Part shown: in pieces, positions 1 through 64,000 of the stretch | Numbering within the stretch: the first letter of the stretch is position 1 | How the letters are laid out: each line of letters starts with the position of its first letter | From: Trichoplax sp. H2 | Lineage: Eukaryota | DNA length: 64,000 bases | Direction of reading: 5' to 3' | NCBI GenBank assembly: GCA_003344405.1 | Contig: NOWV01000146.1 | Span: 1-64,000, forward strand | The notes under the pieces: generated by a model | Seen by the model: only the letters and a program-made list of their open reading frames with translations | Databases searched by the model: none | Told to the model about the DNA's origin: nothing | Made by a program: the position numbers and the translations under genes

Positions 1-3000
1 CCTGACTGCAAGTGCAGAAACTGTCAATGCACATCAGACTGCAAATCATCCTGTGCAAAGACCTGCGACTGTTCTGGTTAGTTGAAACAAGTTCAATGAA
101 TACTCTACAGTCTACAGTCTACAGTAAACTGTATTGCAGATCTCAGTTGACTGCGTTATTTTCAATGTTTATGTTTAGCTGGCAATTGCAAATGCTGTTG
201 TCATTGCGACTGTAGTAACTGTCAATGTACATCGTGCAGCAAATCAACCAGTGGAAAAACTTGCGACTGTTCAGGTCAGTTAATAAAAGCATATAACGTA
301 AACACCATTTCTTAAACTATATCAGTTAAATAAATGTAATCACATAGTAATAATATCGTCGCTTCCCTATCTCGGTAATAGCGTATTACAGTAATCGAAT
401 TGTTTCTGGTATTTTAATATTTAGACGATAATTGCACATGCTGTTCTCAATGCAACTGCACGAGCTGTAAATGCACATCATGTACTAAGTCGTCGAATGA
501 AAACACTTGCGACTGTTCAGGTAAGTTAAAACAAATTAAATAAATACCATTTCTTATAGATAGGACTTACAATAATAATAATTAATTATAATCGAACCAA
601 TATAATCAGACATTACTCATTTCCTCACTTCCCTCCCTACCTTTTAGTAGTATTACATACTGTACGTACATATGCTATTTATATAGTGTATTGATTTATT
701 TGTTTGTGACTTTTACATTTAGCTTGCGATTGCAAAAACTGCTCTGATTGCAACTGTACTAGCTGTAAATGCACATCATGCAGCAAATCGTCGAGTGGAA
801 ACACTTGCGACTGCTCAGGTCAGTTAATAAAGAGTCAAATAAATAATATGCGCTACCTTAAGAGATATAATTTATATATTTATTATATTGAGAATATATC
901 ACAAGATATTACTCGTATTATTACTTTCCTATGCTTGTAGTAGCGTGTTAATTTTATCGTTTCTGGCCATTACATTTAGCTTGCAATTGCAAGAGCTGCT
1001 CGGATTGCAACTGTACTAGCTGTAAATGCACATCATGCAGCAAATCGTCCAGTGGAAATACTTGCGACTGCTCAGGTCAGTTAATAAAAGAGTCAAATAA
1101 ATAATATGCGCTACCTTAAAGAGATGTAATTTATTTATTATATCCAAAATATATCACAAGATATTACTTGTATTGTCACTTTCCTATGCTTGTAGTATCG
1201 TGTTAATTTTATCGTTTCTGGCCTTTACATTTAGCTTGCAATTGCAAATGCTGCTCTGATTGTAACTGTACTAGCTGTAAATGCACATCATGCAGCAAAT
1301 CGTCCAGTGGGAACACTTGCGACTGTTCAGGTCAGTTAATAAAGAGTCAAATAAATAATATGCCCAACTTTAAAGGGATGTAATTTATTTATTATATCGA
1401 AAATACATCACAAGATATCACTCGTATTGTCACTTTCCTATCCCTATAGTAGCGTATTAATTTTATCGTTTCTGGCTTTGCATTTAGCTGGCAATTGCAA
1501 ATGTTGCTCTGATTGTAAATGCACTAGCTGTAAATGCACATCATGCAGCAAATCGTCCAGTGGAAACACTTGCGACTGTTCAGGTCAGTTAATAAGAATT
1601 AAATAAATAATTTGCCCAATTTTAAGGATATAATTTATTCATTATATCTAAAATATATCACAAGACTTTACTCGTATCGTCACATTCCTATCCCTGTGGT
1701 AGCGTATTAATTTTATCGTTTCTGGCTTTCACATTTAGCTTGCAATTGCAAATGTTGCTCTGATTGTAACTGCACTAGCTGTAAATGCACATCATGCAGC
1801 AAATCGTCGAGTACAAACGCTTGCGACTGCTCAGGTCAGTTAATAAAGAGTCAAATAAATAATATGCCCAATTTTAAAGAGATATAATTTATTTATTATA
1901 TCTAAAATATATCACAAGACATTACTCGTATAGTCACATTCCTATCTCTGTGGTAGCATATTAATTTTATCGTTTCTGACTTTTACATTTAGCTTGCAAT
2001 TGCAAATGTTGCTCTGATTGTAACTGCACTAGCTGTAAATGCACATCATGCAGCAAATCGTTGAGTACAAACACTTGCGACTGTTTAGGTCAGTTAATAA
2101 AGAGTCAAATAAAATAATATGCCCTACATTAAAAAGATGTTATTTATTATATCTAAAATATATCACCGGATATAACTCGTATCGTCGCATTCCTACCTAG
2201 TTAGTAGCATATTAATTTTATCGTTTCTGACTTTTACATTTAGCTTGCGATTGCAAATGTTGCTCTGATTGTAACTGTACTAGCTGTAAATGCACATCAT
2301 GCAGCAAATCGTCGAATGGAAACACTTGCGACTGTTCAGGTCAGTTAACTTCAATAAAGAATCAAATAAATAATAAATATTATGCACTACCTTAAAGAGA
2401 TGTAATTTATTTATTATATCTATAATGTATCACAAGACATTACTCGTATCGTCGCATTCCTACCAAGTTAGTAGCGTATTAATTTTATCGTTTCTGGCCT
2501 TTACATTTAGCTGGCAATTGCAAATGCTGCTATTATTGCAACTGTACTAGCTGTAAATGCACATCATGCAGCAAATCGTCCAGTGAAAAAACTTGCGACT
2601 GTACAGGTCAGTTAATAAAGAATCAAATAAATAATAAATATTATGCACTACCTTAAAGAGATATAATTTATTTATTATATCTATAATATATCACAAGATA
2701 TTACTCAAATCATCACATTCCTATCCCTGTAGTAGCGTATTAATTTTATTGTTTCTGGCTTTTATACTTAGCTTGCAATTGCAAGAGCTGTTCTGATTGT
2801 AACTGTACGAGCTGTAAATGCACATCATGCAGTAAATCGTCAAGTGGAAACACTTGCGACTGTTCAGGTCAGTTAATAAAAATTCAAATAAATAATATAC
2901 ACTACCTTAAAGAGATACACGTATTATTTATTTACTGTATCTAAAATACGTCACCAGATATTACTCGTATCGTCACTTTCCTATCCTCTGGTAACGTATT

Positions 3001-6000
3001 AATTCTATCGTTTCTGGCTTTTACATTTAGCTTGCAATTGCAAATGCTGTTCTGATTGTAACTGTACTAGCTGTAAATGCACATCATGTAGCAAATCGTC
3101 GGATGGAAACACTTGCGACTGTTCAGGTCAGTTATTAAAGAATCAAATAAATATATGTACTACCTTAAAAAGATGTAATTTATTTATTATATCTATAATA
3201 TATCACCGGATATTACTCATATCATCGCATTCCTACCTAGTTAGTAGCGTGTTAATTTTATCTTTTCTGGCTTTTACATTTAGCTGGCAATTGCAAATGC
3301 TGTTCTAATTGTAACTGTACGAGCTGTAAATGCACATCGTGCAGAAAATCGTCGAGTGGAAAAACTTGCGACTGTTCAGGTCAGTTAATAAAGAGTCAAA
3401 TAAATAATAAATAATATGCACTACCTTAAAGAAATATAATTTATTTATAATATATCACAAGATATTACTCAAATCATCACTTTCCTATCCCTGTAGTAGC
3501 GTATTAATTTTATCGTTTCTGGCTTTTACATTTAGCTTGCAATTGCAAATGCTGTTCTGATTGTAACTGTACTAGCTGTAAATGCACATCTTGCAGCAAA
3601 TCGTCCAGTGGAAAAACTTGCGACTGTTCAGGTCAGTTAATAAAGAATCTAGTAAATATATATATTACCTTAAAAAGATGTAATTTATTTATTATATCTA
3701 TAATATATCACCGGATATTACTCGTTTCGTCGCATTCCTACCTAGTTAGTAGCGTATTAATTTTATCGTTTCTGGCTTTTGCATTTAGTTGGCAATTGCA
3801 AATGCTGTTCTGATTGCAACTGTACTAGTTGTAAATGCATATCATGCAGCAAATCGTCCAGTGGAAGCACTTGCGACTGTTCGGGTCAGTTAATAAAGAA
3901 TTAAATAAATATATGTACTACCATAAAAAGATGTAATTTATTTACTATATCTAAAATATATCACAAGACATTACTCGTATCGTCGTATTCCTACCTAGTT
4001 AGTAGCGTATTAATTTTATCGTTTCTGGCTGTTACATTTAGCTTGCAATTGCAAATGCTGCTCTGATTGTAACTGTACTAGCTGTAAATGCACATCATGC
4101 AGCAAATCGTCGAGTACAAACACTTGCGACTGTTCAGGTCAGTTAATAAAGAGTCAAATAAATAATATGCCCAATTTTAAGGAGACATAATTTATTTATT
4201 ATATCTAAAATATATCACAAGACATTACTCGTATCGTCGCATTGCTATCCCTGTAGCAGCGTATTAATTTTATCGTTTTTGGCCTTTACATTTAGCTTGC
4301 AATTGCAAAAGCTGTTCTGATTGTAACTGTATGAGCTGTAAATGCACATCATGCAGCAAATCGTCGAGTGGAAAAACTTGCGACTGTTCAGGTCAGTTAA
4401 TAAAGAGTCGAATAAATAATAAATAATATACACTACCTTAAAGAGATGTAATTTATTTATTATATCTATAATATATCACAAGATATTACTCGTATCGTCG
4501 CATTCCTACCTGGTTAGTAGCATGTTAATTTTATCGTTTCTGACTTTTACATTTAGCTGGCAATTGCAAATGCTGTTATTATTGCAACTGTACTAGCTGT
4601 AAATGCACATCATGCAGCAAATCGTCCAGTGGAAACACTTGCGACTGTTCAGGTCAGTTAACTTTAATAAAGAATCAAATAAATAATAAATATTATGCAC
4701 TACCTTAAAGAGATGTAATTTATTTATTATATCTATAATATATCACAAGACATTATTCGTATCGTCGCATTCCTACCAAGTTAGTAGCGTATTAATTTTA
4801 TCGTTTCTGGCTTTTACATTTAGCTGGCAATTGCAAATGCTGCTATTATTGCAACTGTACTAGCTGTAAATGCACATCATGCAGCAAATCGTCGAGTGGA
4901 AAAACTTGCGACTGTTCAGGTCAGTTAATATTAAAGAGTCAAATAAATAATAAATAATAAGCACTACCTTAAAGAAATGTAATTTATTTATTATATCTAT
5001 AACATATCACAAGACATTACTCAAATCATTACATTCCTATCCCTGTAGTAGCGTATTAATTTTATCGTTTCTGGCTTTTACATTTAGCTTGCAATTGCAA
5101 AAGCTGTACGAGCTGTAAATGCACATCATGCAGCAAATCGTCGAGTGGAAAAACTTGCGACTGTTCAGGTCAGTTAATAAAGAGTCAAATAAATAATAAA
5201 TAATATACACTACCTTAAAGAGATGTAATTTATTTATTATATCTAAAATATATCACCGGATATTACACGTATCGTCACATTCCTACCTAGTTAGTAGCGT
5301 ATTAATTTTATCGTTTTTGGCTTTTACATTTAGCTGGCAATTGCAAATGCTGTTATTATTGCAACTGTACTAGCTGTAAATGCACATCATGCAGCAAATC
5401 GTCGAGTGGAAACACTTGCGACTGTTCAGGTCAGTTAATAAAGAGTCGAATAAATAATAAATAATATGCACTACCTTAGAAAGATGTAATTTATTTATTA
5501 TATCTAAAATATTTCACCGGATATAACTCGTATCGTCGCATTCCTACCTAGTTAGTAGCGTATTAATTTTATCGTTTCTGGCTTTTACATTTAGCTTGCA
5601 ATTACAAATGCTGTTCTGATTGTAACTGTACTAGCTGTAAATGCACATCATGCAGCAAATCGTCCAGTGGAAAAACTTGCGACTGTTCAGGTCAGTTAAT
5701 AAAGAATCAAATAAATAATAAATAATATGCACCACCTTAAAGAGATGTAATTTATTTACTATATCTATAATATATCACCAGATATTACTCGTATCGTCAC
5801 TTTCCTAACCCTGTAGTAGCGTGTTAATTTTATCGTTTCTGACTTTTACATTTAGCTGGCAATTGCAAATGCTGTTACTATTGCAACTGTACTAGCTGTA
5901 AATGCACATCATGCAGCAAATCGTCGAGTGGAAACACTTGCAACTGTTCAGGTCAGTTAATAAAGAGGGCAGTTAATAAAGAGTCAAATAAATAATAAAT

Positions 6001-7369
6001 ATTATGCACTACCTTAAAGAGATATAATTTATTATATCTATAATATATCACCGGATATTACTCGTATCGTCGCATTCTTACCTAGTTAGTAGCGTATTAA
6101 TTTTATCGTTTCTGGCTTTTACATTTAGCTTGCAATTGCAAGAGCTGTTCTGATTGTAACTGTACTAGCTGTAAATGCACATCATGCAGCAAATCGTCCA
6201 GTGGAAACACTTGCGACTGTTCAGGTCAGCTAATAAAGATTCAAATAAATAATATGTAATACCTTAAAGAAATATAATTTATTTATCATATCTATAATAT
6301 ATCACCAGATATTACTCGTATCGCCACTTTCCTAACCCTGTAGTAGCGTGCTAATTTTATCATTTCTGGCTTTTTATATTTAGCTTGCAATTGCAAAAGC
6401 TGTTCTGATTGTAACTGTACGAGCTGTAAATGCACATCATGCAACAAATCTGCAAGTGGAAAAACTTACGACTTTTCAGGTCAGTTAAAACAAGTTAAAA
6501 TAACACTATTCCTTAAAGATATAATTTATACTCGAATAAACGTAATCAGACACTACTAGTATCGTTAATCTGCAATTCCTGTCGCAGTGTATTAATGTAA
6601 TTGTTTCTGGCTTTTACAATAGCTTGCAATTGCAAATGCTGTTCCGACCGCAATTGTACTAGCTGTAAATGTAAATGTACATCATGCAGCAAATCACCAA
6701 GTAAAAAAACTTGCGACTGTTCAGGTCAGTTAAAAACGAGTTAAATGAATATATATGTCTTAAAGATATTTATTTATCTTCATTTTATTATCATTGAATA
6801 AAATGGGATCAGACATTATTCGGACCTTCGCTTTCCTAATTCTGTATTAGCATATTGATATCTCTGTTTCTGTCTTTACATTTAGCAGCCAATTGCAAAT
6901 GCTGTTCTGATTGCGACTGCACTAGCTGCAAATGTGCATTATGCTGTAAAGCACTGAGTGGAAAGACTTACAGCTATTCAGGTCAGTTAGAGATACATTT
7001 TATAATAGCCGGATAAATATAATTGGACATTGCTTGTATTGTCGTTTTTCTTATACTTGTAGTAATATATCAAAGTTCATTGTTTCTGATTTTTACTTTT
7101 AGCTGGCAACTCTAAGTGCTGTTGTGAATGTGGCTGTACTAGCTGCGAATGCACGTCATGCAGTAAATCTGCTAGTGGAAATACTTGCGACTGTTCAGGT
7201 TAGTAAAGTGAATACAATATCTTAAAGTAATCAGATATTAATCGGTTATTACGTTTCTATTCATGTAGTAGTGTATTAATTTCACTGTATCTGCCTAATA
7301 TATTTAGCTACGAATTGCAAATGCTTTCCTGATTGCGATTGCAATATCTGCAAATGTACTATTATGTAA
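1..7369 (+). CDS. Giant multi-domain metallothionein-like Cys-rich protein, 5'-partial, 30 repeat exons visible (~940 aa in window)
   Basis: Phase-1/phase-1 exons, mostly 96 bp, bounded by ..TAG / GT(C/T/A)AG: <1-76, 179-274, 425-520, 723-818, 980-1075, 1235-1330, 1488-1583, 1739-1834, 1993-2088, 2244-2339, 2511-2606, 2772-2867, 3031-3126, 3284-3379, 3536-3631, 3789-3884, 4042-4137, 4296-4391, 4557-4652, 4824-4919, 5088-5168, 5334-5429, 5595-5690, 5856-5951, 6129-6224, 6384-6479, 6623-6724, 6886-6981, 7103-7198, 7308-7369 (TAA). Consensus unit ACNCKCCSDCNCTSCKCTSCSKSSSGNTCDCS (10-11 Cys per 32 aa, Ser/Thr/Lys-rich). No stops seen in exons 1-29. Confidence 0.85.
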
Positions 7370-7410
7370 CAAATCATCTAATGAATAGAGTCGCGGTTGT
7401 CCAGGTTAGT
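1..7410. repeat. Tandem array of ~250-270 bp exon+intron units (about 30 copies)
   Basis: Both the exon and the intron (gtcagttaataaagagtcaaataaat...ttttatcgtttctggcttttacatttag) recur. Central copies are near-identical; edge copies are diverged. Confidence 0.97.
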
Positions 7411-7522
7411 TAAAACAAATTTAAATTAATTCTGTATTATAATAAAACAAATGTGCTTAGCATTATCTAATCACAACTTGTGGAATTCACGCTTTAACTC
7501 TATTCTCTATCAATCATCACAG

Positions 7523-7554
7523 GAAATGCAGCCAGCTATAATTATAAGAAATAG
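7523..7554 (+). other. Candidate (decayed) terminal exon of the MT-like gene
   Basis: CACAG acceptor; the phase-1 reading gives GNAASYNYKK-stop followed by ECVNHSRSKGCRK. AATAAA at 7792. Confidence 0.45.
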
Positions 7555-9161
7555 GAGTGTGTCAACCACAGTCGTTCAAAAGGATGCAGGAAGTTAATTT
7601 GCCATAGCTTTTACAATGAAACCTTCATCTTTTACATGGGTACCTACTATCAATTGTTTACCGCTTATCGATAATAATTACATTCTAAAATATCTTGTTT
7701 AAGCGTTATAACCATAACAATAGACAGTTCGACTATTCGGACACATACTCAAATTATAATTACTGCACCAATGCGCTATGCTAAGAAAATCAATAAAACT
7801 ATTATTTTGAATCTATCTTGTGGAAGTCTTACTAAAAAAGTACAATACTAATTTTATCTATCACTACTAGCGATAACTAAAATTTCTATCGCATTTTAAT
7901 CATAACTACGCGGATGAATAATGTTTGCACCTTGATGAGCTACTAAGAAGTTGGTGCATGTATCTGCTGAGTAATTTAATAAATAAATCATATTTGACTT
8001 AATTACCAACCGAGATTTAATATTGGTGTACGAGGATATTTCACTTAAAGTAAAAGGAGCATAGAGCTGTTCGTATGATCTAAAATACATATAGTTAATT
8101 AATTATATCAAAGACGTTTAAGAGTAAAAGTGCAAGGCAACGATTAACATCCAAAAAGGGTACAGTAATTAGCAGCTACAGTACATTAAACAGTACCGTG
8201 CAGTTTAAATTGAGCCTGTTAGGTGTCTAAAGTAAAAATAATGCTGTAGTTTCTAAATCTTCACAGTTCCAATAATTAGCAATTTGAAACACATTCTATC
8301 TAGGTAGTGCCGTATAAGACTCATTAAACTAAAAGAATTTGATAGTGATTTCGTACATCTACGAAAACATCAGCAAAGCTAGAATCGACACTAATACTTA
8401 TAGGAGAAAATTATAATTAGGTACCGGGTCAAAAGGAATAATCATCGCAGCTAAATTATACACATAAACATGGTACAGTGCAAAATAGATTTGCAATAGA
8501 AGTGGCCTTTTCGAAATGTTTATTCATTAAGTTGCCATTGTAATTTAATGCAATAATGCGGTATTTTGCACGTACAGAATAAATGTATCACTGTTTCACG
8601 TTATAGCTTACTAATTTGCATATCTTTCTACTAATTGTATTTGTCGTAATTAAGATTGCTACACTTACAATTGATCTTCTAAAATTAAATTTCATACCTC
8701 AGCCTCCTTGATTACTCTAGATTAAAATAAGGCTATACAAACACTGTGAAAGTATCTTTTGACTATAGTCATTTTTTACATCGCTTATCGGGATTGCAAT
8801 ATGCTGTAGTACGATACTCGTTGAAATCCGTACTTTATGGTATAGCCTAGATGAATCAGAAAAATTAATCGAAACTTCTTACCAGAAGCCAAAATTAAAT
8901 ATGTGAAACTAACTAGAGATAAAATAATAGACGATAACTTTCTTACTAAATGTATGAGCGATGACATCATTAAAAAGTAATGCGTGAAAAGTTAAAACAT
9001 CTATAGCTTATGACTACTAGAAATTTATGGACCAATTACTGAACTTCTATCCATTTAAATCATAGTAAACCTGAATAAGTCTAATATTTCAATCTAGTAT
9101 AAATACCGATTTTATGCCCTTAATTAAAATAGTATGGCAATTTATCCTGTTTGCCAACAAC

Positions 9162-9991
9162 TTATCCAATTACAGTTCCGCCGAACCACCAATTTGTAGT
9201 AGCTGTTGAGCTATTAGTACACCTAAATCTAGGATTTTCAGTTTGATATCGACCGAATGCCTCCTCATTAGCTATAGTGTCAGGAATTCTCAACCGTGAG
9301 CAAGCCTGTGTTACTCGTGAAACATCAATAAATGTATGAAACTTATTGTTACCATAATAAATAGGAATACTACATTGCCGACATGAAAAACCTTGAATAT
9401 TAAAGAAATCGACGGTAGCACAAGTGTAGCCAGAAGATGTGCCAAACATATTGTATCGGCAAAGTGCAACCCTCAGATAGTCACGATGATCCGTTAAACC
9501 TTTATCTACTTCGGCATTAAAATTACACGTAGCACGTAGATAATTGGTGCCAGGATTATTCTTGATGGATAGCATTCTGGATTTGGAAAGTCGGAAATCA
9601 GACCAGTTAACTCCACAATCTTCAGATTCTGCATCGTATGCAAAGTTTTTTCGATAATTGGACGTTTTTGCTTTAGCTAAGGAAAGAGACTCAATTAGCG
9701 TCCAAGCAAAACCTGAATCTGATTCAAAATCACAGTATGTTGCAAAAGGTTTATTTGTGCTATCAAATAGGACATAGTATCCATTTCGTTGAGCTGCTAA
9801 TTCCCTTGCATGTAGACATGATTTAGGTTTGATCGGCTGATAGAATTGAAAATTGATAAAATGTTAATTTATAAAATTTGTAACAAATGTCATATTTGAC
9901 AAAAGAAAAAATGAATTTTTAAACTTACTGTCAGTATTACTGACTGTACCAGACCGAATAAAATGAAAACCGGTAGCTGAATCGATTTCAT
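9162..9991 (-). CDS. Secreted Cys-containing protein with fibrinogen/intelectin-like N-terminal subdomain (245 aa), paralogue 1
   Basis: Exon 1 9991-9929 (MKSIQLPVFILFGLVQSVILT, signal-peptide-like); 92-bp GT-AG intron; exon 2 9836-9162 with SC..NGYY..TYCDF..GFAWTL motif and C-terminal NPRFRC..TTNWWFGG. Confidence 0.85.
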
Positions 9992-12368
9992 CGTAAAGAC
10001 TATTGTAAATCAGTTCGTGATCAATTTCAATTTGGTAATTTAGTCTATTATAATCTCGGTCCAAATTTAAAGACAATATTAAGCAATTATTTGTAGTTGC
10101 TAGAACTATTTCATCGAGGCTATTTAGAATTCTTTATTTAATTACTACCTATCAAATATCATAGCGGGTATCAAATTGGCTCCTCCCTTACCACATTTTG
10201 TTGCTTGGGTAAAATCTTATACTGTGCTAGTAGTACATTGTTCGTTTAAACTACTCAAATGAGATCAATAGCTATTAAATTATTTATTCACCAGCATGAT
10301 CGAGATAGATAGATAGATGCTGAATGATGTTTTGGCCGCTACTTACGTCTTGTAATAAAATAAAAGATTCATTAGCTCTTAATTGAAATGTTTCAATTTA
10401 TTGAAGCTATACACAGCATGTACAGCAGATAAGCGTTACTTTTAAGATCTGAATTCAGTATGATTTCTTAGCTTGTACTACTTGCAATTCAGTAATGATG
10501 AGGTTTAATCTCGATGAATACGGAAGTTTAGCCCGGTTTGCAGTAGACAAAGTGGTTAAAGTATCTGTTAATTATCAGTTGTTATTGGATTAAATAATAA
10601 AATAGTTACTGGATACGATATCAGCAGGGGATAGTATGACTAGTCTCCTAATAATTTCACATGGCTACATTTAAAAACAGTGAGTATTGCGCTAGTATAC
10701 ATCCTTACTTAGTACCTGGCATAGCTTTCTATTTATAGAATAGATAAATACCGTATATTCCAGAATATTGAACTCAGTCGTGTTGTTAAATGCCAAAATT
10801 TGTATTTAATTATTCATTAAACTATCACAATTTTAAAAGTTATGATGTAATGCTTATTATACTCGTATTATTGCAAATTATGAATCAACAATATATCCGA
10901 GTGCCTGTACCATATTTACTAGACTGAATATGGTACGAAGTGTGATAATATTGCTAATGGCAAGTTATGTCTTTGATACGTAATAAATTTCTCTTGAAAA
11001 AATAAACTTTATGTAAGCATACGTGATTAATAAACCACCACTGGCATGCAATGGATCTATGACCGATGAATAAATAGATAAATGCTTTGATGACTAATTC
11101 GGTGGAGAATTAAAGTATAGATCAATCCTTAACGAAATAATTATGAAAATTTTATAAAAATATTCTCTTTAACTATATCAATACGCTTAGGAAATCAAGG
11201 TCTTAAGAGAATTCTTGATAACTAATAAACGAACTCACCAGAAACGTTCTTAGTCAGGAAAAAATATAAGGTATTGAGACAGTCTGGGTGCTTTAGCATT
11301 TGTATACTAAGAATTCATTATGGCTTGTAACTTTACTGCAATAAAGCTTTGTTAACGTCCAAGCTAATATATATATAATGCACAGTGACTAAATTGATTT
11401 CTGACCCACGCAGTGCAAACTCTTTTTCTAAATATTCTTTGTTTGGATCTCATTTATTTATCTTGTGAGTATAGAGGTATTTTTCTTAAAATAGCCTTTG
11501 ATATAAGAGGTAATCACTGTGGAAATACGAGATGGATACAAAACTACACAAGATTTCGCTTAATATCCAGCGTATTTTATAACGAAAATCAATATACGAC
11601 TAGGTATGACTATTTTAATACCGAAAAATTTCAATCGATAAAATAAATTACTACCATATCCAAACTTGTCCCTCACTTTACTAAAGAGAATTTTATGATA
11701 CTTTCACACGCTTGAACAGTAAAATCTGGAAAAGTATCACATGCGGTTATAATTAATCTAGCGCAGCTATAGTTTTATTTTTTGCCATAGATCGCTAAAT
11801 AATGATTTAAAAGATTTTCGCGATAAAATTTAAGCATTAATTCAAGACCGACTTATGTCCTACAATACCGGTAGTATTAGTAATTTTTCATTATAAAGCT
11901 AATCTGACTCTTAATATCACCTATGAGTATGCAGCTATTTCCATGATATAGAATGCAAAGAATCTTTCAAATATCAGGTATGCTTGGAAAATATGATGAT
12001 TAAATATCAACGCAAGAAACAATCCTCTGTCATGCTGATAAAGAAAACAACTTATAGACAATGATGCCATCGACAAATGTTATTGTCTGAAACATTACAG
12101 GATAATGAAGAATATTATATGATCTATTTAGCTTAGCAAGGGTAGTTACCATACTTCTCAGCATGGCTTTCCACCTCCAGTGGTTACTTATTGCCAATTC
12201 AATATTATATAAAGGCTTCTAAGTGATACACGAATTAAAATAGTTCCTAGCTATTTGTAACTAATAGTTAAAATATTGCCTAAACTTTGAGCGCAAGATC
12301 ATAACTATTAAGTACTGTATTTGGTATCTATTAAAGCCATTAAAAAGTTTAAATAAAGAGCTGAAAAT

Positions 12369-13195
12369 ATGTCGATTTGGTTCTCTATAGCCATTTTATC
12401 TGTTCTAGTACCATTTGTGCAATTGACGGTAAGCTGAAATTGCTTAAACTCCTTTATACGTTGTTATAGAATCCGCTTAGGTACAATAATGGACTAAATC
12501 TGTTTCCATACCTTTTTTAGCCAATAAGACCTAGATCATGCCTTCAAGCCAAAGAATTAGTAGCTCAGCGCAACGGCTACTACGTACTATTTGATAGCAC
12601 GAATAAACCCTTCATGACTTACTGCGATTTTGAGTCTGATAAAGGTTTTGCTTGGACATTGGTCGAGTCTCTTTCTTTAGTTAAGGCAAAGACATCTAAA
12701 TATCAAAAAAATTTTTACTATGACGAAGAATCTGATGTTTGTACAGTCAATTGGGCTGAATACCGACTTTCAAAATCTAAAATGCTATCAATCTACCAAA
12801 CACCTGGCTCCGATTATGTTCGAGCCACCTGTAATTTTAATGCTGGTATAGATGGAGGTTTAATTGATCATCGTGACTATTTCCGCGTTGCAACTTGCCG
12901 TTATAATATCTTTACCATATCTAATTCTTTTGGTTGTATATCCCTCGATTACTTTAATGTACGAGGCTATTCATGTCGCAAATGTTCGGTTCCAGTTTAT
13001 TACGGTAGGTCAAACTATCACACTTTTATTGATGTCTCGAGAGCGACACAGAGTTGTTCAAGATTGAAAATACCTGAAACTATAAATAATGAAGAAGCTT
13101 TTGGCCGATACCGAACTGTTAATCCAAAATTTAGATGTAGTACAAATTCTACATCAACTACAAATTGGTGGTTTGGAGGAACTGTAATCGCGTAG
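12369..13195 (+). CDS. Secreted Cys-containing protein with fibrinogen/intelectin-like N-terminal subdomain (244 aa), paralogue 2
   Basis: Exon 1 12369-12428 (MSIWFSIAILSVLVPFVQLT); 92-bp intron; exon 2 12521-13195 (PIRPRSCLQAKELVAQRNGYYVLFDSTNKPFMTYCDF...). Colinear with the minus-strand paralogue. Confidence 0.88.
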
Positions 13196-16100
13196 CTAGC
13201 AACGTCTGCAATACTGTTCTAATAACCAAATCAGGCACTTTGAGCTCATGTTGTACGTACTAACATAAAGTCAGTAACTTTTCTACAAGCATAACTTTCA
13301 CTAGTGCAAATAGCTTTTACAAACAACTTTGCGAAATAGCATTATAAGGTTTCTTTATTTGAATGAGTTAAAGTAATATTTTCGTATATAATAACTGCCG
13401 GTGGTGGCTTTTTAATATATTTTTCCTGAAACTGGCCGTAACTTCTTTTAGAATTTAGTGCGTAGTATTTTGTTTTATGGTTAAAATTTCTAAATCTTAA
13501 TAAAAGTGATTACTATGCTATGTGCGTATCACTAACTAAATAAAAAATTTTTAATTTTTTCAAGAATAAAATAATGAGGACCGATTAAACTGACTATCTG
13601 CTGATAAGTATCAATTTAGCAAACGCGTTTGATAAAGCAGCTTTAGCAGTGACGTTATATCAGCTCACAAATTAAAATTTTTTAATTAAAGTCAATTTTA
13701 AGAAGTTTAAGCACAGGCAGTGTACAATGCAATGATTAATAAAAGCATTAATTTATTCATTATGACGTTAATGGAGTTAAAAATAATAAGATTGCTTAAA
13801 TAAACAAATTACTTACAGTATACGTGGCAGTCATTACAGAATATTACTTCCAGAAATTCTAATTGCACAGACTTTAAATTTTAGAACTTAGCGGCGATGA
13901 ACTAGTAACTATTATCCAGATAGTCCGTCTACGAATAAGCCAAATATGTAACTGATAATCATTACAGATCTGTTCTTATCATCCTAATGTATTCGAAAGA
14001 CCCTCTGTTACCGAATGATTGTATTACAAATTTATTGATCTAGGAACTTAATCAGTCATATAATATGTAGTAACGAAGGCCAGTTTTTAACGTGCTTATT
14101 TCTTTATAATAATAATATAAAACTCTGGTAGGCACTATTTTGTTGGAAATTATTGCTATTAGATCTTGGAATGATGAAATTAGAAACTAATTCTTACCTC
14201 CTACTATAATGTGACGGCTCAACGAATAAATTAGGAGTAATGCTTAGGCATCTTTTGAAAATAAAACTACTAAACTATCCACGGCAGTTGCTTTTATGAA
14301 AAATGCTAAAGTAGAATATCGTTCTTTTAATTAACTAGAATTATTCTTAGCGTTTCTCGTAAGGTAAATAATTGTCACTTTGTGTTCAATCTTACTTACA
14401 ATTAGATCAATAATGGATATTACCGGCACATTTTGCAAAGCATTGCTAAATAACAATCCATTTGAACGTAATGTACGCGTATACACTAAAAATGAACCGA
14501 TGGGTCATATTCAAACATGTGCATCAATTAAATATCATTCGGTGTCACCCAAAGTGAGAAGTAATTTACTATTATGCTTTTCAAATTACGAATTCAGTTT
14601 TAGAATAAGTTAAAACTGCCTACAGTGAAATTTAAACGAAAACTTAATTCGCATTGTATTCAGGCTTGAAAGCTATACACAAAAGAATAAACCTATTCGA
14701 AAATTGATTTAGTAATATGAGCAATGAAAATAAACGTATTGCAACAGTGTCGAATTTATATTTTATCGCTTTATTACTAGACATAATGCTGTCAACGCTA
14801 CTTACAGTAAGTTAATATTGCATTTATGCACCTGATAAATGGCATTTCGCCTCAGGTCTCTAAATTAAAATTTTGTCCATCTTTCATTTCTTACCGATTA
14901 AACCTAAATTTATACCTTCTAGCAAAAAAGATGTTAATCAATTACCCCGTACTATGGTTTTGAGTCTAATCCTAGATCTACCTGGATGTTGATTGAATCT
15001 TCATCATTAGCTACGTGGAATTATCCATCTATTAAAGAATTTTGCTAATGAATAACAATTTTGATTGCTGGGGAGTCGATTGGTCTTAATTCTGGCTAGC
15101 TAAATCCGGAATGGCATCAAGAATTTGCCTAGTTCTAGTAATTTGATGACTTTCCTGCAACTTTAATGCTGATCTAAACAAAAGGTTAACTTATTAGCGT
15201 CACAAATTTTTAAATAGCATTTTGTCATTAAATGAAATTTTCGGTAATTTGACTTCTTTACTTATGCAGCAGTATTGGTTTGCATAAATTAAAGTATGTT
15301 AGTGGGCCGTGACTGATGATGAAACGGTGAAGTATTCTTGAGGATAAGGCGTTTCGACACAATTAAGAATCCAAGTCGGTCTAAGATCATTAATTTACGA
15401 ACTCAATGTAGTAGCAGTAAGGCTATTACAGTAGCCGTCCATTATTTAATTGTACGCGGCTATTTTTATAGCGACGGTGCAGAATAGCAGAGTAATCAAA
15501 AATTTTTATATGTATTAATGTTTCTTAAGTATCTCAAACGTGATTTAAGATTGAAAAAGTCCTGCCATAATTACAAACGTAGTAGCTTTCGGCCAATATA
15601 ATGCATCAAATCCGAAATTCAGCTGCTCGAGCAGTTCAAATGTGACTTTTAATTTGTATACGGGGAATTACAATTAGATGAGCTAATAATAAATATGGCA
15701 GTGCCTGCTTATCTGCATTTAAGTATCTTGATCCTAATGCTAGCGCCTATTAATTTCCTAAATTATCATTTTAGACCATTTGTTAACGCTCAAGGATGCA
15801 TTAGTATAAAGGTAAAATTGTAGCTGCTAATATGTTGTTAAGTTGTCTAAGTTTACAATTGAAGATGGCAGATTGGCTGTATAACGATGCAAGGGATATC
15901 TTTCTATCAGATTATGATGTTTAAAAAGTTTATTTTAAAGTGTATAGTACATAAATACTCTTATAGCAGTAGTGAAATAGAAATGTTAATAAAAAGAATC
16001 AGAATATAGCGATTATGATATTAAAAGAAATGAAAGCAATATATTTGAAAATCACAGATTCTACATCGTATGCTCTTTTAATACATGTATCTAACTACAC

Positions 16101-16551
16101 CATCGACCTTATAACTAGTAAATCTCTGCCAGTAAATCGAATAGATAAATCAATTGCTAAGCACACACATTGAAATCCTTTGTATTACCTATAAGCCATC
16201 GTAGACTACGCTAAATAGAGCAATTTTAAGTCAATAGAATAATATAAGCTATGTTCCAGACCAATGTCCAATTCTAATGACGTACAATAATACATTGTAC
16301 GTACGACTAATAGTAAATATCATGATTTATTATGAGGATACTAGACAATTCATAAAATTGTCTTCCACACTTATAAGTCACGTTTAATAGTATTGCTTCA
16401 CATCTCGAAATATATTAAAGTACGAAGATATACAAATAAATTTTTTACTGCAATAACCACTGCATTATTCATATATCAGCTCTAATTTAATTGAAAATTA
16501 TTGTTATACAACGTCCTAGTAATTTCTAACTTTGGATATTTCAACAGAATT

Positions 16552-17673
16552 TTACGTAACATTATTAGCTAGTACCTGTGGTCGATTAGAAACAGGCCGA
16601 ATCTTTTGCAAATTTCTCAGTGAACGTTGAGAAATATTTGTAATACGCAAAAAAATAAAAATAAATGGGTCAATTACACAGTTAGAGTAGGATAATAATG
16701 TCGCAATTGGCCAATATAGAGAAAGCGACTCAAAGTTAAATGTTTGAAATAGGGCACAAACTAAAAGAAAGGTAATGGGAAGATAAACAACAGCATTAGT
16801 GAGAACTATGCAAGCCAGCATAACATTAATCCGATGTTGTGTTTTATAAACAAGTTCTGACGTATGTCTTCGAAGACTTTTTCGCAATCTGCAGCTAATT
16901 TTAATATATAAAATGATACTTGCAATGCAGGATGCAGTATTCATAAAAACTTCAAAAGCTGACAAGTATAAAATGAAGCCTACTGTTACCGGCTGGCATA
17001 AATGCACAATAATATTGTATTGAAATATGAAGTTAGTCTGCTGAAGGATCCATTTCATCATAAAATCGGAGCCAATAGTGATAGTTAATGAAAGAATTAA
17101 GCTTACTAACCAACCGAAACAAATGAATAATTTTGTGGCATTCATATTAAATTTTTGACCATGAATTGGATGATAAATAGCCAGATAGCGTCGAATCGTA
17201 ATGAAAAGGGTAAACATATTAGCACAACCTAATCCAATTTGGCTAAAAAAACGAGCAGCAGAGCATAGATGATTGATGATCCATGTGTCTTCTAAGGCAG
17301 TAATATTGCCTAGGTGAGGACTTAAATACAGGTTTCGATTAATAGCCTTACTACTGTTCAAGGTACCGTTAGAAACGTAATTTGCTCTGAGGAGGGATAT
17401 TAGGTCTCCACTATTCATGATACTAAAGTAAATACTGCTGCCTAAATCTGCTAGGGCTAAGTGTAATAATACTAACAGCGCAGGGCTATTACGAATGCTA
17501 AGGGTATTAAATCTTTTATTTCTTCGCAATTGTAAGCCCTTTCGTTGTCGGCTAGATAGCAACAATGATAATATAACAAATATATTACCTAAAACACCAA
17601 ATATACCCAAACCCCAAGATATAATACGAAGAGAATTGTATTTTAAATATACAGTTTGATTATAATTCCGCAT
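16552..17673 (-). CDS. Rhodopsin-class (family A) GPCR with LGR-like TM region
   Basis: 373-aa ORF with seven hydrophobic segments: GN in TM1, LALAD in TM2, Cys before TM3, RRY at the DRY position, YLP in TM6, NCVIDPFIF in TM7. The frame stays open up to a splice acceptor at 17730, so an upstream exon is possible. Confidence 0.9.
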   Translation of the reverse strand: MRNYNQTVYLKYNSLRIISWGLGIFGVLGNIFVILSLLLSSRQRKGLQLRRNKRFNTLSIRNSPALLVLLHLALADLGSSIYFSIMNSGDLISLLRANYVSNGTLNSSKAINRNLYLSPHLGNITALEDTWIINHLCSAARFFSQIGLGCANMFTLFITIRRYLAIYHPIHGQKFNMNATKLFICFGWLVSLILSLTITIGSDFMMKWILQQTNFIFQYNIIVHLCQPVTVGFILYLSAFEVFMNTASCIASIILYIKISCRLRKSLRRHTSELVYKTQHRINVMLACIVLTNAVVYLPITFLLVCALFQTFNFESLSLYWPIATLLSYSNCVIDPFIFIFLRITNISQRSLRNLQKIRPVSNRPQVLANNVT

Positions 17674-20600
17674 GTCGATGTTTAATTTAGCAATTGCTGT
17701 GCAATAGTAATTTATATCATTGTATAATACCTAGCAAGAGAAAAAATCACCTTGTTGTGAGATCAGAATTGCAAAAGATTAACAATTAAATTCTCATAGC
17801 CAAAAGAAACCTAGAAATTTAGAGTAATTGACGTCTATACATGATAACTAAAAGTGCTGTAGAGAAAGAGAATTCCGTCATTGTAAATTATTACCAAATT
17901 TTACACAACCGTCAGCTGTAGCTGGAATACTTTTTAAATGACTTCATGTAATGTGTTTAAGAATCAACGCTACCAATGACTGCTATTTCACTTCAATTTA
18001 TCTCCATTAAGGCTAAGCCAAAAAGTGATCCCTTCTATATATTGAGATATTAGAAACTAAGTATAAAAATTATATTCGATCAACTGAGCTAACTTATTTA
18101 ATTAGTAAAAAATAAATATTATTGACTGGTAATATAACTTAAGCTAGTCTAAAGCCAATGTATCACAAACGAATGGCAAAATCAAAGCTAAATGAAATCT
18201 TCAATCTCACAGGACACTTATCGTAGCCTATATACTAATATTTTATATATTTCGCAAAGTAATATACAGATACAAATAACTACGGTATTTTAAGTAATTT
18301 ATCATTAATTATTTATCACGGTTTTGTTCCGATATTGAAAATATAGCTTAGCAAATTAGCCGACTTCCCGAAATTTCAACCCATGACTGTTTCGAAGCCA
18401 TGTTGATAAAGCTATGCGGACTTATTAATATACTGTAAAATATGTAATAGCAATATTAATGAGGATAAAGAATTATGTCTAAACCTAGGTCATTCTTACT
18501 ATTGTGAGTCAGTGAATCAGCAGGCATTGCTATAGCATGAACGTAGCATCGCATAAAATTCCTTCCTTGATTTCGGGATCGTTTAAGTTTCTTACACTTT
18601 CTCCATACGAAATTGATGGGAATAATAGTATAGAATATGTGCGTGCAAGAACTAAAGAACAATAATAGTGGTTGTTTTGCGTTTCAACTTTTCCTACAGA
18701 CCCGCACTGCTTCACATCTACTTTATGATTTTATTTGGTATTACCTTATATTTTAATTATCCAAAGTTGGTAATTAAAGAGCAATAGTCACAGTTCTTTT
18801 AAATTTCAACTTTTCCATTAAATCTGCACCGCTTCACAGCACATAATTTGATATCACCTTATATTGCTTTCAAAATCCAAAGCTAGTCATAAAATGATAA
18901 GATAGCCTAATAAAACTTCATCAGCTGCAATGCTTCGTAGAAGAATCTAAACTGACTTTAAACTAGTTGCTTGCTGGTTGAAACTTAATTTCTGATTGTA
19001 AGGTTATTATTTAGAGACAGAAAAACCATAGTTACCAAATAATACTTTTAGCAATCGCGCGTACTATTTACTAATTAAACACGCAATTAACTTTAATTTC
19101 AAGAAAATTGATGCCATAGTAACTTCATAATGAAATGATATATATCATAAAGATGAAGTCTTTATTTGATGCAAATAACCATAAGTTTAAGATTTGCGAT
19201 TCATCGATCATATCAGTGTTATAACAGTACATCGTTTAATTTTACTGTCCCTCTGCTATACTCAGCTACTATTGAACATTCGCATTAACTATAGCAGCTT
19301 CCAACAATTTTAATATATTTCACTAATTAGTTTCTTCGATAACTAGTTAAGGTTACGGTAATCCCTTTTATTCTAAGGATCCAACTTTTCAAACTAAAAT
19401 ACTTGTTTTCTATCTCGTCAAATAGTATAATGATATCGGGAAATTTTAGCAAATTGCACTAGTTACAAAGACAGTACCGCATCCAATTAAACTAAGAAAA
19501 TAGAATTCTTTCACGAAATAATTATTCATAGTGAATTAATCCAGGTGTTTCGAGGCAAACCTGATAAAATATGATATACGAATATATTTATTATTATTAC
19601 ACCAAAGCAGCTAATAATTACAGCGAACAACGACTTGAAGATTGAAGTAGACATTTACAGCGCTTTAGGACGATTACTCATTAAAATCAATGCCCAGAAT
19701 TAGCCTTTCCGAAAATATGAATTAATCATCCAATGATGTCATGCGATTAATTATAGAGCAGATAAAGCTAAATACCCATTCAGAGAAGAATTCAATGAGC
19801 ACATAAAAATTTTAATTCAATAGCGAAATTGCTTGGGTTTGAATATCATAGCTGTTGGTCTCATTAATCAAATCGAAAATTATTTTTTTCCTATTGCGTA
19901 TTCAGTAACTCATACAAGAACTGTATCGTCATTAAATTTTGCAAATAGTTGATATACGTTTTACTTCTCGTACCTATTACAGTAAATCGAACTAGTATCG
20001 GTTATGAAGGCATCTGCTCGTATCTATAATAATGAGTATAGGCTTTTAAAACCTATACTCATCTATAATAAGTGAACATATAAGATACACATTCAAATTA
20101 GACTCATTAAATCCCAATCTATTTTTGTAATCACCTGAAATACACATTAAAATATCACTGATTTTGAAGTGGTGCACATAACTTTACAGTAATCATCGCA
20201 CGCACATTTTTGTGACATAAACATTTATTTTATTTTATAGGTAAGACAATTTTAGCTGAATGAGCAATGATATTAGAGTCGTTGCCTTAATTATAGCAGA
20301 TTTAAATATTTTGTAATCATGTAAAGTAGGTTATTTTCAAAGGAATTCATTATCAATCATTTTCTGCCGATGAAATATCTTTCTTAACTTCTATAGCATT
20401 TGCCTTGAGTTATTACGGTATTGCCAGTGTATTAAGTTAGGTTAGGTCCCAGGTTACAAAATTAAAATACTTTTACACGCTTTACAAGCTAATGAACAAC
20501 TTTAACCCTAAAATATGCTTTTGGAATAAATTTTATCACTATAAAAATAAATCTTTTGAATATTTAACCGCAAAAATAAGCACTGGTAAATATAAAATAT

Positions 20601-21742
20601 TTTCCCTATTTATTGCCTGAACGTTCTACATGCTAGTTTTACTGTAGTCATTAATTTAGTATAGGGTAATTTTAGTCAATAAAGTCATCAAAGTAAAGAT
20701 AAGAGCATTTTATTAGTGCTTACACCAGGAATCAAAACTATTTTTTACCAAATTTTTACGACCATTATAATTAAGAGTGATTTATTTATTAACTTAGCTA
20801 CATAGTAATGATATTATTTTAAAGATAGATTTCAATTTTACAAAATTTCTGTATGAGAAAGAGTCCAGAATCGTTAATTCGAAAGACAATGAATTTGATT
20901 GTGTAATTAAATACTTTAATTTAATTAATTTATAATTGCCAATCTGGTAGCAAAAGTATTCAACTAAATATAAACTGACTATCAAGATATATAATTAGAA
21001 AATGGCCAATGATATGAATACGGCCAATATGCTAACTAGAAAGCAAATTAAAATCATTTTTGCATAGTATTCTATACCTGTAGAGATAACTCTAGCCTTA
21101 TTTTTGCTAATGTCATTAATACTGTCCGTGAATGTATGGATTATCAATGGCTTTAATTTATTGAAATATTTCAAACAAGACAAAAGGTTATATCCAATAT
21201 AATTTCTTTCACAAAGCCCATAGATCATACGTGTAGTACCAAGTAATTTATGAAAACGAAAATTAACTAGTGGCATCAACTACTAAAGGAAAAGCTTATT
21301 CAAAATAGAGAATTTTAACAATGGTGACATATTATAGTCTTTTAATATTTATCTAGTGCCATACTTATAAATAAGATTATTCTGTAATAGGAATATTTTA
21401 AAATTATAGTAAAAACTATAATAATTATAGATAATTGAATGAATAATAAACAAGAGATTTAAATTTATTTAATGATGTTTAGGTAGGATATTTAATGAAT
21501 TTCGGACTGCATTTTCACAATAATGACTTCGGTAAGTCAAAATACTAAAGTAAGCTGTTTTATTTAATTCTGCTGAATGATTAATGAGGTCGATAGCTTG
21601 CAAAATAGATGTCAAAAAATAATTATTTTGCCATGAATGTTGGGCGCAAGTATAAAAAATCAAGTAGTAAAGCAAAGATGATATCATTTGTGGCTTATAA
21701 TTAATTATAACTGAATCTTATTCAATATTTTCGATATAGGAT

Positions 21743-22343
21743 TGCGTCGTAGTCAGCCCACGACAAGGAGACCTGGGCCTTTGAAGTTGTATGAATGCTA
21801 AGGCTACAACAGCCAAGTATGCTCCAACGGGCTAAGCGTAGACTAGTCTTAGGCTTTTAAAATAGTTTATTGAACGAAGGTAGTCTTGCCATCCAAGACT
21901 ACTCTGACCCCACGGTCAATCGACAACTGATCTGCTAGTGAGAGTGCTGGGCTTTATATACCCTAGCTCGGTTGCACTCGGTGCACAGCTTAGGTAAACA
22001 GCTCTAAAACATACAGCTTTTGTATAGCTGACTGTCTATATGGTTTAGTACGGCAGACGGCGTAAACAACACTAATGAGTTATGAACTAATTGAGAGCCA
22101 ATTAACAACCAAAGGCTCAGCACAAAGTGACAGAAATTACTATGGTGTGAATATTACTTATCACCTCTGTAAATACATTGCTCTGCACAGAGTCTACAAC
22201 AAGTACTGTATAATTAGACTACTAATAATGTTACAATTGTCCCATAACTAATAAATAAATGTCATTAACAATTAATAAAATCTTAATTACTAATTACTAA
22301 GGCTAAGGCCACAATTAATTGACGGAGTCTATACTCCGTCACA
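21743..22343 (-). mobile_element. Solo LTR-like element, copy 1 (~600 bp)
   Basis: Minus strand reads TGTGACGG...TATATAAAG (~21955)...TCAGTT (~21928)...AATAAA (~21868)...CA. Homologous to 62354-62679. Terminal hairpin TGACGGAGT-ctat-ACTCCGTCA at 22320-22341. No clean target-site duplication. Confidence 0.6.
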
Positions 22344-23409
22344 GATAGTTAGCTTATTAAGTCAGTTTTCATATGCTTTTATTTCACGATTGTGAACAGT
22401 TTGTACCATAAAAATTAACGAATTAATTAAATTACGTTGAATCGTTAAAACATTCTAAGTAGTAACCAGGGACGTTTAGTAGCTGCCAGCATAGAACTAG
22501 AAATTGCACTGTCTTATAAAGTAGTTTATTAAGCGTCCAACTTGTGGTCGTAACAATAATATTAAAATATCTGCAGCAGCTATATGAGCATATCATATGA
22601 ATTTAATGGCGCTGCTTGACCAACTAGGTAAATTAACATTCAACAATTTCCGGCCTTTATCAATATAACGGCTAATAGAAAATTAATCTGTAAATACGAT
22701 GGAGATTGTCTTTGCAGGTGATCTTTAAAGGATATTATATCAAAATTTTATTTGCATCACAAAGCTAAGATTTCAGCGAAGATGATAATATGCTGTACAG
22801 TATCAATTGCAAGGTTAAATTAATTTTAACGTATAAGAAGTAAAACTCTTTTAAACTACATTGTACATGACCGTCTAGTCTTGTGTAAGATTAGCCTAAA
22901 AGACTGAATTAATCAACACAAACGATAAAATATGTAATTTATGTTTATCAAACATTAAAGTAATATACAATGTATCGCACAGCTGCCTAAACCTATATTT
23001 GTTGTTAACTTTACATCTGCATTTATAATCGAAATATGCTACAAAAGGAGTGTACCGTCTACAGATGATCTGAAATATATTGTACATACCGAACCTAATT
23101 AGCAAAAATTTATTAATAGAATACAATGTAACAATAGAGTTTATATTAAATTAGTAAACTATTACGAAGAATATAAGTTGAAATACAAATTTTCGTAGAT
23201 GATTTACCGACAAAGCAGTATTGGAATTCAATATTCAATATATAAAATCATTTTAAGATTAAAATGTTTTTGGTAACGATTATAGCACAAATATGATACA
23301 CTAATTCCTCTGTCAATAATTATAATTAAATGTAAACAAAACATTTGTATTTTTGCCTACTATTGCAATGGTTCATTTCAAAAAAGCAATAGCCTCTTCC
23401 TGAAATTCC

Positions 23410-26400
23410 TCAGTCACTAATTGAAAGAGAAAATTACGTGATTATGATGCAACTAAGTAATTGTATGCTGCAAACGCTGCTGTAATCATTTAATTTCCAA
23501 GTACTGTGCATACCTTTCGCTGGATAAATTACATTCTAGATCTGTTGGCGTGTAGACATCGCCATCATCGATGTCCGTTGAATTACTAGAAACAGATGGA
23601 ATGCTGGCATAGTCATGGTCTTGCGAAACAGTTTGCTGGGCAAAAGGAGATGCGCTATCGACTACCATAGACGGAGAAATATTCAATAGACAGTCATCGG
23701 ACATTTCCTCTTTCGTGGCGATATTTACTGGATTATCAGACTCTTCACACAGCAATTTCGAATCAGATTCCTGAGATACCATGCCTGGAGAGCTTTGTGA
23801 GGTATCATACTCTTCATCTTTACTGTCTGATTCAATATCGCTATTTGCTGAAACTATATTACTGTCAATACCTTTATTTACCGTCTCGGAATTGGATTCT
23901 GTATCAATTGTACGTTTACGTGTTTGACCGCATTCGATAGCACCATCAATTAGATCGTCATATTCTTGGAAATTGTAGTTTATTTCCTTTCGAGCACGAT
24001 TTGATCGGCGACTAGTAGAATCATCATTCTGAAGCTATAGAAATAATAAATGATATTACAGCGCCGTAACAATACATATTGCATATCATGAAGCGAATTT
24101 AAAAATGCAATTATATGAAAAACCATTTCTGACATTGATAATATTGCTATAATCAAGACCATTCATTTTCATTCTAGTAAGAAGGCGAAATAAGCTCACG
24201 TTAAATATAACGGTAAACGATTACTTAATTTTCATTGGCAGTTTTACTAACCGTCTGCTCGCTCTTTCGAGAGCTCTTTGCTTATATTCTAACTTTGTAA
24301 TGTTATCTTTAAGATTTTTGGCAAGATTGATCTGAATTAAGAATACCGCAAAGTAAACCTATGCTTAGCCATCTTCAATTAACCTTTACATTATCTTATA
24401 ATATCAAGAACGTATAATATCCTGTTTATACATTTTAACGATGCCTCAATAAAGTAGGGGATAGTTTTATTTCCTACTTTCAAGTTGTCAGTATCTGCAT
24501 AATCTGTAATTGTACAGAAAATAAACAATCCAGTTACCTCATCGCAAAACGGGCAGTAAAAGTTGCCATCAGGAATTACAAATAGCGGAGGTCGAAGACA
24601 ACTCATATGATATCCAGCATTGCATGAATCACACAAAAGAATCTAAAAGCCAAACATAATTAGCTGTTATTGGTAGATTCCGCAAATACAATTACTTTAC
24701 AAGAAAATGGCAGTTTCTGTTATTTCAAGTAAAAATTTCTAACCGTTGCTGGTGATGCACAACTAAAGCAAGCCGTGCAAGGCTCATCCGCATCATTTTC
24801 CCAATCATCTGAAGCACGCTTTCTAGATTTTTTAACAAACTTACGAGCATCTTCGCGTGGATTCAACTGTATGCGATCAGATAATATTTCATGGATACTA
24901 CATAATTGCTCGTAGTTTCTATAGTATTAAAATACAATAAAACTGATTTAATCTTTATATCTATTCCAACTTGATAAACTCCTTCACTCGTATAACTTCA
25001 CCTGCAAACCACTGTCCATGTGGAACTATCATCATCATCCTCTTCTACAGTATACAATCGAAGATTACATTCTTCATCCTAATTTTTTACGCAAAATATC
25101 GATAAGGAAAGGTTATTTGTACATGATAATACAGATAATTAATGGTGGAACGGTTAAAACTGAGGCATTCTTGCATATTTAATTTACAAGAACTTAGCAC
25201 AAATTACGTTGCAAGGTCACTTAAAATTTACACGTAATGATGTCAAAATTTGTTATCTGTAAACTGAATGTGAAGATATTGGTATCATACGAAGTATCTC
25301 TTGTTAGAATAGTTTGACAAGAAACATACTAATAGTTACAACAAATCAAAATCTATTTCATGGAGAATGGATAGCATAAACCTTACCTGCTGGTACCAAT
25401 AAACTAACCCAAAGCGATCTCTGCCTATTGGCTGCTGCCGCAATTCCTTAGCAAGGAATGGTCTAATGTTCGTTTTCAGTTTTAGATTTTTGTCAAATTG
25501 CGCTTCACAAAGCACCTACAGTACAAATAAAGTTCATATTTAATTAGATAACGTTTATTATGGCATGTTGTTAGCATGTTTACTTGTACAGTTGTAAACC
25601 CGGATAAAAAGGCATCTGAATAAATTTTAATGCTTGTAGTAAATAATCAATGCACGAGTAACATACTTTTGTCACAAAAATTTTACTCTTGAGTGAAAAT
25701 CCATCATAGTCAAATTCTTCCATTTCCCATAATACTCTTTTTTCGCCGTCGTATTCTCGTGCTAGCTGCAAAAGAGCAGGTGCAGGTTACCAGAGTAATA
25801 TAACTAACAGCCGCAAGAACTAATTAAGTATGCTAAAAGTGGTGACGTATATAAGCTAAATCGCTTAACTTTATGCGTCGTTTGCTAATCTAAAGTGATG
25901 TTGGTTAACAAGCCTCTTAAACAACCTCAATAATAAATAAATAAAAGGATGCTGCTCTGGTGAATGATTCACTTCTGAGTTAGTAAAATAATTTTCACTT
26001 ATACTTCTCATGGTTACTCTTACAATGCAGGTCTTCTTAACGCCACTAGTAGATCAACGAATCGTTTGATTCATTGGAGTCATTATTACAGTTCATATAG
26101 CCATATAGTATCAATGTATGAATGCACAGTCTAAATCCTATTTAACTTGCATGAACATGTGCGTACCTAAAGGCTGTTGTAATTTTTCATCAGCAATGAA
26201 CCGTGATAAAACTGCAACTATTTGAAAAGGTTATGATTTCCTTAGCTCATTTACGCATTATAAATTAATAATACCGATATTCTTCGTAATCATACGTATT
26301 ATAATCTATTTATGGCGTTTCAGGTAAAGTTGATCCTGCATTCGATTTATAACTATGGTCATCCTGTAATTGCATAGCACTGTAACCTCAATTAAGAAAA

Positions 26401-27876
26401 ATTAAGTAGTAGTATCATGCTTCCATCGACGTCCTGGAATTGTACTGAGTTCGAGTTGCAATGTTCTATTACAGATCCAGATCTACTACGAATGCTCACA
26501 CGCGGTCAATTCATGGTAAGTTGGATATCGTTATCGACTGCACTAATTCATGTATTGCAGTATTCTTGTGACATCAGCAAGAATACGATCGCACCAAATG
26601 CTACAGATTGAAAAGATGGTGCAACTGCCTACACGCTTATCTAGTCAAATTGAAATTAACCGCATTTGAAATTAGAAATGATACGTGATGATGACAAATA
26701 GGTTTAACGAATTGCGTCAATGTGTGATTCTCTATTGATGCAGGCGCAAAGTTACAAGTAAGGTATGCAAAATATTGGTTAGAGAAGATGCAGAATGGTT
26801 GGATATGCAAACATAGTCATATAGTACAGTACTGTAGAAGGGTAAAATTAGACATTAAGTGTATAAAACCAAGCAAAATATATAACGTATATAGTATGCA
26901 TATTAAAGTGGTGATATCCAATAATCTACTTACAGCGATGACCTTATTCTTCCAGGAGTTTCCATTAGGGGCAACGTTTATCCCAATTGCTCGTAACAAT
27001 TTGACATGAACATCCACTGCATATTGTGCATCTTCATCATCCGCTATAAGAGAAATTTGGAAATCAAAACATATTAAGAAATGAATTACACAATACTCCA
27101 TGACATCATGACATAATATGCAGAAGACCGAGATTAATGGAATGTGGGGTGCGACATCGGAGGAACTAGAGCACAAACTAGTAAGTCCTCGTGTGTTCTC
27201 ATAGTTGCAAAGACTGCTGCAATCAACATTCCTGCAGCATCACTGTGCTTCACTATACAGTGTAGAGTTACAGTAGCCAGAAGCTGGTAACTTAGCCTTG
27301 AGCATGCATTTAATAAGGAAAACAAAACTATACTACATACTCTAGAAAGCAAAATACAGTATTGAAATTCGTGGAACGTGCAAGATATGACATCGAAGTA
27401 AATTAATTTACTAAGGCACAAAATAGTCTTTCCTTGCGTGCACCTGTAGTTGCAAAGATTCGCGTAATCAACATGATCACAATGTTCCTGCACTTACCGT
27501 AGCCAGAAGATGTTAACTTAGCATCGGGCATGCATTTAAGTAGTACAATAAAGTACAAAAGGTAATATACGAGACTAGACCTCACGATGACAAACTGACG
27601 CTCGCTATAGTATGGTAGTATGTCGATTTTACCTGACAATGATGTATTGATTTGCAACACGAATTGACACTTGCCTTGATTGCTTCCGCTGTGTAAAGCG
27701 AGAAAGCCTCGGTCCAATATTTCAATTTGTAGCTGTGCTAATTTACAGTAACTACTGAATAACTTTAGATAGGAACATATCACCGCAAAATCTGGATAGA
27801 TAGAGGCAGACCAACGACGCTGATTATGGACTGTTGCTGCAGATGTCAAGATCATGTTTTGATTCGTATTCGCCAT
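23410..27876 (-). CDS. RSF1: Remodeling and spacing factor 1 homologue (DDT-WHIM-PHD)
   Basis: Exons ~27876-27675, 27043-26934, 25765-25667, 25515-25387, 25078-25002, 24918-24744, 24642-24538, 24331-24252, 24173-24134, 24034-23514 and 23416-23410 join in frame. Motifs: PDFAVICSYL, VDVHVKLLRAIG, LCEAQFDKN, LRQQPIGRDRFGLVYW, PHD finger (CTAC..LLCDSCNAGYHMSCLRPPL..IPDGNFYCPFC), RRSNRARKEINYNFQEYDDLIDGAIE. The 3' end is uncertain (unspliced stop at 23486). Confidence 0.88.
27190..27560. repeat. Diverged ~230 bp tandem duplication in RSF1 intron 1
   Basis: tagttgcaaaga..aatcaacat and gtagccagaag..taacttagc..gcatgcatttaa each occur twice. Confidence 0.6.
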
Positions 27877-29829
27877 AATAATATTTTGCTAGCTGAGCAA
27901 TGGAATCCCTCTTGTTCTTGCAGGGTTAGTTTCAGCTTACACTAGTACTCTAGAAGTCAATAATTGATTGACAATAATATTTTCTTCTATCGATCTTTCT
28001 GATCACCTCTTGTTATTAGCTAATCTTGAATGATATTCATAAATTACTTACATGACCGAAATCAGCACTTCTACCAGCTCCATGGAAAGTGCAAGTAAGC
28101 AGTAGCCATGTTGACTTGACTGCCTCAGCCGGACTGACTTTGGTCGAGTTGGCGAATACAGTATCTACTGAAGGGTACAGTACATTCTACACTAGAATCT
28201 ACAGTATAATGCACTGTAAGCAACAGATCGTAAAACTAAGTCCAGGCAGGCTGTCCCCTATTGCCAGTACAGGAGAGGAAATTTCCAATTCAACTGGCCA
28301 ATAGTAGTAAACAAATGAACGGTATCGTACGCTATACTATACCAGTATGATATGATCAAGCACAGTCTGACTGGGTAGAGCAATCATGGCGGGAATTACG
28401 AAAATGATGCATATCTTTTTCCAGAAAATCCAGCCATTTTTTGATGTTGTAGAAAGGATAAAAGATCAAAAATACATTTTGTGGTTCCCGGTCATGGACT
28501 TTGGAGAGAAATCTAGATTCTACAGTAGTAGTCTATGTACGAATCCACGATACACTTCGTAGAGGTGCTTTGGTACAGCATTATGATTATGTGCTGTATA
28601 ATTAATTAGTCTTAAGATGTCCACCGATGTCACACCGATAGTGGACATTTGACAGGAAATGCTCCATTTCGGAGTCGTAATAAGTGCGTCTTACAATAAC
28701 TATCTTAGTCAAATGGTATTTTTCTTAATGGCTTTTATTACAAGGTTTTAGGAACAGTAGAGCAATAATTGATTACTACAAGAATCTAGTCTAAAGTTGA
28801 AAGAATTCCGAGCTCAAAGCGAAGTGAACTCTCTTCTCCCTCGTCAGCTCATCTCTGCAGTTCTTATATATGTTATATACATTTAGTTAAATCCATTTTA
28901 TGACAAATTGATAAATCTACAATCAGACATGAGTCAGTAAACAAAATACTTCTCTCTAATAGTACATCATTATTTTCTACTATCGAAATCATTCTCCTTA
29001 AGATGTCACTACTCTTCTATTAACGTCTAGCCCCTTTCTGCGAAGGGGATCTTAACAACTACAATGTTTCTAGCTACATAAATCTTGTACCATAATTAGT
29101 CAACTGGCTACTATTAGTTCTAATATAGTAGTTTAGCAATCATCTAATATTAGCTTCACGATAATATCGATCTATTCAAAGTTACCTAACTATATCAAAT
29201 ATAGCTATCCGTATAATCAAATATGCCTACATCACTACAGGAGTTAAAAGAGCTTTACTTTGAGCTTTCCTCTACGGTTTTACCCTCACGATTTCTTACT
29301 GTATACGTACATCACTCGAGTACTTGGGTCGCAGCGCTACTCAAAATGGCCGACCATGTCGCTTGCTGTCGGCCTACAGCAGTTGACTGCAATCATTAAA
29401 TTAAATAAAATTCAATACCTTAGTGCGTAAATGACAACTCCAGCTAGTGGTAGACTAGGACAGCTCGAGTCTCTATAAATCAAATGCAGTGATGGTGGAT
29501 TATGGTTTATAAAATAGGAATGAATTGATCAAAGAATTGCATAACACTTTGTTGGATAGAGTGCGGTATAAAATATTGACAATTTGCTTGCTGTACATCG
29601 AGCATACGGTATTCTCTTATGGATTGCAATAAAAGTAAACTTTTATCTTAAATTAGTTTTGCCCAACTTGATTCTAAGGTAGTTGAATACAATTCAATAC
29701 ATATACATATAGATAGATAGATAGCCTTCCTTATTACTGGTAGCAATCAATTCTAATCGCTCGCTTCATTTATACAGTACTATATAATGATAATAATGCT
29801 AAGGACGAGACTTACAACAACAAGGAATA

Positions 29830-30870
29830 GGTAATCTAGTGTATAAATAAATGTATCATTAGACAATAATTTCAAGGCAACAATTACCTGTTCAAAGAGA
29901 AATGAAGAATCTAGTTGTAGTGTAAACATTCCATATATAAGATAGAGTTACTAGCTTTTGTTGACTAATTAATCAGAATCAGGCTTGTTGAACAAATGTC
30001 AACATCACTATTGATAGGTGTTAAGGGAAATTATGTGAGAATTAACTCATTAACGAAATGACTGTAGATTATATTAATGTTTGCATAATAATCAACTATG
30101 ATTGGTTAATGGATTGCTATATTAAAATAATGTTACATCACACCTATACTCTAGAGTTTGATGAGCTGGTATGGTAAATTCAACGATTTATATTGGAAAT
30201 AACGCTAAGCCGATTCTGTATAAATAGAGAGAGATATATCAAGATAGTAGTCTGTCACCTATTTTACTGCTTCGGTTTTATTAGATCCGCTCGCAAGCCT
30301 TTAAAGGTATGTAAGAAACACTACTATTACCCGAACCACAATTAGAGCTATTAGACGAAGGGTAATCTTATAGGACATACTGTAGGTCAATATACTTATA
30401 TTAATTTCAGGCAACAATTACTAATAATGGGTGGGTAATTTAGTATAGGATATATTAAAGTAAATGCATTCAATAACTTCAAGGCAAAATTACTTGTTAA
30501 TAATAGTAATCTGTAAGGATAAGTCAATGTATCAAGACCATAATTCAAGGCAATTACGTTTTTATTTTGCATCTACTAACGACCAAGTGAGAGAGTGAAA
30601 AGTTTGAAACGCAATTATAGACACGGTAGTCATAATGCGATGAACACAATATATTAAATTTGAGCGTAAAGAGGAATTTTTTGCCTAACTTTATTATGGG
30701 TATTTGATTAGAATGAAGATATAGCCTATCTTATTACATGTAGCAACCTGTTTTAATCACTCTTATCATTATAAGATAACATAATATTAAACATGAGACT
30801 CATGTCAATGGGAAATGAGTAATTCATATAAATAAAGGTATTGTTAGACAATCATTTGAAGGCAACAACT
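29830..30870. repeat. Degenerate ~55-70 bp repeat, five copies
   Basis: Motif gtaat...(ttagac)aataatttcaaggcaacaatta at ~29830, 30360, 30434, 30505 and 30818. Confidence 0.55.
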
Positions 30871-31588
30871 AGGTTTAGTTTGCAGCCCAGCGGATTGATA
30901 AAGTATTTTAAAATCGAGCGATTGAAAAATCCTCAGATTATTAGAACTCGGTATGTGTAGAAAGTGGTGAATGGCAAGAGAAATGAACGCTGAGTATGCA
31001 GAGATATTATAATTATTGAATCCCATAATCTCTGAACGAGAATTATACTGTTACCGTACTATTCATAATTAATTCTTGCCTTCATGCATTAAATACATAG
31101 CAATAGAATTATACTTCTAACTGACTTATCCATACGTAAATGTACCTTATTAAGTTAAAATGAAATTTTTTTAAGTTCCCCGTCGCCTTAAAATATGAAC
31201 GAATGTAAATATTTCGAGCCGCAGGAGATAGCTGCAGTTAGGATGGAATCAGTTAATAATTATTAAGAATAAGGGTCAAAGAATGGGATATGTCACAGTA
31301 CATGAAAATTGTTCAAGCGATACATGCAAGCCGTAAAGTCATAACCTGCTACCGTCGAAGAATAACTTTTTCGGTACTAAGCTCATCTTAAAACATTCAA
31401 TTACTTCCTATGGATATAGCAAAGGTTTTACGTTTATAATATAAACCGAATGTCTATACTTGTATAGAGTTGTGAGGCTTTAGTAAATTGTAACACACTT
31501 TGAAACAACGCCGATAAGAAAGTTGGTAAACTAAAATTAAGTTTTTGGTATAGTCCGTTAGAAAGTTTGCTAATACCGATCATCATCT

Positions 31589-34500
31589 CTATATTCCGGT
31601 TTCTCTGTTCATGATCGAATAGATGGGTTTGTAATTCTGTAACTGAAATTAAAGTAAAATATTACGATATCATCAATTTAACTCTAACATTTTTATGCAA
31701 TATCATTGGACAATCTATTCATTTGACCTATTTATAAGACATTAACCAGAGCTAAAAATAGCAATTTACAGCATTGGCTTCATTATATGCTAAAGTATTA
31801 ATCTAGAACATGTTGATGCAGAATCTTGAATATTTATTCGCTATAGACTATGCTTGCTTAGCCACTATACTACAGCTTATGAATTCTATTTCGCATTTAT
31901 TACATCATCACAGATTCCCCTAGATTTAACTAATTCAACTCAATCTCATCAAATTATTTCATCGTAGTTATTGCATATGAACTAAACGATAAATGCTATA
32001 CTGAAATAATTTGCAATTTCAATATCTCATTTTCATGGCAGTAATAGTGACTGCATCAATAATCGCTTACCCATTCTTGAGTTGCTTTCCATTGACATCT
32101 ATTATCAACCGGTGGGCTGGCATTATTCTGAAAATTTTCATTACTTGTTACATTATTATCTGCCTTTAACTTGCATAATACGGCCAGTTCCTCACATAAT
32201 AGCTTGATACTGTTACGATCATTCATCAGTAAATTAACTTGGCTGGGATATCGTATGGCATCATGAAATACTTCAACTGTTAAAAATTTGCCCAATAATG
32301 CTTTAATTCTTTTGCCCTAGATATTTTACATATAATTACACAAGTACAACAATATCATTAGCAATTTTTCAATATAATTCATGATTTTAAATAAATTTAT
32401 AACTTTATACAGTCACAAGATCGCACTACAACACTATATGTGACATAACATTCAGGTATTTAAGTGGATGAGTTCATTGTACTGCCCTATGTATTGCAAA
32501 ATGATTCTGTTAAGTACCAATATAATATTGATGCAAGAATAATTCTATTTATGACGCACAAGGCCAAATTCGAAATTAATGACTGAATAAAGAAAGTATT
32601 ACAATTACTCTAATATATTACGGTAGGTATTTCATATTGTAGCTTAAAACGATACTAAAATTCACGTTGTACTCGGCAAGAACTAAATTTCCCACATAAT
32701 TATAGCATTTAGTGTAATAAATTAGAACATGTTACATTACCAATTAAACTAATTTACGATCAAGATTAAATGATACTCGTGTAGTTATGATCGAATTATA
32801 AATTCGCATATGAGTTCGATAATAAAAAAATAATAGACTGTAATATATCACTAATCATATTGTCATCTATTGATATTCGCTCTTGCATACATATTATAAA
32901 TAAAATCCATGATTTACCTTGCTAGAAATAACAATATATACGCTGTCAGTGCTGATACTACCATGGATAATTAAATGTGATTGTAGTGAATTGACGGCAA
33001 TTTCAATATCTTGAACAATGTGAGTAATACTTTCAGGAGTTAAATATTCAGATTGGCAAGAAATGAAGTCCTTTAATGTACATATATCTTCGCCAGATAA
33101 GGCGTAACATACTAATCTAAAAGATACGATAGTGTATATTACAATAGTTTTAGATGAATGACTTGAGCAAACTTTCCTGATTCATGAAATATATATTTAA
33201 TATACCGACGCATAGGTTAAATCTAAACAAGAAATTTAGTTTATCACTCAATATTAGATCATAAAATCTCAACAGAGATGCTTAACATGATATAAATATA
33301 GCCTATGACCTACAGTTCCTTATCTAGTTGTATCTTGAGTTTTTTGGTATCTATATTACACTTTTCGCCTTCCCTAAACCATTTATGTTCAGCAATGTTA
33401 TGTAACTTCCAACTGTATAGCTTCATATTACAATAAAACTGTTTCTCTTTCTCCCAGAATTTCCTTTCCTTCTTCTTGTAGCAACTCAGCCAAGCCAATA
33501 TACTTTCATTATCATGTTGGCTTGTTAGTCTTACCTTCAGACAGTTCTAAAAAATAACATTTATTCTTAAATTTCATATCTATCTTGATCAAATAAAGAA
33601 ATATAGCCAAATTACGCTATAACATGATTAAAACTGGATACTAGATTGCGGGAATAAATCATACAATTATTACTTATTCATTTACACTACTCAATAAAGA
33701 TATACAAGGCCCTCACTGTAAAGTAAGAAACCTTACTTTATTCTGTTTAAATTAATGCATTTGTTCGAAATAGATTAATTAAGATAAGCCATTCTATTAG
33801 CTATTCGACATTAGAAAGTAGTTAGTTTGTTTATGAATACGCACAAAATAAGAATTAGATTACTAAATTAAGTTATTTATTTACTAGCTCTAGTAATAAC
33901 TGGAAATCTTGAACGATAGAAATCTTATAAAAAAACAGAATCACTATCATTTCATAAATGATGCAAACGGCTAAGGTACGCCTAATTCAATACCGGTATA
34001 TATTTTATTAAACAAGGAGGTCAATAACAAAATCGGACGAAAACATCCTTAATTAAATTCAAATTACGACATTATTAAAATATTTCATCTTGTTACCATA
34101 TTCTCTAGCAATTAATCACGTACTTTTGAGATACTAGATGTCACTGATGATGGTAAAATCAAAATTTTCTTATATTGGTGGAATTGATTTATGCAATCTA
34201 ATCAGTTCAATCAGGTTTATAAAAGAAAAAATTACGATCAGTACAAACTCTCTTCAAGGCTTTAATTAACATCAAGCTAGCGGTTTAGTCAATAGTTAAT
34301 TTATCCTAGGAGATATTTGGTATCCATAACTATAGATTATAGTGGTATAGACTCTATGCTAGAGTAAAGATGATTATATACATTAAGGTGTTGAGCTACT
34401 AATAAGGCTATAGGTAAAAATAGAACTGTAAATCATGCATTAGGATATGGTTAATTCATTGTACTTTGGCTGGTGTGAATAATGTCTACGTAAGTACTGT

Positions 34501-34652
34501 AGTCGTATCCATATTGGATTAATGATGGTCCGCAGTAGAATAGTCTTTACTAAGAATAATTTAACTATGTGAAATATAAGGTATAAGGTTGCCATGCAGA
34601 ATGTAGCTGCGAATGCTACGAAAAGTATAGAAGCATGCAACTTTAGATTATT
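31589..34652 (-). CDS. Probable protein-kinase-like pseudokinase, possibly single-pass membrane
   Basis: Exons 33546-33314, 33116-32918, 32316-32071 and 31642-31589 join in frame: ERKFWEKEKQFY..HNI..LLVCY..TLKDFI..LTPESITHIVQDIEIAVNSLQSHLIIHGSISTDSVYI..IKALLGKF. A candidate upstream hydrophobic exon at 34652-34551 is phase-compatible. Start codon not resolved. Confidence 0.6.
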
Positions 34653-35718
34653 CTGTTAGTTCGTTCTTGAAGTTTTTAGTAGTAGTATTCGGCTAGAGTA
34701 GAGCTGTGTGTAGTTAATCTTTGTATAAGATTCAATAAAGCCCTTGTTTTTCTAAAATTTGGAATCTCGAGATTGGTATATATCGCACTTCGATTTTAAA
34801 TAATATGTGATTGAATCCGTAATAACTTCTATTAATTTATTTTCAGTCTTAAACAATCTAGCAGTATATCATCAATTTATCTGCATATTCGATTTCGCTA
34901 TTCTTCATAGAGAATAATTGTCACACTAAACGCCTGTCTACCACATTTAGTTTACAGATAGGACAGACTTATGAGGAAATAAGGAAATAAAACAATTATA
35001 GTGAACTGTTTGGAATTATGTGGCGTATGATGTTTATCTTCATATAGTACTGAGATATTAGGATAGTTCGATTTTATTAGACTCTAATATGTTGAGATAC
35101 AGTGAATAAATTATCGTGTTTAGAATTTTCAGACTGGACACTATTATTGTCAATCCTAGCCGTGTTATAGGTCCAAAGCTACAATATCAGTACAAATATA
35201 AATCCCTTTTAGGTGCACATATTATTACCATACTTAATATAGCTGGAACCTATCACCACCAGTTTACTAACACTATCCTACGGCTAAGACCTTGCTATAT
35301 TGAATCGAAATAAAGCAATAATATCTAAGCTACAATTATTTAAATAATTTCTCAATAGAAAAGTAAAGAAAATAATTTTCAGATATAGAGTTTACTGATA
35401 TTTACAAATAACACTACACAAAGAAAATCAGGATTCTGCCATTTTCCGTTTAATATTCTTCTTGTTTTGAAATATCAAATAACTCTTCTAATTTACTGCT
35501 GTAAGCTATCGAAATATTCACTGGAATGTACGCATATAATTGCTTATTCAAATTCTTAAAATGTTAAACCAGAAAATTGATACTGTTTGTATGAGTCTAT
35601 ATTCCAAATCGCCTAAAGATTTCTGAAACATTGTGGATCTCAACTTTCCAATACTGCGACGAACTACAATTACTAGTACCTTATGTTGTAATTCTGATAT
35701 GATTACTATTGCCTTGTT

Positions 35719-38700
35719 TCACATAGTTTTTGTATGGTAACATAACTTTGCGGGAAATACTAAAAGTGTGACACAGTATCAAGTTTAAAATATATAATTT
35801 CCATATTTCAGCAAGACTATTCAGTAGAAATGCGCTGATATATGGTAATAATAAGTAAAGAACCTTATTTTTCCAAGAAGTCCAGCTAGATAATACGGGT
35901 ACATCTAATTATGTCAATGCTAATAGAATATATAAATACCGTAATACTTACGCCTATTAAAGCTATGCGCTTGATTTTTCTTCAGATTATTACTTTTTTC
36001 CGATTCTGTTATGCGAAAGCAGCAAATGAAATTTCTCATAATTGTAACGGTATGATCAATGAATGTTTTAGTAAACATTGTGTATAGAATTGGATTGATA
36101 CATGAATTTAAAGGCAAAGATAAGACGGCAACAAATGTTAATAAATGAGTCTCCAACTCAGATATAACTATGCCACGAATCAATACAATGTATAATGGTA
36201 GCCAACATATAAGATCAGTAGCTACTATTGTAATCATTTTAGCAAGAACAATTTTTTCCAAAGTAGATATTTTCCGCCTGGCTGCTTTGCGTGATTTAGT
36301 TAAATCGATTATAATGGTAAAATACATAATGCTAATGATGATCCAGATCATGAATGTGACACCACAGTAAGTTAGTAACCATAATTGCAAGATTGGATTT
36401 TCGATATTACCAGGTAGGCAGACAGCATTAGTGGCATATAAACGATTGTATGGAGGCTGATTATTGCCATAAAGTAGCGGTATGCCCGCAAACATAACTG
36501 CAATTGACCAAAATATAACGAAAATGAATATAACCAGTCGCCTTGACAACCGATAGTTATGAAATGGGTAGATTAAGAATAGAAAACGGTCTACTGTGAT
36601 GATAAACATAATGAGTGTTGACATTAACGTCGAAACTGAGACAAGAAATGATGATGCTAAGCAAAATGGACTCCTTAACCAAACTTCGTGATATTGGGAA
36701 AAGTGTCCGGCAAAATAGACGTTAGCTGATGCGATAATAATTAAGTACAATCCCATCAATAAATCAGCAGCAGATAGATTAATAATTAGTGCTCTGACTA
36801 TAGTATCATCTTTCTTTTTAACACTTGCATGCCACATAATGGATAAAATATTTTCAATGATAGATAGAATACCAACAAGCCAAATAAAAATTCGTAATAT
36901 TTCATGTGATAAAATATCATTACACGTTGAAAGGCTGAATTGATTAGGTAACGGTCGGCATATACTAATAGTCTTTGGGGCATGGCAACATAGATATTCT
37001 CGAGATGAAAATCTAAAAATCAAAGTTACGCCTATTATATATAGAAACATCTTTGGCTATCTGCATTAAGAATTGCATTTCCTTCACATTACTAGGAAAA
37101 TTAATTTTCGAAGTTAATCAAATACTATATTTAAGCTTGTTTCTTAAAGTTTAAATGACTTAAGCATTGAAAGATGTTAAAAATGACGTCGATTGAAATA
37201 TATCGATAGCAATTAATATATAAGAGACATTTTTATCTCTTAAGTCGCACGATATTAAACTCATAATTAACCTATGATCCCAGAACTAAAGCAGGGATGG
37301 CTTAATTAAAGCATCCACTATACTGTACTGTAATGGAACTCTATTTTGTGCGGCAGGGGTTATTGACTGACCTATGATATTAATAATAATTGCTAAATAA
37401 GAATAGAATTTAGGTTACTTACTGTCACAAAACAGCTTTGCAACAAGATAACGCAATATACGATCAATAAGTCAATTCCTTGAACCATGTATCAAGGAAT
37501 GATATCTGCACTATCACAAACACTTTTTTGCTCAACTAGCAGACTATACAAAGACTTAGACGCCTCGTATTTTACGTTAAACACTAAGTTTGAGAATTCA
37601 CTTTATTACACGATATACTGCATTTATATACTATTCCTCAATAGCTCATGAGTCATAGTTAATACAATTAACATTGGAATCATTTACTGAATTAGATATT
37701 AATTTTAGCTACTGCTCCCTTAATGCAGACAACAGTATTTACGAACATAGACATGTAATGACTAATACAGAATAGTCAGATTACGATATGTCCTATCACG
37801 GAACATTTCCATGATAATTTGCAATCTACCATAAGTAAATTACAATCACAATGATTGGAACAGTAAGTAGATGATTTGTATTTCCTATTATAACTATTAA
37901 TTTCAGTATGTGTATAAGTGTCACTGTCATAAAAAGTCAGTGCTATATTAAAACACAGTATATCCAAATTAGAAGTTAACTAAATAAGGATAGTCTAACA
38001 GAATTATCCTAACATAGATATTTCTACTGTAATACAGTATATAACACTGTAACACTTACAGATCCGTTATTTCGCCAGCTCCAATTAATGAATATCTGGA
38101 GAATTGAATCAAAGGATTGTTTTTTATGTTTCTGTGAAAATGAAATTGCAAGGATACTGAGTCGATTAAAATCTCAACTAGCCACAAACTTAGTAGATTT
38201 GAATGTGTAATCATTTTTATGGTCAATAAAATAGCGATTTCTCCAGGTAATAAATACCAAGAAACTTCTCTATTCACTAGTTTTGAATTCTTAAAGTTTC
38301 GAGCAGTAATCGTAGGGTATTTAATCATTATTAGACTGGATAAATCGGAGATTTCGTCAGGCAATAAATACATTGCAATTTATTATCTACTATTCTTGAT
38401 TAAAATAATTTTCTTACAGTTGTCGTAATTTTTTAAACCCCGCTAAACAGTATGGTCCAAGCGTCACGATGTTATTATCGTCGACACTCCTAAACAGGTA
38501 TATTTTCGATTTCGTTAGCTAAATTTGTTTAATACCTTATGATCAATTTAATATTCTATAAAAATAAATGTTACATCAATGTAGAACTAAGCATATCTTT
38601 TAATAGGTAGATTTACACGTACAAAAGTTCCAAATTTGAAGATGCAGCGTCAGGAGTTGTACATATATCAGTTATATTATTTCTATTAAGAAGCCTATGT

Positions 38701-41700
38701 CAAAATCATTTTTAATAGAGCATTTATTAGCATAAAATATTCGAAATAAATTTAATCATTATGGTTAAACTAAAATAAAAGCATGGAGTTATGTTTCAAA
38801 TTATGGTCAAGAATCGAAAAACTTGATTTAGTGATTATAGATACACTTACAGCTTTTTCAAGTTTGATAATTTTATCAAGGAGAAATAATCAGTATTTTG
38901 AAGCTGATTTTTATCGAAATTCCTAAATAGAAAGGATTGCATCAAGAAAGCGATAGTAATTTAATGGCACACTTTGAATTCTATCGCTTGGCAAAAATTG
39001 GTCTTTATTACATCAAATATAACAATTAAATATTAAAATCTTATATAGTATACATATGTGATTTTATCTAATCTGTGACAGTATTCAAGACTGTTCTCTA
39101 TTTTATCTGAATTAAATAACATAAAAGGTCTAAAAGATTGCTATCAATTTATTTAAAAAATTATAAAGAAAGTATTAGAAGTACGCCTTACAATCGATTG
39201 ATATTGGCTAAAGGCGAAATACCTCCTAAGCCAATAGACTTGAGTTCACAATCTGATAATTCGCTTCAATATGAAAGTTATAAGAAGTTACGAATATTTA
39301 TGTATACGCTACCGCTTGTAGTACTCCTTCTAAAATAACTAGAAAAATCGATAAGTCAATATTTTAAAACTTACAGATGTCTAGTTTGGTATAATTTCCG
39401 TAGTATATTTTCCGAAAGTTGATCAAGGTCATTGCCACCTAAAATTCTGTTAACATTGGATGTAATTAATTTTATTAGTATTAGACCAATTTACCCCACT
39501 ACGTCATTTATCATTAATTGTTATATCATTTCTCAATAAAGAGTTTGAAAATACTCTACAGTTCAAAAAATTGTTTTCTTTCCGAAAATATCGGGACCAA
39601 ATCGACAGCTGATAGGTTGGAATAACTTAGACCCCTAAAGGTTGCGATTTAATTTTATGTATGTTAAGAAATCTGGTATGCATTAATTTTAATGTGTGCT
39701 ACTTATAATATGAAAAACATAAACGTACTATGGTTAAGATGTTTATAAATTATGAATGCATAATTTATAGTAAAGCAGTAAGTAATACTGAATTGTTAAT
39801 ATCCATAATAAAGAATTTACTTATAGGTTGTTAATAAGCCAGTGATTTGATATTGATTACTACAGAACGATGAATTGACTATTTCAATAATTAAATACAA
39901 TTTCCAATAAATTGGAAATTACCAGTAAGATAATTGTATAGGAACTCGTAGCAAAGGAATTGACGGATACTTTGTAATTTATAATTATATACTTACAGGC
40001 TTATCATATTGACTAGGTTTGTGATCAAACTCAGATTAACCCCTGATAAATTATTGCTATCTAGATATCTGTAACATAAAATAGACAAGAGTCACTTTTA
40101 TGTAAACCAGTAAGTGATTTTACATGATTTTCTATTCTTTAAATGCCGAGATGTGTAAGATAACGATGGCTTCTTGCGCATAATTTTAAAAAATTTAATA
40201 TGGTAGATATTATGTGATTCTACAGTAAAGGTATCACAAAACGTAACTTTATTTGTGAGCAACAGTTATACAAAGACCAACACAGGATACAGTAGTGTAT
40301 CAACATCATTTCCCACTTCTAAAAATGGAATAGTTTGCAGATTTCACTTTCGCTTATATGATTAAAGAGATCTTATACATACGCTGCTAAATATATAACT
40401 ACACGATAGAGTTTTTAATCCATTGATATTAATTAACTTATTTCCATTTTATTATTTGTATATCAATCGCCAATTTTTTATGGAAATAAAATTAAGGTTT
40501 GTTTCAATTGCTCTAGTTATTTTGAAAAGATTTACTTACAATTCTTGGATATGAGCAAGCTCTTTAAATAAAGCGGCATTGATTATGGACTTGTTAAATT
40601 GGCAGTGTTTCATTTTCCTACGAAGCGACAAATTATGAACTTGGCTATGTACATGATGTTTGATATTCATAGGCGATATCATTTTTGGCATAAAACTGGT
40701 TTATACTAAGCAGAAGCTAACACCAGAAATATTGTAAACGATGACTAGCAAGAAAAAAGATTATTACAATGTCCGAAGAGATCTGAAATGGCTAAAGAGA
40801 CGTAAATCAATAGATTGCAAGTTAGGATTATTATTCATGGATCTATAATCAGGATAAAAAACATTAAATAAATTCAGATATTTAAAACCTTCAGATTTTT
40901 ACTCATATAGTATAGTAACTGTGCACACTGCGATAAATCTTACAGTTCCTCGAGAAATGGAAGCTGCCTAAACGATTTTTCTTTCAACCGGGTTAAGTAA
41001 CGACCTCCAATCGCCCTTTGGTATTATATCATTTTATTATACATTCAAAGCATTAAAATTAAGTTTATCAACTTTCGATTTAGCTATAAGAACTCGATTA
41101 AAATATGTTTATTATATCAAAAAATATTCCTTACAATTTCTGCAGCCTAATTAATTTTACAAAAGCAAAATCAGGAATATCAGAGTATTTATTAGAAGCT
41201 AGATCCCTAGAGAAGGAGCAATTAATCGTTAAACTTATAGCCCTAAATATAACAGTATTATATCGTCTTTAAGTAATGGCTGATTGCAACAGAAAATATC
41301 TACATATCGTGAAAAATTCGAATAATTGCTTAAAATAACCACTAGTACTTTCATTTTTGTATCATTCAATCAATCAAACAATTCATCCAAATGCAAACAG
41401 CTGTTCGATTATAACCAGCTTAGATTAATGCAAATAACAAGAGCCTCAATTATAAGGTTAATGAACTAATTTATACAGGTTCTAATAAACTTACAATTCT
41501 TTTAAAATTATAGTATTTTCGAAAAGATCAACAGGAATTTTTTTCAGTTGATTCCCAACCAAAAACCTTCATTTTTCAAATTATTGTTGATTTGCCAACA
41601 TATGCAGATTAGTAGATTATATCGGTCGTAGTATCATCACCTGCTAGAATATCTATGAATCATGTGATCATACTTACAAGTGCGATATTGAAGAATTTAT

Positions 41701-42627
41701 ACCGAAAACTCTTTCATGAATACTATTTAGTTTGTTATTGCTTAAAGCCCTATTTGAATAGAAGTTCTCCGTTATCTTAGTCAGTATTTGATACCCGTGC
41801 GATAGCATTTTATATTAAGTTCTAAATTTGACAAATTTCCAATCAAAGCAAGAAATTTCAATTATATATTAGGAATAAATGATTGTTTTTACTGGTAATA
41901 CTAATGATTATAAATCTAACTTTGCTATTCATGTGATTCATTAGCCGACTACCCTATTTCTTACAAGTGCAGTGGTGCAAATGGCGAGAAAGTATTCAGC
42001 CCAAGATACTCTATAAAGTTGCTCGTCAACCTCCTAGACATAAAATTGTAAGTAAACAAAATCATGGACTGATATCGGTCAAGAGTTTCCTAAAAATCAC
42101 CTTCCATTAATCATATTGAATGATAAGGTTTATGATTTCATATGACTGAATGGATTTTGAAATTAAGCGAATACTTTTCAAATTCATTTAGGAAAAGTTT
42201 ACAGCTTAGCATTGCTGTAAAAATATCGGATCGTTAAAGAATGCCATTCTAGTCCAAGTCACGACACACTTTATTTCACAAATACAATTTTTCCTAAAAA
42301 TTACCCCTAGCAACTGCTAGCATATCAGTACTGTAGCATCTCTTCATCTTCAGACAAATAAAATACCTATTTATGCGTGATGCTTTAGAAATTTTATGAA
42401 ACTCACTATAGATAAAGTACAGAAATATTCTAAATAACTATCACGATTAATTTGGTGAAGCTAAACAATTAATTGCAATAAAAATGAGAAATTAAATTGA
42501 TAATTATATCCATAATTAGACTATGTTTCTCCTGAGTTCAAGTATCCTTACTTACACTATATTTAACGACCTCATGTCTTTGAAAGTTCCAGGCTCTAGA
42601 ATCGATATTTTGTTGAAAGATAACGAC
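35719..42627 (-). CDS. LRR-containing GPCR (short hinge, RXFP/GRL101-like): 16 LRR exons + hinge/7TM exon
   Basis: Sixteen open 69-78 bp phase-2 LRR exons from 42627-42556 (SLSFNKISILEPGTFKDMRSLNI) to 38131-38060. Hinge/7TM exon from 37012: YLCCHAP..CRP..STCNDIL, LRIFIW, NLSAAD, TVDRF, CLP, TDLICWLP, PLNSCINPILY. Probable last exon 35759-35719 (unspliced stop at 35920). Confidence 0.88.
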
Positions 42628-42699
42628 CTACGGATGAAAATATCTGTTAGGTTGTCTAATCTGCATCAGGGTACTACAAAGGTTTTGGCTAGTTTTGTA

Positions 42700-43190
42700 G
42701 CGACATTATAAGTTCTCTCGATCATGGAGATTTATCTCAGGGCAATTTGAAGACTTTTAAATGATAATTTATTAAATTAACATAAAAATAGTCTAAAATA
42801 AGTAACTACGGTTTTGTACACTTATTATAAAGTAATATTGGCACACCCAAGATATGATAAGTACCGCCATGTTTCCTTTTGTCAAAATAAGAAGCTGACA
42901 ATACATATATTTGTTGTGCCGAAGGACCTGCAATCTTACATATACATTGCACAGTGCACTAACTCACAGGTTTTTGACAAGTAAACATTCGGAAAATTGC
43001 TGACGACTAAGTTTTTCAATTCTATTCTTCTTCAAGGAGCTTTGATGAGTATATTATACAATAGCAATAATAATAGCTTAAATTTAATTAAAATGTTGAG
43101 AATATTCTCTAATATTGGTGAAATATTGTCATAATTTATTCCTTTCATAACAGAATTTCTTACAGTCTTTCCAAATGAGTACCATTGCAT
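42700..43190 (-). pseudogene. Decayed signal peptide / LRR N-cap of the downstream LRR-GPCR
   Basis: MQWYSFGKT (43190-43164, GTAAG donor) + LLLLLLYNILIKAP, then TGA at 43034. Downstream TCELVHC / QCIC Cys remnants lie in different frames; a stop-containing LRR-like remnant sits at ~42700-42770. Confidence 0.45.
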
Positions 43191-43599
43191 ATATGCTTCG
43201 GTAGAGTTGCTAATCGATTTGATGATAAATCTCTTTTCAGAAACAGAAGATATAATATAAAATTTTAACACTGGTAGTCATAAATTTGATATAATACTAT
43301 ATATAATAATTTAAGTTACTATCGCGGCTTTGTTGCAGCTATCATAATCACACTATTATACTACAGAAACATAATTTTGTAGTGTCACAAAACAACTTTC
43401 GTGATCATACCTAAACTAGTCTATCTACTCTTATAGTTCTCCAACTAACTCCGAAAATCCTCAGTGAGGGAAAACTAACTTATTCCTATACTATAGTAAT
43501 CGAGTAAAACGATAGGTTTAGGTTAATAAATATATTTATTACTAGCCCGTTTACGTTAGTACCAGTGTACTCTACGTTAGCCTCTGTGGAACTGAGATT

Positions 43600-44459
43600 A
43601 AAAATTAATAATCAAGCTTATATACAATTTCATATGTCACACCAATAATCCCGGTGCTAATCTTTCACGTTAAATTATATAATGTGCAATACAGGCTTAC
43701 TATAGACTATCGTGAATTGACTACTAGTTATATATGAGGAACATCAAGCTCCGTAACATGTAGTTTTATCTCGATTGAGCAGTTGAAGGTTTGCAAGCGT
43801 TGCATAATAAGAAATTAATAATTGCGTTTTTATAACACTGCATAAAGCAAACATCGATACAGGATTTATAACAGCCGGAACTATTTCCACCGTTCCATCA
43901 CAGCAATCATAATCACGTTATTATACAGTAGAGACGTAATTTTGTTACTTCAGTTCGATTGAGCTATTGAAGATTCGTGCACGCTACATAATAAGAAATC
44001 AATAATTGTGTTTTTGCATATACAACATAAAACAAATATCGACACAGAATTCTATATTCTGCTATCTGACGTTGCGATCATCACTATTTTAAGTATCAGT
44101 ATTATTAGTGCATATAGACGATAATGAAACTGTAAAAATACTGTATGATCTTTAGGAAGCTAGCGAAACCTGTTGTCATTAATTAGATCTACAATTCTTT
44201 ATTGGACACTGGGCAGCAAACTGCAATAACTACTTATGGAATCGTAATTTAGTTTGTTAAACCGAAATATAATCATTTCTTTGCGTCGCTATGCAAGTTA
44301 TCCTCCGTGATACCACTTGCAATTTTATTAAACCTAAGGAAATAATATATCAGATAATTTAACTAGGTAAAATTCGGTAGTTTGTAGAAGGTCTTCAAAG
44401 TTGTATTGAAACTATGGTATAAGGTGTCTTTTTACAAAATAGATGGTCGTCGGCATATA
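43600..44459 (-). pseudogene. Decayed hinge/7TM exon of the upstream LRR gene
   Basis: TACAG acceptor directly after the last LRR exon. Out-of-frame YADDHLFC resembles a hinge start; a TM3-like remnant NPVSMFALCSVIKTQLLISYYATLANLQLLN follows, with many stops and an internal duplication. Confidence 0.4.
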
Positions 44460-44594
44460 CTGTATATTACTGAGAATTCCAAAATCAATATTTTGTATAC
44501 TTGTATATAAAAAATATTTTTCTTTTTAGGAAGCGCTGCTTCGAACATTTTAAATTGAATTATAGAGTTAAAACGTAGGCTAATTAAAACGTAC

Positions 44595-47500
44595 ACTTCA
44601 AACAAAAATGGAAATTTGGAAAAGAATCCATCATCAATTCGTCCAATTCTGTTACCTAGTAGAAGGCTATTTCAAAAAGAACATAGATTGTATTTCGTAA
44701 GCAATGTACTTCGGAAAATAATCTACGAATCGACAAAAAGGAGTATGTAAACGATCTTCATTAACAAAGTTATTACCAACAGTTACATTATAAATATCTA
44801 ATTAACCTGAATAGAAAGGACTAGAATACCGTATAACTCTAAAATGAAACTTAGGCCATATACGAGAAATATAATAACATGTTTGCCATGCTAACAAGAA
44901 CTAATATCTCTTTAGATATTTTATTATTCAAATGTCCAGTTTATGATAAAAAAGGGCATCTACTAAACATCTACTAAATAATCGTACTGTAACTGTTACT
45001 ATTATGCAACATACGGTAGATGGCATTAACGAAAAGAAATATCTAGAAAACATGCGATCTATCTTGTACTAGAATTGGCAAAATTTTAATATAGAGTTAG
45101 TAATGTGTAAACTTATCAATCCGACTATATCCTTCATAAATATATCTAATCACATATTTATGTACGAAATCTAATTAAAATGAATGAAAATTGAATGGTT
45201 TATGAATTACTTACGAAGTAACAAATGGACGTGAACGAAATCAATTACTATTATTGAAAACATATTATCAAATACTCACAGGCGTTTTATCAATTTTTTT
45301 TTCGAATCTGAGTTTTTAAGTGAATGAATAAAGTTGTAGGAAAAATTTCTGAAATAAATAGATTTATATCAGTTAACCTTTAGTTGAAATTAAAAAATGG
45401 GCTTGAGCACGCATTGCAAACTAGAATATATTATGGGTAGTGAAAGTTATTGGCAATAAGACAATCTTAAGACTTGCTGTTCTAAGCTTTGTAACTTTAT
45501 GAGCAAAATTAAAAGCTGGCTGTTCTTTCGTCCTCATTTACCTTTAATGGACAAACATCTACTCTAGACTAAACTACGGAATTTAAATCCTTTTCAGATT
45601 ATAGCTGTTTTATCGAATAAGTGCTCCAAATATGTCCTTGATATGGAAGTGAAATACTTTGGTCACTAATTAATATCTTTCAATACGGTACAATAAAAGT
45701 GATTTCCAATTGTCTACAACTTATGAAACTGTTAATTCACTCGATCAAGTAGCTAAGAATAATGTGTTGAAGAATACTTTGCTGAACTTATATAGAACAT
45801 TTTCATGTTGGATTTCTGGGATATTAAGATTTTACGTGGAAAATGGGGTAAGAAAAAAATAATCTTGGCCACTATTACAGTTTACAAAATAAAGTTATAA
45901 AATATTAAAAATATCGGATTAGGAATAGTAATAGTCTTCATTTGCTCATTTGTACAGTATATAAACTTAGCCTTTACTTGATTGAACCAAATCTTACGCG
46001 CTAATTTATTATTCAATCCTTTTGCAATAGCAGCGTTTATTTTTCGACTAAACTATCATAACCGACTTCGAGGTAACAACTCTAAAAGTTAATTAGTTAT
46101 AATTATATTATAAGTTGATAAATGCTTACGTACATGAAGGAATTCGTTTTAAGAGAAGAAAACATTGCAAAGTCTAATTCGGAAATTCCGTTCAAAGAAA
46201 AATCCCTATTGCAAATTACTTTTAGTTACCATACTAATAAAAAATTTACAGAATTGTACTTTCAACTCTGCATTTCCAGTATTAGTTAATATCGAGAATT
46301 AGTTTCACAATCTACTAGTATTTCATAAATGTAGCTTGAAAGTTTCCTAGAAATATTTCTTTCTATAGCAATTACTTATTCATACAAAGTCAATATATAA
46401 ATAAGTGTCAGAAATATTATTAAATCCCAAGTTATATAGCATTATTAGATAATTTAACAGTCTCCTTACACATAGAAAATATCCGATAGTTTCCGGAATA
46501 AATCATTCGGTAACGAGGTTATTAAATTTTTCCCTAACTGCCTAAAAATTTAGGAGAATCAAAAGTTGTAATACAATCTAATTTTACCGTCAAAATTAAT
46601 TGCTTAATAAGAAGGCCTTTACCAACTCTAGTAATTTCCACAAGCAAAGATCTACAGTAATTACCTAATTCGAAACTTACTTATAGTTTAAATAATACCA
46701 TATACTCAAAAAATAATCACTTACAGTGCCTGAATTGTTTGCAGCTTCTGAAAGTGCTCTGGTTTAATTTCTCGGATACCACAATGTGAGCAAAGCCTAA
46801 ATTTAGTCATATTGTCATTTCATTAGAGAAGACTATTTCGAAAACACAGAAATATGGCCAGTGTTCATTAAATCACAACAGTACGGCAACATAAATGATG
46901 AAGAAATTTACTGATTCGTTGAAACAGTAATTTCTATCTATCGTTCCTTTTAACAATTTCTCGATTTTATTGAGAACCATTACGTAAAACGAAGATGTTA
47001 TAAATAGCTAAACTTATAAATTGGATATCATAAACCTAGTAGAATTCTTATAGTTATCCTTGCTCCTTGTTGATTTTAGGATACACTTAATAAATTACAG
47101 TGGTTCTGTTTTAAGAACTCAAATCAAATTTGCATAATCTTTGTATTTAACATCAAGAACTACCACAAAAATTTCCGCTGGTTTTAGTATACAACATGTA
47201 CTACTGTGAGAGCTATATAATTTGCAAACCATATGAGTAATGCCAATCTTTATAACGAAAATATCAAAGTAATGCTAATTATATAACTATTAATTATATC
47301 GTTAGTATCAAAATGAATATATTTATCTTACTATTAAAGCACAGTGATTATTTGTAATATTGTAGTAGGACTAGTTCTTCTCATTTTAATTAGCATTAAT
47401 AAAATTGCGTTAATATTTTCCTTATATAAGAATGTTAAACTTAATTTAACAGAATCAAAAGAAATCTACTTTGCTGTCATAAGATAATATACTAACAATC

Positions 47501-50500
47501 CAACTATTATTGGACTCTCGGCGTATTTGAAATTATCTGGGCCTAAGCTTGTGCCACTCCATTGCCTATTCCATAATTTTAATAAGAGATAAACACGTTA
47601 CAATTTTTTTAATAAATCCATTTGCAGGAAAGGTACTTTTATCAAAAAAATTTTAATTATAGCACAAACAAGGTGGTCGTATAAGGAAATGGTCTCTTTC
47701 TTAGACTTTTTTCTGATGTTATAAATTCTTTTAGAGGATTTTCGGCAAAATTTCTAAAATTATTACTCAATAAGGTCAGCATATCTAAAATTTGTAGCAT
47801 GTATTTGAAAAATCAGAGTAACATTCGATTCTGGGCTATCGTAGTCATAAAATTATTATGAGCTGTCGCTTACAACACCATATGACTAGCTATGCTGATA
47901 TAATATTATAAGAGTAGAACTGAAATAAATTTTTAAAACTGTTTAGGTAATAGATTTCTTTGATGGGCCATTTTACTAATGAAATATTGATTAGACTGGT
48001 AGAGAATTGTAGTTAAGAGCTGTACTTGTAACATAATGGTATTGTCTCCAGAAATATAAACTATGATAAACTGTAACAGAAGGGAAAATGTAATAATCCT
48101 ACATGAGGGTTTATATTGTTATTAGAGATACTTACAAGAAAAATAAATGACGAAAGTTTTCGAAGCAGCCAAAGCTTATCCGTTCTATCCGATTTCCATC
48201 GATATGCCTACGTATAATAGCCTCAATTACTAGAAAGCTAATATACAGTAATTACCTTACTATCATTGAGCAGTAATATTGGTTCAATGAAAGCTGTAAT
48301 TAATTATTAAACATAATAAAGACTGAAGTTGTATTTCGAAATTAAAATTGTATGATATTATCAGCTTACAACTCTAGCAATCTATTTAGGCCAACAAAAG
48401 TCTTCTCTCGGATAACAGACAACTTGTTCATTTCCAAAAATCTATCCAAAACAGGACATTAAAAATATCACTTTATGATTCTTTATTACCCTAACCTTAC
48501 AGTCCATTTTTTAGAAAAAGTCTATAGTTGCAATATCTCGATCATAAGCTTATAATAACTTGTAATTGATAGTTACAGAAATTGTAAATTTATTAAATCT
48601 TGGAAAGCGTATTCTTGGATATTTTCGATGAGATTTAGTTTTAACGATCTAATACGAAATAAATAAGCGCGCAAGCTCATACACTCAGTAGAGTTATAGA
48701 ATGCTAACTTAATACGATTATAAATCTAATATTTACGCATGCACTTTCCAGTTATCTGCTATATTATAAATTTACAATAATTTTAGGTTTCCAAGCGACT
48801 TGAATTGGCCAACTGTAACGTTTACTAGATAGTTTCTTTCAAGCGATCTGAAAAAAAATGTAAATCAGTTGCAGAAAGGATTTCGGTTCGTAGTTTCAGA
48901 AAAATTTATCACAAGGTTCAGCCAGAAGCATTGCTATAGGAAGGTAGTATAAAGATGTAGCAATGCTAATTATTATTCTCAAATTTAATGAGTTGAAACA
49001 GTACATAACTAATAAAATCACAACATTATAGCAAATGAATACACGAAATGCGATAATTTAACTGATATTTATGTCTAATCACAAATCTTATACATTCGAA
49101 TAATTTTATAGAATTACTTTGCGATTTCCGTTCGTACGCTTAGGAATAACTACGGTACGGAAAGTTTTAATAAAGCTAATAAAATTGCTTTAATAAGCTA
49201 AGACTGGTATTGCAACAGGTATTAAATATCTATGGCAAGTCTACTTGATCTAGTTACATTCCTATCCTACCATAATACATATATACCGATAATTTTCTAA
49301 TAGATACTGATTATCCTAATCTATTTAAACTGAATGTTATGGAATTTTAGAGAGAATAAATAGTTCTAAACAAGTATATTAGAGCAACTTTATGATAGCA
49401 AACTTAAGATTTAGATATATTTTCTAGTTTAAGTAATATAAGTATGTTTTACAAGGTCTGTAGCGTGGGCATCCTCTCGAAGCTGTGCGTCTCGATGAAA
49501 CTGATAGCGTTCGACCCTAACTGACTAAGAATTGTACATCAGTTCGTCTGGAGTCTATATGTATTTTACATTAAGGTTACTTATTTAGCTAGAGAAACAA
49601 CAATCTTAAATAAAAAATCAACAACCCTCAATGCATTTCACTTTAGCTATTTTATCATTAAATTGAAACTGACTGTCCAATTACGAAATATTAATGAAAT
49701 TATAAAAGAATTTTCATACAGGTATCCTAGCAATGGTAGATGAGGAAAGCTATTGTTGCTAATTGTTTGAATTCCATTGTAATTTAACGCCCTATAGACA
49801 AATTGTTCAGTATTTTAATGCTAATACCAAACAAAATTTTATACTCTTAACACATTTTTTCCTTAATTATGTTTCGTTAGTAATCATACAAAAAAAATAA
49901 GGACTTTAGTTGGTTAAATTACTCTGTAAATCATGATAGCATTATAATAATAAATATATATTTTCCTCATCTCTTGTACACTTACAGTCGCTTTAAGTTG
50001 ATTAATCCTTCAAATCTGGTCCTTTTAATCGTAAAGGATGTATTTTGTGCATTTGTTATGATACTAAGCAATTAATATTACGTTAATTAGTCATAATTTC
50101 AACTTGTACTGCACAAGACATCATAGCAATAAGTGAATAGATTGCATTCGAGTTGAATTAAATGCTCGGATAACGTATTATGCGCTATTAAAATTTGAAT
50201 AGGAAGTATTAGCTTGTCGTTTTGTCAATAAATATGTGACACTCTGCTTCAATATTCTACTAAAAACCATGGATACCGTGTTGCTCAACGTTTCATATCT
50301 GAACTTACATCCAAGATAATAATGGATTCTGACTAAAGGTATAGTCAGAATCTACATGACTTGGGTTAATGTATCTAGATTGGAAACAAACAATTTAGTC
50401 CATTTTATTAAACATTTGTAACAGCAGGCCTTTATCTATGCGGTTATTGATAATGTCTTCATAGAATGTATGGTAGCAATCTCAGCTTAGAAGCAAGTTT

Positions 50501-53500
50501 AAAACATCAAGAAATTTCATAAAACGGCAGCTCTAACTTTTATGCAATTAATTTTAATGTATATGAGACAGAGATTTACTTGAAATAGAGTCATAAGCTA
50601 ATTGATACTTACAAGCGCTGCAACTTCTTCAATGCTGATAAAGCTCTTTCATTGCTTTTTTCCTGACTTATCAATCTTAATTGTTAATTGAAGATTCATT
50701 ACGTGAGATTTTGTCTTGAAAATGATGCCTTTTCTAACATTTGCTTTGATAATCTGTCAAAACATTTTGTACTCACAGCACTTGAGCATTACTGAAGACT
50801 GTAAATGCATCTGGGGATATATCTGATATCGGATTATTTCTTAAATTTCTATTTGTTGTAGAAATTATGATTAAAAATTTTTCTTTTAATTCTTTGACAT
50901 AAATATTGTTCAAAACTACATCTTCGAAGTATTTCTAGCCAGCTTTTGCATAAAAGATGAAAAAGCTAACAGGTTCCGGCTCTCTAAATATTTTATTATC
51001 ACTAATTCTATAAACATGAGCCATCGTTAGCTACGACAGATCTTCACCAAAAACGTATAATGTAATTAAACCTCTGACCCTGCATACTTATTTGGCAGCC
51101 AATAACCTGTAGAGTGCTAATAATAGATTACTTACCGTACTAAACTGACGATTTTACTTTATATTTTTCTACAAAATACTGATATGAACATATAATATAT
51201 TTAATTCTTACACAAAATATAATCTAGGAAGCGGTTTGACGGAAGTAAATGCATCCAAATGAATGGTAAAAATTTGATTTCCCTCCATATTTCTGAAACA
51301 TATTACACAACATTTTTGATATATGAAACCATGGTTTATATCAAAGCAGGATATAAGCAGTTATTTATAACATGTTTAAAAATATTCTTTTATTAGAAAT
51401 GCTTCCTTTAAGTTGATGCTATTGAGGACTTACAATGTTCTCAATGCATACATATTTGATAGTGATGTTACATTTAGGAATGAAATCATGTTTTTTTGTA
51501 GTAATCTGTTAAAGTGCAAAATAGTAAAGGCAAATTTTATTATAAATTAACGAATTTTTAATTAATGGAATTGTAGCAAATTTTTGGCCTAATTAGACAA
51601 TAATCTCAGGATAAAGGTACGGAAACTTACAAAGTATTCAAACTACTTAAACATTCTCTTAAGGCTCCAAAATTAGCATGCTTGATATAATTTTCATTAA
51701 TGGATCTGTAAAAGTACAAAATCAAATTTTACATGGTAAGCCTTATAATTATGGTTTACAGTTACATACATATAACCTACATCATACGGTATAGATAAGA
51801 ATTAAGATGTTTATAAAAACATTTAAGTTCAATTTTTATTCTTAGGCCTATAATAAAGGTTTAATTATTAATTATTTATGCCTATCTATAGTTGAGATGG
51901 TAGTAGCAGTTATCACAAAATCTTATATCAAGAGTATAGCATTATTGCTAAGTTAATGCTTTGAGAAAGACAAATAGATTAAACTATGGTCATACTTTAT
52001 ATCATTTACAAAAATATGAACACAGACATCAAGACTCTAATTGCACCCTTTAGATCTATATTAACAAACTCACAGGATTTTTAGCCGCCTTGAACCAAAG
52101 CAGATGTTTTCATTGATAGATTTAAAGCGATTATTATCTAAGTTCCTAATATGCAGCAAATATATCTTAGCGAAGAATTTTTCAGGTATAAAAATCTATA
52201 TTCCTAAAGCGTTATTAGGTGAAAGCATGCTGGTACTCTTTGAAAATCTTACAAATGTTGCAGAGAAATAAGGCCTTCAAGTGCGCTTTCTGGTACTTGC
52301 TCTATCATATTATCTTTTAAGTTCCTAATAGGACAAGGTAATGGAGAAAGCTTTTTAAATTCATAAATTGTATTTAAGCGAAATAATTTTCATTTTATTG
52401 AATCAATTAACAAGGTGAACTATATAATGCTGCCACGGACTACTCTCCAGATAAAAAAATAAAAAGTATTCTGCTCTTCTAGATTGCTACAGTCAATTAC
52501 TATTTTAGCTTAGGTCTGGAACTACCCTCTAGACTGCAATCACAACGGTAAACTTCACAACTTCGAGCTACTTCTACTTTATTCCAACTAATACAGCCAA
52601 CGCTATATTCTCGTGAAAGCTACAAAAATCAATTGCTAAGGAGCAATATTTGCAATTACGAGTCAATCATAAAGCTTAGTCGACCAAACCTACATAGGAA
52701 GAAATCTACTAAACAAATACTTAATCTATACTACTATTGAAGGTGCATTTGCACCTTGACAAATGCATATTTATTTAGGAATCAATAAATGATATTAGAC
52801 GATTCTAACCAGCTATGACCCAAGTATTATCAGAATATAAGAAGAATGTATAAGAATAACGTTATCTATAATTCTTTACCGTTTATTTACGTTTACCATT
52901 ATTAAATTACAAAATGGCTAAACAATATTTCTATCCGAAAAGTTGATTGTGCTCGTAAATCTTGTAATCTTGAAAAATTCGTTCTTACATTATTTTTAAA
53001 GAATACAAGCCATAAAATGTCATATTGCTAATGTCCTTGATTTTGTTCTTGGATAAATTCCTGAAATGCATCAAAACGAAATGATATTATTATTCTCTGT
53101 AAACTTTTCATTAGTTGGAGAAAATACATGTGCTAGTGTAATACCCATAATAGATTCCTAAGGATATAAATTTTAAAATAAATAAATTAATAATATACGG
53201 TGGTAACCATGATCAGCTTATTAATTAATGCTTAAGATCTACGCTAATTTGGGAATTGATTCGCACAGCATCATAGCATTTAAGCTACAAAATAACATCT
53301 ACTTTAAATGGTATGACATATTAATAATTTATAAGTTTATTACATCTTCCTACGCACTAATTTCGTCGTAAGAGCAGGTGTCGTACTCGATATTACGGTA
53401 ATTTCAGTAAATAATATTGCTGACTGAGAAATTCTTACAGCGTAATACGGAATTTTGCTAGTTTGGGTATACTTATGATGTTTATTCATTCCGCTGTATA

Positions 53501-56500
53501 ATGCAAGTGTATTTGTCGAAAACATATCTTACTATGCTTTAAATTGTTTTAATTTTATGACATTAGAAAATTCATCGCACCTTTCCTGAATCTAGATTAG
53601 TAGTAAAATAAAGGTATTTGACAATATTACTTACAAATCGGTTAGTGTACCAAGTTCTTTGAACGCTTGATCACATATTGTGTAAATGTGACTGTTTTGA
53701 AGCGAACTGTAAATTTAAAATGATGAAACAAAAATCTAAATTTACTACTTTATTGCAAAATCTACAAATCAGATTTCTGGAATTACTTATATCATTATTT
53801 GATACCGTAAAAGAAATTAAGAATTATACGATCATCAAAATCATTTTACCTTGTAAACAAATTTTATACTTAGAAATTAATGTTTAATAACTTTTAGCAT
53901 TAGAGCTATCGATAAATTTCTAATATGGATATTTTTCTTTGTTTATAATGATAGATAAACGATTAAATATTATAAAAACATCCGTTATTTCGATATATCT
54001 GCATTAGTAGTATTGTAGCTATTAGCTTACAGTTTTTCAAGCCTTGGTAAAAGCTTAATAATCCCACAATCCAGATGGTGAATATATCCCATTGTCAATT
54101 CGCTTGAAAAATTAATAAAATTTACTATACTTGCATTGATAATTGAACTTATCTAACAGGTAGTTGCTGTATTATAATCAAGACATTATCACTACGAATA
54201 CAACATAACTGCCACTTTTAGTTTCTTATCTGTTTTAAAGGCTACTTTTTTATTCGCCTTAGTTTGTATTTTAACTAAGTAAAAATTGAAGGCCCTTAAT
54301 CCTAGTTCACAATTCGACTAAGATGTACTCCAGAGTAAGTCAAACGCTTAATGCTATTATTACATACATCTACGTAATACTGGAATATATTTCACATTAG
54401 TAGTTACGTAATAGATGATGAAAATATATTATCGTCTCTTACAAAATACAGTATGTAAAGGCATAGAATTATTTTTTTCTAATATATGCCATTGAATTTC
54501 AATAGACGGCATAAAATCTATCAAAGGTTCAAATACAGTGAAGCAGCCTAAAAGAATCGATACTAGACCATCAATGACAACTATAGAATTCTAAAGGCTT
54601 AAGTTTTAAATCAAGCTTTAATAATTAAAAGTCATACTTACAGAATTGTCAGATTAGCCATATTCTGGAATGTAGTAAAGGCCAAACCTCTATGATTCGT
54701 ACTAGAGAATAGTCTAAAAGAATTTACCATTGAACTTAAGATGGCATAATTGGATAATTAACATAATAGTTTGCTCCGTATCTTTTCATTTCCTAAGACA
54801 GCAACTGTCATATCATCACTTGATCGATATTGTAATACGGTCTAAAATACTCTTATTCACATACGCGATACTAAGGTGAGGCATTCCCAGACCAGCCTTT
54901 TGTGGTATTTCTTGGATTAAATTACGAGACATATCTCTGCATTATAATTAAGAATTAGTGATTATAGCATTCAATAAAAGTGTACCTTAATAATGCAAGA
55001 TTTAACCAGGTTATTTCCATGCTGTATTCTCAAGCGATTGTAAATAATTGTCATAACGAAATTAGTCAGATATTAACTATTGTACGCAATAAAAATTTCG
55101 TCTACAACTACTGCTACAAAATTCCAATATTACAATTCATTTTGTGTAAATCATCCACTTTTCTTTTAAGTTCTAATCTCGAAAATATGTAGCGACAATA
55201 TTATAAAGTAGGATACGATACTATTTTACATTCGGAAACAGATTCTTTTATTTGATGAAGAAACTGTAGACTGGTACTGCTCTAAATTTTAAATAACGGC
55301 GGAGATTTTTATGTAAATGATAGAAAGCTAGTTGTAAACTTAGAATTTAACGATAAAGAAAGCATTTTTACAAATAAATACGATTATATGGTACAAGGTT
55401 ACATCTACAGTAATGCACAATAATTTAAATTATTACATTGGTATCGTCATATAGCAAATGCAATATTATCTTCAACCTACAGACTTTTCAGGTTATTCAA
55501 GTTTAGGAACGTATCTACGTCCAAGAATCGTATTAGTGTTTCACTTACTTCCCTAATTAGAATGTCAATAAATTGATATAAAATTTCTAAGTGCTTAAAT
55601 TTACAGTTAGTTTAATCGTCTTTAAGAATAAACTATAAAATAAAGCTGTTATGCAGTTATCTTAATAACACATGAGTAAATACATAGTCATAATAAATTT
55701 AAAACCTAATGTATGCATCAAGTGTCTATGAAAAGTCTGTATCCAGATGCCTTTTAGCATCACGTCCGCTTTAGGACCCAAAATACTGACTGTCATGTAA
55801 CATCCGTGAATAAAAAAGTCTATCGACTCAGCCAACGTTTCTATACAAGCTATAAAATCAAGTCATATTGAAGTACAAACTATTTAGTGATATAGCTGTA
55901 AATATCAATAATAGTTACCTAAATGACACTATAAAACTCTTCAATTACCTTTGTAATATTGCTGATAGATAGATAAAATAAATTAATAATTTTTAGTAAT
56001 TTTTAAATTAATTAAGGAAAAGCTCTTGTGATCTTGTCATATTTGCTATATATAGAGACTGTTACGTTCGCATAGTACCAAAATAGTGGATATTACTTCG
56101 GTTCAGTTAAAATCAACTAAGCCCAATATACTTGTAATACACCATTGTGGATTATTATTATCGGTACATTACGATATTAAACTAGTATTTCTTCTACACA
56201 TGTGTAGATTTACTGATTAGCAGAAATCAGTCCCTTAGTTACTTAGTTCTTGGATAAAGAGTTGCCTGTTCAGGATTATCGTACTATTATTGTAAGTAAT
56301 ATACGGACTACGCGCTTGTAGTTTATTAAGAAATTAATGACTGATAAAGTAGCCAAAGAGTGCATATACATCACTAAATTTAGGCAGAGTGCCTCTAGCG
56401 ATCAGTAAATAACGCAATTAGATGAGGTTTTAGGCCAAGATATTTTCGAATATTTTGATCGATCAATTCTTAGATGTAATAAGCCCAACTCCCTTACAAA

Positions 56501-59500
56501 CTTGTAATAAAACCAATGTTATGATTAAAATATCAAAATTGTTTCCGTTAAGAAGTTTAAATAAATACGTTAATTCGAGTGATTTGGAGAATTAAAAATT
56601 AAATCATAAAAGAAATGTTTTTATATAATGTTTCAGATGCTACTTATAGCAGAAATCAATTTCTTACAATATTTCCAATTTTTGCAAAGGGTCGAACACA
56701 TGCTTGGAAAATTCAGTAATAGGATTTTTTGACAACTTCCTGTAAATTAAAGAAACTTATGAGACCTCTAAATTTTACCTGATAGTATTATACCGTGATA
56801 AATGACTTATAGCACTACGTTCTACTGTGATTTATTTTTATTATTCATATCTACAAATAATACGATTTATAGTTTGAATCTTTTAAAATATGATTTTTAG
56901 GAATAGCTGAAGCGTTTACATGATTCTAAGGTTTCTTAATCCGTTGAAAGCCTTTTCATGAATGGATAGAATGTGAGATTGTTCAATTTGTCTAATTGAG
57001 AAGTATAGCTACAATATTAAGTCATTAGAACGCTACTACCCAACTTTATCATCAATAACTTACAAAACTTGTAAAGATTTCAAATTTACGAAGGCATGTT
57101 TGTGAATTTTTGTTATATAATTCATTCCTATATTACTATCAGGACAAATATATGTTTTATGTCTTATCATACTTTTAAATCAAAAATCTTCCACGAAATT
57201 AATACCCAAAAAGACTTACAGCAAGCGAAGATTTGGTAAATTCTTGAGATATTCTTGGGATATAGCTTCGCTATTAAGTAGATTTTGGTACGCATTGCTA
57301 CATTAATAACATAAGACAACCTCAAAATTTTTTTGATAATACTGTAAATGGACTGTGAAATTAAAAATTAAAATACTCTACAATTGATATAGTTACCGTA
57401 TTAATGTATGATTGCACGGCAACGAATATTATATTCCATCTACTATATTCAAAAACGTTACATATTCTAGCTATACGCTTATTTTAAGAAATTTTATTTT
57501 TCCTTCGTGAATACTTCTTTAATTTCGCCTTATATCTTATTTTGCAATGTATTCTCAAGCAGATTTTGTATTTATGTGACTAGCATGTGCTAATTTAATA
57601 CTAACATGGTGTCATTTTGTAACCGTTATTAATTCAAGTTATATCGCAAATTTACAATTCTTACGGCTAAGCGATATCTATACAGAAATTACTATATTTC
57701 AGGAGCCACTTGATAATTTATCTAGAAATGAAATAGCATAAATCATAAATATTGTTTTAAAACTTACAGTTCATATATCCAAAGTTGAGGAATGGAGGTA
57801 TCTATCGGAAATTCCTGCATGTAACTGCGGGGCACCATACTTGATGATAAAAATTGAATTTAGTTCGTGAATTATGAGTATAACTTATAGCTATTTTCTT
57901 TTAGTGTATAACTCATATATTTTTCGCTATTTGCACCAAATAGACATCTGTATCAGTGTCATGGCACTAGTCTAGCTATAAGAATCCAAAATGCGTTTAA
58001 AAGTCAATTTCTAACTATACTCATGGGAATAGAGTAGCCAACTTGTAGACAGTTTTAGGTATGCTAAGGCTGCCTATTAAAAATTAGTAACTATGTTACT
58101 ATCCCTAAGACAACAAACGAACTACAGTAGCCGTAATATTGTATAACCCTTCACAAATATAGTATAGATAATAATTTTTATATAAGCTAACTATTTAAAA
58201 TGCGGTGTGGCACAGATCATCTGTTTATTTTTTTCCAATTGATGATAATAAATACTGTACATCACCCATAGAATTAAAATAAAAAGAAACTATAACGCTT
58301 TTTCATGTAGAAGCTTATCGAAGTCTTAAGAAACAAAAAAAGGAGTCTATCACCTGAATCTTGCAGATTCAAATGAATACTGCAATAGATAAAGGTAAAT
58401 TATGCCCATCGGCTTGAGACATAACTTAATATTGGGATTGTAGACTACAGTATTAGCCATACTTAGGATATCAACGTAAATAAAGTAGTCGTTTCTATAT
58501 TGGATCAATGACTGTCCATTGTCAAATGTTGTTAGTAAATCTTAACACGTGTAAAATGCGGTAGAATATTGCTGTACTGATTGTAGCTACGAACGTTACG
58601 AAAAGTATACTAAAATAAGTCAATTAACTGTTAGAAATTCCTAGTTGTTGTAATTCCATGTTAAATGTAGAGTAGCACTGTAATACGTAGAAAACTCGCT
58701 GCATGCGTGTAAGCAAGTAACAACTGAAATATGCCTTGTGCATACTGTATAGCCCTCAACGATTCATTTCTTAATTTCTATTGCCAACGCAACGAGACTC
58801 ATAAACCGTCAGCGAAGAGTAATCAAAGTTACTTCTCAATTATTTACGAGATGAGATGTTGATTATTGGCCATTTTTGGCATTGTGTTCTACAGACTGTA
58901 AACTTCAATGTATGAAAATACTCTAATAGGCTGCTAGATTACCGATGACCATTATCTGCTGCACAGTAATATGTTACTAATTATATTCCGCAAAATTAAA
59001 ATTGAAAATACACGTAGAATGTCTCTAAGATGATTGTAACTACAGATATTATAAAAAAAATTGAATACTTTCAAAGCTTACACTGACTGATAGGGTATAA
59101 TCCATTTCTTAGGTAACTGAATCTTAGAACGAGAAGTACAGACTAAGCTTGTATTTGAACATGAACATTTCTTAATACATGGAAGTTGATCTAAAATATA
59201 GATGAAAGCAATATACAACTCAGAGCCATTATACTTTAGTGTTCTTTTCTATGAACTAAAGTAAATTTCGTAACAAAATCAAAATTTCCAACCTTAAAAT
59301 AAAATATTTGATAATACTACAGATTAAAAAATATATTTAATATTAATTAAAAGGCAAAGCGCTAATTCTATTTATATAACATAGTCTAGAAAATTATGAG
59401 GTAATATAATTAATCCATCATTCCTTAAGAGAGCGAAACTAAGTAAATGTGAGAATATAATAAACATACGGCAGCGTTCTTTTTTCATTGAGGTATTAGA

Positions 59501-59747
59501 AATTTTCCATAAAGGACATAAAGAAGGTTTACAAACTAGAAATAAAAGTGGCATCATGATTGCTACTTTCTAATGATAGCACACAATCTATTGCTTGGAT
59601 ATGCGGTTAAATCTTCACATTATTCGTATACTTACTCGAAGCGAAATCGATTTTTTTATGCTTCTTACAAGAATCTTGGGTGCAATTATTTACGCTATTT
59701 GGAATCACTGCAGTATCCAGAGGTACTAAAGCAGAAAATACTAGCAT
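44595..59747 (-). CDS. Large LRR ectodomain: signal-like N-terminus, Cys-rich LRRNT cap and ~30 LRR exons
   Basis: Exon 59747?-59636 (hydrophobic segment + NNCTQDSC); 59535-59470 (CKPSLC..C); 59190-59082 (PCIKKCSCSNTSLVC). Then about 30 open phase-2 exons of 63-81 bp from 57839-57768 to 44666-44595, e.g. NLSKNKIKDISNMTFYGLYSLKI and QLGSNAISFIETHSFERMPTLQT. Start codon uncertain; the frame is open and hydrophobic upstream of 59747. Confidence 0.8.
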
Positions 59748-62353
59748 TAATACGGGTGTAAGAATCACAAACAGGTGCAGCACTATGCCCTTGTGATAAA
59801 GTGTTTTCTCAAAAATATAACAAGAACTACAGCTTCTTGTAAACTTTAATTTATTACATAAGATTAGGTTCGTCTAACAACTACCAAGGACTATCTAACT
59901 TATTACAGCAATATTCACGATTTATATACAATTAGTTTAATTTCAGTTTTAAGCTTAATCGGGCCTGCAGTACAGGTTTTAATAACTAAACCTGTCATCA
60001 GGATCTATGCAAAATATTAAAATCTATCACAGCATTTGTTTAAGATCTTTGTGTAGTCAAAGTGATATTGGTACTTTATCGTTTTCAACATCACCATACT
60101 TATACTGATAGCTAACCATTTTTAGTAATCTGCATTCCTTGGAAAGCCTCACGATCTATCGTACTAAGAAGTAGGTTATCGCTAGTGCTAATGCATAAAG
60201 CGACATTACTTATTTCGCCTTGTAGCGATGAACCGCATATCTGACTGTATTAATAGCTATGGTAGTTATATTTAATTAAGAAAGTCATATTTCTAATAAG
60301 GAATCTTATTACGTTGCTAACATTAGAATATTAGACCTATTGCATAATAGATTGGACAATTTACAATACTAGACATTGTTAATTATTAATTATAATTGGT
60401 TAAATAAGCATAGTACTAGGCCTATGTGAATGAGTGTACTGCAATGGTGAAGATACCCAACACTTTGTGGTGTTGGATAATAACAGAAGAGTAATGACAT
60501 GTTAAACATATTGGAAATTACGGTAGGATATATAGATGACCCATTTTAAGGGAAAGTATTTTATTTAATAACTCAAGTCTGATTTTTGGCAACTTTATTG
60601 CAGTAAATATATCTAATGAAATATATTTCAGAAATGCGGATAAAAGCTTCACTCCTTTTGAGACCAGAATTCTTTATTTTAGATCAATCTTAATAGTTAA
60701 ATATAATTCCAGTATTCTAAAGTATTCTACTTTAATCGTTTTTAAATCTCATCTGTACGAAGATTATTAATTATAAGAATTAAATATTTATGTTAGATAG
60801 AGAGATTGTTAGATACTTTTATTACACATCCATTAAGGTCTTAAGCTTATCTCATAACTTATCTGAAATGAAAGTTTATATTTTTCTTTCTTATGTTCAT
60901 TATTCAAATGCTTACGATCAAATTATTAGCTGATTTTTAGATAATGGGTATTTTGACGCTTAAAAGTAAAGAAGCAATATAACCTGAAAATTCAGTAACT
61001 ATCTTTTACGGTGAAATCAGTAAACACTAACCGCAATCGACTTCGTCGTATCCATTCCTACAATCTAGCTTGCAGTCACAAAATTGCGATACCATAATTT
61101 GCTGTTCAGAATCACCGCAGCGTAAGCCTAAGGCTTCTATATCATAAAAGATAATAATAAGAGAAACATCACAGTTTACAATTGTGGATAGGTTTACAGT
61201 TAAGGTATTTAATAATCTCTATTTTGTTAACAAATGCTTGCGATATGAAGAAAAAGATCATGAAGATAAATTACTATTGGGTCTAAATTTTTTCATACAT
61301 ACCTTGAATAAGTAAGTTTATAGCCACAATTCTTAAAATTAAAACGTGGAATTTATTCACTCGCTTCATGTTCACTTTCATCCGTATTCAGATTAACGAA
61401 TTTAATTGTTGTTCCGTCACATTTTATAACTTAACGAAGGGCATAGATAGGCGTTGAAATAGATTATAATTTTAATTGGCTACTTTTCAAATAGTTAATC
61501 CTTTGACTGTTTTGTTTATTGTGGCTGGATGAAAAACTATATTGAATTCTTCATAATTTCTGAAGAAAAGAGTAATTCGAATACGCACACATATATCAAA
61601 CTTTTGTTATACAATAATATAAAGTATAATTTGTGAAGAATAGATTGTAAAGTGAACCTACGCACTCCAACTTTTTCTCTCAAGTTCAAAAGACTTTGTA
61701 GCCATAACTCGTAAGACTTCTACGTGAAGACTATTCATTAGCTTTGCTTAGCTTATTGGCTTAACGAATTTGACTTTTGTGCCTCTGATTTTATGAATCG
61801 GCTTTGGCGTTAAAGTAGACTATTCTAGTTGGTTTTATTTCAAATGGTTTAATTAGTTGATTCTTTTTAGTTGTGATTTGGAAATATCGGTCAAAATTTT
61901 CTCTAATTACGATATCGATAATCTCAGAGGGTGGATGAGATGACTTAATAAACTTCTAAAGACTGTATATAAAGAACTTCCGCTCTACTTTGCTTTAGAT
62001 GAGAGAATAAATAATATGTGTCATTGATAGCATAAAAATGAAGATTCTATCTTCTCAGAAAAAAATAATTAGTTTATTACTGTTATTAATTATCTGTATG
62101 TTACAGTGTTATAACACTGCAGAGATTAGAGTAGAATTATCTATGATAAGGCAATTTTATTAACTTGCCCTTATTTAGTCACTTTCTAATTTAGATATAT
62201 TGTCTTATAATATAATACAGGCTTTTGTATGATAGCGGTATACGACCGAAAACTATATATATATAACAATAACATATATACTGAAATTAATAGCTATATA
62301 AGGGATTCGAGAATAATCTATCCGTAGGTTGAATCACTGTGATTATACCTAAT

Positions 62354-62679
62354 TGTCACAAACAGCTCGCGATGGAGATACCTTGGATCACTAAAACTCC
62401 TTAAAAGATAAAACTATAACAGCTAAATATGTCTACAACAACAGACTAGGAGTAGGCTAGGTTTAGGTTTAATAGAATTTATTTAATTTAGAAGTCTTGA
62501 CATCCAAGGCTACTTCATCTACACACGCATACTACGCGCTAATTATCAAATGATCAGTTAATGAGGGCACCGGGCTTCATATACCCTCTCTCGGCTGCAC
62601 AGCTTACTGTAGATAAATAATTCTAAAACTAATATAGATTTGCATGGCAGACTGTCTACGGAGTCTGTACTCCGTCATA
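62354..62679 (-). mobile_element. Solo LTR-like element, copy 2 (326 bp, internally deleted)
   Basis: Plus strand TGTCAC...TCCGTCATA flanked by CTAAT / CTAAC (5-bp target-site duplication, one mismatch). Shares several blocks with 21743-22343 (gtcttg.catccaag.ctact, gggctt.atataccct, tgcacagctta, gactgtcta, acggagtct.tactccgtca). Confidence 0.65.
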
Positions 62680-64000
62680 CTAACTTATGGTAGAATGTAA
62701 ATGAGCTTGAAAGTATTCCGTGTACGAACATATTGCAATCTGATTATCTTGCATTAGTCACTAGATGTCTATGCTCATAAATACTGTCGCCTTCATCAGC
62801 TAGCAGTAGATAAAATTAATCTCTGATTCATTTCAAGGCTTCAAAGTTAAATGTACTAACTAGCACGCATGAATTATTACAAGAAAAAGTATAAATATGG
62901 TATACTGTGTCATAAAGCGAGTTCTTCAAAATTTGGTTTTCACTTCAAATTCAAGGCGCCTAAGTTTTGGTATTGCTTCCTAATAGAGAAAATGTGTTCC
63001 TTATAGCGTAGAAATTGTTCATGATGCATGATGCAGGGGCTCAACTTATTGATCGGAAGTTACTTTAACATGTTGCAAACCTATGTTATAACACTGCAAT
63101 ATAAGTGTAATGAATACTGTGCTTGGATAGCATGTTCATGACTTATGAAATAAATGGTAAAAATAAAATTTATTGCATTAATGGCTAGTAACGCAAATTA
63201 TAAAATATAGAGCAGTTAAAATTGTTTTCGTAAAGGTAAAGTGTATTTTAATGGATTAGTCGCAATATTGGAGTACAGAATGTAACAGGACTTCTCACAC
63301 AGGATTTTTCGCCAATATCTGCGTTAATAAAGTACAGTAACAAATAAATATAATATATCAATAAGTATAAACTATTCAAACCTATGAAATTGGCCTAGTT
63401 ATACAAAACACCAATACCTAGCTAATTAATATGGCAAACAGACTTGGCTATAGACTGTATTCTGAAATATCACATAATGATATTCCTGTGAGATTGTAAG
63501 AAGTCTGCTTCTTATTTCTTTAAAACCGCCAATAATAATCGCAAAAGATTCGGATAGTAAAACAGAGTGTATGACACGTTTTTGTAAACAAAGTTTTCAA
63601 TACGAGTACTGCAGATTAAATAAATAATGAAAGATGAAGATATCGATATTGGAAGATGGTGGTTCATATTTGAGAAAATAATTGTAATAAACTAATGATC
63701 ACAAGAATAATGAGGAGCAGGGAAGGATCGACAGCACCATCCTTAAATACATATAGGAAACTAACTCTTACTAATCAAGATTTTCACTTAGTGAAGAAAA
63801 TAATACTTCTAGCTTGTATGTATATGGTATCTCCAGATACTTATGCTAAGAAGTTTCGTACAGTAGATAACTCAAAGAGAAGAAAACAGCCATACCTCGA
63901 ATAGGGCTGCTGATAAATGTACACCTGTACAGTATACATCATTTCATTAAACCAGCCATCATCTAGAATGACTTCATTAATAAGCACAGCCACTATTTTC

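Follow-up and report, generated by a model that had tools for sequence, protein, structure and literature searches.

Metallothionein evolution has been called a 'black hole' by the field's own specialists (in the cited part of PMC8476144), and the animal metallothioneins that have been characterised come mostly from chordates and molluscs (PMC13168519, 2026). The longest that we found in print belong to tunicates: OdiMT2 of Oikopleura dioica, with 399 aa, 123 Cys (31% Cys) and six t-12C/12C repeat units (passages of PMC8283569 and PMC8476144, the 399-aa length being given also in one of PMC7084494), and BscMT1 of Botryllus schlosseri, with 365 aa, 105 Cys (29% Cys), nine 12-Cys repeats and the stoichiometry Zn36 (the cited part of PMC8476144). 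Alinda biplicata has two multidomain proteins, 9md-MT (287 aa) and 10md-MT (319 aa), whose repeated domains hold 9 Cys and whose genes are intronless (according to the section of PMC7084494 used here), and a metallothionein of Tremella mesenterica was presented in a 2016 title as 'the longest metallothionein currently known' (PMC4755600). In our literature search no placozoan metallothionein was described, and queries on MTF-1 with placozoa and on Trichoplax with metals returned nothing relevant.

We analysed a 64,000-nt stretch of Trichoplax sp. H2 DNA (contig NOWV01000146.1; the window), in which positions 1-7404 are occupied by 30 tandem exon+intron units that look like a 260-base satellite. 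Tandem Repeats Finder reports a single array at 684-6488 (period 261, 22.6 copies, 86% matches), and units of greater divergence stretch it to 1-7404. The complete internal exons (exons 2-29) are 96 nt long in 26 of 28 cases and 81 and 102 nt in the other two; all 28 are divisible by 3, and every exon length change is in frame. Intron lengths range from 102 to 202 nt and fall 14/8/7 into the three classes modulo 3, so that there is no frame constraint on introns. Donors are GT in 30/30 (25 GTCAGT, 3 GTTAGT, 1 GTAAGT and 1 GTCAGC) and acceptors AG in 29/29, 27 of them TTTAG. Splice dinucleotides are invariant in the 22 core introns, where about 7.7 changes would be expected (P ~3e-4), and mean identity is 91.0% among the 22 core exons as against 87.8% among core introns (82.6% with gaps counted). 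The 5' end of the gene lies beyond the window start, as the first-pass annotation had stated, and with it the promoter, and exon 1 is indeed cut there; 938 aa and 30 exons are accordingly lower bounds. The features are listed below, with RNA contigs from X19 and X20 (RNA-Seq runs of one study) and X18 (probably an RNA run, from another study).

1..76, + strand: exon 1, truncated at the window start; diverged unit (25 codons and 1 base); donor GTTAGT at 77
179..274, + strand: exon 2, 96 nt; edge unit, diverged, with a best unit identity of 77%
425..520, + strand: exon 3, 96 nt; edge unit, diverged, with a best unit identity of 70%
723..818, + strand: exon 4, 96 nt; the homogenised core starts here
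980..1075, + strand: exon 5, 96 nt
1235..1330, + strand: exon 6, 96 nt; translation (P0001) equals the consensus unit
1488..1583, + strand: exon 7, 96 nt
1739..1834, + strand: exon 8, 96 nt; 93.7% like unit 17
1993..2088, + strand: exon 9, 96 nt
2244..2339, + strand: exon 10, 96 nt; 95.1% like unit 19
2511..2606, + strand: exon 11, 96 nt, Tyr-Tyr variant; 93.6% like unit 20
2772..2867, + strand: exon 12, 96 nt
3031..3126, + strand: exon 13, 96 nt
3284..3379, + strand: exon 14, 96 nt
3536..3631, + strand: exon 15, 96 nt
3789..3884, + strand: exon 16, 96 nt
4042..4137, + strand: exon 17, 96 nt
4296..4391, + strand: exon 18, 96 nt
4557..4652, + strand: exon 19, 96 nt, Tyr-Tyr variant
4824..4919, + strand: exon 20, 96 nt, Tyr-Tyr variant
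5088..5168, + strand: exon 21, 81 nt; 15-nt in-frame deletion, module down to 8 Cys
5334..5429, + strand: exon 22, 96 nt, Tyr-Tyr variant
5595..5690, + strand: exon 23, 96 nt; Tyr in place of one Cys
5856..5951, + strand: exon 24, 96 nt, Tyr-Tyr variant
6129..6224, + strand: exon 25, 96 nt
6384..6479, + strand: exon 26, 96 nt; RNA joint to exon 27 at 6477>6621, cut +2 (X19, X20, X18)
6623..6724, + strand: exon 27, 102 nt; 6-nt in-frame insertion; RNA joints on both sides (X19, X20), shorter side 27 nt
6886..6981, + strand: exon 28, 96 nt, diverged edge unit; in the X20 contig of exons 28-29-30
7103..7198, + strand: exon 29, 96 nt, diverged; RNA contigs of three runs have 3 nt inserted in frame after 7166
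7308..7404, + strand: exon 30, decayed last unit; 20 codons, TAA at 7367-7369, 35 nt of 3' UTR; joints 7196>7306 and 7401>7520
7405..7522, + strand: last intron, 118 nt, GT..AG, inside the 3' UTR; skipped in X19 (side 80) and X20 (2 contigs)
7523..7833, + strand: last exon, non-repeat 3' UTR; end uncertain

No further Cys-rich stretch was found beyond 7450 in the rest of the window, and no tRNA genes were found in the window. One ORF close by matches TrispH2_008131 at 100% identity, and the neighbours of the array gene are annotated.

The exons of the array are transcribed and spliced. RNA contigs skip 6480-6622, 6725-6885, 6982-7102, 7199-7307 and 7405-7522, all bounded by GT..AG, and the proposal of a spliced gene hidden in a satellite is borne out for the last five predicted exons, which are joined at the predicted sites. 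A single 274-nt contig of X20 joins exons 28, 29 and 30, and X18 shows two of the five joints; support is weaker at two of the five, where the shorter side is only 27 nt at 90% likeness. Upstream of exon 26 the contigs have loose ends before 6382-6385, whose letters we read as the end of a repeat exon, and unspliced contigs are present too. Among sampled words of the stretch, a fraction of 0.12-0.18 is present in the RNA runs and about 0.5 in the DNA runs, exon words making up about a quarter of the stretch. The contigs are uninformative on translation, full-length transcripts and abundance, and the parts that they leave uncovered say nothing either way. They do reveal the intron in the 3' UTR (7405-7522), which the first-pass annotation had not predicted. 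Hints to the 3' end are weak: there is an AATAAA at 7792-7797, and of the contigs two end at 7828 and 7833, with others reaching 7910.

Spliced, the apparent satellite yields 938 open codons with 298 Cys (31.8%) and a TAA at 7367-7369, in agreement with the roughly 940 aa and 300 Cys first proposed. Little weight attaches to the open frame by itself, since no more than 4 stops interrupt the spliced sequence in the +1 frame. The Cys-rich frame is, however, under purifying selection: core exons differ at 0.069, 0.058 and 0.143 of first, second and third codon positions, third positions thus varying 2.1-2.5 times as often as the others, and dN/dS between repeat exons is 0.22 in the Cys frame versus 1.6 and 0.68 in the shifted frames. 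The indel separating the window from the RNA contigs is likewise in frame, the 3-nt insertion in exon 29 amounting to one extra Ser in a linker.

The residues C, S, K, T, N, D, A and G together make up 898 of the 938; there are 16 aromatics (14 Tyr, 2 Phe, 0 Trp) and 1 His, and 12 of the 14 Tyr sit in Tyr-Tyr pairs of six units. Each exon encodes the main part of a module, then an 8-residue linker rich in Ser and, from the module that follows, its first CxC, the exon-encoded unit being a permuted module and the internal exons symmetric and phase-1. Read across exon junctions there are 29 modules of about 24 residues, with 10 Cys in 17, 11 in eight, 9 in one and 8 in three. Three Cys-spacing patterns built of CxC, CC and Cx2C cover 23 of the 29 (10, 7 and 6 modules), and two module positions swap Cys for Gly or Ser. 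The skeleton [CxC]x4[CxC]x3[CxC]x2[CxC]x2C, which had been proposed for every unit, is complete in 18/29 modules by manual count; it stands as a sub-pattern only, the modules holding 10-11 Cys rather than 9. The chain of at least 29 domains is upheld in its number, but their identity as 9-Cys beta-type domains does not fit the 10-11 Cys and the x4 spacer. An N-x-T sequon and a Ser/Thr-rich linker occur in every unit. Decay is seen in the units nearest the 3' end, where modules 26, 28 and 29 have lost Cys and the stop falls inside a decayed unit.

A 28-unit profile found 0 matches among 1.84 billion representative proteins. As a control, it scored 1136 bits on the spliced protein from which it came and about 48 bits on single units (E ~1e-7 at the 1.84-billion size), and a close relative would therefore have been detected. 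Against solved structures (E<=10), the same profile retrieved no metallothionein, the sole match being a ribosomal protein at E 5.2. The profile search against metallothionein families suggested in the first-pass annotation came back empty, in that six single-exon units matched no Pfam model at E<=10, PF00131 and the metallothionein models included, a weak negative for units of 32-34 aa. A 58-aa stop-to-stop reading (exon plus flanks) gave five candidates among longer proteins, none significant, and no candidate among proteins of 31-102 aa. Because the protein and its relatives are absent from the libraries searched, annotation appears to have missed the gene, as had been anticipated; together with the satellite look and the 96-nt exons, this absence suggests that atlases counting reads on annotated genes may have missed it too. 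A language-model look-up with two unit variants placed metallothionein clusters nearest in the Atlas, with scores of 0.84-0.85, which we treat as a lead only; ten of the ten best family-bearing matches fall in one family or clan, as they do for one in three shuffled proteins. The AlphaFold2 model built from the unit alignment was uninformative (pLDDT 66, pTM 0.22). Because the profile matched no protein, the case for metallothionein membership is argued from composition and motif, and similarity of Cys motifs gives false impressions of homology across phyla (as stated in the cited part of PMC8476144).

The reading that we favor, with moderate confidence, is that the array product is a giant multimodular metallothionein of Trichoplax sp. 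H2. Metallothioneins are marked by high Cys content (roughly 15-35%), CxC, CC and CxxC motifs that recur in domains of 9-12 Cys, few aromatic or His residues and low molecular mass, and also by metal-thiolate clusters of defined stoichiometry, a cytosolic location with no signal peptide and a promoter that responds to metal. The array protein has 31.8% Cys, placed in CxC, CC and CxxC, with 10 or 11 in 25/29 modules, and 16 aromatics and 1 His per 938 residues. At 938 aa or more its mass is not low, which is also true of accepted multimodular metallothioneins of 287-399 aa (passages of PMC8283569, PMC8476144 and PMC7084494). Among the features that count against the assignment are a Tyr-Tyr pair in six units and the N-x-T sequon with its Ser/Thr-rich linker, which a secreted glycoprotein might carry as well. 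The section of PMC7084494 used here reports gastropod metallothioneins that have aromatic residues and are functional. On this explanation, window positions 1-7833 are the 3' part of a protein-coding gene, in which a unit of about 255 nt (exon+intron) probably multiplied through unequal crossing-over into at least 30 phase-1 exons. Domains of 11 or 12 Cys bind 4 divalent ions, and capacity scales with repeat number, nine repeats giving Zn36 (same part of PMC8476144); in Trichoplax a metal-thiolate cluster of 3-4 divalent ions, or of a larger number of Cu(I), would form in each module, and one chain might buffer or sequester about 90-115 Zn/Cd ions. As the internal exons are all symmetric, units could be gained, lost or skipped with a change of capacity and the frame intact.

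We think it unlikely, though deserving of weight, that the product is instead a secreted or extracellular Cys-rich protein of structural, adhesive or mucus type, held by disulfides or cross-links and glycosylated in its linkers and at N-x-T. Very long tandem-repeat proteins, of which this is one, are usually extracellular; the N-terminus lies outside the window, leaving room for a signal peptide; every unit offers an 8-residue Ser-rich linker and a sequon; and no metallothionein family is matched at the sequence level. However, 10-11 Cys per ~24 residues (>40%) in CxC spacing with no hydrophobic core would be far denser than in known small disulfide folds, and the number of Cys varies and is often odd (eight modules have 11), which would leave unpaired Cys in a disulfide scheme; such variation should be tolerable in a thiolate cluster and not in a fixed disulfide framework. 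Moreover, no Pfam extracellular Cys-rich repeat was matched, and the nearest Atlas clusters, as a lead, are all metallothioneins.

More doubtful still is a Cys-rich protein that is intracellular and serves mainly for something else, such as thiol or redox buffering, storage of sulfur or, as a scaffold of CXC or pre-SET type, the holding of Zn clusters; metal buffering would then be incidental at most. This reading shares its sequence facts with the metallothionein reading, and Zn3Cys9 clusters occur in the CXC domains of non-metallothioneins too. Nevertheless, no CXC-type Pfam domain was matched, we know of no scaffold domain present as 29 tandem copies with no other domain type, and redox roles are credited to metallothioneins themselves, so that the two readings partly overlap. 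Finally, a transcribed but untranslated or decaying exon array, a young repeat expansion with no protein function, is very improbable: the decayed 3'-most units and the nearly open +1 frame (openness being cheap in such a repeat) would suit it, but dN/dS is 0.22 in the Cys frame only, 28/28 complete internal exons are divisible by 3 while introns are free to vary, splice sites are invariant against the ~7.7 changes expected, the between-strain indel is in frame, and the sequence is present in runs labelled as two organisms.

A stronger form of the metallothionein reading, to which we give low credence, is that no organism would have a larger metallothionein and that Placozoa would gain their first, with a module truly homologous to the bilaterian beta-type or 11-Cys domain (the CxC order being the same) and a domain and gene structure older than the Placozoa/Bilateria split. 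The first intron of mammalian metallothionein genes is in phase 1 and separates the first CxC from the second; under homology, a phase-1 intron at this place may be shared as well. Such homology would oppose the current scenario, in which the domain arose within bilaterians. If the protein binds metal, a placozoan chain of at least 29 modules and some 300 Cys would exceed the size record more than twofold, would carry modular growth through duplicated exons far beyond known cases, and would provide a non-bilaterian reference point for asking if the CxC-rich beta-type domain is old or arose by convergence.

The long metallothionein of Tremella mesenterica is reportedly about 257 aa and binds Cu; it is likewise large and internally repeated, and comes from another kingdom. 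The A. biplicata proteins resemble the array in having many near-identical short Cys-rich domains with linkers, the first and one internal domain being the most diverged, and differ in that the Trichoplax gene is split into 30 exons and encodes modules of 10-11 Cys in a protein roughly three times as long. The vertebrate beta domain ends in Lys/Ser linker letters like those of the Trichoplax module linker, and its 9-Cys skeleton, with x4, is complete in the 18/29 modules; unlike vertebrate metallothioneins, the Trichoplax protein has one or two Cys more in each module and shows no alpha-type pattern at any point. The first spacer of the vertebrate domain is x5 (cited part of PMC8476144), whereas that of Trichoplax is x4. 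OdiMT2 and BscMT1 are like the array product in build, sharing a tandem Cys-rich module (10-12 Cys), about 30% Cys, a Lys/Asn-rich composition and no other domain type; capacity scales with repeats in the tunicate proteins, and metal binding is predicted here. No Trichoplax module fits the tunicate patterns [CxC]x5[CxC]x2Cx2Cx2[CxC]x4[CxC]x3-6CC or Cx3Cx2Cx2Cx3Cx2[CxC]x2Cx4[CxC]xCC as given in PMC8476144 (its Table 1), and a class with its repeats in one large exon (passage of PMC7084494), which we take to be the O. dioica gene, is also unlike Trichoplax, where each module has its own small symmetric exon. If a metallothionein, the array product, from a non-bilaterian phylum, would stand among the largest multimodular ones, as first proposed: with at least 29 modules, 938 aa and 298 Cys, it is over twice the length of either tunicate protein (399 and 365 aa).

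The only tandem array reported by Tandem Repeats Finder spans 684-6488 (period 261, 22.6 copies, 86% matches), and reading of the sequence reveals that each repeat unit holds a G+C-richer stretch flanked by TTTAG upstream and GTCAGT downstream. We placed 30 exons in the array, of which exon 1 is truncated by the window start and exon 30 (7308-7404) contains the stop codon. The complete internal exons (exons 2-29, n=28) are 96 nt long in 26 cases, with one of 81 nt and one of 102 nt; the introns range from 102 to 202 nt, with GT at 30/30 donors and AG at 29/29 acceptors. Every internal exon opens on codon positions 2 and 3 and closes on position 1 of a further codon, so these exons are symmetric (phase 1-1). 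The exon consensus, identical to the translation of exon 6 (P0001), consists of 20 Cys-rich residues, an 8-residue Ser-rich linker, and a CxC motif. When spliced, the exons yield 938 stop-free codons followed by TAA at 7367-7369, and the 938-residue product contains 298 Cys (31.8%), 212 Ser, 100 Lys, 90 Thr, 75 Asn, and 56 Asp, with only 16 aromatic residues and a single His. The first-pass annotation had put this reading frame at about 940 residues and about 300 Cys in the window, and both figures are right.

An open frame is cheap evidence for such a repeat, because, after splicing, just four stops occur in frame +1 (the remaining four frames hold 18-94). The pattern of change from copy to copy is stronger evidence for a gene. 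Mean identity is 91.0% among the 22 core 96-nt exons versus 87.8% for introns (82.6% counting gaps), and differences per site between these exons at codon positions 1, 2, and 3 are 0.069, 0.058, and 0.143. The pooled Nei-Gojobori dN/dS between repeat exons is 0.22 in the Cys frame, and 1.6 and 0.68 in the two shifted frames. Exon length changes are of -15 and +6 nt, and intron lengths modulo 3 are spread over all classes (14/8/7). Because 8.7% of letters in the core intron columns depart from the consensus, ∼7.7 changes would be expected across the 88 positions of the core splice dinucleotides, which show no change at all (P about 3e-4). Within the core (723-6479), we note that repeat exons differ at synonymous sites (pS 0.24) about twice as much as introns differ from each other (0.12), an excess that probably comes from TGT/TGC toggling together with transition bias inflating the Nei-Gojobori estimate.

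A run search identified 20 sequencing runs containing part of 1-7700. Probable DNA runs contain about half of the sampled words of this stretch, and X19 and X20 (RNA-Seq runs from one study) together with three probable RNA runs contain 0.12-0.18, exon-only words being estimated at about a quarter of the stretch. Contigs of X19, X20, X18 (a probable RNA run from another study), and X16 (a further run) were compared with 6230-8000, the diverged 3' end of the array, which contains no exact internal repeat longer than 18 nt. The introns skipped in these contigs are as follows.

Introns skipped in assembled contigs
6480-6622, + strand: predicted intron, GT..AG at the predicted borders; X19, X20, and X18
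6725-6885, + strand: predicted intron, GT..AG at the predicted borders; X19 and X20
6982-7102, + strand: predicted intron, GT..AG at the predicted borders; X19, X20, and X18
7199-7307, + strand: predicted intron, GT..AG at the predicted borders; X19 and X20
7405-7522, + strand: fifth intron, not predicted, GT..AG; X19 and X20

The skipping of four predicted introns in RNA contigs, at the predicted GT..AG borders, bears out the earlier proposal that the satellite-like repeat is a spliced gene; at two of the five joints the shorter side is only 27 nt, at 90% likeness. Because 7405-7522 is skipped, exon 30 must be joined to a last 3' UTR exon, outside the repeat and beginning at 7523, and the stop codon lies 35 nt upstream of this last splice junction. 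A single 274-nt X20 contig joins exons 28, 29, and 30, and no piece of it departs from the window by more than one letter. The letters preceding exon 26 in contigs look like the end of a repeat exon and not like intron, and if so, that junction would be spliced as well; core exons misplaced onto exon 26 may account for some of the differing letters there. Unspliced contigs are also present (for example, X18 7101-7602 and X19 6952-7130), X16 has no splice joint within 6230-8000, and neither full-length transcripts nor expression level can be read from the contigs. In contigs of three runs, exon 29 has an extra 3 nt that keep the frame and add one Ser to the linker. The position of the transcript 3' end is uncertain: there is an AATAAA at 7792-7797, and two contigs end at 7828 and 7833, but others reach 7910.

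Two further observations concern these contigs. At 6468 in exon 26, the window has TAC (Tyr) in place of the Cys of the unit consensus; in spliced exon 26-27 contigs, X19 has G (TGC, Cys) and X20 has A, as in the window, so that this module seems to be polymorphic for Cys and Tyr. Past about 7910, X18 contigs (255 further letters) and X19 contigs diverge from the window sequence, and a separate 2113-nt X18 contig (depth 116) begins at 7881; the region directly downstream of the gene may therefore hold another transcript or differ in structure.

Units 4-25 (exon plus following intron) are 89-95% identical to their best partners, and units 2, 3, and 26-29 are only 68-79% identical to any other unit. 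Such identities are typical of an array whose core is homogenised by unequal exchange and whose edges have diverged. The best partners 8/17, 10/19, and 11/20 fall on one diagonal at an offset of nine units, which points to duplication of a multi-unit block, and since the first units of the window are diverged, the array probably has its 5' edge not far away. Because the window may begin at a contig end, 938 residues is a minimum, the start codon and promoter lying outside the window.

The window has a G+C profile of 29-37%, as in an AT-rich animal genome, and outside the array it includes the following reading frames.

Reading frames outside the array
9162-9863, - strand: single-exon ORF, 233 aa; most likely TrispH2_008130, the 71%-identical neighbour of TrispH2_008131
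12521-13195, + strand: single-exon ORF, 224 aa, 100% identical to TrispH2_008131 of Trichoplax sp. H2, located on a 191,666-bp contig
16552-17730, - strand: long ORF, rhodopsin-family 7TM receptor domain (PF00001, E 7e-16)
23486-24034, - strand: open stretch, 182 aa, Asp/Glu/Ser-rich, no Pfam match; possibly an exon of a larger gene
35920-37056, - strand: long ORF, rhodopsin-family 7TM receptor domain (PF00001, E 4e-28)

The first two ORFs are divergently oriented and have no Pfam match at E<=0.001; their T. adhaerens relatives are labelled 'Fibrinogen C-terminal domain' by their sources. The two receptor ORFs look like single-exon GPCR genes.

The immediate neighbours of the array are annotated, but the giant protein is absent from the libraries searched. 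Six single units matched no Pfam family at E<=10, and a unit profile had no relevant match among solved structures and none among 1.84 billion representative proteins; in a local control, one good unit scores ∼48 bits (E about 1e-7). One exon, read as 58 aa, had no match among longer or similar-length proteins in word-indexed searches. Because profile and word-indexed searches were both empty, any close relative is likewise absent from these libraries. In Atlas, a language-model cluster look-up, the nearest clusters for two unit variants are metallothionein (scores 0.84-0.85, 175-176 shared features), and scores below 0.9 are a lead only. No placozoan metallothionein was found among the open-access main articles searched on Trichoplax and placozoa, nor is one described in PMC3018142.

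Read across exon junctions, the 29 modules contain 10 Cys in 17 cases, 11 in eight, nine in one, and eight in three, and 23 of them fit three spacing patterns.

Cys-spacing patterns of the modules
Pattern 1: [CxC]x4[CxC]Cx2[CxC]x2[CxC]x2C, 10 modules
Pattern 2: [CxC]x2[CxC]xCCx2[CxC]x2[CxC]x2C, 7 modules
Pattern 3: [CxC]x2[CxC]x2Cx2[CxC]x2[CxC]x2C, 6 modules

The first-pass annotation had described the modules as 9-Cys beta domains. This skeleton is complete in 18/29 modules, because it is a sub-pattern of patterns 1 and 2 and of module 1, but the modules themselves, mostly with 10-11 Cys, are not 9-Cys beta domains. PMC8476144 gives [CxC]x5[CxC]x3[CxC]x2[CxC]x2Cx3 for the vertebrate beta domain and also carries a warning on convergent Cys patterns. 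The Trichoplax module does resemble this domain, but in pattern only, and with a first spacer one residue shorter. Deep homology to bilaterian beta-type domains is an appealing idea but seems distinctly unlikely. Mammalian metallothionein genes, too, have a phase-1 intron, their first, separating the first CxC from the second.

We conclude that the array is a genuine gene, spliced and under selection, which encodes a giant metallothionein-like protein with a putative metal-binding role. Its composition, motif density, and Lys beside Cys are, to judge from the predicted protein, the typical look of metal-thiolate proteins, as are the lack of a hydrophobic core and the tolerance of 8-11 Cys per module, odd numbers included. 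The product is probably a multimodular metallothionein of giant size. The N-x-T sequons and Ser/Thr linkers would also suit a secreted Cys-rich protein, and the N-terminus lies outside the window; however, a Cys number that varies from module to module and is often odd would clash with a fixed disulfide fold, into which the metal-thiolate-like traits fit poorly, and we regard secretion as unlikely. Another intracellular role for the same Cys-rich chain is less probable still, and an untranslated array, set against the pattern of change between copies, is very improbable.

Taking the product as a multimodular metallothionein, its metal capacity can be gauged by analogy: 9-Cys domains are described as binding three divalent ions (PMC7084494) and 11/12-Cys domains four (PMC8476144), and the 29 modules in the window would have a putative capacity of roughly 90-115 ions. 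A spider metallothionein of 110 aa was termed large in 2026 (PMC13168519), and the larger ones described include Alinda 10md-MT (319 aa, intronless), OdiMT2 alone being reported as longer in that 2020 account (PMC7084494); BscMT1 (365 aa, 105 Cys, nine repeats, 36 Zn bound; PMC8476144); and OdiMT2 itself (399 aa, 123 Cys; PMC8283569). No metallothionein longer than 399 aa was found among the open-access main articles searched. Among multimodular metallothioneins, the Trichoplax protein would represent an extreme of size, a new phylum (placozoan), and a new gene architecture in which each symmetric 96-nt exon corresponds to one module.

Follow-up and report, generated by a model that had tools for sequence, protein, structure and literature searches.

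The minus strand of the analysed window (64,000 nucleotides of Trichoplax sp. H2, contig NOWV01000146.1) carries what is probably a single gene for a placozoan-specific LRR-GPCR of the LGR type, rather than two broken genes that have become fused. The gene would span ∼27.7 kb (59747-32056) and is predicted to encode ∼1.8-1.9 thousand residues. From the N-terminus, the product would begin with a signal-like segment and a Cys-rich cap, each encoded by its own exon, and continue as an unbroken ectodomain array of 47 LRRs (up to 50), one per exon. A single exon would supply both the 7TM and, ahead of it, a short hinge with four Cys, and a short linker would lead to an intracellular kinase-like domain of ∼230 aa without the HRD and DFG aspartates. 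The original prediction ended the locus at 35719, which is too high because coding exons extend to 32056.

Exon 1 (59636..59747) starts at the first ATG of its open frame and encodes 37 aa with a short, weakly hydrophobic, signal-like start, a putative signal peptide. It ends in a phase-1 donor, A|GTAAGT, at 59636. Exon 2 (59082..59190), which follows a ttttag acceptor and ends in a phase-2 GTAAGC donor, encodes a Cys-rich segment resembling an N-terminal cap (QLPCIKKCSCSNTSLVCTSRSKIQLP...) and is in frame with both exon 1 and the first LRR exon. The signal-like segment predicted for this end is thus present; the accompanying LRRNT label rests on the pattern C-x3-C-x-C-x6-C, as a Pfam scan of the exon 2 open frame gave no family. 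A regular-expression scan of the whole window found no LDLa motif, as had been anticipated.

Single-repeat exons of 69-84 nt, all phase 2-2, form the body of the gene. LRR exons 1-29 run from 57297 to 44595, so that 29 of the roughly 30 upstream repeats originally proposed are seen as open exons. They lie at 57297-57220, 57135-57064, 56991-56920, 56739-56668, 55552-55481, 54936-54865, 54713-54642, 54102-54031, 53706-53635, 53060-52989, 52324-52253, 52145-52074, 51705-51631, 51505-51434, 51292-51212, 50848-50777, 50063-49986, 49791-49720, 49524-49453, 48847-48776, 48648-48577, 48441-48370, 48207-48136, 47753-47670, 46796-46725, 46541-46470, 46205-46134, 45348-45280, and 44666-44595. The 16 downstream exons, numbered 32-47 here, run from 42627 to 38060 and form the stop-free chain that had been described: 42627-42556, 42033-41965, 41749-41678, 41566-41495, 41206-41135, 41015-40944, 40842-40768, 40617-40540, 40068-39997, 39634-39560, 39446-39375, 39263-39192, 38922-38851, 38694-38623, 38489-38418, and 38131-38060. 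Exon 47 aligns with the last LRR of paralogue P0003, the one directly before the hinge. A Trichoplax sp. H2 protein matches the LRR exons of the locus at 100% identity, and a scorer of AG|..|GT open-frame LRRs returned 59 rows on the minus strand versus 10 on the plus strand.

An in-silico chain from the ATG at 59747 to the donor at 35952 joins 53 exons into 1634 aa with no stops. The 47 LRR exons chained together are likewise free of stops, and the codons at their junctions all specify L, V, I, M, or A. The shared phase-2 ends would restore the conserved Leu codon at every splice. Since all of these exons are phase 2-2, the open frame alone is no proof that any given one is used. The count rises from 47 to 50 if three irregular exons are taken from public models. 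One of them (50613..50675, minus strand, 63 nt, phase 2-2, donor GTAAGT) occurs in P0197 and P0198, the other two (50374-50309 and 47565-47497) are of the same type, and the frame is open whether they are included or left out. Irregular repeats that come after an "NP" repeat follow repeats 4, 16, 24, and 38, and none is located at the 44.6-42.6 kb junction, where repeats 29-32 are regular xLxxNxIxxL units.

What looks like a break at 44.6-42.6 kb is best explained by an ordinary repeat-bearing intron with two further LRR exons after it. The intron (43233..44594) measures 1362 nt, compared with up to 1115, 873, and 785 nt for other introns of the gene. It contains direct repeats (43771-43870 with 43955-44056, 79%; 43336-43380 with 43901-43945, 82%) as well as a segment, 43382-43737, that is multi-copy in genomic runs. 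LRR exon 30 (43164..43232, 69 nt, DLSSNRLATLPKHICNGTHLER) and LRR exon 31 (42968..43039, 72 nt, SLKKNRIEKLSRQQFSECLLVKN) are both on the minus strand and phase 2-2. An LRR HMM built without these two exons gave exon 31 a score of 10.8 bits, above all 218 plus-strand candidates used as the null, and this exon also aligns with paralogue LRRs. Exon 30 scored 6.8 bits, and the top three null candidates scored 7.8, 7.0, and 5.8; outside the gene, the best minus-strand candidate reached 5.6 bits with the same leave-out HMM.

Splice-site scores are available for both exons. The exon 30 donor (PWM score 11.8) outscores the donors of 38 of the 45 training exons; that of exon 31 scores 10.9 (training median 10.2; 95th percentile of background GT sites 6.9). 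Both exons have AAG acceptors with a modest score of 3.5, versus a training median of 5.1; for exon 30 this value exceeds 12 of the 45 training exons. The GC fractions of exons 30 and 31 (0.348 and 0.333) are near the exon mean of 0.336 and are therefore exon-like, the intron mean being 0.274. Exon 30 is a probable genuine LRR exon, and we infer that both exons are used.

The hinge and 7TM occupy a single minus-strand exon (35952..37012), which encodes a short Cys hinge (REYLCC..C..C; ∼30 residues, four Cys) and a whole rhodopsin-type 7TM. This 7TM had been predicted to be intact, and against Pfam 7tm_1 it reaches 99 bits (cut-off 30.5). It is 99% identical to TRIADDRAFT_18229. The exon has its acceptor at 37012 and a phase-1 donor, C|GTAAGT, at 35952/35951; its open frame continues to a stop at 35922-35920, where TRIADDRAFT_18229 ends. 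By sequence comparison, the 7TM is nearest to relaxin-receptor-type LGRs. The nearest solved relative of hinge plus 7TM is RXFP1 (7tmw_R, E 8.7e-41, query residues 10-334), which bears out the short RXFP-like hinge first proposed, and LHCGR, TSHR, and FSHR come next. The intron before this exon (37013..38059) carries a dispersed repeat at 37437-38054 with a further, inverted copy at 62099-63079. In four runs of short genomic-type contigs, which showed no splice joints, the 37234-37900 bin had a word depth of 2339-4026, against 0-6 for every bin that lay outside the two repeat stretches.

Three further minus-strand exons detected by tblastn (33546-33314, 33116-32918, and 32316-32059, with a stop at 32058-32056) join in frame to encode 230 aa. 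They match the C-termini of P0013, P0004, and P0003 (E 4.6e-17, 6e-14, and 1e-3), and a fold comparison of this tail returned IRAK4 chains among others. In the alignment, the domain has neither the HRD nor the DFG aspartate, and it is probably catalytically dead. Six Trichoplax models (P0003, P0004, P0013, P0039, P0044, and P0045) and one from a coral (P0005) have the same domain joined to a 7TM. For the linker that should connect the 7TM exon with the C-terminal exons, five open candidates have a consensus-like donor, and three of the five restore phase 0. The tentative choice is 34124..34197 (minus strand, 74 nt, phase 1 to 0, ...ILILPSSVTSSISK). It would set the CC motif 47 residues from the C-terminal domain, as in paralogue P0013, and is the only candidate that resembles the P0003 linker (...ALSSNPDLSK). 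GPCR-kinase fusions (GPCR-TKL/K and GPCR-TK) have been described from choanoflagellates, sponges, oomycetes, and amoebozoans (eLife 2025, PMC12716839). As at the locus, a single polypeptide contains a 7TM and, C-terminal to it, a domain with the protein kinase fold; the locus differs in its LGR-type 7TM, its LRR ectodomain, and its short tail without HRD and DFG aspartates.

Public annotation is best read as having broken one long LGR gene into pieces. The upstream LRRs appear in LRR-only models (P0197 of H2, named "IGF-binding protein complex acid labile subunit, partial", and P0198 of H1, which is TRIADDRAFT_51261), the 7TM is annotated apart as partial protein P0012, and no model spanning the 44.6-42.6 kb junction was found among the public models. 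This separation would suit two transcription units, an upstream secreted LRR-only protein and a downstream LGR with 16-18 LRRs whose unrecognised first exon lies in or near the junction interval. Read-through past exon 29, which adds 54 residues before a stop, would also be compatible with such an arrangement. However, the models are clearly incomplete fragments: They begin mid-array at an internal ATG (55020), have no cap, omit seven high-scoring LRR exons (17-25 bits), and have their ends inside an intron, and P0197 uses 16 of the 29 upstream LRR exons, as judged from its own model letters and tblastn rows. Moreover, tblastn found no relative of a start, signal, or Cys-cap upstream of exons 30, 31, and 32, so the LRR solenoid of a separate downstream receptor would be uncapped, contrary to the usual build of LRR domains. 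Exon 29 also carries a working-looking donor (8.6, exceeding 15 of 45 training exons). Two separate units are therefore unlikely.

The original prediction invoked two once-complete tandem LGR genes with complementary lesions, the upstream one having lost its 7TM and the downstream one its signal and N-cap, now read through by a splice from 44595 to 42627. That splice is indeed in frame, and a single receptor can be read in frame across both LRR blocks and the 7TM; the fusion of two genes is the part of the proposal that fails. The supposed ruined hinge and 7TM at 44459-43600 gave scores no better than controls: tblastn of four 7TM proteins against 42700-44600 reached at best 22.7 bits (19.6-25.8 bits in 20 shuffles; 18.5-25.8 bits in nine other stretches of the window), and a hinge+7TM HMM reached at best -0.3 (-4.8 to 1.8 in 10 controls; 625.8 on the real 7TM exon). 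By both methods, no 7TM homology emerges in 43600-44459. The sole motif-level resemblance to the hinge in the gap is RDYDCC (43917-43900), which recalls REYLCC, but its codons sit in a 45-nt local repeat whose second copy (43336-43380) reads CDYDSC. For the supposed stop-interrupted signal/N-cap at 43190-42700, no tblastn match exceeded 18.9 bits (16.5-20.8 bits in eight controls) when the N-terminal exons of the locus itself and the N-termini of five paralogues served as queries, and two regular, open LRR exons occupy the region instead. No pair of LRR exons exceeds 57% DNA identity, so no unit duplicated recently is present. An old event may have left relics that decayed past detection, but a fusion of this kind is quite improbable.

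Slightly less probable still is that the array is partly unused, with some exons being skipped relics and the mature receptor having far fewer than 47 LRRs, or that the gene is a decaying member of a family with dozens of paralogues (many matches at 50-62% identity); phase 2-2 exons can be skipped with the frame kept and some repeats are irregular, but all 47 small exons hold open frames and GT donors in 30% GC DNA, where stops are frequent and unused exons would be expected to decay, and the 7TM and C-terminal exons are intact.

Repeat-rich LGRs of Trichoplax are of an already known kind. The portions consulted of the review by Hauser et al. (2022; PMC9545775) count 46 LGRs in T. adhaerens, of which 41 are placozoan-specific with unusually many LRRs, 34 in Tadh-LGR-15, and give 7-9 LRRs for type A and C LGRs, a range that the "about 10" originally quoted for RXFP fits. 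These placozoan-specific receptors share with the locus the organism group, a rhodopsin-type 7TM behind a hinge of its own, and a very long LRR ectodomain. The claim that the ectodomain is far longer than in familiar LGRs thus stands against human LGRs, but not against published placozoan arrays, although the 47-50 LRRs modeled here exceed the 34 quoted. The kinase-like tail is found in the locus and its nearest paralogues, and the word "kinase" does not occur in the review. The paralogues with 50-62% identity in the 7TM come from T. adhaerens and Trichoplax sp. H2, and NCBI calls those of H2 "GRL101-like". LRR-HMM matches extend across residues 10-675 of P0058 (7TM at 702) and 1-767 of the partial P0070 (7TM at 874), both from H2, which sets a precedent for a long array. 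The locus resembles the type C LGRs RXFP1/2 in that RXFP1 is its nearest solved hinge and 7TM, and differs from them in having no LDLa by regular-expression scan, ∼47 LRRs, and an extra intracellular domain.

Long extracellular LRR arrays form the ligand-binding part of Toll-like receptors, Slit, and plant LRR receptor kinases, and in the plant proteins the array is combined with a kinase inside the cell that belongs to the IRAK/Pelle group. None of these proteins has a 7TM; they possess a single transmembrane helix or lack one altogether, and in Slit the LRRs are split into capped blocks. Slit proteins matched the locus solely as generic LRR matches. For the single long receptor proposed here, the LRR solenoid would bind an extracellular ligand, and the hinge and 7TM would pass the signal to G proteins and perhaps also to partners docked on the pseudokinase-like tail.

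The window is AT-rich (28%–37% GC in 2-kb steps). A simple scorer for open frames that are flanked by AG and GT and carry an LRR pattern returned 59 rows on the minus strand versus 10 on the plus strand. When these rows are combined with weaker candidates that have good splice sites, 47 exons of 69–84 nt can be chained from 57297 to 38060 on the minus strand, where all features of the gene described here lie. The original prediction held that two tandem LRR-GPCR genes with complementary lesions are joined at this locus by a read-through splice from 44595 to 42627. Its exon counts are accurate (29 above 44595 and 16 from 42627 down), and the LRR exons of both blocks are phase 2-2 as proposed, as is the entire chain of 47, which contains no stop. 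The split codons specify L, V, I, M, or A each time, a conserved hydrophobic position of the repeat. The maximum DNA identity between any two exons is 0.569 and similarity along the array is not periodic, indicating that the LRR block contains no recently duplicated unit.

The array can be extended at both ends. Exon 1 begins with the ATG at 59747 and ends at a phase-1 GTAAGT donor, and a Cys-rich exon (59190–59082) is in frame with both exon 1 and the first LRR exon. The last LRR exon (38131–38060) joins an acceptor at 37012, immediately ahead of REYLCC...C...C and TM1, and the same join is made in the paralog P0003. From ATG 59747 to a donor at 35952, 53 exons encode 1634 amino acids with no stops; three of the 53 are irregular exons that public models use. 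Dropping these three, or LRR exons 30 and 31, also keeps the frame open, and therefore an open frame is no proof that a given exon is used. The LRR exons and the 7TM lie in frame on one strand, and they are predicted to form one polypeptide with the LRRs N-terminal to the 7TM.

The hinge and 7TM occupy a single open frame (35920–37056), whose translation, P0001, matches Pfam 7tm_1 over residues 69–325 with 99 bits (cut-off 30.5). The downstream 7TM is rhodopsin-type and, as originally described, intact. The partial Trichoplax adhaerens protein TRIADDRAFT_18229 (P0012, 286 amino acids), a public 7TM-only fragment, shares 99% identity with it, and many other Trichoplax proteins share 50%–62%. 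The nearest solved relative of the hinge and 7TM in a PDB sequence search is RXFP1 (E 8.7e-41). LHCGR (2.1e-34), TSHR (2.3e-30), and FSHR (1.6e-29) come after it, and the first protein outside the LGRs is somatostatin receptor 2 (5e-12). The Cys-rich hinge, REYLCCHAPKTISICRPLPNQFSLSTC, lies directly before TM1, and its CC..C..C pattern is common to the window gene, the Trichoplax proteins P0003, P0004, and P0013, and the coral protein P0005. Type C LGRs (the RXFP or GRL101 type) carry one or more N-terminal LDLa modules. In contrast, a motif scan with three regular-expression patterns found no LDLa-type Cys/acidic motif in any frame of the window, in agreement with the original observation. 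Metagenome contigs were also scanned with the 7TM protein; 329 patterns were matched, and none encodes a relative.

Several other features of the window were recorded. A second single-exon GPCR-like frame (16555–17730, minus strand; P0002, 392 amino acids) scores 58.9 bits with Pfam 7tm_1; no solved relative reaches E ≤ 0.001, and upstream of the frame no clear series of LRR exons was seen. The minus strand has two more long open frames, at 26820–27239 (140 amino acids) and 9867–10133 (89 amino acids). Short repeated open frames within 684–6488 belong to a tandem array with a 261-bp unit (22.6 copies, 86% matches). A dispersed repeat is present in the intron that precedes the 7TM exon (37437–38054) and, inverted, upstream of the gene (62099–63079), with 74%–77% identity. 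Word depth in the bin 37234–37900 is 2339–4026 in four low-coverage genomic-type runs, indicating that this repeat is a high-copy element of the genome.

The fusion model depends on two lesions between the LRR blocks. The first, a ruined hinge and 7TM at 44459–43600, finds no support. When four 7TM proteins were compared with 42700–44600 by tblastn, the best match was 22.7 bits, versus 19.6–25.8 bits for twenty shuffles and 18.5–25.8 bits for nine other stretches of the window. Likewise, a hinge and 7TM profile reached at best −0.3 in 43233–44594, versus −4.8 to 1.8 in ten controls and 625.8 for the real exon. The sole suggestive feature in 44459–43600 is RDYDCC (43917–43900), which recalls the hinge motif. 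Its codons sit in a 45-nt repeat with an 82% identical copy at 43336–43380, where the same frame reads CDYDSC. A second local repeat pairs 43771–43870 with 43955–44056 (79%), and 43382–43737 has a word depth of 39–80 in four genomic-type runs, versus 0–6 in all bins outside the two repeat stretches. Because of these local repeats and the multicopy stretch, 43233–44594 looks like a repeat-bearing intron. At 1362 nt (44594–43233) it is the largest of the array; others measure 1115, 873, and 785 nt.

The second lesion, a stop-interrupted signal and N-cap at 43190–42700, was not recovered either. Queries consisting of the N-terminal exons of the gene itself and five paralog N termini gave at best 18.9 bits by tblastn, versus 16.5–20.8 bits in controls. 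A Pfam scan of open frames in the gap for an N-cap found nothing, and it is uninformative because the same scan missed the true cap exon. What this interval does contain is two open, LRR-like, phase 2-2 segments: exon 30 (43232–43164, DLSSNRLATLPKHICNGTHLER) and exon 31 (43039–42968, SLKKNRIEKLSRQQFSECLLVKN). An LRR profile built without them scores 6.8 bits for exon 30 and 10.8 bits for exon 31. Among 218 plus-strand candidates from the whole window, the top scores are 7.8, 7.0, and 5.8 bits, and minus-strand candidates outside the gene reach at most 5.6 bits. By rough arithmetic, the null rate at 6.8 bits (2 of 218 in 64 kb) predicts ∼0.06 such segments in the 2-kb gap, where two are seen. 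With a matrix derived from the other 45 exons, the donors of exons 30 and 31 score 11.8 and 10.9; the training median is 10.2, and the 95th percentile for 1128 background GT sites lies at 6.9. Both have an AAG acceptor with a score of 3.5, between the median for background (1.8) and that for training exons (5.1), and their GC content is exon-like. Exon 31 is well supported and exon 30 is probable.

With these two exons counted in, the LRR array is continuous. Repeats 29–32 are regular, and by our reading of the chain, irregular repeats that lack the Asn and come after an "NP" repeat follow repeats 4, 16, 24, and 38. Consequently, any borders between sub-blocks do not fall at the supposed junction. 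The anatomy originally described for the locus is largely real, whereas the two lesions on which the fusion model depends find no support. Neither a remnant of a 7TM or hinge between the blocks (tblastn, HMM) nor one of a signal or N-cap before the downstream block (tblastn) rises above controls. By the refuting condition given with the original prediction, absence of 7TM homology in 43600–44459, the two-gene fusion is not upheld. We conclude that the locus is probably one long placozoan-specific LGR gene, in which 47–50 LRRs precede an RXFP-like 7TM and a kinase-like tail follows it. On this best reading, long LRR arrays are already known from its family, and public annotation has broken the gene into pieces.

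The public record indeed describes the locus in pieces. P0012 covers the 7TM only, and two LRR-only models, P0197 (Trichoplax sp. H2) and P0198 (T. adhaerens TRIADDRAFT_51261), extend over the 54936–46725 portion of the upstream block. P0197 matches LRR exons of the window with 100% identity, and P0198 with slightly less. Together with the 7TM identities, these matches identify the window as nuclear DNA of a placozoan. Both models begin in an intron of the array, with an ATG (54985–55020, MEITWLNLALLR), and both skip seven canonical, high-scoring LRR exons. The end of P0197 reads into an intron (46588–46650), and P0198 adds one piece (46081–46040). These structures look like annotation artifacts of genes with tiny exons. 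Alignment of stop-to-stop frames with the LRR exons gave 30 matches; P0197 and P0198, both mapped, are the only ones from Trichoplax, and the other 28, which were not mapped, carry the names of other organisms or no name and are generic LRR proteins, among them Slit and TLRs. No public model spanning the junction was found by word matching among proteins of 189–2000 residues. Four genomic-type runs (0.09–0.14 of words) yielded 158- to 243-nt contigs that are colinear with exon plus intron and have no GT..AG joints, and such contigs speak neither for nor against splicing or expression.

Two separate transcription units would agree with these divided models; we regard this explanation as unlikely. 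An old fusion whose relics have been erased is very improbable. Least probable, by a little, is partial disuse of the array.

Long LRR arrays have precedents. A 2022 review (PMC9545775) counts 46 LGRs in T. adhaerens, 41 of them placozoan-specific with a hinge of their own, and ascribes to the latter an "unusually high number" of LRRs, with 34 in one protein. The traits of the window gene fit this description, and its closest 7TM relatives are Trichoplax proteins. Two Trichoplax sp. H2 proteins, P0058 and P0070, have LRR matches over ∼670 and ∼770 residues before their 7TMs. Several LGR relatives have a 7TM that starts beyond residue 1400, and three of these were scanned (P0093, P0086, and P0074). 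Their length comes from LDLa, CUB, lectin, and EGF modules rather than from LRRs, and they were rejected as giant-LRR precedents.

The lower boundary first assigned to the gene must be moved, as coding exons continue down to 32056. The C termini of P0013, P0004, and P0003 match the minus strand of the window by tblastn (E 4.6e-17, 6e-14, and 1e-3) at 33546–33331, 33115–32918, and 32307–32158. With splice sites, three exons can be drawn (33546–33314, 33116–32918, and 32316–32059) that encode 230 amino acids in frame and end at a stop (32058–32056). At 35952, 30 nt ahead of the stop of the public model, the 7TM exon offers a phase-1 donor that fits the consensus (C|GTAAGT). Because the exon at 33546 is phase 0, one or more linker exons must join it to the 7TM exon. 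No single linker in 35950–33547 was found by a strict splice-score search, and a looser search gave five candidates. We tentatively assign the linker to 34197–34124, which restores the frame, gives the same 47-residue spacing as in P0013, and ends like the linker of P0003.

Several comparisons suggest that this C-terminal domain may have a kinase fold. With Pfam PK_Tyr_Ser-Thr (cut-off 23.1 bits), P0004 falls short at 20.9 bits and coral P0005 passes at 28.6 bits. The AlphaFold model of P0039, another Trichoplax protein with this domain, is of low confidence (mean pLDDT 52.9; ∼70–80 over residues 260–360). The Foldseek PDB matches listed for it are all kinase domains (E 2e-5 to 1.3e-4), including CaMKII, Bud32, IRAK4, JAK2/3, MYT1, and BRAF, with low query-normalized TM-scores of 0.25–0.34 for this low-confidence model. 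A language-model feature search with residues 160–407 returned kinase clusters at 0.95–0.96. In an alignment of P0003, P0004, P0005, P0039, P0044, P0045, and the exons of the window (the P0013 model ends before the motifs), HRD is replaced by HG[S/N/F] or HNN and DFG by LG[K/S/G]F, or by LSEF in P0004. The kinase positions were assigned by our reading of the alignment rather than by structural superposition. Because both aspartates are replaced, we infer that the domain is probably a pseudokinase.

Besides P0003, P0004, P0005, P0013, P0039, P0044, and P0045, the tail was seen in P0147 and others. Among 227 proteins, a tail profile matches 10 further LGR-like proteins, behind their 7TMs, with sources that include Nematostella (E 8.4e-33), three hemichordates, two echinoderms, an abalone (Haliotis), and a nemertean. 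Judged by these HMM matches, the tail seems not to be limited to placozoans, and GRL101-like receptors from sea anemone, coral, hemichordates, echinoderms, a mollusc, and a nemertean would carry the same module behind their 7TMs. A limited full-text search found no description of a kinase-like tail on LGRs, and within the literature searched, animal GPCR–kinase fusions are reported only from sponges.

Had two damaged genes been fused here, the locus would have offered an elegant example of gene rescue, but the evidence does not back this. The split annotation produces at least one LRR-only "secreted" protein and a 7TM-only fragment, and such errors affect how many LGRs and how many "secreted LRR proteins" are counted in placozoans. 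An ectodomain of 47–50 repeats would top the known LGR range, and such a long solenoid raises the question of its arrangement and its ligand in an animal without nerves. If confirmed, the kinase-like tail is of interest because it seems common to GRL101-like receptors of several phyla. It is possible, if somewhat doubtful, that the gene is the most complete example yet of an undescribed receptor architecture, in which a giant solenoid of 47–50 LRRs, longer than any reported for an LGR, precedes an LGR-type 7TM and a conserved intracellular pseudokinase. By analogy, the proposed LRR–7TM–pseudokinase order may echo the LRR plus IRAK/Pelle-kinase logic found in innate immune receptors of plants and animals. 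If this architecture is real, an ancient metazoan branch of LGRs would signal via a kinase-fold scaffold, in addition to or instead of G proteins.
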